Below are positions 1 through 64,000 of a stretch of 64,000 nucleotides of DNA, in pieces. This DNA comes from Felis catus. Its lineage: Eukaryota. Each line of letters begins with the position of its first letter. Position 1 is the stretch's first letter. Made by a program: the position numbers and the translations under genes. Location of the stretch: assembly GCF_018350175.1 (NCBI RefSeq), contig NC_058368.1, positions 77,688,001 through 77,752,000 of the forward strand, in the 5' to 3' direction. The notes below the pieces were generated by a model. The model worked only from the letters and a program-made list of their open reading frames with translations. It searched no databases and had not been told where the DNA came from.

Positions 1-45
1 ATACTTGGTAGGAGTTTGTTGTTAAGCACTTCACTAAAAAAGGAC
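1..45 (-). pseudogene. Exon remnant (truncated by window): SFFSEVLNNKLLPS, start of an RGS-like domain
   Basis: Acceptor ctatttctctag|G; phase matches exon 325-390; resembles recalled RGS22 FSDLLNNKL and RGSL1 LTEVLLN. Confidence 0.65.
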
Positions 46-324
46 CTAGAGAAATAGTTAGTGACATTTAATTTGTTTTCGAATGTGCTTATTTAAATGT
101 GCCTCGCATAATCCGAGCAGTCCTTCTGGTAATATATTCACATCTGCATCTTCCAATTTTATTAGCAACATGAGGCACTTCCTTTTTAGTATTCATATTA
201 ACCGTCCTAAGTAATTTTCTTTTTAGTTGCGGTTTTCTCGGAATTATCTTTTCGTTTTTTCTTGCATATACTTGAGTACTTTGATATGTCTGAGATAAAA
301 ATTGATTATAAAATGCGGACTCAC

Positions 325-390
325 TTTGCTCATAAAATATCCCCCCAAAATCTTTTGCTAAGAATATTGAGGACAAATGTTCTGATTATA
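325..390 (-). pseudogene. Exon remnant: IIRTFVLNILSKRFWGDIL*AK
   Basis: Acceptor tctcttctttaccttag|, donor AAA|gtgagt; 66 nt, phase 2-2; in-frame TGA at 330-332. Confidence 0.65.
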
Positions 391-556
391 CTAAGGTAAA
401 GAAGAGATGTTCCCTAGGTGCTTTGCTTTAACTGAGCATTTTGACCTAGTCATTTTATTGTTTGTATGCAATGCTAACGTGGATTTTCATAAAGATTTGG
501 CTTATTTAAAGAGAAAAAAAATCTAGGTAGAGCAGTCTATGATTTGGTGTCCTTAC

Positions 557-647
557 CCCTTAGCAGATTTAAACTGATTGATAGATATAAGCTTGTAATT
601 TGATGTGGTCAATTCTACTGCCCACAAGTTGCCGGAGATTCTATCAG
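557..647 (-). pseudogene. Exon remnant: DRISGNLWAVELTTSNYKLISINQFKSAKG
   Basis: Donor GGG|gtaagg; acceptor cttctccgcccctccacaaag| (alternative start at 640); open frame phase-compatible with 325-390. Confidence 0.55.
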
Positions 648-731
648 CTTTGTGGAGGGGCGGAGAAGTGACGATCACGAACCCAGCAAACCAGAAGCCA
701 TCTGAACATCCTTACTTCTTAGTATACTTAC

Positions 732-811
732 ATTCTCCAAAGTGAAAGAAGAATGTTGGAATAGTCCAGAAAAAAATATGCTCATGAAAAATAAACGGGA
801 AAAAATAGAGC
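732..811 (-). pseudogene. Exon remnant: SIFSRLFFMSIFFSGLFQHSSFTLEN
   Basis: Acceptor tttattctag|, strong donor AAT|gtaagtat; 80 nt; fits the late helices of an RGS fold. A second frame is also open. Confidence 0.6.
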
Positions 812-881
812 CTAGAATAAACCTTGAATAAATTCACATGATCCTTAAACCTCTTACTTGTTTCAATGGGCTATACTAGAC

Positions 882-953
882 CTGTGTCTTGACTTAGATT
901 TATATGGGTTGTTCCATTTTCCACAACAAATTGTTCTTTTTCTTAATTGTTTT
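882..953 (-). pseudogene. Exon remnant: EQFVVENGTTHINLSQDT
   Basis: Acceptor tgttgtcctag|, donor CAG|gtctag; 70-nt intron to the next exon; matches the RGS pattern 'F(I/V)..gap..INL..t'. Confidence 0.6.
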
Positions 954-1104
954 CTAGGACAACAGTAACATTTTTATACAGGTCCTTTTCAAAATAAAAA
1001 AAAATTAAAACTCTTTTTCTTACTGCTTTAAGGAACCTGCAGCTTACCCATTAGCTTCAACAATTATCAATATTTTGCCGATCTTATTTCATCTACTATA
1101 CGCA

Positions 1105-2050
1105 TATTTTTTTTCTTTTTTACCTTGAAATAATTATAGATTCACAGGAAGATGGCACGCAAAACAGAAACACCACAATATACAAGTTCCCTGCACTGTT
1201 CACCAAGCTTCCTGCACTGGTACATCTTATGTAATTACAGCCTCCGACCAAAACAGAAACCTGACCAACTGACATGGGGATAATCCACAGAGTTTTTTCA
1301 GGTTTCATCAGTTTTACAAGCACATGTGTGTGCACCTACGTATGTGTGTGCATGCACGCACATGCATGGTCTGTGCAATTTTATCACTTGGGTAGCTTCA
1401 TGTAAGCACCACTACATTCGAGATACAACTGTTTCATACTCCCTTCTACTAGTTCATGATAGGCACACCCACACCCTCTCTCTACAGCCCCTACTTCCTA
1501 AAAACCACAGATCTGTTCTTCGTCTCGATGACTTTATTATTTCACAAATGCCACACAAGTGGGGTCATATAGTATGCAGCCCTTTGAGACTGGCTTTCCC
1601 ATTCAGTAGAAGTCCTTTGAGATTCTTCCCAGTAGTTGCTTATGTTTGTTATTTTTTATGATAACGTATGTGATTTTTTTTTTATTATATCATCTGGATA
1701 TACCACTGCTTGCTTAACCATTTACTCATCGAAGGGCATGTGGGTTGTCTCCAGTTTGGGCTACTACGAATAGAGCTTTTATACCCATTCACGTACTGTG
1801 TTCGTGCGAACACAAATTTTCATCTCTCTGGGGTAACTGCTGGGTCACATGGCTGGTGCGTGCTTAGTTTTAATAGAAACCGGCAAGCTGTTTTCTAGAA
1901 TGGCTGTGACATTCTACATTCCTCCTGGCAGTGTATGAGTGCTTCCATTTCTCTGCATCTTCACCAGCATTTGGAGTTATCACTATGTTTTCATTTTTGC
2001 CATTCTGATAGAAGTCTTGTGGTACATCACGGTGCTTTAATTTGCATTTC
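1105..2050 (-). mobile_element. Old L1 (L1M-type) 3' fragment
   Basis: Antisense L1 motifs: ttgaaataattatagattcacagga, ttgtctccagtttggg, tgtgacattctacattcctcctggcagtgtatgag, ttaatttgcatttc. Confidence 0.85.
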
Positions 2051-2233
2051 TGCCACAGCTCAGGGTGCCAAGCAGGAAAACTCATTTTTAATTTGAGTGA
2101 CCCCATCCACTTTCACCTGTGATTTATTTTTTAACTGGACTCTTGACCACCATGTTTTTAAAACTACATGTCACATTTATAGTTGGGACGGACTGCTTTT
2201 CATAGTCGAGAGGAATGCTAGTATGTTCTTTAC

Positions 2234-2346
2234 CTAAATCCATTTACTAATATTTTATGTTCTCATGTCCACCACATTTTGGTGTGTTTACACATTTCTG
2301 ATTATAAAGCGATTTACATTCAATAAGAAATACAAAAAAAAAATAC
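2234..2346 (-). pseudogene. Exon remnant: GIFFLYFLLNVNRF... (stops or frameshift later)
   Basis: Very strong acceptor tttttcttattcctttttcacctccttcag|, donor TAG|gtaaag; resembles RGS helix 4 'L.FW..VE.F'. Confidence 0.6.
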
Positions 2347-2419
2347 CTGAAGGAGGTGAAAAAGGAATAAGAAAAACACATGTCTAAAGACTCATCTCTT
2401 AGTAATTATCCCATACCCT

Positions 2420-2421
<2 letters not shown>

Positions 2422-2463
<42 letters not shown>
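2422..2463. repeat. (CA)n microsatellite
   Basis: Direct. Confidence 0.97.
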
Positions 2464-2466
<3 letters not shown>

Positions 2467-2670
2467 ACAAAATTGGAATTGTACTCTTTATATTTTGCTT
2501 CCTGCCTCTTTAAAATGTAATATACCATGACGTCGTTTCCATCATTATTATTCTATATTATTATTTTTCTTGGCAGCATAGCATTTCTTCTCATGGATGT
2601 AATATAATTTTTTGAGGGAATTTGCATTTTCTCAGTATTATAACCACTGCATTGGTGGCACCTTATTCAC

Positions 2671-2873
2671 CTGCCTTCGCAATATTGTACACTTATTTTC
2701 TGAGGTTCATTTCTCAGAAGAGATATTGTTTCCTCAAGGACTGTCTATAATTTATAACGGTTATTCCCCTCCGGCATTTTTCATGTCCCGGTTTGCTTAT
2801 TCTTCTACTGAAATAAAGAAATGGTAAGAGACTAAGTTGACTCTATGGCGAAATCTTCATCTTCCACATTGTC
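2671..2873 (-). pseudogene. Exon remnant: DNVEDEDFAIEST*...TVLEETISLLRNEPQK
   Basis: Donor CAG|gtgaat; acceptor gcttacag| (start 2873) or strong internal catttctttatttcag| (start 2807); multiple stops. Confidence 0.5.
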
Positions 2874-3702
2874 CTGTAAGCTCATTATTTACGTCCTCCC
2901 GATGAGACACATCTAGAACACCACTAAATAACTGCAGACTATGTCAGCTGTGCTGAGGCATTTGCGCACGAAGAGGTCTGGCAATGTCTGAAGGGATCAC
3001 GTGGTTCATTTTGAGCCAGTACCACGCGTGTTTGCCGTGTAAGAGCAGGAACCGCGACCTTTTTCTCACCATCACACACTTGGTGCCTAGCATCACTCGA
3101 CAAATAGTGGATGCGAAATAAATACTTGTCTGAGCGAATGAGGTACTGCGTGGGTGTCTGCAGTTCAAAAATGTGTGCTCAGCCCTGTTGTGAGCCCTTT
3201 CACGAGCAGGAATGTGTATGTGGCCAAGGGTCCACTCACCCGACAAGGAATAGACTTGTGTTCTGTGTGTGTGCGGAGCTCACGGGCGGCACCCACAATC
3301 ATATCTGCCCCCGTCTGAAGCCAGCCATCGGGTGTCAGGGCTCACAGCCATTACGTTCTCCAGCAGCCACAGGGCCCAGAACCTACCTGCCGGTCACAGC
3401 CCCTGCTCAAGGGCAGTGCGCTGTTTCCCCTCGACAGTTCTGGACTACACTTGGGAGGCATCACTAGGATCTTGCTGCATGCAGTCAGGAGCATTTAAAA
3501 GGCTTCTTATTCAACTCTTGGTCCTGAGGCATGGATGGCTGCTCCTTCAAATGCAGGGTGATTCTGACCCTTTGCTTTCTGTTTACCTCCTGCCCACCCC
3601 TCTGGCTCGAATTTGCTCCCTTTCTTTCTCATGTAGCATTTTCATTAGCCCAGCCTCTGACCTCCAGTCAGCCTCCCTGCTCTTTCTTGGTTCTACAGTC
3701 AC

Positions 3703-3892
3703 CCTGCGTCTTGGACCCACACAGCACATAACTTGGCTCCAGCTCGGCATCAAGCCACGTGTTTCAACAAGTGCCCGCTCATCGTGCGACGATGACTGGG
3801 GCTAATTTGACCGACAACAGGAACAAAATCATGCAGATATATCAAAGAGACTTGAATGTTTAGCAGCGTTCTTCTCTCTCCAATACTTTAAC
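3703..3892 (-). pseudogene. Exon remnant: LKYWREKN / LLNIQVSLIYLHDFVPVVGQISPSHRRTMSGHLL
   Basis: Acceptor atttctccttag|, donor AGG|gtgact; frameshifted; resembles recalled RGSL1 LWQDLQHFLSVL...FRHLLGDRI. Confidence 0.5.
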
Positions 3893-4159
3893 CTAAGGAG
3901 AAATTCTAGCATTAGGGGTGTTAGTCACATGGCATGGAAGGAGAGGAGATAATTTTTGATAGTCTGGTACCTTGAGTCACTTGGCTCCGCCTTAGTGTAG
4001 AGTTGGCCTTGTCCATGCAAGTGGAGACACAGAATATTTATTTAATATTTACATGGAAGAATGGGAAGGATGGTGTCCAAGATGGGTCATGGCCCGGACT
4101 GGTGGTCACATGCACATACACACGTTTGTGTTGTATTCCTACATTCTTGTATGCATTAC

Positions 4160-5760
4160 TGCTTCTTTCAATCATTCGAGAAGCATATAATGAGCACCTC
4201 CTACCTAACAGCCAGGAGCTGTTTTAGGTGACAAGGCATTTAGGACCCCATGATGGACCCACACTTGTGATTACAAGTAGCCCTGGGATTGCTTTTGAAA
4301 GTTAAATGTATGCAAGTGACATAAGAGACGTACAGGGTAGAGATTCAAGGGGCTGACGCTGTTAGCATGCCCCAAATAGGGTTCAGGTAGGCACTGGCCT
4401 TTTTCAAGGTGCTGTGATGGGAGCAGAAGAGCTCTTCCTGGCTATCCTCTGGATGCCTGCAGAGCCCAGCTGTGCTGTCTGAGCACTGCGCGAGTGCTGC
4501 AGCAGGCGGGAACACAGGACGGGTTGGGTGGAGTGTGAAACTGGAAGAAGCAATGGGGAGACGTCCTCATTGTCCAAACTAGAGAAGAAAGCCTGACCTA
4601 GATCATTGACAATGGAAGTATAAGAATGAAATGGATAAAAGGGAAGAGGTAACATTGCAGAGGGTATATTTGGAGGGTGGAAGAGAGAAAGAAATTATAG
4701 TGACTGAGGAGATTCAAGCAAGAATGCTGGTAGGATAGAATGATGCCTTTTCTTTGAAAAGTCCAGGAAGATAATGCACAAGCAGGCTGGTAGAGTAGGT
4801 AAAGAGAAATTTGCTTTTGATCCTGTTGTCAGGAGCATGGGGAGCATGGAGGTCAAGACTCCAATCTGCCCCTAGAGCTTAGGAAAGGGATCGGCGCTAG
4901 TAATGTAGGTTAGCGAACAAAACTGTGTTTAATAATAATAGCGAACGTCCACAGAGCTCTTAATATGTGTCAGATGCTATTCTCGGTCTTTTAAATATAG
5001 TAACTCATTTTATCATCAAAACAACCTATGCCATAGGTCTCATTAACGTTCCACATGTCACAGATAAGGAAACCAAGGCACACAGAGGCAGGATGCCTTG
5101 CTAGGATTCCACAACCAGTAAGTGGGCAGAGCGGACTGTCTCCCATGACCTCTCTCATCCACTATGGTGCAGGGGCCAATGTGGGCGGCAGCAGGTTTCT
5201 TCCAGGTGTTTGTCCAAGTAGAGGTGGAGGTTGACAGATGGCGATGGAACAGTGACAGGAATAAGGCACGAACTGAGCATATGACAGAAATGATGACGTG
5301 CCTTCCACCGCTGGTCCCCCTGGAAGCCCAGCCCGGTGTTGCATTCTATGTCTGAACGGAAGACAGATCCCAAGACTTCAGTCTAAGGGTCAGAGCCAAG
5401 ATCCAATGTGCTAGGTGGTGCCATTAAGGGGAGAGTGCAGCCAGAAATTAAACCTGAAAGAGCAGCTACAACCGAAAGACTGGGGGAAGCAAAAGAGTGA
5501 ATGAGAAAGACAGAGGAGGAATCATCCATCAGGAGGGGTGTGGGGAAACAAGAAGGTGCCAGTCCCAGAACCCTGGGGGACTGACAGGTTCCAGGACGAG
5601 AAGGTGGCTTCTGGCCAGCACGGGAGGGAGAAGGAAGACCGGGGAGGTGAGGACTGAGAATGGAATACAGGCATTGGAAAGACCTGATGAGCTTGAAGAC
5701 TGGGATTTTAATAGAGCCGTTGCTGCAGTGACACAGGAAAGCCAACTACAGGAGTGAGAT
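4160..5760 (-). mobile_element. Degenerate L2 fragments with an embedded MIR (~4930-5140)
   Basis: L2 tail ttcaatcattc..gagcacctcctac; purine-rich L2 body; MIR core acagataaggaaaccaaggcaca. Confidence 0.65.
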
Positions 5761-5877
5761 CACAAAACGGACGCATGAAGTTTAGGGTGCTTCCCAGTGT
5801 AATTTGGGGTGTGGAAATGATGAGGAGCCAGACGTGTGCCTGATGCAGGGCCAGAGAGATAGAGGGCAGAAAGCCAC

Positions 5878-5940
5878 CCTGTGGAAGGTGTCTTATGGAC
5901 GCCATGGGCAAATTCCCCCGCCTCCATGGCCTGAATCAGC
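5878..5940 (-). pseudogene. Exon remnant: RLIQAMEAGEFAHGVHKTPSTG
   Basis: Acceptor tttctcaattttag|; weak donor gtggct; open, phase 2-2; resembles the 'L..AL.Ad..AG.pF' lead-in recalled for RGS22/RGSL1 domains. Confidence 0.5.
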
Positions 5941-6914
5941 CTAAAATTGAGAAACGAAGTAAGGCTGTGCCAATCTCATTAGGCATCCCTAATAGTTATA
6001 AAGAGATAATTTGCAAGAAGATGAAAGAATCCAAATTCATGTTGCCAATACTAAATATTTAGCCAATGGAAAATATAGGCTTTGAATGGGCTGTGAAAAA
6101 CCTCAAAACGATGAGCTACATTTGAAATACTTTGTGCCCTGGAGATGATGTTTCAATCCCTGGCTGTGCCAGATGGGGTGTGAGTCACAGCACAGGAAAT
6201 AACACTGGATTTCATATTATTTTGCTTGCACAAAGGATGTGGACCTTCTGAGGCCAGTTCTCCTGTAGATGAAATGAAAACCCGAAGGGAGGCAATTAGG
6301 ACGGCCGGGCTCTGCTGAACAGCCCTTGAGTGCGGACCGCAGGCTGGGTCAGAGCTCCGTGGCAGGGCACCAGGGACGGCAGGAGCCTGCCAGCACATCA
6401 TCAGGCGGAAACGTCTGCTCCTCTTGTGCCAGAATGCAGATGCAGACACAAGGACCCCTCTGTGAGATTTATACCGCTGTGTAGACTCGTCGGTCGGGAT
6501 AGGAAGGTCTGGGATGAGTTAATTAGGTTCTCCCCATCTCCCCTCCTCGTTAATAGATTGCGGGTGTCTAAAGCCATCTTCTCTTAAAGCACATAGGCTA
6601 GATTAGATGCATTTAACGCTTTATAATAACATACTGTGCCCTGATCACTCAGGGGTTATAATCCCCAGAACAAACAACACCTAATAAGCCACGAGGGTGT
6701 GAAATAATACGAGCTTCCGGAATGACAGGGCATAGTGTCATTTTAAAAATAGGTACAACAAGAAGCATATTTAAATAAATGCTTGAGATAGTGCAGCCCG
6801 TTTCTTCTTTTCCTCCAGCACTTTTATTCTCTGTCCTTGCTGGTTTTCTCCTTCCTGCTTTGCACTTGAGTAGATCTCCCTTAACCAGGAAAATTATTTC
6901 TCTCTTGACTTCAC

Positions 6915-7031
6915 CTTATTTCTATGGTCTCTGGTCAGTTTCTTTCCTTTAACTAGCAGTCTTCTTAAATGAATACATCGTACATCATGCTTTTCAATTT
7001 TCCACCGTCTTTGTCTTTTTTTTCCCCATCC
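6915..7031 (-). pseudogene. Candidate exon remnant: GWGKKRQRRWKIEKHDVRCIHLRRLLVKGKKLTRDHRNK
   Basis: tcatttag| ... AAG|gtgaag; 117 nt open in phase 0. Confidence 0.4.
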
Positions 7032-7877
7032 CTAAATGACATTCGTGGCCCTAATGAGCAACAAAGGTCAAATGTGACCTTACTGGCCCAACATAGGGGA
7101 TCATCTTGGGCTTTATTTTTCGGGATGCGAATTCCAGGGACTGGGTACAGATCCCAACTCATCCTGCCTGCTTGCCCTCCGCTTGCCCTCTGCTTGCCTT
7201 TATAGTTCCCCTGATTTTGCGCTATTTTTTTTCTTCCTTGTTCCCTCACTCTCTGTCTCTCTCTCTCTCTCTTAACCCCATCTCTTTCCTTCTGTCATGC
7301 ACTCATGCACTTTATTCCATTGACTTCCTTGCTTCTTGCTTCCCCCACCCTCTCCCCCCAGCTCAACTCCACTCTTAGCACTCCTCAACAGTGTCTTTCC
7401 CAAACCATCTCTCTTGCTCTCACAGGTGGAACACTGGTGGCCCACAAGCCACATTGGTCCTGAAGAGATGCTTGTTTTTGCCTGCCAAGATTCAGTTAAC
7501 ATCGAGGCATGATGTTTAAACTGAGAGGTTTTTATACTCTGGCTTCCCCTGAAAACTTGAACAATCTAGATATATTTCTATGTCATAACCGGCTGAATGG
7601 CATCGTTCTGGACAGGAACACGATCTCTATGATCACCCCAAAGGCACCTCCAGCGATTGTCTACCATTCAGAGGATCTTCCTGTGACTCGTGACTACTGT
7701 TGTTATGGTTGTTGTTTGCGAGGAGTTAAATCTTTTTGTCATGAGGCAGATGAAAGACACTTCTGCACTATCACTGGTGTACGAGGTCTGGCTCGTGAGC
7801 ATTTTTATTAAATTCAATTGGAGTGGAATGGGAGTGCTTTTAATAAACCATTTTTTTTGTCTTACTGAGCAATATAA

Positions 7878-7878
7878 C

Positions 7879-7919
<41 letters not shown>

Positions 7920-7945
7920 CATACCTATACATATACATAACATAT
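7878..7945. repeat. (CATATA)n hexamer repeat
   Basis: Direct. Confidence 0.95.
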
Positions 7946-8061
7946 AACTGGAGACACCCCAGCTAAATTAAGTACTTAAATGTTAATATTTATTAAAAAT
8001 CACGAGTTCTGTCAGACACCTCAAAAATTCTATAATTAATTGCCTTATTTTTTATAAATAC

Positions 8062-8270
8062 TTTTTAAATTTATTTATTTATTTTGAGTCAGAGAGAGCG
8101 TGCACAAGCAGGGGTAGGGGCAGACACAGAAGGAGAGAGAGAATCCCAAGCAGGCCCCATGCCGTCGGCACAGAGCCTGACGCAGGGCTTGATCCAACAC
8201 ACCGTTAGTTCATGAACAGAGCCAAAATCCAGAGTCGGATGCTCAACTCACTGAACCAACCAGGCACCTC
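8062..8270 (-). mobile_element. Can-SINE
   Basis: tRNA-Lys-derived head, (GA)n and T-rich tail in reverse. Confidence 0.9.
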
Positions 8271-8287
8271 CCGCAAAAAAACAGACT

Positions 8288-8825
8288 AAGTTTTAAAGCA
8301 CTTTGAGGCTCACAGCAAAATTGACTAGAAGACAAAGAGAGTTCCCACATTGTCCTCACACGTGCACACCCTCCCCCATGTTCAACATCCGCCAGTAAAA
8401 TGGTGTTTTGACAAATGTACAATGACATGTATCCACCATGATAGCATCACACTCTGTAGTTTCACTGCCCTCAAAATCCTCCTGTGGTCCACCTATTCAC
8501 CCCTTCTTCCTTCCTAACTGTTGGCAACCACTGATCCTTTCCCTGTCTCCATAGTTCTACCTTCTGCTGAATGCCACAATCTCACAGAATGCAGCTGTGG
8601 ACTGACTTTTTTCACTTAGCAATATTGATTTAAGGTTCCTCCATGTCTGTGGCTTTCTTGTTTATTTCTTTTTAGCTCTGAATGATATTCCATCATCTGA
8701 TACCTGTTTATGTACTCACCAATTGGACATCCTGATCACTTCCAAGTTTTGGCAATTATGACGAAGCTATAAATATCCGTGTGCAAGTTTTTGCATGGAC
8801 ATGAGTTTTTGGCTCACTGGGTCAA
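8288..8825 (-). mobile_element. Old L1 3' fragment
   Basis: ggcaaccactgatcc..tgtctccatagtt, ttttcacttagcaat, ttccaagttttggcaattatg. Confidence 0.85.
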
Positions 8826-9126
8826 TGCCCTGGGTTGTCTTACCTCATTTTGCGGTCCTCCCTTTTCTAATGCAGGATTATCAAAAAGCTAGGTGGTGGG
8901 GGAGGGGAGCTGGGAGGACCTTCTTCGTTACTACAGACAGTGAACTGTCCGTGTCAGAGGGTGGAAAAATAGCCTAGAATTAGAATTTGTCAAGAGTTAG
9001 GGCTTCCGCTCTCTGGACACCCCTGTCCCCATTTAACTCAGAGCTTGAGCACGAGATATTTTTCACTGACGCGCAATGAACACATAAAAGCAAAAGCAAT
9101 GGTAAACACCCAGACCACACTACCAC

Positions 9127-9255
9127 CCAGATTTATGTTCCCCGTGACATTTATTATTATTTTTTTCAGAATTTGCTTCTTATCTGAGTAATCTAAGAAC
9201 TTAAGAATTCTTTGCTTGGGACCAGTAAGAATCACCCAAATAAATCAGACTGCAT
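9127..9255 (-). pseudogene. Candidate exon remnant: AV*FIWVILTGPKQRILKFLDYSDKKQILKKIIINVTGNINL
   Basis: Acceptor gtttcctttag|; donor uncertain; phase 1 start matches 10794-10851. Confidence 0.4.
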
Positions 9256-10793
9256 CTAAAGGAAACTCTCTGCTTAGCCTAGTTTAATAATATATTCAGA
9301 GGTTCTCAACAGTATTTCCAGGCCTTTTCTCCCTGGTGCACAAATGGGGAAACTCTTCCCACCACATGGGTTTCCAGTGGGAAGCTTCTTTTCAGTGATG
9401 GTACAGGTCTTAAGAACCCTCTGACCTCCTTGTGTAGTGGCACATTTCTTATTGGCCTTATTTCTTATTGGCCTTATTGGTTAAAAAAGCCCAACAAATA
9501 AATACTTTCCAAGCATGCTTAAAAATGAAACAGAAGTCCTCTATGATCAGGAGTGGTTAACTCTAGGAAAAGTCTATACGGATGGCATGTGAGAAGTGTA
9601 CTATCATGTTCATATTTTTTTTTAAAAAATGGTATTTAAAATCAAAGGGTGTCATCTCATTAGAGAGATGGGACTTGATCGATATGAACTTTCTGCCACA
9701 GCTGCCATAATATGCCTCCCATCACCACTGAGCAGCTCCGTAAGTTACTGTCTTTATTTAGTTCATAGTGTAAAATGGTAACATGTATATGGTATCTGTT
9801 GATCTGAGAACATAAGGCCACGATCAGGAGGAAGGTAACACACAGAAAGATTCAGTGATTAAATCATTGGAAAGAGTGTTTCCTCACTTAATTTTCCCAT
9901 TAAAGTCGAATAAATCCTGCTTTAATGGTAAAGAAATTTACATCCGAACAGTAACGGTCTGATTTAAAGTAAAACCCCTACATGAGGCGACGACACAATA
10001 GTGTATCTATGGAAGATGAGCACTGGAGGAGACATGCAAGGATTTGCTCTAAATCCCTCATTTTTGAGGAATCTAAAATCTGCAATGGTGAGGTGGCTCA
10101 CCCATGGTCACCCCATTAACTGGGCAGAGGCCAGGCAGAGCTGGTGTTCCCACTGGACCTATGAGAAGCACTGCATGTGAAATCAAGAAAACTGTGGAAG
10201 AACACTGAGATGTTCAGACATGCAGAACTAATATTGGTATCGATCTAATTGATGACATAATTTGTTAAGCAAATTTGCATCTACAAACAATGTGCTGAAG
10301 GCCAAGGATTTGTGGTAGGCAGGAGAGAAGCAGGAATGGATTCTATTCCCTAACTTGAATCCTTACAAGCATACAACCTTATTAGGATGATGCTTAATAT
10401 CCCATTTGCTGAACTGGTAGCTCTATCTTTCCACGCTGAGATAAAACAAAAGCATATATGTGTTTCTAAACATGTTACGAACTATTTATCGCTCAAACTA
10501 AATGGCCAGTTGAAGATAATAAGAACAGATGCAAACAGAAATCTAAGATAGTCTTTGAAACAAATGTTCTAACATTTGTTTTGGTTAAAAAAGCCCAACA
10601 AATAAATACTTTCCAAGCATGCTTCCATTGATTGATTGATTTATCTTTGGCAACCTTGTTCAAATTTCTCTCTCCACTTGTGCAAGTGCAGACTCTGGGA
10701 GTCTTCAGAGATATTTCCAAATGAAAACAGAGACATTGTCTCCACCTTGCCCACTCATTACGTTGTTCAGGACACGTGGTGTAACTGACCCAC

Positions 10794-10851
10794 CTTCTGC
10801 CACACTATCCTCGAGTAATCTCTCCTGCTCTATACTTATCCTTTCACTGCT
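10794..10851 (-). pseudogene. Candidate exon remnant: SSERISIEQERLLEDSVAE
   Basis: Long polypyrimidine tract (GAG acceptor, alternative CAG 5 nt inside); donor AAG|gtgggt; open. Confidence 0.45.
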
Positions 10852-11204
10852 CTCAAAAAACAAAGGAACAGGAAGAAAATAGTACAGAGGAAAACATTCT
10901 GCATTTATGCATTTATGCATTTGTTCATTTGTTTTGGGGTTCCAAAAAAAACCCATCTACTTAATGCTGATTTCGTCCTAGACACAATATGTGAAGACAA
11001 AGGCAAGGCATATCCTATGTCAGAAGAACAATTGAGTTTGTGCGGGGCAAATAAATAAGTGACCGGCCCTCACACATGGCATCATGAGCAATCTAGAGCC
11101 CCTACAGCAGGAGAGATAAGACAGTTTATTCAGTGGAAGGGACCAGAGAAGGTCTCTGGCAGAAAGACTACTTCAGCTGGTCTTCAACTAGCAAGAGTGA
11201 GCAA

Positions 11205-12190
11205 CAAGAAGTAACAGCTCATCGTGGTTTTGATTTGCATTTCCCTGATAATTTGTGATATTGGACACCTTTTTATATATTGGTTGGCCATTTGTAACTT
11301 GTTCAGATGGCTTTACCAAAAAAAAAAAAAAAAAGACAGCAAATGTCAGTAAGGATGTGGATAAAAGGAATCCTTGTGCGCTATTGGTGGGAATGTAAAT
11401 TGGTGTAGCCACTGTGGCAAATGGCATGAAGCTCCTCAAAAAAATTAAATAGAACTACCATATGATCCAGAAATTCTACTTTGAGTATATATTAAAAGGA
11501 AGTGAAATCAGGATCTCAAAGAGATACCTGCACTCCCATAGTCATTGCAGCATAATTCACAGTAGCCAAGACATAGAAGCAACCTAAATTTCCACTGACA
11601 GATGGAATGGATAAAGAAAATATGGCATCTGTGTGTAATGGAACATTATTCAGCCTTAAGAAAAAGAAAGAAATCCTGTCATTTATGAGAACATGGATGA
11701 ACCTGGAGGTCATTATGCTAAGTGAACTAAGCCAGTCACACAAGGACAAATACTGAATGATTTCATTTACACGATAAACCAAAAATGACCAAAGTCTTAT
11801 AAGTAGAGAGTAGAATGGTTGGTGCCAGGGGCTGAGTGTGTGTGTGGGGGGGGGGGGGGCGGAATGGGGAGGTGATGGTCAAAGTTTTGGCTATACAGGA
11901 TGAATGAATCCTAGAAATTTATTATACTGCATAGTGCTTGTTGTAACAATACTGTATTGCAATCTTAAAATTTTGCTAAGAGGGTAGATCTTATGATAGA
12001 TATTCTTGACAGATTTATTGATAGATAAGTAGATATATAGACAGATAGATAAAAGGGTAGCAGGAAACTTCCGAATGGATCCGTTTATGGCATAGATTAT
12101 TCTGATTGTTTCAGAGATGTACACTTAGCTCCAAACTCATCAAATTGTATATATTAATTATGTGCAGTTCTTGTATGTCATATATATGTG
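11205..12190 (+). mobile_element. L1 3' end with 5' inversion (11205-11296 antisense)
   Basis: ORF2-end/3'UTR motifs on + preceded by the adjacent upstream L1 segment in reverse. Confidence 0.85.
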
Positions 12191-12634
12191 AACGTACATG
12201 TATTTGTGTGGAGATAGGTAGATGACAGCAACACAAGAAATGAAAAAGAAAAAAGAAGCAGTTGGGAAAGGTGCTCCAGGCAGAAGAAACGGGGTGTGCA
12301 AACGCCAAGAGCCTTGGGCTGCCTCACACTCAGGAGTGGCCTGGGGTACAGGGAGCACATACCAGAACACAGAACGACAGAATGAGGGATGAAATTATCC
12401 AAGGAGGAGCTGCTCCAGGAAGTGCCTGCTGGGTACAGTCAAGTGCCATTGGTTCCCCTGGTTGTGACAGAAAAATGAGCATCTGATAGATCAGGCACAA
12501 AGTGAAGTTCAATGGGAAGGCATTTAGTGTTTAAAACAAACAAAAAACAAAAAACAAAAAAAACTTCCTTGACCTTCAACATGAGTTGAAGGAAAACTGT
12601 TTTGATTTATGCACTCTTAAAAGGTTTAAATTCT

Positions 12635-12848
12635 GGGGCACTTGGGTGGCTCAGTCCATTGAGCATCTGACTTCAGCTCAGGTCATGATCTCACAGCTCG
12701 TGAGTTTGAGCCTCTTGTCGGGCTCTGTGCGGACAGCTCGGAGCCTGGAGCCCGCTTCGGGTTCGGTGTCTCCCTCTCTCTCTGCCCCTAGCCCACTCGC
12801 ATTCTCTGTCTCTCTCAAAAATAAATAAATATTTAAACAATTTTTTTA
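12635..12848 (+). mobile_element. Can-SINE (feliform type)
   Basis: ggggcacttgggtggctcag head; TSD aaaggtttaaa. Confidence 0.95.
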
Positions 12849-13049
12849 AAGGTTTAAACTCAAATTTTTGAAAGAGTATACCGATGGGGCAACATGGACA
12901 TATTGGAGACAGACGATAGAAGGCCTGAGACTAAGTTATGACATTTTCCACCTATGACAAAAGTGTTATTTCAATATAAATAAAGGAGTTACTTGTTATT
13001 TGTCACTGGCCTAATATTTTTTTTTTAATTACTCAACTATCTTTAAGAA

Positions 13050-13328
13050 TGGTTTAGATGCAGCACCAAAAGCATAATCCAGGAAGGAAAATTTTGGTAA
13101 ATTAGACTTCACCAAATTATAAACTTGTGCTCTGTAAAGACAAGGTCAGGAAGACAAGCCCAGACTGGGGGAAAGGTATTCCCAAAACACATATCTGAGA
13201 AAGGACTGGTGTACAAAATATACGAAGAAAACTTAACAGTGAGAAAAGAAAGAACCCAATTTAAAAATGGGCAAAAGATCTGAACAGACACTTCACCAAG
13301 GAAGAGATGCAGATGGAAAATAAGCATT
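13050..13328 (+). mobile_element. L1 ORF2 fragment
   Basis: aattagacttcaccaaaatt, aaaaatgggcaaaagatctgaacagacacttcaccaag. Confidence 0.85.
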
Positions 13329-13360
13329 GGTTATTTTTGAAATAGATCTTTTTGCTTTAC

Positions 13361-13467
13361 ACCATACAGCTAATAAATTACAAACTGATCAAAGTCTTTA
13401 ACATACAACATAAATGTAAATAAACTGATCCATTTTGTAAATACACAACAAAAGAAGGCTTTCTCAA
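13361..13467 (-). pseudogene. Exon remnant: EKAFFCCVFTKWISLFTFMLYVKDFDQFVIY*LYG
   Basis: Strong acceptor tgtgtctttcactgtcag|, donor GGT|gtaaag; phase 1-0; W placed as in the recalled C-terminal RGS helix (AEEYILLLLLEPW). Confidence 0.55.
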
Positions 13468-14318
13468 CTGACAGTGAAAGACACAGTAAAGCAAGAAAGA
13501 TTGACTTATTTCCATAAATAATATATATAAGATAGAAAGCATTTTTTTATCACAGACCACAGTAATATTGTAGTGCTGTATTTTTATGATGCATTGCACT
13601 TAGTTGTACAGAGTTCAAGAAACAGCCTCATTCCAAGGCTGCAATATATGAAAGCCACTTGGGTCTGCAAGCAGTTTTTTTTTTCTCCTAAAGCAAAAGT
13701 AAGTAAAAGTCCATTGTGTGTAAGAAAATCCTTTGTAGGCTTAACTTTTTTTTCCCCCCGTTTTTATGACATCTTTTCTGTGCATGTGAACTGAAGTCTT
13801 GTATTTTGGAACCAAACCAAATGTTTAATTAAAAAGTGAAATGAATATTCCTTTATACCTCATTTCTTTCATCTCACCCCCAAAGAGGCAAGAGTGGGAG
13901 GTGACAAGATGATAAATTAAAAAGCCAGAAGCCCGGACATCTCCAGGGATTCACAACCTCCACATTTATCCCCAAGCGGCACAGCTGTGCAGCTCTCAAA
14001 GCAGGCTCTGCCCCCAGAGGGACCGTAGATGGGGGCTCAGTCGCAGGGGTGAGCGACTCTTTACATAACAACCAATTATTTTTCTAATTTACCACATCTC
14101 TCAAAAATTCTCAGGCTTAGCACCTACCTCTAATATTATGAACTAACAACTGACATCGAGGGTATTATTCTGTGCTAAGAGTGGGTGTGCTCTGTCCCAA
14201 TATGCTTACTTGTTTCAAGGCCTCTGTTCTATAAAAGATGTTTCCGGGCATCAAATTCAATTTCTGCAAAAGGTACACAGAATTCTGTGGCTCAGTAAAG
14301 CATTGATCTGTTTTGTAC

Positions 14319-14432
14319 CTGGCAAATCGCACGACAGATTTCGACATGGTGCCACCTTTTGCGAGGTAGCATATATTGTAAGGTTAACATGTTGTAGGTA
14401 TTATAGTTGTATTTTGTATCATGTATACCAAC
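14319..14432 (-). pseudogene. Exon remnant, 114 nt (ancestral frame ambiguous)
   Basis: Acceptor ttatcattatccgcag|, donor CAG|gtacaa; open in phase 0, two stops in the phase 1 frame that joins the next exon. Confidence 0.55.
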
Positions 14433-15061
14433 CTGCGGATAATGATAATAAATGTTTTTTTTCAAATGTGATTTTTGCTTTTCTCTCAGCTCATAGTTCT
14501 CAAGGCAAAGTTATTCTACAATTAGTTTTCTTCGAAAGATTCTTTACAGAGGCATCAAATTTAGCCTTTAAATGCAAGAACACCTTTGACTCATGGCAAT
14601 AGAATCTAATCACAGCTATTAGAAGGAAATACATGACATTAAGGTTATTTCTAACATAATCCTATTCTTTAAAAAGGATTCCGTTGGCACATGTGGACAC
14701 ATCTTTTAGTATTTAATGTGGGACTTAACAACCACCTTATAGAATAATGCGTCTAAAATCAAGAGTATACTGCCTTGATTTTAACTGGTCACCTAAAAGA
14801 GCAGAATCCAGAGGATATTTTTGTTAAAAGGGACCATAACAAAGCCTGAGGTCTAAATAAAGACCAAAGCTACGGATTAGGAAGATTTCAGATTTATCAT
14901 TAACATCGCTTCAAGTAGAAATAGTTTCTATTCTTTTTTAACATGTTAGATGTAGTAAAAATAACTTTGAGAAATTATACTTTCATTGAATGGAAAAAAG
15001 ATATTAATGATAACTGTCCTAGTATTAATGAAAACTATCATTAAGAAGAAGTAAGTCAAAC

Positions 15062-15254
15062 CGGGTGAAATCATGCTACGATGTGCACAAATGTTCACAC
15101 GCAATGTCATTTGTGAACTAAATTCCTGTAAAGAATGCTAGACGAATACAGCTGAGCAACACGAGATTTTAAACAATGCTTCAGAAGCATTCCTTTATCT
15201 CTGTATTGAATTTCCTCAACCGTGTGTTCTACATAAAAACACTCTGAATGCCAC
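15062..15254 (-). pseudogene. Exon remnant: CFYVEHTVEEIQYRDKGMLLKHCLKSRVAQLY
   Basis: Acceptor ttttattctttccacctcacgggcag|; donor uncertain; RGS helix 4-5-like pattern (VEE). Confidence 0.5.
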
Positions 15255-15767
15255 CTGCCCGTGAGGTGGAAAGAATAAAAAAAATGTGTCCTTTTCTTGC
15301 ATGCATATTTAGTCTCCAACTAGGTCAGAGACATTTTTAAGAAATTGTATCTGCTTTTATCTTTCTTTTTATTTATCTATTTCAGCAAGTACACGCTGCA
15401 AGTTTTCAAAACATGTTTTTTGATGATAGTTTTAAGACCCAATGAAGCACTACATTGAGCTGAGTGGAGAAGCATAGACGTGTCCTTCTTCCCACTTTTG
15501 CCCTGGCCTCGGATCCCAGGCCCTGCCAATCATCTTGAAGATGGAGTTTAAAAAGGCATTGGGTTAGTCTGTTCATATCTTTAGGCAGTCACTTATTTAA
15601 CATTTAGCTGTTTTCCTTGGCCTTGTAAACATGGCCTTTGACCCTTATCATATTAGTGTTTCTGTTGAGGAAAAGGGAGATGTTTCTCTGTTCACTTATA
15701 AATCGTGCATTTTGCCATTGTGTGCGCTCTGAGTTAAAGATCAGTGTTGTGTGTCTCTGCTCTCTAC

Positions 15768-15878
15768 CATAACTGCAAATCCCTGAGAATCTCTGAAAGG
15801 CTCTCAGAGAATCCAAAGAACTACAAATACAAAGTTCGAAGTCTGAACAAATACAGAGTTCATATTGTCGTCAGTTCC
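15768..15878 (-). pseudogene. Exon remnant: ...SSLDSLRAFQRFSGICSYG
   Basis: Strong acceptor ttcttttgtttgtcttttggttctag|, donor ATG|gtagag; resembles recalled RGS22 EFERFKKFIKGTLG. Confidence 0.55.
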
Positions 15879-15959
15879 CTAGAACCAAAAGACAAACAAA
15901 AGAAACTCATCTCCAAATGATTAGAGTCAATTATGAACCAAGATATGCAGAATGGATAC

Positions 15960-16041
15960 GGATAAAGAGATGTTAGGAGTTTCACATGTGCAATTGGGTA
16001 TTTCTTCACGTACTCAGCGAAGATCTGTTAGGTATAAAATG
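15960..16041 (-). pseudogene. Candidate exon remnant
   Basis: Acceptor ttcttctctcttcccaccacgtag|; weak donor gtatcc leaving an ~81-nt intron; stops in all frames. Confidence 0.35.
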
Positions 16042-16099
16042 CTACGTGGTGGGAAGAGAGAAGAAACAGGCATGCGATATCATTGCCATCAAACACAGT

Positions 16100-16735
16100 G
16101 TGCAGTGAAGAACCATTTCACCAGGGCTCATGTGGTCCAAGCCTTGCATATTCCAGAAAAAGGCCTGTTTCAGGAGGGCTCGCCTTTGACTGGCTTCTCA
16201 GCCCTTGGAAGGTCCTACCCAATAACAGCGACTGGGTGTGCCTGCAGCCTGGGGCCACGCTGTCTCTGTTTGACCAGATAGTTTATGGTGACAATGTAGC
16301 TTACAGTAAATGCCTTTTTTTGATATCCCAGAGGCCTTTGGCTCCCCTGTCTCAGTGGTTTGACCTATACAGAGCTGGGGACTGAGCAGCTAGGGTCAGT
16401 TACTTGAGTGCCACATGCCTGTGTGACTGGCCCTCAATAAGACCCTGAACCCCAAGGCTCAGTGAGCTTCCCTGGCTGGCACACATCACAGGTGCTGTCG
16501 CATCATTGCTAAGGGAATTGGGCTACTGACAGGACTTCGCTCGGAGACGACACCTGGAAGCTGGCACCTGGTGTCTCCCGGGCTTCACCCTAGGAACCTT
16601 TTCCCTTTGCTGATTGTAATCCGCATCCTTTCACTATAAGAAACCGTGAGCATGAGCGTAACAGCTTTCCTGAGTCCTGTGAGGCCTGCCTGTTAAAGCC
16701 TCAAACTCAAGGGTGGTCTGGGGACCCCTGACTTG
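16100..16735 (+). mobile_element. Solo LTR, MER21-like
   Basis: ggctcagtgagcttccctggctggca, cttttccctttgctgatt, ctgagtcctgtgag, gggtggtctggggacccctgac. Confidence 0.7.
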
Positions 16736-18346
16736 GATGTGCACACCATGACGGAAGTGCAGAAGGAGAGATGTTTTCCACAGAGATTCAGGGGCGATCT
16801 GGGCTAGAAGGAGAGGGGTGGCTCGGATCTTGAAGAAGAAAGGAAAGGGACCCTCATTTCTGAGTACCACTCAAGCTAGAAATAGAGCTTCATGACTTCA
16901 CATAAATTATTTCATTCAGTCTTCACAGCATCCCTTGATGCAGGAATTGCCATCTTTGTTTTATTAATGAGGCGACCGCATCGATAGACGGAAAGGATGG
17001 TAGTTTAGGTGACAAAGTCCCTGTGCCTCACCGTCCCTGGGGCACAGAGGCATCATCTCATGTGATCTGTGAAGGAAACTATACATATGCAGGAGACAGT
17101 ACAGAACAGAGTGAGGGAAAAGGACTGTGCTGGACCAAGTAAATAAATAAAAGCATGCATGTCAAACTTGAACTTTCCCCTGTAGGTGCTACAGATATGT
17201 CGAATAAGGTGAAAGAGAAAGGGGCTGGTTTTTGTCTTCCACAAGTCTGTGAACTGTGGAGCGTAAACATCAATGGAAAGGACAAGATAAAACAGAGACC
17301 AAGGTCTCCTAATACAATGCGGCTGAAAATCAGGTTTACTTATCGTTCGTGACGGACGTAGTGTTACAGAGGCTCAGAATGGAGGTGGGCTGGCTGTGGA
17401 GACCAGAGAGCTTCCTCAGGGGAAGAAACACGTAGGACGGAAGGGAAGAAGCATGGATCGTACTTACACAGACAAGGGAAAAAGAGAGAAAGAAACTCCA
17501 CAGAAGCAGGAAGAGCAGGTAGCCCCCACCTGGAACCAGACACAGCTTGTTGCTGGCATCATGAGACGGGAGGTTTGCTTTCTTGTCCTTCGGAGGCTCG
17601 TAAGTGTGGGGCACTTCTGGTAAACAAATCCTTCAGCTGTAGGTGGGTATAATCAAGGGGCTGGGCACAGAGGGCATACACTTGAGAAACAGGGACTACC
17701 AACAGACGTAGATGTAGAAAGCAAGACCATTTTCCTAGGTTCCAACCCACCTGTGGGACACCGAAACCTGTGTTCCCATTCAAGCAGGTGGTCAATCTCC
17801 CTCCTCACCTTCCCAAACCATGCTACCTTGGATAAGTTACCAAGTCCCAATGTGGCCATTTTGCCTGTCTGTAAAATAGACATAATTTATTTACCAACTC
17901 ACATCAAAGCTGGCACACCATGGTGACCGATGCAAGACAATCACCAAGTGACCATCGGCCATTACTGATATTACGAGGAAAAGTGAATGAAACTTAAAAG
18001 TGAACTATTTGACAACGGCATAGACAGTGTGTGCTGTTGGGGGCAGGGCGGGCGAGTCGAAATGACACTGCAGTGACAGAACAAGGGGACTGGGAGAAAG
18101 TACCCCACTGTGAGCTTCGACTGCTTTCGGGGCTCACGTTGAACCTTCGTATTATGAGAGATCGTGCCGTGGTTTAAATACACGCAATATGAAATTTTAA
18201 GTGATCATACGGGTCACACTCTGTCCTTGTTTCAAAGGTTACATTTTGGTGTATAACCTTCCCTTTAACTTTTTTATTTATAGCACAAAGATCAGCAAGT
18301 CTGATTTATATTCACTTGTTTATTGCTTCTATCATCAAAATTATCT

Positions 18347-18562
18347 GGGGGTGCCTGGGCGACTCGGTCAGTTGAGCGTCCAGTCCTTGATTTTGTCTCA
18401 GGTCATGATCCCAGGGTCATGGGATCAAGCTCCGTGTTGGGCTCTGCACTGAATATGGAACCTGCTTAAGATTCTCTCACTTTCTCCTTCTGCCCCTCTC
18501 CTCTGCTCACACATGCTCTCTCTCTCTCAAAAAATACAAAAAAATAAAAAATAAAATAAAAT
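18347..18562 (+). mobile_element. Can-SINE
   Basis: Head, (CT)n and A tail. Confidence 0.9.
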
Positions 18563-18762
18563 AACCTGGAATTTGGCAATATCATAGAGATTTTAAACTT
18601 AGACATGTTTTAATACAAAAGGAAATTACATATGGCATCCTGGTCTATTAAATATTTCTTTTTTTGGTTTACTAAATATTTCTATATTGTTAATGCATGC
18701 CATCAGTAATGTGGTATAGTTATTTAGATATCTTTCTGTTCCCTTTTTTTCCAGCAGAAACT

Positions 18763-18967
18763 TTCAACGTTTATTTATTTTTGGGACAGAGAGAGACAGA
18801 GCATGAACGGGGGAGGGGCAGAGAGAGAGGGAGACACAGAATCGGAAGCAGGCTCCAGGCTCCGAGCCATCAGCCCAGAGCCTGACGTGGGGCTCGAACT
18901 CACGGACCGCGAGATCGTGACCTGGCTGAAGTCGGACGCTTAACCGACTGTGCCACCCAGGTGCCCC
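18763..18967 (-). mobile_element. Young feline SINE (SINEC_Fc type)
   Basis: Near-consensus body; direct repeat tccagcagaaactttca at 18750 and 18968. Confidence 0.95.
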
Positions 18968-19045
18968 TCCAGCAGAAACTTTCAGGTGTTTTCACTTTTC
19001 CTTTGAATCCTTTGCACCCCCCCCAAACCATCCCATTCAAACTCT

Positions 19046-19250
19046 TTTTTTTAACTTTTAAAATGTTTATTTATTTTTGAGAGAGAGAGAGCAGGGGAGG
19101 GGCAGAGAGAGAGGGAGCCGCAGAATTTAAAGCAGGCTCTAGGCGCTGAGCTGTCAGCACAGAGCCCGACACAGGGCTCGAACTCATGAACCATGAGATG
19201 ACCTGAGCCAAAGTTGGATGCCCAATCGACAGAGCCACCCAGGCACCCCC
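19046..19250 (-). mobile_element. Can-SINE
   Basis: TSD attcaaactct at 19035 and 19252. Confidence 0.95.
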
Positions 19251-19377
19251 GATTCAAACTCTGTTTACTCATATCTGAGCACCTGCCCCATCCTTCATGC
19301 TCTGTAGGAACCTCTATCCCAGAAGATCCTGTGAACAAAAGCAACCGCGAAACGAACTGCTGTTGTACTGCTTGCAC

Positions 19378-19468
19378 CTGATACATCATCCGTGCTAATG
19401 CCTTCCTACGTAGGGAGCGTCTGCCCATTTTCGCCAACCAGAGCCAGGAAAGGAATCCTATTCCACAC
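19378..19468 (-). pseudogene. Candidate exon remnant, 91 nt
   Basis: gctattttag| ... CAG|gtgcaa; CpG-retaining unique sequence. Confidence 0.4.
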
Positions 19469-19535
19469 CTAAAATAGCGCTGTAGCTATTGATTAGATGG
19501 AGCGCTAGGGGCAAGCTCAGGAATGTGATTCTTAC

Positions 19536-19688
19536 AGTAATAAGGGCAAGATTCATTGAGGGGAGAGCACTGGGGAGGAGAAGACAATTGGGGGAAGATG
19601 GTCGCCAAGAATCTCAGCACGGGGTCTACAGCAAATGCGGCAAGGACTTCTTGCCTGGGGCCCCAACCATTGTCTGTCCCTTGTTGGC
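19536..19688 (-). pseudogene. Candidate exon remnant: QQGTDNGWGPRQEVLAAFAVDPVLRFLATIFPQLSSPPQCSPLNESCPYY
   Basis: gcgctctag| ... ACT|gtaaga; 153 nt fully open, phase 1-1. Confidence 0.45.
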
Positions 19689-19909
19689 CTAGAGCGCACG
19701 GACAGCTTATAAAACTTCACACTTTGAGTGGTCTGGTCTCTTCGACTTCAGGCAGAATCAGGGATAGAGAGAGTTTATTAATGGTTTATTTAAAGGTGTA
19801 TTTCTCAAGATGAGAGAGAAAAGTAAAACCACTGAATTAAGCTGGAAATGGGCTCTGAACTGGGGAATATCTCTTTGTGTCATATGGTTCTTCGAAACTT
19901 CTTGTAAAG

Positions 19910-19910
<1 letters not shown>

Positions 19911-19957
<47 letters not shown>
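19911..19957. repeat. (TG)n microsatellite
   Basis: Direct. Confidence 0.97.
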
Positions 19958-19959
<2 letters not shown>

Positions 19960-20187
19960 CTTTTCAGGGTGTTTTCTCAGTTTTTCCTCTATTTGGGGGT
20001 TGTTTAGGCAATGTGCAGATGGGGTGATGGTGTTGCAATCTGCTCTTGTCTCCTTCAAATCGCTCTATCAACTTCATTCATTCCAAGTCTCCCATTCACT
20101 TATGTCCATGTGGCATTGCACTCAACGGATGGCGATCCCTGTGGCAATCACGTTCAGATTTGACTCCCTCTCCCACCCAAACTTCAC

Positions 20188-20344
20188 CTGACATTTTGGA
20201 CCTTTATCTTTCTTGGGAAATTTATTAGCCTTTTCATCTTTTACTTCAATACGCTCTTTGAACACATGTGTAAATTTGTTTACATATAGTTTACCATAGG
20301 TTCTTGGCCACTCAGATTTACAAAGCAAGCCACATCGTTCCACC
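20188..20344 (-). pseudogene. Candidate exon remnant: VERCGLLCKSEWPRTYGKLYVNKFTHVFKERIEVKDEK...
   Basis: ttccatgtcag| ... CAG|gtgaag; open (lies in ORF 20122-20343). Confidence 0.4.
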
Positions 20345-20979
20345 CTGACATGGAACTAGATGAATCCTAATCCTGGTGACATTTCTATTATGAATAGAAA
20401 TGAGAAACATCAAGTTAAAATCTATATAATTTTGGCACCCAACATAGAAAAATAAGTAAACATTTTTTAAAAATTCATAGTCCACCTATAAAGGGATAGC
20501 AGTGTATTCAAGTCCTGCTTATTCTTTAATGTGGCTGTGAAATCAAGTTACTGAAATCCACAATGGAAATTCGATTACCTTCTTCTAATTCTTATGGTAT
20601 AATTTTTTGTGATTAATGAAAATAAAGAATCAATTAAAAAGCTTGTTGTCACTATTGCACTTAGCATGGGAGTACCTATATGAGAAGCAAATAGCATCAT
20701 CAGGAAGTCAAATCCTTCAAACTATCGGCAAAATTTTTGCACTTGATTAGCCAATCAATATTTGGAACTATTAAACTCAGTAACTGTCAGGCTAAGGAAG
20801 GGCACATGGCTGTTCCTTGCCTCTGTCTTGTGCCATGGCAATGCATGGAATTAATGCAAATCAGAAACCAACTGCTGATATGTTTTAGAATTCAAAGAAG
20901 GAAAGTGCTAAACACTCTGGTGAGCTATAGTGATTTTTGTTTCAATTTAATTCAATCCTAACTTATTAAAATTTCCTGT

Positions 20980-21190
20980 GGGGCACCTGGGTGGCTCAGT
21001 TGGTTGAGTGTCTGACTCTTGGTTTTGGCTCAGGTCATGATCTCATGGTTCATGAGTTCGAGCCCTGAGTGGGGTTCTGTGTTGACGGTGTGAAGCCTGC
21101 TTGGGATTCTCTCTCTCTCCCTCTCTCACTGTTTCTCCCCTGCTTGCTCTCTATCTCTCTTTCTCAAACTAAATAAATAAACATTGAAAA

Positions 21191-21233
<43 letters not shown>

Positions 21234-21235
21234 AA
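20980..21235 (+). mobile_element. Can-SINE with (TAAA)n tail
   Basis: ggggcacctgggtggctcag head. Confidence 0.95.
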
Positions 21236-21729
21236 TTTACTTGTAATCATGGGGCAATGGAAGCCACCATCTGAAAATCTAGGCTCCATTCAATAAATAT
21301 TTGCAGGTACCAAGGAGAATAACCATTCATGTGCCTACCCTCCTAACCCCTAGTACCTGGACAAGGAGGAGTCAGAAACCCTTGACTCTGGTCCATGGCC
21401 AGATGAAGTCAGTGCTGAGAAAGCGCTGCTCTAAGTCTTTATAACCACGACGGTTACGTCAGGCCCCAATGCCCCCTTCATCAAAATTCTGTGCCTAAGT
21501 TTGCTCACTTTAGTACTGGTAATTATTAAAAAAAATACAAAAATAGAATGAAATAAGATGTGAACAGATGTCTATTTGTAGCAGCGGGCTGATCAGATGT
21601 ATTATTTAAACTGCAGATACAAACCATCTAGACCTTTTCGACAAAATAAACATGTAACAGACACCTTTAAACGAGCGAGTGAGCTTAGGGAATAGTAAGG
21701 GAGGAATCAAATATATAGACACATCACTA

Positions 21730-22665
21730 TAATGATGGCTAATACCAAAAAGGTAAGAGATAACAAGGGTTGGCTGAGGATGTGGAGAAAAGGGAACCCT
21801 TGTGCATTATTGGTAGGAATTGGTGCAGCCTCTATGGGAGACAGCATGGAGGTTCTTCAAAAATTTTAAAATAGCAATGCTATACGATCTAGCAATTCCA
21901 CTACTGGGTATTTATCCACAGAAAACAAAACTCTAATCTGAAAATGTATCTACAGCCTTACATTCATTATAGCATTATTTACAATAGCCAAGATATGAAG
22001 CAACATAAGTGCCCATCAGCAGATGAATAGATAAGGAAAATGTCACACACACACACACACACATACACACACACACACGTGCGCACATGCACACAGGAAT
22101 ATTAGTCAGCTATAAAAAATAACGAGTACACCTGGGTGACTCAGTTGGTTGAGCGTCTGACTTCAGCTCAGGTGATGATCTCGCAGTTCATAAGTTCAAG
22201 CCCCACATCAGGCTGCCTGCTGTCAGCCTATCAGTTCAGAACCCACTTCACATCCTGTGTCTGCCCCCTCTGTCTGCCCTTCCCCTGCTTGCACTCTCCC
22301 CCCAAAAAAATAAATATTAAAAAAAATAATGAGATCTTGCCGTTTTGTGACAACATGGATGGACCTAGAGGGTATTATGCTAAGTGAAACAAGTCAGAGA
22401 ATGACAAATACCATATGATTTCACTTCTATGTGATATATAAAAAGCAAAACAAATGAATGAACCAAGAAACAAATAGAAACAGAATCATAAATACAGAAA
22501 ACAAATTGGTGGTTGCCAGAAGCGACAGGGTTGGGGGTGTGAGTGAAACAGATGAAAAGGAGCAAGAGGGACAAACTTCTAGTTATCGAATAAGTAAGTC
22601 AAGGGGATGAAAAGTACAGCATGGAGAATATAGTCCATATTGTAATAACATTGTATGGTAATAGA
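21730..22665 (+). mobile_element. L1 3' end interrupted by a Can-SINE (~22127-22326)
   Basis: gaggatgtggagaaaagggaaccc, acaacatggatggacctagagggtattatgctaagtgaaa; SINE TSD aaaaaataa(c/t)gag. Confidence 0.9.
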
Positions 22666-22704
22666 AGGAAGGAAGGAAGGAAGGAAGGAAGGAAGGAAGG
22701 AAGG
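22665..22704. repeat. (GGAA)n microsatellite at the L1 tail
   Basis: Direct. Confidence 0.95.
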
Positions 22705-23049
22705 TATGAGCAAAGCACTTTGGAAACAAAGAAGAGGGAAAATACTCATAGTGAGAGAAAATAATTATCTGATAGGTATATTTGTATGACATCAGATCAA
22801 AATGCACATGCTAACATACACAGATTAGTTATTGCCATTAATCTACTTGATGAGTCTTTAATAAATATACAGAAGAGTGATTGTAGTTAATATGATACAA
22901 AAGATGGAATATTTTGCTGAGTTTTGAGCAGTTTCTCAATACAATTTTTACCATAAAATATGAACCTTGATTTCTCTCAAAGTTCTGAGGTCTTACTTTC
23001 AGATATACTGATTTTTTTAATGTGATTTAAAAATCTACTCAATATCTGT

Positions 23050-23270
23050 GGGGTTTCTGGGTGGCTCAGTGGGTTAAATGTCCGACTTTGGCTTAGGTCA
23101 TGACCTTGCATTTCGTGAGTTCAAGCCCAGCGTCAGGCTCTGTGCTGCCAGCTCAGTGCCTGGAGCCTGCTTCTGATTCTGTGTCTCCCTCTCTCTCTGT
23201 CCCTCCCCCACTCACGCTTGGTTTCTCTCTCTCCCTCTCTCACAAAAATAAATAATCATTACAAAAATTA
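23050..23270 (+). mobile_element. Can-SINE
   Basis: TSD taaaaatctactcaatat. Confidence 0.95.
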
Positions 23271-23346
23271 AAAATCTACTCAATATTTGAAAAAACACAG
23301 TGATGGTAAGTGTTAATAAGTTCCTTCTTTTAATAAGATATTCTAA

Positions 23347-23570
23347 GGGCGCCTGGGTGGCTCAGTCAGTTAAGCGGCCGACTTTGGCTCAGGTCATGAT
23401 CTTGCGGTCTATGGGTTCCAGCCCTGCATCGGGCTCTGTGCTGACAGCTCAGAGCCTGGAGCCTGTTTCAGATCCTGTGTCTCCCTCTTTCTCTGACCCT
23501 CCCCTGTTCATGCTCTCTCTCTCTCTCTGTCTCAAAAATAAATAAATAAATGTTAAAAAATTTTTTTTAA
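23347..23570 (+). mobile_element. Can-SINE
   Basis: Full head, body and tail. Confidence 0.95.
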
Positions 23571-23801
23571 GTAATATATTCTACTTTGGAATCTATTTAT
23601 TATCTTACAACCCAGCTACATAGAAAGTTTTTGAACATATCCTTTGAGAGATGAGAGATTTTATTGTTTATAATGATCATGTTCATAGATGATGTTTCAA
23701 GGCAAATTTTTTAAGATTATAAAAAAGGCACATGATGTCTGTAAGTCTAACTACAGTAACAAAAAACTTGAAGTGTCTACTATGGATAAAAATTGTATCT
23801 G

Positions 23802-24014
23802 TTTTTAAAATGTTTATTTATTTGTGAGAGAGACAGAGAGACAGAGCACAAGTGGGGGGGAGGAGTAGAGAGAGAAGAAGACACAGAATCCGAGGCAGGA
23901 TCCAGGCTCTGAGCTGTAAGCACAGAGCCTAACGCGGGGCTCGAACTCACAAACCACGAGATCATGACCTGAGCCAAAATCAGACACTTAACCAACTGAA
24001 CCACCCAGGTGCCC
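23802..24014 (-). mobile_element. Can-SINE
   Basis: Full element in reverse. Confidence 0.95.
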
Positions 24015-24229
24015 TGTAAATTATTTCTTTTTAATCAAGATAAATTTATGGCATATCTCTTAAGAGGGTAAAAATCAATATCTAGGGCTATTTTGGGCCC
24101 CACAGAAACTATCAAAAAATAAAACAAATTATTTTAAAACATGCTAGAATGATTAAATCTTAGCTGTAAGGGTCTAATAATCCCTGTCTCAACTTTTTTA
24201 TAATTTTTTTGCATATACTTATTATTAAA

Positions 24230-24450
24230 CTATTTTTTATTGAGGTAGAATTGACATATAATATTAGTGTTAGGCATACAGTGTCATGATTCAATATTAG
24301 TATATATTACAAAATGATCACTATAGTATGTGCAGTTAACATGCGTCACCACACCTAGTCACAAAAATCTTTTTTCTTGTGATAAGAACTTTTAAGATCT
24401 ACTCTCTCGGCAAGTTTCACATACGCAATACAGTATTATTAACTATAGGT
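24230..24450 (-). mobile_element. L1 3' terminal fragment
   Basis: ttttattgaggtagaattgacatataat...agaacttttaagatctactctct. Confidence 0.85.
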
Positions 24451-24827
24451 CGTTAACTATTTCTTAATTTACTTCTTTACTGATTTGACAATTCAGTTAG
24501 GTAGCAGAGGAAAGTTTCAAGTTTTCAGTGCTTTAGGTCAACTACTCAAACATATTCAGGTGTAAGAGAAAATGAAACCATCCCTCAGGCAGTATATAAG
24601 TCTCACACGTGCACTTCAGATAGGGCAAAAAGCGATTCTGAGATGGGGAAGGTTATACATGTTTGTTAGCAGTCGTATGCCATCAACCTCAGGGAAATAA
24701 AGACGTTTTCCTACGCTGCGCAGTCATAATCTCTAATGAATAACAACAGAAGTTAATTTGACTAAAAATTCCCTTTCTAGAAGCTATCTTTCAGAAATAT
24801 CCACACACATGCACAGGTATATATGTA

Positions 24828-25208
24828 TGCTATATATAGAACGGTGTCCCCCTCAAAATCCATATGTTGAAGCCCTCACCCCTAATGTGATGTACAGACA
24901 TAGATAGAGCTTCCAGAAGGCAGTTAAGCTTAGATGAGGCCATGAGGGGTGGGGTCCTCATATAACATTAGTGTTCTTATCAAATAAGACAGGAACAATA
25001 CCCACCCCCCCCATCTCTCTTTCTGGCTCTGCCTCGCTCTCTCCCCCATCACGTGAAGACACAGCAAGAAAGCAGCAGGTTGGAAGCCAACCTGGAAGGT
25101 GATCTTCACTAATTTACCTCCTAGCCTCCAGAACTTGTGACAAATGTTTCTTGTGTAAGCCACGAGTCTATGGGATTTTGTTATCACAGCCCAAGCTGAT
25201 GAAGACAA
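24828..25208 (+). mobile_element. MaLR solo LTR (MLT1A-like)
   Basis: tccccctcaaaatccatatgttgaagccct...cctagcctccagaac...ttgttatcacagcccaagctga..aagaca. Confidence 0.8.
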
Positions 25209-26436
25209 TGTACAAAAATGTTTACTGAAGAATTACTTCTAAAATGAAGGAAGCTGGAAAAACCTAAATGCCCCTTCATGGTCAATAGTCAAGTGAATTA
25301 TTGTACATACGTACCATAGAATGCAATGTGGACATGAAGAATTGTAAGCTGATCTTGTAGGAATTAATATAAAGGATGCCCATGAAATTCTTTTATTCAA
25401 AATATTTTATGGAGAGCATATGACTTTCGACCTGAGGGTTGTGAGTTCAAGCCTCACATTGGACACAGAGTCTACTTAAAATTTAAAAATACGTATACAG
25501 TTATATTAGTTACCAGGCATATGTATATGTACACACATATGTATATGCCCAAAAGGATGGTATTAAATGATTAATAACAGTTATTCTGAATAATTTGAAG
25601 GGCGGCATTGACTTTACATTGTCTAGGTTTTCATATCAATCGAGTGTTTGTAGAGTACACACATCGCTTTTCCAATTTGAAATGTCGATGAAAACAGTTC
25701 ATGACTGAGTAGGAGCAATGAGTCACCATAGCTAGGCAATGAAGCATGGCGGATGGGTACATGATGACATTTTGACATTAAGCCACTCTCACCCAAACCC
25801 TGCTGGTGAAGCTATCCATCCTACATGGAGATACTGAGACAAACCCATGGATCTCTGGGCACAATATTTGGAACTGGTTCCATCCAGAAAAGTAGAAGGA
25901 GAGATTCTCATCAGAGAGCCAGGAGGCTCTAAACTGTTGGAGAGGAGAACAGGAGCATGAAGCGTGGGAGGTGGTCATGGTGATGGGCTGCAGCTCTGAA
26001 CTCTACATTCAAGTGCAGCTCTTTCACTGAATACACTGGAAAGATACCAGTCCCTCTGGTTTGCATACAGCATCTTGTTCCCATGCACACGTGTGAATTA
26101 CCATAAAGTGATCCAACGCCTGATCTTCTTGACAATGGGTTTCCTGGAGATTCTCTGGATAGCAAAAAGTTACTCTTCAAATTAGTGTTTTAAAGATGCC
26201 CTTGAAGAGAGGCAAGTAATAAACTAATGGAAATAAGTATAATTATAAGTTAATTTTATTTTAGAAACTGCTTAAAGAAATTCTCAGGAAACTTATTGTC
26301 TCTTTCAGTTCAATTAAATGGACACGATTAAATCAGAAAGTGACGGACCTCGAGGGAGAAATTATTTCCTCACAGGAACTCTTGATTGAGGGTTGTTCAA
26401 ACAATGCTGTGTAGGCGCTCACAGAGAAACACACAC

Positions 26437-26659
26437 CCACAGTCTTCACCCAGTGCAGAAATACAGTTCTCCCTTGTCTTCTTTTTAACAGACAAAGGAG
26501 AAGTAGAAACACTCAGGCCAACGACAGACAAGGCAGCCCAAGAGCCTACGAATTGCTGGCCCAGGACGCCAAGGGGGGCAGACTCATTGGCAAGAGGAGA
26601 TTCTAGGTCTGCAGACAACCCGATATTTTGGGGGGATAAATCAGTCCTCAGTCTACATG
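26437..26659 (-). pseudogene. Candidate exon remnant within ORF 26397-26810
   Basis: tctctttcacaaactcag| ... TGG|gtgtgt; open frame TDLSPQNIGLSADLESPLANESAPLGVLGQQFV... Confidence 0.3.
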
Positions 26660-27582
26660 CTGAGTTTGTGAAAGAGATACATATTTCAAAAATGAAAGCT
26701 TTGAGGATTAATACAGTTACTTTGGGGAGTGGCACCCTCGAGTGACAAAGGAAGTTCTGTCCTTGCAGGCACAGGTCTCTTTTATGACTGAGTTGACATT
26801 TTATGGACACAGATTATCTGTCTTAAGCTCTGAGCTTTGGGATATGAACCAGCCCTCAAAGAGAGCGATGGTAAAATGGGCTATTCTGACCTAGCCAGTA
26901 TGTGATATAGAATAAAGAGCTGTAACATACAAGTTGAAAATGTCATATTTCCCCCACCAAACTACCAGAGCACATCTTTCACTGTGTTACGTGTTTTTCT
27001 CATGCATAAAATGTGAGAGAAAAATAAGATAAATTCACTTAAATTTTGGCTGCAATAGTATATTTCTCTGACTTTGAACATACTGACAATATTAAATTAA
27101 TTGTGAGTTCATTGTAGGCAAATTGATGATCATTCTAAGGGTAAGGACTTTAAGGTATGTCTTTGATATCTGGATAGAACCAAACCATCTCAAACATTTC
27201 ATCTTTCCTATACAAATGGCTAAAGTATAGATAACTTTTGGGCATTTGATAAACTCTGTTTATAACCACATTTCACTTTAGGCAGGTGGAGTTGGGATTT
27301 TGGCATTCAGTCTTATCAGGATGTGATCCTAGATTTATACTGGACTCCCTAAATGGACTCACCTGGTAAAAATTATCTGGCAGCAGAGACAACCACAGAG
27401 ACCCTCTGCTGAGTCAATTAATACGAGTGTTCCTGTAATGAGCCAAGAGGTATTTAGAAACTCAGGGATCAATTAATTTGTAAGTCAAGAAACAATTTAG
27501 GAGAGTAACCAGACTGTTTAAATGGACATTAATTCCTTTAAAAAGACAAATCATATTGATGTGACCTTAAAAAAGTATTTTC

Positions 27583-27800
27583 GGGGTGCCTGGGTGGCGC
27601 AGTCGGTTAAGCGTCCGACTTCAGCCAGGTCACGATCTCGCGGTCCGTGAGTTCGAGCCCCGCGTCGGGCTCTGGGCTGATGGCTCGGAGCCTGGAGCCT
27701 GTTTCCGATTCTGTGTCTCCCTCTCTCTCTGCCCCTCCCCCATTCATGCTCTGTCTCTCTCTGTCCCAAAAATAAATAAACGTTGAAAAAAAAAAAAAAA
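27583..27800 (+). mobile_element. Young feline SINE (SINEC_Fc type)
   Basis: Near-consensus, A tail, TSD aaaaaagtattttc. Confidence 0.97.
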
Positions 27801-27949
27801 GTATTTTCATGTGATACCTGAAGCTCTTGGTAATATATTTGTAGTTAGGGAAACTGAGTCAATAAACACGTCCAAGTGACATGAAAACCATCTTTGTCTT
27901 CTATTTCAATTTGTAACATGCACATGCACGCACACGCACACACACACAG

Positions 27950-28965
27950 TTGAATGTTCAATTAGCTACTGGGAGTTGAGACCTCAAATGATCCCATAGT
28001 TTAATGACCAGGACCAAGATGAAGCCCTTCTCCATCAACCTGACTTTATTATTTGTTCCAGCAAATTCTTTCTCAGGAAGATAAGGCTATTAGCCAGTAT
28101 AACACTTCACTGTTGGCTTCAGAAACTTTCCCCAAACCAACAAAGTGCCCAAACAGCCCCCCTTTCTAATCAAACAACTGTTCATTTGTAAATACTTGCT
28201 TCAAGACATTCCACCTCTCTGGGTCTACCTGTCCTAAATTACAGTATCAGGACCTTGATTCAATCTCAATCAGATCCTTGCATTGAAAGACTCATCTTAA
28301 GTCCTTTGGGTCCAGACCTCAAAAGCCCATAAATATCTATCCATGGGTCCCTCTTCTGAAGCCACCGAAAGACTTGGCCATGTGTCCACCTACAGTGAAG
28401 ATAATGAGCTGAACTTTGCTTGATTAACAGGTTAGTCGGGTGGTTCACCAAGATGGCCCTAATGTTCTCCTCTATGTGCTGAAACCACAGACACAGGCTT
28501 CTTCCTGGTTCCAGGTCCCTAATCTCCCTTTGCTTGGAACACTTTTTTTGTATAGAAAACTTGTAAATATTGCAAATTTTGTCCTTTTGAGACGTAAATC
28601 TTTGTAGAGTCTCTTGCCACTTTTGCAACCCAGGAACATCTTCCCAAGGAGCTGGGAGCCATCCCTTTGAATTGTGTCATCAGAGGAAACAGTGTCCCAC
28701 TTCTCAGTCTCTGGGGCCAGCCTTCTGCAGGTGCAAGAGCTCCAAATGCAGAGCTAACGGTACTTCCTGTCATGAAAAACTGGCTTTTCTGGGGTGGGGG
28801 GTAAAAATAATCAGCAAACTCAGATAGTCTACAATCCCATTCCATGCTCTGTTTTGGCAGAGTTGAGCTCAGGCAGGGTTCTGGCTTCTTCCCTCTATTG
28901 CAGCGGCCTTGAACAAAGTCAGGCTGGCTCTTTAAACTTCAGCAGGTGCAATTCTTTCTTCGGCG
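27950..28965 (+). mobile_element. ERV LTR-derived sequence (distal part MER34-like)
   Basis: tagaaaacttgtaa, caacccaggaacatcttcccaaggagctgggagccatccctttgaa, ctctattgcag..cttgaacaaagtc. Confidence 0.6.
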
Positions 28966-29026
28966 TAGTCTTTCAAGTATTTGGTACTCAACATTAATTT
29001 TCTCACATGGAAATATACATTTTTTA

Positions 29027-29190
29027 GGGACACACGGGTGGCACAGTCGGTTAAGTATCCGACTTGGGCTCAGGTCATGGTCTCATGACTCATGGGTTCC
29101 AGCCCCATGTCAGGCTCTGTGCTGATAGCTCAGAGCCTGGATCCTGCTTCAGATTTTGTCTCCTTCTGTCTCTGCCCCTCCCCCACTCAT

Positions 29191-29227
<37 letters not shown>

Positions 29228-29255
29228 AATAAAAACAATAAAAAATTTTTAAAAA
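29027..29255 (+). mobile_element. Can-SINE (left member of tail-to-tail pair)
   Basis: Head at 29027; flanked by gaaatatacatt. Confidence 0.95.
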
Positions 29256-29268
29256 GGAAATATACATT

Positions 29269-29284
29269 AAAAATGTTAATGTTT

Positions 29285-29323
<39 letters not shown>

Positions 29324-29495
29324 ATAAGCATGGGAGGGAAGAGGGCAGAGAGAGAGGGAGACACAGAATTTGAAGCAGGCTCCAGGCTCTGAGCTGTCAG
29401 CACAGAGTCCAACGTGGGCTTGAACTCACGAACCATGAGATCATGACCTGAGCTGAAGTCAAACACTTAACCAACTGAGCCACCCAGGCGCCCCC
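29269..29495 (-). mobile_element. Can-SINE (right member of tail-to-tail pair)
   Basis: Reverse element; flanked by gaaatatacatt. Confidence 0.95.
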
Positions 29496-30133
29496 AGAAA
29501 TATACATTTTTTAAGCACAACTCAAGAATGCTTGAATTTAATGCGAATATTTTTTATTTCTAACTGGGTCTCATTTTTTTTCTTCAGGGAATTCAACAAA
29601 ATCTAATTAATAGTGCAATTTTATAAATAAATATTTGGAAAATATACAAAACACATACACTTCCAAAGAAATTATTTTACAAATGTAATATAATGCATCA
29701 AGGTAAAGCACACATATGTGAGTTTATAGGTAATAATATATGTTATTATTTATTGAATATTTAATAAGTAACAGGCATCATGAAAAACTCACTGTCATAC
29801 AAGTATCTTCTACCGTTGCATTAAGTATTACAAATATGCATTTGATTAATATACAGAATCTTTAGAAACACATGTGCTTGTTCCAGATCCTAAAATGAAA
29901 TGATTTCTGACTTTTCATAAAAGTTACAGGTTCAAATTTTTCTCTAGACTTTTCATCATGCAAGATACTTGGCAAACCAGGACATTAAAACTTCTTCATA
30001 TCAAAGTTACTTTTTTATTCAAAAGGGCTCTGAGCGCCAAAGGAATTGCTTACACTGTCAGTTCCAGCCTTTTTTCCACAGAAGAGACTATTCATGTTGG
30101 TCCCTTAAACCAAGTGAGGACCAGCCACCTCAC

Positions 30134-30258
30134 TTGTGGTCCTTGTCCTCCCTCTCTGCCCGTGCATCTTAAACATTTGACCGTCAAAAGCGGCCATGCA
30201 AAATCCTCAAGATATCTAATATACAACTGAGATCTGCCTTCTGGGAATTTCAACATTC
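30134..30258 (-). pseudogene. Candidate exon remnant: MLKFPEGRSQLYIRYLEDFAWPLLTVKCLRCTGREGGQGPQ
   Basis: Donor CAA|gtgagg; weak acceptor; 41 open codons. Confidence 0.35.
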
Positions 30259-30352
30259 CTGACATCATAGCAATCAGCTTCTTATGAATAATTTTCCTTC
30301 AAAATATCTCTGTCTTGTTTTACATTTATAGTTACCTTAAAGAAATACCAAA

Positions 30353-30826
30353 GGAGGTGTCTGGGTGGCTCAGTCGGTTAAGTGTCCGACTTGGGCTCAG
30401 ATCATGATCTTGCAGTTTGTGAGTTCGAGACCCATGACGACGGGCTCTGTGCAGACAGCTCAGAGCCTGGAGCCTGCTTTGGATTCTGTGTCTCCCTCTC
30501 TCTCTGCCCCTCCCCCATTTATGGTCCCCCCTCCCCCACCTCTCTCTCGTTCTCTCTCTCAAAACTAAATATTAAAAAAATACTTCTATAAAAACTGAAA
30601 TACCAATGGGGGGGGCGCCTGGTGGCTCAATGGGGTTGGACATCCAACTCTTGATTTTCGCTCAGGTCATGACCCCAAGGTCGTGGGATCGAGCCCCACA
30701 TCAGGCTCTGCACTGACAGTGTGAAGCCTGCTTGGGATTCTCTCTCTCCCTCTCTCTGCCCCTCCAGTGCTCACACGCACTCTCTCTCTCAAAATAGATA
30801 AATGAGCAAATAAATATTTAAAAAAT
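30353..30826 (+). mobile_element. Two head-to-tail Can-SINEs (~30353-30580, ~30612-30826)
   Basis: Two heads and tails; aaataccaa precedes each head. Confidence 0.9.
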
Positions 30827-31258
30827 CTTTAAACAAATAACAGTAGTGTATACATCTCCTGCGCTACAAAACAGTTTCATTACTGTAACACATCTATCAG
30901 TGGGGACTCGTCCTAATTCTGCCCTCCTCCACACTAACCTTTTGATAGTTACATCTGTCCTGGCATCTACTCTATAGGTATTCACTTTGCCAACTGGGGT
31001 TTTTTGCTCTTCGGTGATCAGAATTTTTAAATAATTAATTTCTAAACTGAATTCAGGTGTCAGATAAGGTTTTAAGTGAGATCTGCTCTAGGAAGAAAAA
31101 TGGAAAGAGGAGTAGCTAATGCTCACTAATTAAATAATATCAAGGAGGATATTATGTTCCCCCGGTGTCTGCCAGTTGTAAAATGATTATTTTAGACACA
31201 TCAAATGTGACAGTTGTGTATTTGAAACTTGCCCATAATTTTGTTGAAGTCAGAGTAG

Positions 31259-31478
31259 TTTTTTTTAATTTTAATGTTTAATTATTTTTGAGAGAGAGAG
31301 AGAGGGACAGAGCGTGAGCGGGGAGGGGCTGAGAGAGAGGGAGACACAGAATCCGAAGCAGGCTCCAGGCTCCGAGCTGTCAGCACAGAGCCTGATACGA
31401 GGCTTGAACTCACAAGACATGAGATCATGACCTGAGCCGAAGTCAGATGCTTAACCAACTGAGCCACCCAGGTGCCCC
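31259..31478 (-). mobile_element. Can-SINE
   Basis: TSD cagagtag. Confidence 0.95.
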
Positions 31479-31775
31479 AGAGTAGATTTTTTTTTAAGCA
31501 AACCAATATTGTGGAAGAATTACGTCATTTTTGGAAAGTGACGCACCATTATTTCCACTCTGTTTCTGCCCCCCAACCCTGCCCTGCCTTTTGTCTCTCT
31601 AAGAGTTACTTTCCCGAGAGACTGTCGTAACACCAAATGTGAGAATGAAGTTCAGAAACATGCGCCAATTCCAGCATTTCTGGCTTGGAAGACGGCAGAA
31701 AAAATATATTTCTGTATTTCAAAGGATCCTATTTTCATAAAGAACCGAATACATTAACGAGTGGAATTACTTTAC

Positions 31776-31948
31776 TCATGACGTGGAGACAAAACTTCAA
31801 AGCCAAAGTGAGTGAGCGAAAGCTAACTTCGTTTAGGAGTCTTGCCGAAAGACTGTTAACAGTGGTATTGTCCCACTTCACGGAGCTCAAGTTGAAGCTT
31901 GGCAGCTGACTTTGGAGTCTGTCTTTTAATAGCACTACATTTGCCTCT
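31776..31948 (-). pseudogene. Exon remnant: EANVVLLKDRLQSQLPSFNLSSVKWDNTTVNSLSARLLNEVSFRSLTLALKFCLHVM
   Basis: cttaatctctag| ... |gtaaag; fully open; phase 2 start matches 32401-32509. Confidence 0.5.
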
Positions 31949-32400
31949 CTAGAGATTAAGCTTCCTCATTGGCCAAGCCATTCACGTACTAAGTCATTTA
32001 TTAGCTCGATCATTCCCGCATATCAGCTTTGCAGATATTCTGACTCAAACCTGTTCTTCAGTAAAATTTCAGGTTGCTACACGTCATCGTCTTTAGAGTT
32101 TCTATAAAACCGTTAAGCCTGTTTATACTAAAGGCCAAATGTACTTTTTATTCTGGCCCAAAATGAAGTATTTTAGAAGCTGAATGGCAGTTATATGAGG
32201 TAAGGTGGAGTCTGAAGCCCTAAATATTCACTAAATATATGATTGCTATTAACTCCCTAATTTTAAACAAAATGTACTGATGAAGGCATTCTCATATCCT
32301 TTGGCTAATTACACAACTACTCATTACACCATGTTCTTTAAAAATATTCCAAAGTAAAACAAAAGGGGCAAAGGCTTTGATCATTTGGTGCTGAAGTAAC

Positions 32401-32509
32401 CTTTTTGGTGTTCTTGAATGTGACCGAGACCTGAACCCGTCGGCTCTTTTGACCACCCGAGGAGGTTCTGAGGGAGCGTCTGCATCTTCAAGGCTGAAGA
32501 TCTTCTCCT
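32401..32509 (-). pseudogene. Exon remnant: EKIFSLEDADAPSEPPRVVKRADGFRSRSHSRTPK
   Basis: aattcatag| ... AAG|gttact; fully open, GC/CpG-richer than its flanks. Confidence 0.5.
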
Positions 32510-33021
32510 CTATGAATTATATTTAAGCTGATCTGACAGACATTTAACCACTGGATTGACTGCTAAGAGTCTGATGAGCACAATTAGATAGCAATTGCAT
32601 TATAATGCCTGGAGATTAAGAGAAAACCACCAAAGGACAGTGTTCATTTCACCCGTAGTTGAATGGATTTCCTATCATGACACTTCTCTCCAACAGTGGA
32701 AATTGCCCATATAAAATTCCTAATAAATGAAATACTATCTTTGTCACAATGGAACATCTGGAATGATTTAATAGCACGAAAGCTTCTCTTGCTTTTCTTT
32801 CAAACACTCGCGGAAAAAGAAAACCTAGCGATATTTTCTATTCTATTAAAAATAGGTTATCATATGAAAGCAATCATACCGAACTAACAATTGTTGTTGT
32901 TAGTTCTCTCAAAAGCATGCATGTAAACAGATGCACTGAATTTGACTTCTTAGTTGATTTTGTCGTTCACGTAAAAACTGTCTATTAAGGGCCTATTAAT
33001 AAAGGTCCTGCTTAGGAGTAC

Positions 33022-33265
33022 TGTCTTCAGTGGAAGAGTTGTGGCTGAAGCAATATGAGTGAAAACCCAAGGGGAAAAATGTGTGAAGTCCTACAGGGGC
33101 TCAACGGAAGGACCACCTGGGTCTCATTAACAGCATAAACACTTCTTGTCAAAGGTGACATTGGATAGTGCCATGGAGATTCAGGAGTGCCTACAGGAGT
33201 CGTCTGTTCCATGACACTGTAATTTTTAAGCGATCCTACCTGACCAATAATAGGAATACCAGGAT
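33022..33265 (-). pseudogene. Candidate exon remnant: PGIPIIGQVGSLKNYSVMEQTTPVGTPESPWHYP...
   Basis: Acceptor tctttctttccacaaaag|; long open frame; donor uncertain. Confidence 0.35.
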
Positions 33266-33344
33266 CTTTTGTGGAAAGAAAGACTGTGACTTAGGCTATA
33301 TAGAAAGTGTCTTATTACCCATATTTCTGCCATCTTCCATGAAA

Positions 33345-33763
33345 CTGATGAATTTTATGCATCAGCTTGGCTAAGCTATAGTGCCCAGAGAGTGGGCTCA
33401 ACACCAGTCTAGATGTTGCTGTGAAGGTATGTTTAATAGGACACTAACACTGGAACCCACAGACATTAGATAAAAGCACATGAGCCAACATAAGATGGGT
33501 GGGCCTCATTCAATGAACTGAAGGTCTTAAGACATAAAGACTGGGGTACCCCAAAGAAGAGGGAATTCTACCAGTAGACTGTCTGTGGACTCAAGATGGC
33601 AACTCTCCCCTGGGTTCCAGCCTGCCAGTCTGTCCTGCAAATTTTGGACTTGCCAGGTCAGATGATTCTATGAGCCAATTCCGCGTGTGTGTGTGTGTGC
33701 GCGCGCGCACACACACACACACACACCCTATATGTTCTTTCTCTAGAGAACCTGGCTAATACC
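33345..33763 (+). mobile_element. ERVL solo LTR (MLT2-like)
   Basis: ttttatgcatcagcttggctaagcta...tctagatgttgctgtgaaggta...tctctagagaacctggctaatac. Confidence 0.8.
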
Positions 33764-34524
33764 ATCAGGGACCCCAATGAGGATGTTATTTTTCAACAGA
33801 AGAAGTTTTGTAATACTCTTCTATGTCTACAGCAGAGCAGAGAACTCAAATATAGGACACACGGCATTCAAGTAAGGAGAAAGGGACGGATATTTTAAGA
33901 GAGAGAGAGAGACTGCAGCAAGTTTCATTTTAAGTAAAGTGGGTAGTCACATTTTTGCAGCACATATGAAAAATAAACAAGCCTTTTTAATTAGAATAAT
34001 TTTAAAAACCTATACATTAAGTGAACTTGCAGCAAGAGTGTAGGAAGCAGCCTGGAATAGTTGTCTTGGGGAAGCAGAGAAGCATTTGAACCTATTCAAC
34101 GTGGCAGATGGCTAGTGGTCTACATGGGGGAGAAACTGGGGAGGGAGGAAAGACTAATACGAGGGAGACCAACCCCATAGCAGTTTCCTGGCCATGGTGC
34201 CAAAGTTCAGTACGGAGACCAATTTAAAAATAGAAATCAGCATCTCCTGCCCCGCCCCCCGCCCCAGTGCACATTCTGTCATCCTCCTGACCGCATCTTC
34301 ATGCACCTCCCCGCCCCCCCAGGACCATGTGGCCCAGCAGTACTTGGCAGTTTTGGGGTTTACATGTTATCGGGGGAATTATCAGATTAGTGTCCCAAAC
34401 GGCACGTGGGCTCCCTATAGAAATATGCCCCAAGGATTGAGTGTATTTGCATTCACTAAGCATCATGGTTGCATTCAGGAAGCAACCTCAGTACCTGCCA
34501 GTGAATGAATGCGTGAAGGAACAT

Positions 34525-34785
34525 GTGTGCATGTATATGTGTATATATGTATATGTATATATATATGTATATATACACATGTATATATGTATATGTATAT
34601 ATTCATTATATGTATATTCATACATATATATACATACATATACATATATACATATATATATATATACACACACAGCTTCTGGAAAAATATATGCATACAT
34701 ATATATAAAATGTATGCATATACATATAATGAATATATTCATTTTATATATATATACACACACACATATAATATGTATATATGTC
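34525..34785. repeat. Compound (TA)/(TG)/(CA) low-complexity repeat
   Basis: Direct. Confidence 0.9.
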
Positions 34786-34844
34786 CATAATCAGCAAAAT
34801 TAATGCTTTGGCTAACAGATAACATACTTATAAATCTCATTCCA

Positions 34845-35065
34845 GGGGCAGCTGGGTGGCTCAGTTGGTTGGGCATCCGACTTTGGTCATGACCCAGGTC
34901 ATGATCTCACGGTCAGTGGGTTCGAACCCTGGGTCAGGCTCTATGCTAACAGCTCAGAGCCTGGAGCCTGCTTCAGATTCTGTGTCTCCCTCTCTCTCTG
35001 CTCCTGCCCCCCTCTGTCTTTCTCTCTGTCAAAAATAAAATAAACATTAAAAAAAATTGAAAAAA
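34845..35065 (+). mobile_element. Can-SINE
   Basis: TSD aaatctcattcca. Confidence 0.95.
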
Positions 35066-35179
35066 ATCTCATTCCACGTCCCAGATTTCTTTGATTCTAA
35101 GACAACTTTACCCATTGCAGCTTCTCAATTCTAAAATCTAGTTGTGTAATAAAGTCAATAGATTGTCATGTTTTGTCTA

Positions 35180-35284
35180 TTTTTTTTTTCTTGGTCTCTC
35201 TCTCTTTTTTTTTTTTTTTTTAAAGTAGGCTCAACACAGGGCTTCAACTGAGACACCCAGGCACCCTGGGTTTTTTTTTTTCTT

Positions 35285-35331
<47 letters not shown>

Positions 35332-35397
35332 AAGTAGGCTCAACACAGGGCTTCAACTGAGACACCCAGGCACCCTGGGGTTTTTTTTTCTTGGTCT
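35180..35397 (-). mobile_element. Tandem pair of internally deleted SINE remnants
   Basis: aagtaggctcaacacagggcttcaactgagacacccaggcaccctggg occurs twice. Confidence 0.8.
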
Positions 35398-35956
35398 TCC
35401 AATCGAGAGCATGTTTGATTTGATGCCATGTAGAGAACGTTTCGTTTTCATCTAACTGGATGTCCACCTATGACATAGAGAAATCCGATTTATTACAGCA
35501 ACTAAAGCAGCAATAAATAAAGGGTACTTCTTATATATTTTTTTAATCTCTAGACACAAATATGGGCTTCCCAAGAAGGAAACCACAACACAAAATAGAT
35601 TTCAAATTAGGGTGGGAATGAATTTTTAAACCATGCAATTTTTACTCAAAGAGCTTTGAACCAATCACTGTCATTATATTAGATGAGAATGAGATTATAT
35701 AAAAAGAGATTAGAGCTTCAACTTGGAACCTGATGTTTAAACCCTTACACCAGTGACATCACAACACTGTAGCACTAATAAGAAAAGAAATTATATACAT
35801 ATAAATAAGTATGTTACATAAATGTTACAGCTAAAACGTCTTTGGAGTTTAGAAAAATATTTTTTAAAAAAATACATGTGTATATAATATATATTTAAAA
35901 ATATGTATATATAAAATCTTGTAAGAGTCTTAAAAATTTTAAGGACTAGGCACTAC

Positions 35957-35992
<36 letters not shown>

Positions 35993-36444
35993 CCTCTGTT
36001 CACAACTTTGAAGGTTGAATGTTTTACCCATAGACCCCTAGTGAGTAAATGGAAAAGCCAATAATCAATGCAAATTTCTTAACTCCAAAATCTCATTTTT
36101 CCCCTCAAATCAGTACAACACAATGTAGAAGGCCAAAAAGAATGAGAAATTCATCATTCATTACAGCTCACTGACAGTAAAAAAAGGTAATTGGAATAAA
36201 GAAATATGTGTCCAATATGCCTATATATTACAGTCTCCTAGAAAAAAAACGATTTATTCATTTTTCCTGCATATTCTATATTCAATATCGAATTGAACTA
36301 GTTTTGTATCCATTTGTGACTCTCTTGCTTTATAAACACTTTCAGGAAAATTACTTTGGGGAATGGTCATATTTTCAATCACAAGAACACATTAGACATC
36401 TGAACTTTAAATTATTCTTCAGTATTTTGAAATCCCCGTAAGAC

Positions 36445-36683
36445 CTCGGCAAGGAGAACTGGGTTAACAGGGGCAGAGTGTCCAGTCTGGACTGAGAGGA
36501 ATCTTCTTCTTTCTCCTTCTTTTTAACTTCTCCCTCATCGAGGTTAAATGAAGAACGAGCAAGGCTCTGACAGGCCTCCTTACTTCCCACCTTTGGATTC
36601 CCTGTGCCGGCCAGTAAATACTTGTGAAATGAACGCCCATGCGAATAAATATTTCTAATCTACTGGCAGAGGTGGTTAACATC
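36445..36683 (-). pseudogene. Exon remnant: DVNHLCQ*IRNIYSHGRSFHKYLLAGTGNPKVGSKEACQSLARSSFNLDEGEVKKKEKEEDSS
   Basis: ttatgtgcag| after a 74-nt intron; one stop in ~79 codons; donor uncertain. Confidence 0.45.
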
Positions 36684-36757
36684 CTGCACATAATACAGCC
36701 CGCTTAGGCGGAGTCAGGAAGAGGTGATAGGAGCAGAAGGGCATGAGGCATCCTGAC

Positions 36758-37040
36758 CTTTGCACAGACTTCTAAACAGAAGGGTACCACGGGATCCTGA
36801 GAACAGCCTCTCCTACGAGCAGCAGAAGGCGGTCATTGTTTTTGGAATCAGAACTCCACGGACAGGTGAGCAGAGAAAGTCTGCAAAGGATCTGGACTTC
36901 ACAGCCATCGTGATCCACTTCTAGTCTGAAGCTTCTCAGATGGATCACTGTCGCAGAGTATTTGTCGTCAGGGTATTTGCAATGATCGCAGGACTTGGCC
37001 GGTGGAATGTGATGGGATGTCCATTTCCGCTTCTGTGTGC
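36758..37040 (-). pseudogene. Exon remnant: DDKYSATVIHL / KWITMAVKSRSFADFLCSPV
   Basis: Donor AAG|gtcagg; frameshifted; resembles recalled RGS22 N-terminal NYNIMCL..EGIKWIKKERLPAFLESDC; 5' boundary approximate. Confidence 0.5.
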
Positions 37041-37121
37041 ACTCCTTCCCAGGACCCGCCAGCCTCCTAAATTCTAGTTAACGCGCACAACACTTGAAAA
37101 AGATCTTCATTTTCAGCTCAC

Positions 37122-37214
37122 CTTCCAAACGTGTAGCTATGATATCATGTCAGGAAGTCAGGTTTCACGCAATCGTGAAGTATCACGAAGGCTTCACCAG
37201 TCGTGTCTGTGTTC
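37122..37214 (-). pseudogene. Exon remnant: NTDTTGEAFVILHDCVKPDFLT*
   Basis: Strong sites ccgtcctctccgacag| and AAG|gtgagc; resembles recalled RGS22 FNADYGVFEVAND. Confidence 0.55.
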
Positions 37215-37299
37215 CTGTCGGAGAGGACGGCAGTGCCTTTCTCTACCGCCTCACTCAGTGATTGCTAATTAGTAAAAATTAATTAGATACTTTACTGGC

Positions 37300-38440
37300 A
37301 CTTGTGCTAGAGTGCAGCCGGCTCGGCGCTCAGTCCCTCCAGTCCCCCAGCATTCTACGGCTCCAGACATCTGCAGTGACAGCCGCCTCTTGTTCTGTGA
37401 GCTCCGTCCACCAGGGCTGAGCACGAGTGGCCATCGTCACCTCTGAGACAAGGACCCTCCCTTCCTCCGCAGTGAGTGCGGTTCATTTCCTGCATCTCGT
37501 TTCGCTCACATGTTCGACGATGACGTTGTGAACACTTCAGGGACTGAACGGCCCGGGATTCAGTCGCTTCTGCACGCCTTGTACCCAGCAGAGAGACAAC
37601 GAGTTCGGGAGACTTTTCGGGAACCGTTCGCCGAAGGTTCCAATAGAAATATAGACGCACTTTGACACAGCTTCTGGAAACAATTCTCTGGGATGTTGGC
37701 CTAAATTTAACTGAAGTCAAAAACCTTTTATGTGCTCTCAGGTCTTTTCTCGACCCCCGAACACTGGGCTCCGCCTCCCGGGTGGGCTGGCAGGAGCTTT
37801 GCCTATGCTGATGACCTCACCCTGCCTCCCCATCACCTCTTACTGTTCTAACATACTTACATCCTTGAGGAGACATGCCCGGATCCCTGGACCATGACAG
37901 ATTTCCCTGCCTTATGCTCTCATAGGACGTAAACCAGTTACAATTTTCTGTAAATCTGTGAAATCGCTTGTCTATCTCACGTGTATCTCCTCCTCTACAC
38001 CCCTTGCTGCCGAATGCTGCGGGTCCCATGTTTTTACTCCCCACTTTATCTCTAGAAGGGAGCTCGGTGTCACTGTTTACATTCATTGTTTATAAGGCTC
38101 AGATCCCTCTTGGCCCAAATTGTGCACCTGTGGGCTGACCCTCTACTTCGTGGATCGTATGGGAGCCGAGGTCCATGGACAAATGGGCCTTTCCTCCAGG
38201 TCTTGATCTGAATGTGCCAGTTAGCTAGAGGCCTTTTGTAACTGGAAACACGAGTTTGTCAGTACGAGACCAGTTGCCCTCCATCGATCCCCATGCTTCC
38301 GAGAGCAGAGGGCAGGCTCCAGGGAGAGAAAGCCCCCTGTAACCTGGGGCGGCAGGGGGCGGGGGACGGGGCAGGGGAACTGCACAAAGGTGGAAATGTG
38401 GGTGGGGGCACCTAGCTCAGAAAGTGCCCACGGGGAACCT
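37300..38440 (-). promoter_or_regulatory. CpG-enriched region with GC boxes; probable (ancestral) promoter and first exon
   Basis: Visibly elevated CpG; GGGGCGG motifs at ~38345-38380; minus-strand donor AGG|gtgagg after 37821; lies at the 5' end of the exon chain. Confidence 0.5.
37585..37700 (-). pseudogene. 5'-most recognisable exon remnant: PRELFPEAVSKCVYISIGTFGERFPKSLPNSLSLCW
   Basis: aaatttag| ... TGG|gtacaa (alternative donor gtgagc, exon end 37510); resembles recalled RGS22 EEEFEDSLATDDFLVDYFNEFLSLP. Confidence 0.45.
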
Positions 38441-39916
38441 TCCTTGTCCTTGTTGACCTTCTCATGTCCTCTTTCCAATTTGAAGTTTCCTAGGGAGGAA
38501 TCAGGAAAATGAGCATAGTATTTCCTTCCTCCCTCTCATTGCCTCTGGCTCATGAAATATTTCAACTCAGTGTCTTAGGATACTCAAGGGGTCAGTTTTT
38601 TGTTTTGTTTTGTTTTGGTTTGGTTTTGGTTTTGGTTTTGTTTTTTTATCATGTGTTCTTAGAGGTAGTTAATTTTTTTGGGAAATATTACAACTCTGTG
38701 AAAAGTAAACTTGACACTAAGGGCCTAAATATAAAGATATATTTAAATATATAAATAACATATTTATATAATATTTTATATATAATACAATAAATAATAT
38801 CTTTATATTTATAGTATCTTTGTGGATATATATACTATATATATGGATACATATCCATAAAGATAGTAAATCTAAATTTAAAAAAGACTCATAGTAATGT
38901 ACAAGGAGACAGACCTGACTATATATACGTATATAAAGTAGAAAGTGATATGAATGAAGAACATAAAGTTGCCCAGGGTGGTTAAGTCTGTCTGGTTCCT
39001 GGCGTTCCCCAAGTCTGCCCAGGGTGACTATTCTCAGCATTACTTGATTCGTTTGAGATCATCTGTGGGTAAAGAGTATTATCTACTTCCTCCTCTCATA
39101 CAAGCACCCCAATGGCCTTATGGCAGGTAAAAAAAATGGCTATTTTCAAATGCAGAGGGTTGCCTTTCTGGGTGGACAATACTAATAATGGAAAACTGAT
39201 GAGGTAACCAGGAGCAGACGAACCACTAGTAATTTTCACACACGGTGCCATCCAGTCAAGACTTCGGAAACGAGTTTCTGAGTATTTGGATATGCCTTAT
39301 TCTTTTGGACAGTGAATTTATTGTTGATAAGCTGCTTCAAAATGAACGGGCAGTCTTTGTGAAAGAAAAAAAAAAACCCAGGGATTTATGACTGACAGTA
39401 TGAAACTTTTCAATCCTCGCTGATTGAACACACATTTATGCCATGCGGCGGATCTGTGGTGTTGGAAATGTATATCCATCTGCTGGTAAATTCTGTGCAA
39501 CATTTTATTATTTTGCACAAGCTGTCACATTTTAAAGAAAAGGGCACCATTATTTATATGAGCATCACTCTCTTGGGGTTTACTCCTCAGGTTTCTTATG
39601 CGGGAACTCATTGCAGCCTTTCAAAATGGTAAATGGTAATATAATGTACTTGAGAGACTAATAAAAGTGTTGGTCAATTCAACTCATCTCCTACATACTC
39701 TTCAAAGAAACCTTGCAGGGCTGCCTAGACCCCTCAGTTTCCAGGAATAAGGACACCCATGTGCCTACCCCGATTTACTGTTTCACCTCAAGAAAATTAA
39801 GCCATGCATCTTGAGCAGTGGAATATGGTCATACTCAATGTCGAAGGCAGCACAGAGACATAATAGTGAATGCCTTAGGAGTCTAACAAGACAGAGGACT
39901 ATGCTGATGTCTGTTT

Positions 39917-40146
39917 TATTTTTTTTTTTAATTTTTTTTTCAACGTTTTTTATTTATTTTTGGGACAGAGAGAGACAGAGCATGAACGGGGGAGGGGCAG
40001 AGAGAGAGGGAGACACAGAATCGGAAACAGGCTCCAGGCTCCGAGCCATCAGCCCAAAGCCTGACGCGGGGCTCGAACTCACGGAGCGCGAGATCGTGAC
40101 CTGGCTGAAGTCGGACGCTTAACCGACTGCACCACCCAGGCGCCCC
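39917..40146 (-). mobile_element. Young feline SINE (SINEC_Fc type)
   Basis: TSD tgctgatgtctgtttta. Confidence 0.97.
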
Positions 40147-40827
40147 TGCTGATGTCTGTTTTAAAAGGAAAGGAAAAAAGAAATCGTGGCAGAGACAACG
40201 TTCTGATTCGCTCTGCAGCAAAGGGTAACACCTGATCGCACTGGAACCAGCTGATGGGACATTTTGTGCAGTGCAGGTGGCAAGCTAGGACATGGGACTT
40301 AGAGTCCTGACAAAGCCTTGAACGACTCCTGTAGGGTCACACATGAATGTTTTTGTCAGTTCTAAGGGGTAACAGACATGGCACTAGGTGACTGAAAGCA
40401 GGTCTGAGACAGAAAGGAAAAAGTGAATGATACTGCAAAAACACAAGGTTTCCAGAAGAGTCTAGAATCCACACTTGTAGTTGAATGGATAGCTTTGGAA
40501 GGTCCAGGGTGCTTTGCAGAAAGAGCAAAGAGGAGTGGAGGGCCAGCCACCTGGGCTGTGCCCACCGGAAGGGCATCCTCGATCCACGTCCCAAAGCTGC
40601 TATGTGAGTTAGGGCGGCCCTATCCTTCTATTCTTGCAAAGACTAAATTAAAGATGCATTAGGAGAAGGCAGAAATGATAACTGGAATATGAAAGCCATC
40701 AAGATAACCACATCAGAAATGCTGCTAATACATCTAGCCTGGCTCTCATTTATCTTGCATGTAATTTCAGGTTAATGGATACACGCTCTCCTTCACCCCT
40801 GCCCCCCTGCTGGACATACATGATCTC

Positions 40828-41182
40828 TTTAATTTTTAAAAAATATTTGTTATTATTTCTGAGAGAGAGAGAGAGAGAGCACAAGTAGGGGAGGGGCAGA
40901 GAGAGAGGGAGACAGAATCCTCAGGCTCAGAGAGTTGGGGAGCACATTTAACTCCCTCTTAGAAATTGTAGAAAGGGGGGTGCTTGGGTGGCTCGGTCGG
41001 TTAAGTGGCTGACTTCAGCTCAGGTCCGTGGGTTCGAGTTCCACATGGAGCTCTGTGCTGACAGCTCAGAGCCTGGAGCCCTCTTCGGATTCTGTGTCTC
41101 CCTCTCTCTCTCCCCCTCCCCCACTCACACTCTGTCTCTCTCTCAAAAATAAGTAAACATTAAAAAAATTAAAAAAAAAAAA
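40828..41182. mobile_element. Truncated minus SINE (~40828-40925) plus full plus SINE (~40975-41182)
   Basis: Reverse tail/(GA)n only; then a complete + element. Confidence 0.9.
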
Positions 41183-43487
41183 GAAATCATAGAAAGGAAA
41201 AACAGAGGAAAAAAACTGAAGATAACAGATAAAACGAGCCAAAGTGAAGAAACGATAAGATCAATAGTTTTAAATGATAAAATAATTGAAATTACAGTAT
41301 GTAATACATAATCATTTTATAAGTATATGATTACCATTGTTATCATACTGATAAATGATGTCCGGGCCTGGGGACCCTTCAAGGCACTCTTCCTGGCTCC
41401 CAATATATTTTGGCCTCATTTCTCCAGGCCCGTTTTAATGTACCCTGACTCAGAGGATTGATGGCACCAGAAATAGTACTAGATTGATGGTCTAAAAACT
41501 GAAATATCTACTGTTGCCTCCATAGGTCTTCTTGTGCTCTCCTCTGCACCACTGCCTCCTTAAATTTCTCCTTCTGTAAAACCTCACTCTGCAGCTCACC
41601 TCCTCACAGAAACATCCACCGCCTTCCCCAGCGGCTGCCTCCAACACCCCGCCCAGAATTCCAGCCCACAGTCCCACAGTGCGTTCATACCTGGCTGTCT
41701 ATTTGTCTCTCTCCTACCTTTCTATCAGTTCCTGCCGTCCTCTAGGAGGATGTTTCCCTAGGTACCAAAAAAATGAAGCACGATGACAACGATGAACTCA
41801 GAAGGTTCTGCTACCGGATGCACTTTGGGCATCGGCAACAATGGATATTTTGTGGTTATTTAGATTCAAGACCGGTTCAGTCAAAATGCCAGAGAAAATC
41901 AAGTACACAATTTCATTTTCTTTGAGGCTAAAACATCTGCCACCGAGAGAGACAGCTGTTGAAATGACTTCCCCGTGATATTAATGTGGGGAATAATTAT
42001 GAAAAATGGGGCAGTCTGTTATTAAGAACAAGTATGGCTGAATTAGAATTTATTGCTGGAATTTTAATAGAGGATCATCCCCCATCTTGTAATCTTTAGA
42101 ACTGTTTGAAGTGCTTTCATGAGCAAGCAGTATTTTGTTTATGGTTTTATCCTCTCGTGATAGCCCTGATAGGGAGGAAATTATATTATCACTTCCATTT
42201 TTATGTATGAGGAAAATAGCATTCACAGTGGTGAAAAGATTTCTCTGTGCCTAGGCTCAGTACTGTCACACGAACTAAAACTGGTGATGAATGGGACAGC
42301 CAAGTCATTACCTGGGGACATTTGCACCCAGAAAATGACCCCAGAAAGAAATGATACGAAGGAATATTTATATGAAGGCTTTTATTTACATTGTGTAGAA
42401 TCGTAGAAGTAGGCAGGTCAGGCTCCCTAGTCGGCCACCATGTTGTAGTATTTGATTTGGAGTCTCAAAGGGAGAGCGCAGAAGGAGCTGGTACATTTAT
42501 TCCACCTGAACAAATACTGGCTGCAGTGAAGTGCAGAGCGAAGAATGGTGACAAGTAAAGAAATATATTCCGCAGGGTTTGGGGCGGGGGGGGGGGAGCA
42601 GACAAAAACAAGACCCAATTTCAGAGGAAGCTATGGACTAGGCAGAAGATGTACTGGTTGGTTTCATCTGCTTTTAACTATTTTGCTTGTTTATAAATAG
42701 GTCTAATGATTCGTTCTGAAAATGGATGTGATTTAAGATCAGTATTTGTAAATACTGATAAAAAGAGGTGGATGTGTCCCAGAGGGCAACTCTGTGGGTA
42801 GGGCAACTAACACCCACAGGCAGGTGGACAGAAGGGTTGGGGGGGTGGCGGTTACTAGTCACTCAACTCAAATAGAAATGGCTGGATGTAGAAAGACACC
42901 CGTTGACTCTCTTGGAAAAGGGAAGCAAGGAGCAGGATGAAAGAACACACCCAGAATTTCAACTCAGCACAGAGGTTTAACTGCTGCCTAGACACCAGCC
43001 TCTGTTTGCACTGTGCCTACTTCCTCCATTGCTATTGCCACCCTGGTCCTTCTTTCAGTTCCTCAAAATCAATATACTGCTTTCCACCTCAGGGCCTTTG
43101 CGTGTGCTGTTCTGACCTAAACTGCAGCCTCTGGCCCAAAGGACTCATCTTTCTTCAGATATCAGCTCAGTGGCCTTCTTCCCAGATAAGACCAAGTCAA
43201 TTACCCTTTACCACCCATGCACAGAACCACGTGCTTTCCTCCGTAACACTTACTACAGCTGAAATTTTAAATGCTCTGCATGTAGCTCTTTGAATTATAT
43301 TTTCTTCCCCATAGTGGACTGTAAGCTTTATGAGGACAAAATCCAAATCCCTGACTGGTGTAGTGGCTGGAGTTTGCTCTAACCTTCTAATTGAGATGAC
43401 TTTAAACAGCATCATCCCTATTCCTAAAGCTAAGTGCTCTTTTCCTGGAGATTCTATATTCCCTTCTTTATGCTAAAATTTCCTTCT

Positions 43488-43598
43488 AAAGAAGGAGGAG
43501 GAGGAGGAGGAGGAGGAGGAGGAGGAGGAGGAGGAGAAGAAGAAGAAGAAGAAGAAGAAGAAGAAGAAGAAGAAGAAGAAGAAGAAGAAGAAGAAAAG
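43488..43598. repeat. (GAG)n(GAA)n compound triplet repeat
   Basis: About 110 nt of uninterrupted purines. Confidence 0.97.
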
Positions 43599-44597
43599 CC
43601 TTGAATGCACTAAGGTAGCTCCCTTAGAAGGGAAGGAACCACAGGCAACATTTGCAGGTGGGGAGATGTGTCTACCATACTCCCAGATTCCCCTTCTGGA
43701 GTTACAAATGATCGGCTCAATCTATCCCATAAACCGGTCCCCTTAAAGAGCTCTTGTTAGCTCATGCTTCTCTGAAAAACTCATTCATAATAAGAGTAAA
43801 CAATTAGTTTATCTTTATCTTTCACATCCCTCTGTCATATTTGCAGCCTAGCATCGAGCAAAGACTTAAGCTAAAAGAATGTTTATTTGTGGGCTTATAA
43901 ACCAGGAGTATCCCTTCCCACCCCAAGCAATCAAGATGCACACGTTAACAGGCTGACCAAGCATTCTGCTCTGCCTGGGGAGTCCCGTATCCCAGGAAAT
44001 ACCTCCCGAGAAGAACAGACCTCCAAGGTCAGTCCGGAACATAGGGGCTGAGAACATCACTGCTTTCTGTGGTGTAGATGACCGGTCTTCTGCAGTCACC
44101 CACGCTGGGTTAGGGAAAACCATGAGCTGGCTCCTGGTGGGGAGTGGGGATCATCCATTGCTGTACCACTCTGAGTGGTCTACTATCATTTCTCAGCACT
44201 AGTTTAATTCTTTAAGGGAAGGGGTATTGTGGCCGTGTTTCCTAAGAGTTCATGTGGGGACACAATGACTTCACCAACCCGGCATGACCAGACATCACTG
44301 AAAAACAAGGCAAAATGAAGGTACGCTTTTCGGGAAAGACGGAAGGACACACATGCCCAGATCAGGCAGGTAAACAACCGGAAGAGAGTGTGTGAAAAAC
44401 CATGTGAAGAAGAATTTGGGTTTGGACGTGGTGGAGAAGGGGATGTGAAAGTGCATATGGAGACTGACTCTCCCCATCAGCGTAAGTTTCCAAATCAATT
44501 AAAATATCTCATCTCCCCCAAAGACACGGATATGCAATTAAACACAGCAGCCACTGCACAAACGAACACACATTACCATAGCATTCAAACACACTTT

Positions 44598-44810
44598 GGG
44601 GCACCTGGATGGTTCAGTTGGTTGAGCATCTGGCTCCTGATTTCAGCTCAGGTCGTGATCTCACAGTTCGTAGGTTCAAGCCCCGAGTCGGGCTCTGCAC
44701 TCATAGTGCGTGGAGCTTGCTTCGGATTCTCTCTCATTCCCTCTCCCTTCTCCCTGTCCCTCCCCTCTCTCTCTCTTTCTCAAGATAAATACATGAACTT
44801 AAAAAAAAAC
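44598..44810 (+). mobile_element. Can-SINE
   Basis: ggggcacctggatggttcag head. Confidence 0.9.
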
Positions 44811-45446
44811 CCACACGTACACTTCATCATCTCATTCTCTTGATGGGCTCAATGAAGCCAACTGAAGTCACGTTTCCTGATTCACGTTTCCTGATTCAGA
44901 GGCTGCATGCAAAGTGTTCCATGAGTTAACAAAGGAACGAATTTTGGTGAAGGATACAATGACCCTTACAGTGTAGAGATGATTTTGCCTACTAACAACC
45001 ATGCTTTCTGTAACGTGTCAAATGATGAGTCCACTGCCAGCAATATAAATGTCAAACATGGCCTTTCTAGCTCTTGGGAACTTTGGATCTGAAAAATGGA
45101 GTAAGATGTCATCTCGATTTCTATGAAGACTGTAATGAAAGTAAAGAAAATATGAAACAAAAATTGTCTACCATTGATGTCTTGTCCAAATGCAAACTAA
45201 GCTTTGCTCACCTACCTGCATGCGTGACAGAAAGCACCAACATAAATTTTGGCAAGTTCCATTCAGACTATAAACTGTCTACTCACTCCCACCCCAAACT
45301 TACCTTCCAAATGTCCCGGTGACCTTGTATACAACATTGCTAAGTGGGGTGTGACTGGCTACCCTGGGACATGGAGGCTTTCACTTTGGAAGTTCTGGTC
45401 ACGGTTTGCCTGTCTCAAAATATGCACAAGCATTTAATGTGATGTT

Positions 45447-45485
<39 letters not shown>

Positions 45486-45488
45486 TTT
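45447..45488. repeat. (TTTA)n microsatellite
   Basis: Direct. Confidence 0.95.
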
Positions 45489-46069
45489 TGAATTCACAGT
45501 TAGAGAAGGAGAGCACAGCCATAGACCAGATGGCTATTACTGTTGTCATCCATAGACGATGTTACAGTGCTAACCTGTGTAAGATTATACTTTCAAAGTT
45601 TGGAAAAGAAGGATGCCCTTCGGTAATCTTGAAGTTCACTGAGGATAAGAAGAGAGAACAGGATGGCAGTTAGACAGAAATGTATCCAGTATTCCTCCAA
45701 AACTGGCTGATGACTTTTGAAGAGGCCGGAAGGAGATTGGGGAGGAACAGACTGACCACACCGGAGTTGTGCAGAGTTCTGTATAGGCCATGACAAAGCT
45801 CAACAAGACTCCTTAAGAACTAAAATAAAAATAAAAATTAAAAAGTTACTGAGAAAGGGACAACAAATTAAATAGTCCTTTCTCAATTTCTCTGCTAAAA
45901 TTGTTACTCATTTGGAAACCAGTGTTGAGTTCACACGTTCAAATTATGTTTGTGCTTTGAAAGCATGTTTCCTGAGAAAGGTCTGTTTAATGTATCATGG
46001 CAACCAGTGTGCTTTAGAGCGTTTGAAAATGTCAGATGTTGCAGGCACATAGAGCTGGTATGATGAATT

Positions 46070-46094
46070 AAAACAAAATTAATGTTTATTTATT

Positions 46095-46135
<41 letters not shown>

Positions 46136-46306
46136 GAGCATGAGTGGAGGAGGGACAGAGAAAGAAGGAGATATGGAATCCTAAGTAGGCTCCAGGCTCT
46201 GAGCTGTCAGCACAGAGCCTGATGTGGGGCTCGAACTCACGAACTGTGAGATCATGACCTGAGCCGAAGTCAGACCCTTAACCGGCTGAGCCACCCAGGC
46301 GCCCCT
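46070..46306 (-). mobile_element. Can-SINE
   Basis: TSD tggtatgatgaatt. Confidence 0.95.
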
Positions 46307-48614
46307 GGTATGATGAATTTTTAGATGCAGAGGACCTAACTGATAAACAGCGGGACTCCCAAAGGACAAGCCCGTAAGTACAAAGAGGAGGGACGATTTG
46401 CGGAAGCTGGAGATTCATTCCTGTAAGTCCAAAGTCTGCTGTTGCTGGTAAGTAAACTCTTGTTTCTCATGCTCTGAAGCCTTTGTTGAGGGGAAGTGAA
46501 GTTAGCCTGATGTCATCACACCGGAGTGACATCAGGAATCAAGTCTCATGTGGCTCTGCTAAGAGCTACAACTCAAAGTGAAGTTGACGTTTGACTGTAC
46601 TCAATTTTACTGCCATACACAAGAAGACAGGGCTCCAGACATTCCAGAGAAATATTAATGCTCACGACATGGAGGGGAAAAATGCCCTACTGTACCACAG
46701 AGCAGAAAGCAACAGTCAGTATTGTTTTTTATTAGATTTAAGTAATATCTGGTTAATTAGTCCTATTTTTACATGTTTCCTTTCTAAAATTATCACATTG
46801 ATGCATGTTAGGAATACACAGTAATAAAGTCTATAAATTTTCAGCATCCAGTAGAGAGTTTAACGAAAGTTAAAATAAACTGCCATACCCAAGAACAAAT
46901 ATTAATGTTATAAAGATATTGTTATATTTTTATTATACATATGTGACTAATCAGTCCCAATTAATCACTATTAATTGACACTGGTAACCCACCCTATTAC
47001 TTAAATAGCATTTATACAATAGAAACGTAAATAACATAGAATGTCACTTCCAATAAACACCAACGTTTCACAATTTTGTTAAAGCAAGAACACACAGGCA
47101 CATCATTATTGATTACATATAATGCTGCCGTGTTTCTGTTTTATCTCGTGTAGAGGTATCCAGAGTTTTCTCCCTAGAAAGGTGGTCATTCTGATCACCA
47201 AGGTTATGTCAGGAAAGTCACTCCCTCCTCGTGATGTCCCCTTCCCTTCAGTTGTATCTTTCCAGATGATTTCAGATCCACATCCAATGCTACTCCATCA
47301 GTGAAGGCTTTTATAATCAAAGCAATAAAAATTAATAACCCTCAGCATCTCCACAGCACTTTGGATATAATTTTCCTATAATTTGATTGGTAGGATAGGT
47401 ATTTGTGGGCACACAAATTGTCCTCATCAAATACAGAAGACGGTCCAGAGGAGGAGTTAGGCCTCAAGTATCGTCACATGTCCCAGCCCCTCTAGCAGGT
47501 GGAGGTCTTTAATCGAGGAGGACTGAGTTTGTCTTGGTTGCATCTGATGATTAAATGAAACAAAACAACTGAACTTCGAATCAGCAGATATACTTACCTG
47601 CATGCAGGTAAAGCTAGAGGTTGTAAACCTTACCTGTTCCCTGTTGATCAGTCTTTGCCCTTGTAAGATTAGAGTACTGTTTTATAAAACAGAACCATGT
47701 GGTTGGACTGCCCCCTCTACGTTCTGATGCTATCCCAAAGAAAGAAGACGAAGCCGATCAGATTTGGTCTCCTATGTTATTAATTTAACATCATGATAGA
47801 TGGGATACTGATGATCCAAATAAAGACATATCACACAAAACAAACCCTGTACACAGAATCTATGTGTAAAGAAGCAAAGAAGCAGCAAAAGCAAAGAAGA
47901 AGCAAAGAAGAATGAAAACGCTGTATTTGGTGATGGGCTTATTCCTGCATCAAAACGCTGGGAAAGTATTCACCACATGGCAAAGAAGTCACGCAGATAA
48001 AATGTGTCAGATGGTGGAAAGCCCAAGAAAAGACCCCTGTTGTTGGATGCATGACAGAATAAGTACAGGGGATGCATTCAAGGGCTAGGGAAAGAATCCT
48101 GGGAGAATAGGAACATAGGCTTCTGAAAGTCAATTGAATTCGGGCAGTGATTTCAGAGGATGAGCAAGTTTTGCGCACAAAGAGATATGGGAAGATGATG
48201 ACGGATGATGAAATGGTAAGATTTATCACTACCATCTCAAGGAGAGGAAAATGTGGAGAAGGAGACACTAGAACAGTGTGGAACTGAAAAGTAATTGCTG
48301 ACGAGGGGACGCCTTGGAGATGAGACCACCTCGGTTCTGAGGGGAAGGACAGGATAGGGGATGTACAGATTCTGAGAGAAGTCAACAGGAGTTTGATTTG
48401 GGCTCATGTTACTGTCATTATTTTAGCAACGAGTCCAAGTTTCTTCAACAGGAGAAATAAAAACGGCAATCCTGACAATTGGTTTACAGTAAGAGGCTGG
48501 AAAGGATTCTTTCAGGTGAAAAAAAAATATTTGGTAGGACAGTTAGAAGCAGTTTTCACGCAGAACAATTTACCAAGAATGGACATATATAGGAAGAGTT
48601 GTAGTAAATGAATG

Positions 48615-48804
48615 TTTTAATGTTTATTTTACTTCCAAGAGAGAGGGAGAAGCAACATGAGCAGGGGAGGGGCAGAGAGAGAGGAAGACACAGAATCGGA
48701 AGCAGGCTCCAGCTCCAAGCTGTCAGCCCAGAGCCGGACGAACCGTGAGATCATGACTTGAGCTGAAGTCAGATGCTTAACCAACTGAGCCACCCAGGCG
48801 CCCC
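48615..48804 (-). mobile_element. Can-SINE
   Basis: TSD taaatgaatgttttaa. Confidence 0.95.
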
Positions 48805-49139
48805 ATAAATGAATGTTTTAAATGTTATTATAGAACCCTAGTACTCACAAACTTAGAATTAAATTGCTGTCTTATAACCAAAGGGCATATACAATGAGGT
48901 CTTTTTTAAGTCACTGTGTTTCAGAAGCAGTGGAAATTCTACTTTTTGGTTGGAATTCTAAGTTACGTGCCTCCTGATAACTTTGATTAAGTCATTATTT
49001 CACACTATTTTAATAATGTGTGATTTTTATGGTATCATTCTGAAAACTGAGAACACTGTAAAAAAGACTGATATTTAGAGACAAAAGGAAAAACATAATC
49101 ATGTATATTTCCTTATGCCTTGGTTTGTCTTTCCTGCTA

Positions 49140-49337
49140 TTTTTTTTTTTAAGTTTTAGAGAGACACACAGAGAGAGTGAGAGCAGGGGAGAGGGGCAAA
49201 GGGAGAGAGAGAATCTTAAGCAGGATCCACACTCAGCACAGAGTCTGACACGGGGCTTGATCCCACCATCCTGTTATCATGACCTGAGTCGAAATCAAGA
49301 GTCGGACACTCAACCAACTGAGCCACCCAGGTGCCCC
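49140..49337 (-). mobile_element. Can-SINE
   Basis: TSD tcctgctat. Confidence 0.9.
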
Positions 49338-51714
49338 TCCTGCTATCCTTGATTTGACATTTTCTCATCTAAGTATTCTCAATTTCTCTTATGTGTGTAT
49401 ATTGTCTCTTTTCCTTGAGATACAAGTGACTTTGGGAGTTTTCTTTATCTTCTATCTACATCTAGAACAATTTTTATTCTTTGCTTTAAGTAACGTGCTG
49501 ATAGACAACTCTATTGTTTCTCCAAGGCAACTCATTATCTTTAAAACTCATCCTAACATTCTGCTTAAAAGGTCAGATATAAAAGTAGCATCAAAATTAT
49601 CTATACCATCAAAACAGATCACACACAGTTTACAGGTCAACTGTATCAATTATTATGTATGAGCTTGTCAGCAAGACTATGAGCAGGCTTGGCAGTCTAA
49701 CATATATTAATTCTAACGTGGGCAGGGATCCAAAAAAGTGCCCTACTATTTTGTTACTTGTGGTTGTAAAACGTTATGTCTTAAAATGTAATTGTGTGCG
49801 TCCAACGTCACTTTGCTGAAAGCGTCACTTTCCCATTGTGTTCATTTATTTATTTATATGTATATTTCTGTCATTTCCATTGCGTCCTCCATTTTGGTGT
49901 GAAGAGGTCCGCTGGAGAGTAAGCTGCTGAAACAGCAAATATTTTGCACAGCGACTCAATAAGCAGAAGTATTTCAAGAGAAGCCCCATTTTCAGAATGT
50001 CAAACATATCAGGTGGACGTGATTTCTTGCATTAACCAAGTCAATTTCCTCAGACAACGTTAAGCATCAGCGTGGGAAGGGAGTTCTACTGTTTGTTGAA
50101 TGTAAAGGTTTAAGGAGGATAAATGAAATAGTGATTTACCAGAAAATAAGAGAGAAGTGACTTTTTTCTTTGCATTCTTCCATCCTATGAAATATATCCT
50201 TTCAGGCATTCCCTTTAATGTGCATAAGTCTTTTTGATGTATAATAGGAGCCAGTAACAATTTATCTCCAACTGAAAAAAAAAAAAAAAGGAACTTCTGA
50301 AGGGCATTTCGCGGCTTTTTCACAAGAACGAATGCAAAAGAATTATTATTTGGGGGCTCTCTTTTGAGGAGTAAGAGCGCCCTCAAATTTAAAAGGACTG
50401 GGTAAGTCTTTTGTCATTTGCAGACTGCCTGACCTAGAACAAGACAGATTATCTCTAGGCCCAAACTCTGGGCAGAACGATCCATTTCTACGACTGAGGG
50501 CATACCTGCTCTGTAAGGTCAAGACTCAAAGGATGAGCAGTCTCCGGCGACATGTATGTTAGGGCTTCCTTCTTTTTTAACATCTTGGAGAGTCTGATGG
50601 CAACATAAATACCAGAAAAACACTTTGAGGATGTTTTATGCTGATCGTGTGAAAGTGAGAAAAACACAATTAATATCAACTTTTGTTTTTCAGAGAGGAC
50701 CTTTTAAGAGATGTTTGAGCTGTCCAGGCTCCCCTTCATCCTTCCAATACCCCACCCCTTGGGACACAGTCTGGATCATCCCTATACTTCTCTGAGGTAA
50801 TAGCCCTTGGGGGATTTTTATTTAAAGGTATACATTATGGCACAGCTCAGTTGTTATTGATCTAGGAGAGTAAGGTGCATAAATGGTATCATCTAAGGTC
50901 ATAAAATCAATAAGAAACGTGATGACCTTGAAGAGAACCTTCTTTGTGGACCCCCCCCCAACCCCGCTCCCACCTGATTGCCATTACTGCTCCTTACTAC
51001 GGCCCATGGGACTTTGGATGCACCTCTATTTAAGAAAAAAAATCTCTTTAGGGTACTATGCTTCTTATAACCAAGCCATAAATTCTAGAACGCCAGAAGT
51101 GTTTTTCAATGTTGAGATGAAAGTGAAAGCAGACACAGGATTAAATCTAGATTCCCCTCCTACTTCTGTGTTTCTTTGTGAAATTTGACTTCCTGAAAGC
51201 TTTTGGAAGATACAGCTTGACTAATATTGATATTGTTATTTAAGGAGTCTCTTTTCTTTTTTAAAAAAAGATCTATAAAAATGGAGATGTAGCTTGCTCA
51301 TTCCTGTATTTGTGAGAATAACCATGTCAGGGTGGGAGGGTAATGTTGCCCTGAAGGTAGCTCTTTCTGAGGTGTGTCTGGGCCTGAGGGTGGTCTGCAC
51401 CTTGGTTGACTGGGGACTGGAGAAAACTGTTGTAGGTCCAGAGCCCTGGGGCTGAATCCTGCCACACACTGGTGTTGTCTGACTCCAAGTTCAGCCAAGG
51501 GAAGTTAAATACGAATGCCTTTGGGTGGGCACCCCCTCTCTGGACCTCTTCCCCAGGAAGACCAAGCATACCAGCTCCTCCATTTAGTTTTCCTTTCCTA
51601 ACCATCCTTAGAGACACTCAAAACTGTGGCCCAAACCGTGGCCTTTAGCAGAAGACAGATGTGATCAAACAAAATAGACCTACTTTTTTAACACACCCTC
51701 AGTGACTATTATTG

Positions 51715-51975
51715 CTTTTTGTAAAGTTTTTGTTTGTTTGTTTTCTTTGAGAGAAAGGGGGAAAAAAGAGTGCACACAAGCCAGGGAGGGAGGGAAGGAG
51801 GGAGAGGGAGGGAGGGAGGGAGGGAGAGAGAGAGAGAGAGAGAGAGAATCCCAAGCAGGCTTCACGCTTAGCACAGAGCCCAACACGGGACTTGATCCCA
51901 CAACCCTGGGATCATGACCTGAGCCGAAACTAAGAGTCCCAATGTTCAACTGACTGAGCCACCCAGGTGCACCTC
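51715..51975 (-). mobile_element. Can-SINE
   Basis: Reverse head and expanded (GGGA)n/(GA)n. Confidence 0.9.
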
Positions 51976-52389
51976 TCTTTGCAAGTTTTAAAGACAACTG
52001 ATTTCTTATCAATAGGGCTTAATTACAAATAATAGTAATAATACCTGATTACATCATTGTTCAGTTTCACATTCTCTAATAAATTTATAGATTGCTTATA
52101 ACCTACAGGCCAAAGTTCTGGAGATCGATATTGAAGGCTGGTCCAAACACTGCCTTTAACCTAAGTTTTCAATTTTATGCTATGCGCTAAACTCACCCCA
52201 ATTGTAATACTTTCATTGTGTACAAATATCTTTTTCACTCAGGCCTTTCTCTCTATTTTGCCTTCAGCTCCCATCACAGCATTTGGTGTTGTTCTAAATG
52301 CTGCTCTCCTGTCACTTCTCATGTCTAGGGCAAAATGTCATCACGGGCAAAGCTGCTTTGAGTCCCTGGGTCTAGATCCCCCCCGCTCC

Positions 52390-53275
52390 GTGCGTGTTCG
52401 TTCGACAAACACTCAGCGAATGCCTACCTCTGCCAGGCCCCGCGTTCAGCCCGGAGATGCATGTAGAGCAAAACAGACAAAAGCCCCTGCCTGCAGAGAG
52501 GTTATGCTCTAGCAAGGAAAATAGGCAGACACGGATAAGCCAATGTGAATCTAGCATAAGTGCCAGAAGCTTGAGGGCGATGAAGAATTACACGGACAAG
52601 GGGAGAGAGTGACTAGGGCTTGGGGGAGCTCTGAGCAGGTGTCAGCGAGGGAGTAGAGGAATTCAGGGGAGGGAAGAATGTTCCAGACAGACAGCACAGC
52701 AAGTTGGAAGGCGGTGCGGGGAGAGAAGACCATGTGTAGGGGGTGCCGAGGGCACTGGGGGAGCTGGAGAGTGACTCAGGGAAGAGGCCTTCGGGGCAGG
52801 GCACGGAGGAGTGGATCCCCTTCCGTGTGTGGACAGAACTGAGGAGGGCTGAATGACGTGATCTGACGCATTGTTAGAAAGGCAGGAGGCCCGCAGCGGA
52901 GGCAGGGAGCTGGGAGATGGCCCAGGCACTGGTCCAAGTGAGACACGCATATGCTGGCACTGGTTGGGGTCGGATTTACTGGGAAGTAGGACAGCAGGTT
53001 TGCTGATGCTGGACCGGACGTGGGAGTGGAACAGAAAGCCGTGCATGACTCCCATGTGTGAGACATGACAACTGGGGGTGGGCAAGAGTCAGAGAACAGT
53101 GACAGAAGAGTGAGTGTGGTGGGCAGCAGAGGCTAAGAGTTCTGTTGGGTCCATATGGAGCTTGAGGTGTCTCTTATGTGTCCAGATGGTGATTGCCAAG
53201 ACAGATTTTTAGTATGCCGCTGGATGAGTGAGTCTTGAATCTCCAGAGCTGGGGGTATAAATTTGGGAGGTATCC
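52390..53275 (-). mobile_element. L2 fragment
   Basis: ttcgttcgacaaacactcagcgaatgcctacctctgccaggc, aacagacaaaagcccctgcc, gggaagaatgttccagacaga. Confidence 0.8.
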
Positions 53276-53329
53276 ATTTCAACACATCCATATATTATTG
53301 GGAGTTTTTTTCAAGTCGTAACATCCCAG

Positions 53330-53449
53330 TTGTATATGGACAATAGATCGCTCACAGCAAAGTGCCTACAGTTAAGACACTGTGTTGTATACTTAAAATT
53401 TGCTAAGAGGTTAGATAGATCTTATGTTGAAGTGATCTTAACACACACT

Positions 53450-53481
<32 letters not shown>

Positions 53482-53650
53482 CAACAATAGTAGGGCAAGA
53501 GGGAACCTGGGGAGGTGATGAGTATGCCTATGACCTTGATGGTGGAGATGGTTTCACGGGCGTATATTTACCCCTAACTAACTAGGTTGTACATATTAAA
53601 CATGTACAGCTTTTTATATATCAACATACCTCAATAAAGTGTTTGATAAA
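53330..53650 (+). mobile_element. Old L1 3' end
   Basis: tgtatacttaaaatttgctaagagg, catacctcaataaag. Confidence 0.8.
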
Positions 53651-53691
53651 TATAATAAATTTAAAATAAAATAGTATGTTTTCAAAACTGC

Positions 53692-54230
53692 ATAGCTTTA
53701 TTGAGATATAATTCACATATAATAGAGTTCACCCATCAAAAGTTCAATGATTTTTAGTACAGTACAGAGCTGTGCAGCCATCACCACCATCTAATTTTAG
53801 AACCTTCTTGTCCCCCCAAAAGAAAATCTCTACGTTTTAGCAGCCAACCACACCAACTCAAGCCAACCACTATTTTACTTTCTGCCTCTCTCTATTTCCT
53901 ATTTTGGAAATCCCAGATAAATAGAGTAATGGAGTATGTGATCTCTTGGGATGATTTGTCTCTTCCAATAAGGTTGGAAGATTTCCAAATTTCCAAATTT
54001 CCGAATTTCCAAGGTTCCATGTTATAACCAGTATCAGAACTTCATTCCTTGTTTGCCGAATAAAATTGTATTCTATGTAGAACCACTTTTCATTTATCCA
54101 TTCATCACCTGCTGGACAATTGGGTTGTTTGCACTTTGGACTATTACAAATAAAGATGCCATGAACATTCACATACAACTTTGTTAGTAGACATACATTT
54201 TCCATTCTCTTGAGTATTTAACTAGGAGTT
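53692..54230 (-). mobile_element. Old L1 3' fragment
   Basis: agctttattgagatataattcacata, tttatccattcatcacctgctggaca. Confidence 0.85.
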
Positions 54231-55654
54231 AGTATTTAACATTTAACTAAATGTTGGCTGATAGTATTTTTACATCTATTTTTAAACTATTACACAAGAA
54301 ACTATCTTCCATTTACCAGGGAAATCATCTTTATTAGCAAATATATGGAAGAAAAAGGATAGTAAGTTTCTGGGATATTGCTAATTTCCAACTGAATTGG
54401 AAATTCTTCCCCAGATTCTCCATGTACAAAATACATGGAACATGAAGTGGATACATATGAAAATTCTAAGCTATTTCCCAGGGAGGAAATCATCATTTAT
54501 ATTGTAAATAGAACTTCACAAACAGAATTTTATGTTAAGCCGACCTAGTTTATTTCCGAGTCAGTGGGTTTGAGATATTCGCAGATTTTTAAACTATGAA
54601 AAGGGCAGCAAAATGTAGGAGGGAGATAGGTTTTCTTCAAATTTACTTGCCTTTATTAACTTAGAACACAAGACATTTGTTCATAACTGGCCACAGAAAT
54701 GATTCATGCATTCTGTGTGCTGGAATTTTTTTTTTTTTTTTTTTTTTATGGCTGAGGAAAGAAAGGTACGTGATAAACAAGCAATTGAGGGAAGCGAAGG
54801 AGAACAAATCTGCTCATGCATGTTTGAAAGTCTAAGTCACCTCTTTTCAGGGAAAAAGAAAAAAAAAGTTGCCTCAGTATGTTTCAGTTTTCTATCCTCT
54901 ACACAGAAAGCAGAGGCAGAAGTACTCAAGACAGTGAAGTTCACCGTCAGGTAGCTACAGTTTTCTACTGTGGTGAACTTGTTTTGAAATCAGGACTAAG
55001 TACCTTAAATTATCTTAGTGTCTGATATTGAGATTCCTTCAAACCATACCCTGCCATGTTTATGAAAATAGTGGGAGATAATTCGCACCCATTGAACAGA
55101 TCATTGGAAAGCCCAATGAAAAGCCTAAGTTAAAGAAAAAAAGAAAAAAGGCTGTGTTAACTAGGAGACCAAAACTTTCTCAGTGAACTGGATGCTGCCA
55201 GAGTGCAATTGTTGGCCACTAAGATTTCAATAACTCCCAATAATAATTGTTGCAACCATGTCTGAGCCTTCCCCCACACCACACATTCTCGCTGGTCCTT
55301 CCTCCTCTGAAACTCCTTCGCATAAAAATAGATCAGCTTCATTAATTAGAAAAAATGGTGATAAACTATACTCCTTCACCCTATCTAAAAAATTTAACTG
55401 TCATGACCTCTGACGATTGAAAATGGTCACAGGAATATCTGGATTTTAATATAAGCATGAAAAAAATGATTCATTATTGCTGTTTTACAATGTAATGCTG
55501 GAGATGGTAAGGAAACATTAGTGGGAATTCTGCTTGCTTTATAAAATTCTGAAACCAGTGATTCACCTCTTTATCTTGACTTGTATAATACAAGTATTTG
55601 GATGTCTCAGGTCAGTGGAAAATGCTTTAGTCAAATAAGTAACCTAAGAAACTT

Positions 55655-55788
55655 ACTAATATATATTACACTAATATATAATATGTAATGTATATATTAT
55701 TATTAATTATAATGTATATATATTATTACTAATATATAATATGTAATGTATATATTATTATTAATTATTATTAATTATTATTAATTAT
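55655..55788. repeat. AT-rich tandem duplication
   Basis: actaatatataatatgtaatgtatatattattattaattat occurs twice. Confidence 0.85.
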
Positions 55789-56921
55789 CTGATTTTTCCT
55801 TGAGCAGTTTGCTGAAAAGCAACACCAAAATTAAATACCTGAAGGAAAAGTCCAGGTGTGTGTTATCACAAGCTTCAACTACACGTAGATAACCCCCAAG
55901 TCATACTTGGTGCAAAATCAGAAAGAAGAAGTCAATAAATCAGCCTGGTAAGTAAGGAGCAGAGCTAAACAAGCCTTTTACTTACTAAAAAGCGAACAAA
56001 CAAGCAAGAAAAATAAGGCATTTTTCGTGATCCATAAATTGAAAACCTGGATTTGAGAAACTTTTATTTGTCTCTTGTTGGAGCACACTATGATTATGTG
56101 TCATGAAAATAAACCTAACACCAAAATAAATTATTAGTTGTAAATTGTATCTTAACAAAGCTCCAGTAGTGAGCAAAATGCAATGAAATATTTGAGATAT
56201 ATATATGTTTTATTTTTTTAATCAGTTCCTCTGTTTCAAAGAGAAATCGGCTGAGAATATGCAAAGTAAAGAAATTCAGCCAGTTGTTCATGCAGAACTG
56301 ACTTTCCCTATCTACCGTTAGTGTTTGTATGTAGTTGCCGTATATCTACATATTACATGCTGCTCTGTAACATTGTGCACATATACATACACATGCACAC
56401 ACAAACGGACTCCTATTACATACATCTACCCAACTGAATTGACCACTTTTCACTATTTTAGTGGTTCAACTCCATGAAATTGTAATAAGAATTGAAAGGC
56501 AAATTAATAATTAGAGTACTGTTGATTAACTTTCCTGTAGCCAAACACTCACAACCAAGATTTCAGGAAAGGATGTGGTGAGAGATGATTAAAAATTGAT
56601 ATATGGGGATTAGAACAGGGGCTGTTCCTTCACTTTTGAAATATGTGTGCTTCCAAGAAAGACATGATGCTTGTGGGGCATCCGTGAGCTGTGGGCATTT
56701 CCCACAATGTCGCTCTTACAATGTTACTTCCATTTGTCCCCTAAGATTTCAATATCTCTTATTAGACCCAGATTCATCTCATCATTTTAGCCACTAGAAA
56801 GAAGCATTAGGAAACTAATACATTAAGAAGTCATTTGGCAATAAGTAACCATTACTCAGTTCAAAAGCCTTCCTTAAAGCATCAGGAGAAGACAACTTTA
56901 AAATGATTTTCCTTTGAAATT

Positions 56922-57082
56922 CTTTTTTTCTTAAATATGACTTATTGTCAAATTGGTTTCCATACAACACCCAGTGCTCATCCCAACAGGTGCCCTCCTC
57001 CGTGCCCATCACCCACTTTCCCCTCCCCCCCACCTCCCATCAACCCTCAGGTTGTTCTCACTATTAGAGAGTCTCTTATGGC
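56922..57082 (-). mobile_element. Feline L1 3' terminal fragment
   Basis: ttattgtcaaattggtttccatacaacacccagtgctcatcccaacaggtgccctcctc. Confidence 0.85.
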
Positions 57083-57518
57083 TTAAAATAACAATTGATT
57101 GAAATGAAATTTAAGCTTGTTATTGTTTTCCCTTCATAAAATGGGCATTCTTGCATAACACCTACTCAAAACTCAAATGTATCTGATAGATAGGATAGGG
57201 CTATTTAAGTGAGACATTCAGTTTCACTGATGTTTTCATACCTAATTCCTTGATCTCTGTCTCACTAACTCTCGGGGAGGATCCACAATTCTACCTGGTT
57301 CTACCGTGATTCCCGAGGGCAGCCACCCTGTGGAGGTTATGAGCAGGACAGAAGATGATCTTCCATTTGAGCTCACAACAGAGAGTTCTGTTTCATTGCT
57401 TTAGAGGCAAAATCAAGGTCGGAATCACAACACAGGCAGATCTTCCTTGGGGTCCTGGTGTTTTCTAAGCTAACAATGAAAGAACACTAAATTTTATCAA
57501 GTGCTTAACATTTTTCAT

Positions 57519-57745
57519 GGGGTGCTTGGGTGGCTCAGCTGGTTAAGCGTCTAACTTTGGCTCAGGTCATGACCTTGAGGTTCTTGAGTTCGAGCCCCGT
57601 GTTGGGCTGTGTGCTGACAGCTCAGAGCCTGGAGTCTGCTTCAGATTCGGTGTCCTCTGTCTCTCTGCCTGTCTTTCTCTCCCTCTTTCTCTCTCTCATT
57701 CCCTCTCAAAATGAATAAACATTAAAAAAATTTTTTTAATTAAAA
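57519..57745 (+). mobile_element. Can-SINE inserted in a MIR
   Basis: Full SINE; MIR-like sequence resumes at ~57755-57860. Confidence 0.9.
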
Positions 57746-58499
57746 AATATTTTTCAGACATCATGTTAAATACTTTAACACCTATTCAATTTAGTTCTTA
57801 CTATCATCCTGCAACGCCAGTCTCATTACACCCAATTTATAGATGGCAAAATAGCTGAGAAAGAGAAGAGCCCTTCTGGCATCTAGAGTCTGTGGGCACT
57901 CACGGCCAAGCCTTGGCATTCTGCTATTGAACACAAACAATTTCACAGAACATCAACATCAGCCAAGAGGCCACTCTGTGACTGTGACAAGTCAAGAGCC
58001 CTGTGTAATCATGTCTAGACACAGACACAACATGAACATTGTTCAAATCACAGATGGTCTAACACCTCTCCATCCCCGCTAATGAGGAACTGCTACTTTC
58101 TTAACACGTTACAGTCGACTCCCACTCTTGTCTTCCCTCCTTCTAGATAAGATTAAGATCTCCTGGCATAGAATCAGCCTCTGTCCTACGTCTTGGCAGA
58201 CCCCAGAACAAAGCCCCATGTCAGCCCTTCCCAAATCACCTAACACACACCCCAATGCTGTATGACGGGCCCCTTCTAACACCCTATTGCTGAGACATAA
58301 GAAACTCAAATACCGACTAACAGACAATCAACAGGGAAAGAAAATCACATGGAGCTGGTAGAAAAAGTTGGCAAACAAACACTGGAGGGGAGGTGAAAGC
58401 CTCTTCAAATGTGGAAAGGTGGGAAAGGATAAAAGAGGTTATAATAATCCCATAAGTAGCCAAATACAGACCAGCTCCAATAAAATGATAAGAGTTAAT

Positions 58500-58685
58500 A
58501 ATTCTGTAACAGCGAGCACAGTGTGAAGTGCCTTATGTGGATGAACACATCCTTCTCATAATACCACCATGTGTCAAGGACTATTTTATTCAGATTCTAC
58601 AAATGGAGAAATTAAGGCACCAAGAAGTTAAACATCTTGGCAAACATCTTATGCAGCTGGCCAATGACCATGCCCAGACCCAAAG
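58500..58685 (-). mobile_element. MIR
   Basis: ttctacaaatggagaaattaaggcaccaagaagttaa core. Confidence 0.65.
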
Positions 58686-59069
58686 TTTAAAACACGAGAC
58701 CAAATAACGGTGGACCTACTTATATGATTTAATTTGTTGATTTTATTCCGTATATTGAACGTTGGACCCATTGATCCACTTGTTTTACAAGCAGTGCAGT
58801 TACTGTCTGTATTTCATGGAAATGGTTCATCTCTTCACCTGCATCTAGTGCCTTTGTGGTGAATGGTTTTCTGAGTACGTAAAAGTAGTTATCCAGAGCA
58901 GGTAACCTTCACATCCCCAACGTCTGAGAGGTGGTGATTCTGACTCTCCTTGATGACTTGCCCGAAAATCAAATTCCCACAAAAAGCATCTGTACAAAGC
59001 CAGCGTTTGTAGTCGTTTTCATTTCCTTGTGGAGTTACAGATCTGAACCCCATACTATATGGCGCTGCT

Positions 59070-59303
59070 TTTATTTTTATTTTATTTTTATTTTTTTTTT
59101 CAGCGTTTATTTATTTTTGGGACAGAGAGAGACAGAGCATGAACGGGGGAGGGGCAGAGAGAGAGGGAGACACAGAATCGGAAACAGGCTCCAGGCTCTG
59201 AGCCATCAGCCCAGAGCCTGACGCGGGGCTCGAACTCACGGACCGCGAGATCGTGACCTGGCTGAAGTCGGACGCTCAACCGACTGCGCCACCCAGGCAC
59301 CCC
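59070..59303 (-). mobile_element. Young feline SINE (SINEC_Fc type)
   Basis: TSD tggcgctgctttta. Confidence 0.97.
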
Positions 59304-59794
59304 TGGCGCTGCTTTTAGAAAAAGCTTGTTTACTTTAATATCTAAAGCTCATTAATCACTATAGGATCATAACCCCGAGGAGTAAATATTAGACCTATGT
59401 TACATTTCTTTGATTTTTAAATACCACTAAGTGAGCTATTGTAACAGGCATCAAAACAGTATTTCTTGACTAGACTTCAAACCAATTTGTCTTCCCAGAA
59501 CAATACTTGAAAAATAAGCATTTAAAAGAATGCATCACAGTCTGAAAGACTTTGTGAGGATCCAAATATAAGACAATACCATCTTTTCAGAATGATAATT
59601 TTAAGGAAAAATATAAAGCTCTCCTTGATATTTGGGCATTTAAGGTGGTTTACTGATTACTGCACGCTTAACATATATCACTCTTATGTGGCAAAATAAT
59701 TTATTGAGCTATTAATTTGGTTAAGAAAAAAATTGCTATTTTTTTCAGCTTTTTTTTTTTTTAATTGAAAACCACAGAAAAGTTGCCTGAACAA

Positions 59795-60020
59795 GGGGCG
59801 CCTGGGTGGCTCTTCGATTAAGCGTCCAACTTCAGCTCAAGTCATGATCTTATGGTTCATGAGTTCGAGCCCCACAACAGGCTCTGTGCTGACAGCTCGG
59901 AGCTTGGAGCCTGCTTCGGATTCTGTGTCTCCCTCTCTCTCTAACCCTCCCCTGCTCACGCTCTGTCTCTCTCTGTCTCTCAAAAATGAGTAAATGTTAA
60001 AAAAAATTAAAAAAATAAAA
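59795..60020 (+). mobile_element. Can-SINE
   Basis: TSD aaaagttgcctga(a/g)caa. Confidence 0.95.
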
Positions 60021-61342
60021 TAAAAGTTGCCTGAGCAATATTTTTTTGTGTTGTTCTTATGCCATGAATCTCTCTTGCTCTCCCTTTCCAGGCTATTTGT
60101 GGGACTTCTGTATTTCCTTGTCTCAGAGGAAGTTTGTATCGTGGGAAAAGAAGAAGCAGTTGCTTAGGACCAGAGCAGCCTGGCTTTTTTCCTCCAGTGG
60201 AATCAGAACGAATTAAGGGTATATTGTTACTGTAATAGAGAAGAGAGGTGCCTCTGAAGTATGATAGTAGAAGTAAGACTAGAAAGCAAAACTATTGCTT
60301 TGAGCCTAGGGAAATTGTGAAGATCCATAAGCAAAGGAGATCCCAGGTTCTCTTCCTCACACTGGACCTCTGTCCCCGGGAGGTGGCAGATCATCTGAGG
60401 GAATGGTTGAAGGTCCATCAAGGCATGCTAAATCAGGAGGATAATTAGGACCAACACATTTGGAAGACCCAGGCCATCAGACTTTATGGATGCATTTCAA
60501 TGGACAGTGGGTGTCCTGGTGGCTCATGGCCGATGATTTGAGGGAACTCTTTCCGTGTTTCATTCGGCATCAGAATCCTGAGACCTTTGAGTGACCCCTG
60601 GGCCAGCAGGAAGGTAAAAACCAAACTTATATTTCTGATTGGATTTAGATAAGTGTAAGGTACATTTTCTTGCACGTGTGAATGGCTGGAGAAAGACTTA
60701 CACCTTTCATACGGCAGTGTGAAATAAGGTCATCCACATTGTTCTTATTTGCTGAACCCTGCCTTCTTCGCCCAGAGAGTTTAAGGAATTTGCTCAAGTT
60801 CGGGAGTAAATGGTTGAACCCATATTCAAACTCCGGTTGGTCTGATCTCAAGCCCAGAATCTCCCCACCTAGTTGTTCACTCCAGTGTGGTTGAATCACT
60901 GGACGGACAACAATATAAAGATTAAACAAAAAAAAAAATTAGCTGGGCTAAGGAATTACATAGTTCATTGGTAGGCAATGGACAATGTGGTCATATCTGA
61001 CCTTTGTTTACATAAGAGTTGTTAATCCTGTGCTTCCTATGGTAAATAAGAATAGACCCTGTCCTCAAACAGCTCCACAAAGATTAAGCAGGCTGTGACT
61101 TACCAGCTGGGTGGCCCTAATAGTTTTGCTATTAACTCTTCTGAGCGACAGGTCGCTCCGTCACAGAATATGAGAAATAGAAGCTTCATGAATCAAACAC
61201 GCTGCTTCTGTAAAAGTGCACCCTCATAACAAAACTATGCCAAAACGAGAAAGTACAACCTGGACCAATAGTTGAGTGTGCCCAATGCCAAAACCTATGT
61301 GCTGACAGCAAAGATGGAAACGTTAGGGGTACAGCATGATTT

Positions 61343-61354
61343 GAGAGAGAGAGG

Positions 61355-61412
<58 letters not shown>
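61343..61412. repeat. (GA)n microsatellite
   Basis: Direct. Confidence 0.97.
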
Positions 61413-61415
<3 letters not shown>

Positions 61416-61469
61416 TTAAATTTTCTTGGAAAAAGAAACGGCTTCAGGGATACTGAGTATCGAATATCA

Positions 61470-61690
61470 GAGTACTGAGTGCTTTCTATGTGTCAGATAC
61501 CATGCGAAGCCCTTTAGGTCAGTAAACCTGCTTCATCCTTATAAACAACCTCCTACGTTAGGTACTGTCATGATCCCCACGGAACAGGAAAGGAAGCAGA
61601 CTTCCTAGGAAATCAGAGACACTTGCCCCAAATCAGACAGCTTCCTAACAACAAGTGCTGGGTCTGAAACCAAACTCTGTGCAGCCCAGT
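61470..61690 (-). mobile_element. MIR
   Basis: tactgagtgctttctatgtgtcaga...aacaacctcctacgttaggtactgt. Confidence 0.65.
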
Positions 61691-62885
61691 CATAAAACCA
61701 TTAAGCTCATCTGTTACTATCATTGCTAACAGTAATCAGGTACTGGTACACAGGATGCTGTAACAGAGCACGGAAACAGTGAGTTAGAGATATTTACTCC
61801 GCCTTCTTCGCAGCCCATCGGCTGCATGCCTCCCACGTCCCAGGCACTGGGATAGCTCCCCTGTCAGGCTCACTTCTGGAGCTGGATTGGAGTGGAAATG
61901 GTCCCGTTTTACCCATGGTATGAAAACAGATTTCAGGAACAAGAAATCGTTCCAGGTCTCGGGAGATGGGGCAGTGGGTAACACCAGTGATGCAGAAGGA
62001 GACTCTATTTCAGGCATTGAGTAGGGTGTGGAAGGGACCAAGGAGCCCTACAAAGAGGGTGAACTGAGTCTGCCCGGCTAAGTCCAGAGTGGGAGAAACA
62101 CGTTTCCAGCCTGGCCTCCCTCGGCAGTTCTGGGAACACAATGAACACATTCATTCTGCGGTCGAAGGGACTGGCGTGACCCTCAGGACTTTGAGGAGAA
62201 AAAGGCTGATGTTTGATCCACAAGCAATAAAGGGTTCCCATCCAGCTTGGTAAAGTGACAGAAGACACAGAGGACCGTGAGCTGAGTCTGGGGTTGAGGA
62301 CTGAGAAATGGAGAAAGAAGAGCAGACCCCAGAACAAGGACAAGGGAACTGGCCCACTCAACGTGGGAGGCGGCAGTGGGTGAAAGACGGTGTATTATGT
62401 CAGGTAGAGCGGAACCATCTTTGAACACACGCACTGTCCATGAAAGGAGCAAGGGACTTTATTTAATTTGACAGCCAGGTTTAATTTTCCTCAGTCTCAT
62501 TTATAGATACTGCTCTCACTACTTCCTGTCACCTTCCAGACCCCGTGTGGAAGAATGAGCAAAGTAATTCAGGCAATCTTGTAGTGGTCAGCAATCCCTT
62601 TCAGGGAAAAAAGAAAAAAGACCTTTCCACGGTGGTGGCTACTCTTGTGTGGCCTCCTTTATAAAAAGACACATTGAACTTAGCTTGTGGGAATGATGAA
62701 CTTGCAGGAATGTGCCCTTCCCATGCCACAGGGAACTTTCCTGAAGCACCGTCCACCGTGGTTCCCGGCCAGTTAATCACGGTTTTACTAAATTATAGGA
62801 CGTTCACTGATTTCCAAAATAAACATTTTTTTTTTGTCAATTTGCAAAAGTGGGCATGGGTTCCTTGATTAAAAAAAAAAAGGCT

Positions 62886-63104
62886 GGGGCGCCTGGGTGG
62901 CACAGTCGGTTAAGCGTCCGACTTCAGCCAGGTCATGATCTCGCGGTCCGGGAGTTCGAGCCCCGCGTCAGGCTCTGGGCTGATGGCTCAGAGCCTGGAG
63001 CCTGTTTCCGATTCTGTGTCTCCCTCTCTCTCTGCCCCTCCCCCGTTCATGCTCTGTCTCTCTCTGTCCCCCCAAAAAATAAATAAAAAACGTTGAAAAA
63101 AAAA
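62886..63104 (+). mobile_element. Young feline SINE (SINEC_Fc type)
   Basis: TSD aaaaaaaaaggct. Confidence 0.97.
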
Positions 63105-63913
63105 GGCTACCTAATCTCAAGATTTTGGATAATCTGAGATGATCTTGCTAACATCTGTGGATGAGGATAAAGGATGGGGCTTAGTGGTAGTTTGAAAACA
63201 TCCCTTCCATTGTGGGAAATAGGAAGACATCGCTCATCATTTCTCTCTTCTCTATTCTGTCTTTCCTCTGTATCATCTCCATTTTAAGTATCGTGTGTTG
63301 ACGCGCTTCTGTGTGTATGTATGGATTTATGCTCGTGTGCGTGTGTGTGTATCTTGGTTCCTATCTCCACTGGTTTTCAACGATACTGTAAAAAGATTCT
63401 GTCCGATTTAGCACGTGCTTTCAGGACACTGGAAGTCAAACTGGAAAGATCCAATTTTTTTTTTATAAAATAGAGAAAACAACAATTGAAACACCAAAGG
63501 AGGAGAAAAATTAAGAATCAAAATACTGGCGATATTGGCAAAAACCACATTGAGTTAACGTCTTCCTCCATAATGGTGGGAGGTGTTTTTGTTTTTGTTT
63601 TTGTTTTTTTTTTTAAGTAGAAAAGAAAGGAAATTACAACTTAACGTAAGCTCAGAGAAGTAGTTCGGAGTGAGGCAAGATCACAATGCAGGAAGGCACA
63701 ACCTGTGAACCCTGCCCAGAATGCAGTTCGAGAGGAACAAACCGAGAACACATACAAGTCTGAATAGTTAGGAAAAACTGAGGTATAGAATGATTTTGTC
63801 ATCTACGAGAAAAATAGGTGTTTTATTTTCTCTCTCCTGCAAAACTCTGTTGTTTGTTTATTGTTTAATTTCAACTTGAAGAAGTAAATGTTGGCTCAGA
63901 AAGGACAGAAAGA

Positions 63914-64000
63914 GGGGGTGGCCTGGATGGCTCAGTCAGTTAAGTACCCAACTCTTGATTTCGGCTCTGGTCACGATCTCACAGTTTGCGGGTTTGAGCC
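63914..64000 (+). mobile_element. Can-SINE head, cut by window end
   Basis: gcctggatggctcagtcagttaag. Confidence 0.9.

What the first reader, a model, noticed from the sequence alone, without database searches (positions are those of the whole stretch)
1..37700. Hidden fossil gene: a decayed third member of the RGS22/RGSL1 multi-RGS-domain family
Seen: ~25 minus-strand AG/GT-bounded segments, mostly invisible in the ORF track, with many phase-compatible joins and scattered stops and frameshifts. Inferred by eye against recalled sequences: the order mirrors RGS22/RGSL1. An N-terminal block (FGERFPKSLP; NTDTTGEAFVILHD; KWI....R...FLCS at 37.7-36.8 kb) is followed by a long linker and then repeated RGS-like units (RAFQRF..G / VEE / ..KW at 15.9-13.4 kb; LIQAMEA / LHDF at 5.9-2.8 kb; LYFLLNVNRF / EQFVVENGTTHINLSQDT / SGLF at 2.3-0.7 kb; FSEVLNNKL at the window edge). 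Identity is far too low for the RGS22 or RGSL1 ortholog, and retained introns exclude a retrocopy. An anciently duplicated, now dead paralog is the best reading.
Basis: partly seen in the sequence, partly recalled or inferred. Interest (0 to 1): 0.85.

Follow-up and report, generated by a model that had tools for sequence, protein, structure and literature searches.

The report
Probable fossil RGS22-like cilia gene
This stretch of cat-family DNA likely holds the decayed exons of an unnamed relative of the sperm-tail and cilia genes RGS22 and RGSL1, but no database search confirmed the kinship, so it remains a probable, untested gene loss.

Summary
The window is felid and, by earlier scan notes, lies about 0.57 Mb before ABHD13. 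That is the 13q33-like region, so this is not the RGS22 or RGSL1 locus. Bovine RGS22 is in the structure library, yet 0 of 9 window queries hit it. No homology search confirmed the family: Pfam, three word searches, one full HMMER scan and two Atlas look-ups gave nothing relevant. Second, five strong splice pairs at 37.2-25.8 kb join in one frame with 2 stops in 169 codons, against 13 and 12 in the other frames (P 0.04-0.12, one candidate skipped). My own agreement rests largely on recalled sequences, which is a lead and not a test. Verdict: probably (0.68) a dead third family member. I found no earlier scan note or paper on it.

The parts
37001..37750 (.). CpG-richest stretch of the window, at the predicted 5' end; possible promoter remnant (inferred)
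   Evidence: 38 CpG in 750 nt, observed/expected 0.80, GC 0.51, highest CpG count of all 750-nt windows
37122..37214 (-). candidate N-terminal exon, 93 nt, one in-frame stop
   Evidence: acceptor 7.5, donor 6.9 (top 0.3% and 0.2%); first of the one-frame chain
36758..36812 (-). candidate exon, 55 nt, open
   Evidence: acceptor 5.8, donor 3.7; in the one-frame chain
30939..31087 (-). candidate exon, 149 nt, open in one frame only (0, 8 and 3 stops)
   Evidence: acceptor 6.5, donor 4.7; frames
27363..27432 (-). candidate exon, 70 nt, one stop in the chained frame
   Evidence: acceptor 6.8, donor 8.7; phases
25793..25933 (-). candidate exon, 141 nt, open
   Evidence: acceptor 5.6, donor 3.1; weak match to the RGS core block, rank 12 in the window, hhalign P 0.005
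31840..32076 (-). possible linker exon with two stops; weak
   Evidence: no strong splice site; full HMMER scan gave only an ankyrin artefact; rests on recall
14210..15878 (-). first RGS-like unit: candidate exons starting at 15878, 15254, 14432 and 14263, with stops and a likely frameshift near 15220
   Evidence: acceptors 5.4, 4.7, 3.2 and 5.1; RGS-profile blocks rank only 20, 120 and 51 here; joined unit not scored by the profile
   Evidence: acceptor 2.1 (top 5.9%), 45 open codons in phase 0, no donor found; resemblance to the family is recalled, untested
5900..5940 (-). candidate start of the second RGS-like unit
   Evidence: acceptor 4.3 one base before the motif
2273..2346 (-). RGS core block, one stop
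   Evidence: strongest minus-strand acceptor, 9.9; first member of the best chain
882..984 (-). RGS helix-loop block, one stop
   Evidence: best hit of that profile block on either strand, 19.8 vs next 19.4; rank 4 of 4266 chunks by hmmsearch; hhalign P 0.002
732..811 (-). candidate exon closing the second unit; phase-compatible with 984-882
   Evidence: donor 3.9 (top 1.3%), weak acceptor
   Evidence: ORF; no database hit; resemblance recalled, untested
1..45 (-). start of a third RGS-like unit, cut by the window edge
   Evidence: acceptor 1.6; 6 of 10 identities to the first residues of bacterial RGS domain L022

Best explanation
The minus strand of 1-37.3 kb likely carries the decayed exons of an intron-containing gene related to RGS22 and RGSL1, which would have encoded a long protein with several RGS-fold domains and is now likely dead. 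Shown: AG/GT-bounded blocks with in-frame stops, a CpG-rich 5' end and, from earlier scan notes, a position in the 13q33-like region. Inferred: it arose by DNA-level duplication, since introns are kept. It probably sits inside the large first intron of NALF1/FAM155A on the same strand (human coordinates recalled, scaled from the distance to ABHD13). Its product probably worked like RGS22, a structural scaffold of the radial spokes of motile cilia and sperm tails rather than a G-protein GAP. It then lost its frame through stops and frameshifts while SINEs accumulated between the blocks. The 3' part (rest of unit 3 and a predicted unit 4) would lie beyond position 1.
For: (a) A profile built from 20 bacterial RGS domains finds canonical RGS proteins and bovine RGS22 in the PDB. 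Its helix-loop block has its best hit of both strands at 883 minus. With splice scores, the core-to-loop chain 2301 to 883 is the best on either strand: 2 of 250 shuffled profiles reach it at weights 0.25 and 0.5, and 5 of 8 half-profiles pick the same place. (b) By splice score alone there are 13 strong pairs on the minus strand and 2 on the plus. Five of the six in 25.8-37.3 kb join with 2 stops in 169 codons, against 13 and 12 in the other frames; 3.6% of random segment sets do as well. (c) The window-edge block matches the start of an RGS domain, 6 of 10 residues. (d) A CpG-rich stretch lies at the predicted 5' end. This is recall, a lead only. (f) Function by analogy: RGS22 sits in radial spokes (PMC11779644, passages) and has four RGS domains lacking G-alpha-binding residues (PMC13443885, passages).
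Against: No external hit. Pfam gave 0 RGS matches in 148, 30 and 12 segments. Word searches gave 1 spurious felid ORF of 3 candidates, 0 of 23 and 0 of 1883. The full HMMER scan gave one ankyrin artefact, the Atlas nothing twice, and the PDB 0 of 9 window queries reaching RGS22. The chain result is 25 of 250 family-wise, 24 of 250 without splice weight and 31 of 250 at full weight. In 3 of 8 half-profiles 18 or more of 40 nulls matched it. Four-block chains do not beat block shuffles (114 of 300), and free spliced alignment gives only noise. The five-exon chain skips one strong candidate (33826-33727) and is matched by 10 of 81 phase permutations. The minus-strand excess of splice pairs continues upstream of the gene. 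I also saw by-eye look-alikes out of order (16.8 and 13.7 kb), so such matches arise by chance here.
Confidence: 0.68

Rival explanations
1. Ordinary intronic DNA. The motifs are chance look-alikes, and the splice-like sites reflect the strand bias of a long transcribed intron.
For: All database searches negative (and nine PDB queries). Same density of exon-like pairs at 38.6-64 kb. The best profile hit is barely above the next (19.8 vs 19.4). No internal test is significant after correction.
Against: The strongest acceptor of the strand lies 11 nt before the core motif. The N-terminal chain keeps one frame. The searches were weak for such a target: in simulation an 8-segment query found 84 of 100 relatives at 65% identity, 35 at 55% and 1 at 45% (word rule guessed, segment set differing by one from the one sent).
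Confidence: 0.22
2. Only part is real. The RGS-like units at 0-16 kb are a relic, but the 37-26 kb chain and the linker belong to another decayed gene or to nothing.
For: The linker blocks have no support. The profile supports only the 2.3-0.9 kb unit.
Against: Same strand, a CpG-rich 5' end, and a span that would fit one gene; by recall the N-terminal chain resembles the same family (untested).
Confidence: 0.08
3. It is the RGS22 or RGSL1 locus itself, or a retrocopy of either.
For: Only the resemblance.
Against: The position is among POGLUT2, ABHD13, MYO16 and ARHGEF7 (earlier notes, unchecked). RGSL1 is at 1q25.3 in human (reference title in PMC10148553) and RGS22 at 8q22 (recalled). A true ortholog would hit bovine RGS22 strongly and did not. 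The blocks are spread over 37 kb.
Confidence: 0.02

Closest known systems
RGS22 (bovine chain 9fqr_Ha; radial-spoke protein)
   Same: Predicted layout: N-terminal block, long linker, then several RGS-fold units in series. RGS22 has four, at mouse residues 408-530, 664-779, 846-975 and 1019-1141 (PMC13443885, passages).
   Different: Other chromosome region; no detectable single-exon similarity to bovine RGS22 (0 of 9 PDB queries); frame broken; only two units and the start of a third lie in the window.
RGSL1 (1q25.3; found in bovine and mouse sperm proteomes, PMC11779644 supplement rows)
   Same: Recalled multi-RGS layout; several by-eye resemblances at the N-terminal block and first unit (recalled, untested).
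Unitary or duplicated pseudogenes of sperm and cilia genes, e.g. the dead WDR95 noted earlier on the same piece (e1-7855046, unchecked)
   Same: Multi-exon relic with stops and eroded splice sites.
   Different: WDR95 has a named intact ortholog; none was found here, and decay looks far more advanced.

Membership tests
RGS domain (PF00615) | match above the Pfam cut-off of 23.9 bits | tested here: not met
   0 RGS matches in 148 + 30 + 12 segments; the segments are single broken exons, for which the test is weak
RGS domain (PF00615) | core motif followed by the helix-loop motif, in order | tested here: inconclusive
   best chain in the window at 2301 to 883; 2 of 250 nominal, 25 of 250 family-wise; joined unit 6 bits, P about 0.0007 for one comparison
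RGS22/RGSL1 family | significant collinear similarity to RGS22 or RGSL1 over several exons | not testable with these tools
   neither protein could be stored for a spliced alignment; single-segment PDB queries did not reach RGS22
RGS22/RGSL1 family | three or more RGS units in series behind an N-terminal block | tested here: inconclusive
   unit 2 weakly supported; unit 1 not scored; start of unit 3 matches 6 of 10 residues; the rest lies outside the window
RGS22/RGSL1 family | grouping with RGS22 and RGSL1 in a tree; shared intron positions | not testable with these tools
   no family sequences or gene structures available
RGS22 or RGSL1 ortholog | syntenic position and high identity | tested here: not met
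   13q33-like neighbours; no hit to bovine RGS22, present in the library
Unprocessed pseudogene | introns kept and frame disrupted | tested here: inconclusive
   stops and splice pairs are in the sequence, but the exon status of the blocks is not proven
Unitary pseudogene | intact ortholog at the same place in another lineage and no working copy in this genome | not testable with these tools
   no vertebrate genomes held; no whole genome for this window

The most novel reading that the evidence does not exclude
Vertebrates had a third RGS22-type radial-spoke gene, nested in the NALF1 intron. It is still intact and unstudied in some non-placental lineages and was lost early in placental mammals, so axonemes of birds, reptiles, amphibians or fish would carry a spoke subunit that mammals replaced or dropped.
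Probability: 0.4. Interest if true: 0.6.

Novelty: new member of a known kind. Interest (0 to 1): 0.4.

Why it matters
RGS22 was only recently shown to be a radial-spoke part needed for coordinated ciliary beating, and RGSL1 is barely studied. A third family member, lost in cats and perhaps more widely, would date the family's duplications and point to an intact gene elsewhere whose place in the axoneme could be tested. It would also be a rare same-strand nested gene in a neuronal intron (inferred). As it stands it is a dead gene of a known family with no shown function, and the kinship is unconfirmed.

Tried and rejected
Homology: Pfam on 148 of the 365 stop-free, low-repeat minus-strand segments of 28 aa or more listed, plus 30 chosen and 12 read-through pieces, gave no RGS match. 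Word searches: the one hit, P0002, is a spurious frame from felid DNA that reads TGA as W. The full HMMER scan with 31780-32112 gave a 1227-aa ankyrin protein by summed repeats, rejected. Atlas: two blanks. PDB: nine window queries, only chance hits. Metagenome scan: 3 of 343 stretches passed, short pattern-selected matches that I take as chance and did not examine further. A short RGS-motif pattern gave 0 viral and 14 chance bacterial matches. A viral scan with a bacterial RGS domain confirmed 0 of 18. Rfam: 0 matches. tblastn of the 20 bacterial domains: best E 0.29, none of the 25 printed rows on the 2.3-0.7 kb unit. Free spliced profile alignment: noise. Enlarging the RGS set added almost nothing. 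Expression: 20 of 24 listed runs hold half or more of the words of 35.5-38.6 kb, 2 on record as RNA and 12 guessed RNA. No reads were laid, so this is no evidence and transcription stays open. Literature: ten searches listed no paper on a third paralog or on a gene in the FAM155A intron. I saw listings and abstract starts, plus passages of PMC13443885, PMC11779644, PMC10148553 and PMC10276158 and supplement rows of the first two. The main supplementary PDF of PMC13443885, which should hold its alignments and phylogeny, was too large to read and may bear on paralogs.
Full report
Setting. The window is AT-rich mammalian DNA with many cat-type SINEs (ORF list; self-repeats; the SINE label is recalled). 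No whole genome is held. Earlier scan notes, which I could not check, place ABHD13 573 kb, a MYO16 exon 1.25 Mb and ARHGEF7 2.85 Mb beyond the window's end, and a POGLUT2-linked relic 4.0 Mb before its start. In human, FAM155A, LIG4, ABHD13, TNFSF13B and MYO16 lie together at 13q33.3 (PMC10276158, passages). Scaling recalled human coordinates puts the window in the first intron of NALF1/FAM155A, with the claimed gene on the same strand; this is inference. RGSL1 is at 1q25.3 (reference title seen in PMC10148553) and RGS22 at 8q22 (recalled), so the locus is neither.

Observation. All 16 motif strings are present on the minus strand where stated. Of 13 named blocks, 5 have an acceptor of 4 or more within 150 nt upstream (random positions 19%), and the two at 37635 and 36920 have none worth the name. 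The site at 2346 is the strongest of 4304 minus-strand acceptors, and 37214-37122 is among the best pairs. None of 19 candidate blocks overlaps a repeat found by self-comparison. Exon-like pairs are enriched on the minus strand, but no more inside the claimed gene than upstream of it, so the enrichment cannot be counted as support.

External homology: all negative. Pfam found no RGS domain in 148, 30 and 12 pieces. Three word searches returned one spurious felid frame among 3 candidates, then 0 of 23 and 0 of 1883. The single full HMMER scan, spent on 31780-32112, gave only an ankyrin artefact. The Atlas gave two blanks. Nine PDB queries from the window missed bovine RGS22, which is in that library. 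A simulation suggests the 8-segment word search would find most relatives at 65% identity (84 of 100), about a third at 55% and almost none at 45% (the word rule is my guess and the set differed by one segment). So an annotated, intact placental ortholog is unlikely, while a distant intact ortholog or the two paralogs could easily be missed.

An independent RGS profile. Since no RGS22 or RGSL1 sequence could be stored, I collected RGS domains from bacterial genomes: 3 of 400 in a gammaproteobacterial sample, 13 of 41 and 4 of 36 in two orders. I aligned 20 of the 21 extracted, dropping one with a long insert. The profile finds canonical RGS proteins at about E 1e-20 and one domain of RGS22 at E 7e-6, so it is a fair but blunt probe. 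On the window, the 936-883 block ranks 4 of 4266 chunks and is the best hit on either strand for the helix-loop block, 19.8 against 19.4. With splice scores added, the core-to-loop chain 2301 to 883 is the best on either strand. Shuffled profiles reach it 2 of 250 times at weights 0.25 and 0.5, 7 at 0.75, 24 at 0 and 31 at 1.0; over all 50 order-weight combinations the figure is 25 of 250. Five of 8 half-profiles put the best chain there; four of them have 2 or fewer of 40 nulls above it, while three of the 8 have 18 or more. Four-block chains do not beat block shuffles (114 of 300), the first unit is not scored at all, and free spliced alignment gives noise. The window-edge block matches the first ten residues of the best bacterial domain at 6 of 10 (picked after the fact).

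Frame test at the 5' end. Chosen by splice score alone, there are 13 strong pairs on the minus strand and 2 on the plus. Six lie in 25.8-37.3 kb. Five of them (37214, 36812, 31087, 27432, 25933) join to 508 nt with 2 stops in 169 codons, against 13 and 12 in the other frames. Random segment sets of the same lengths do this 3.6% of the time, and phase permutations 10 of 81. The sixth (33826-33727) had to be skipped; with it, the run of five from 37214 has 6 stops in 155 codons. The CpG-richest stretch of the window lies at the head of this chain.

Recall. I also saw look-alikes out of order at 16.8 and 13.7 kb. By rough estimate each such match alone is at chance level in a window of this size. 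This raises my odds, but it is a lead and not a test.

How it would have worked. If the kinship holds, the ancestral product would be a protein of roughly 1200 residues with several RGS-fold units. RGS22 binds in the heads of radial spokes 1 and 2 and bridges to EFCAB5 in sperm (PMC11779644, passages). Its four domains lack G-alpha-binding residues, and its loss disturbs coordinated beating (PMC13443885, passages). RGSL1 appears in bovine and mouse sperm proteomes; among the 15 'regulator of G' rows of that table no third RGS22-like entry appears. A structural axonemal role is therefore the likeliest ancestral function (inferred, 0.6 given kinship). Today the locus likely makes no protein. Whether it is transcribed is open.

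Verdict. Observation partly confirmed, interpretation partly supported. Dead third family member 0.68, chance look-alike 0.22, partial relic 0.08, ortholog or retrocopy 0.02. No earlier scan note mentions RGS22 or RGSL1, none lies near or resembles the window, and ten literature searches listed no description of it. New member of a known kind if true; interest 0.4.

Noticed in passing
window 9477-9520 and 10581-10624: A perfect 44-nt direct repeat with 1.06 kb of unique DNA between the copies; six-frame Pfam of the interval found nothing above cut-off. The candidate exon at 9803 lies inside it.
   Followed up: partly
window 35195-35397: Tandem duplication of about 95 nt at 90% identity.
   Followed up: no
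window 28250-29010: Three overlapping long minus-strand frames (93-139 aa) next to SINEs; protein-like but no Pfam or Atlas hit. Possibly an old repeat or a linker exon.
   Followed up: partly
window 38601-64000, minus strand: Strong acceptor-donor pairs are as dense here as in the claimed gene (e.g. 47729-47634, 45638-45575, 50271-50140). Either intron strand bias or further decayed exons. This part was not scanned against Pfam.
   Followed up: partly
L018-L039 (unnamed gammaproteobacterial genomes): Eukaryote-type RGS domains are common in some small-genome Gammaproteobacteria: 13 of 41 genomes in one order and 4 of 36 in another, against 0 of 401 Alphaproteobacteria and 0 of 301 in another phylum searched. 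They may act on host G proteins (guess).
   Followed up: no
   Followed up: no
P0002: The protein collection holds a spurious 191-aa entry made by reading felid DNA of this locus with TGA as tryptophan.
   Followed up: yes
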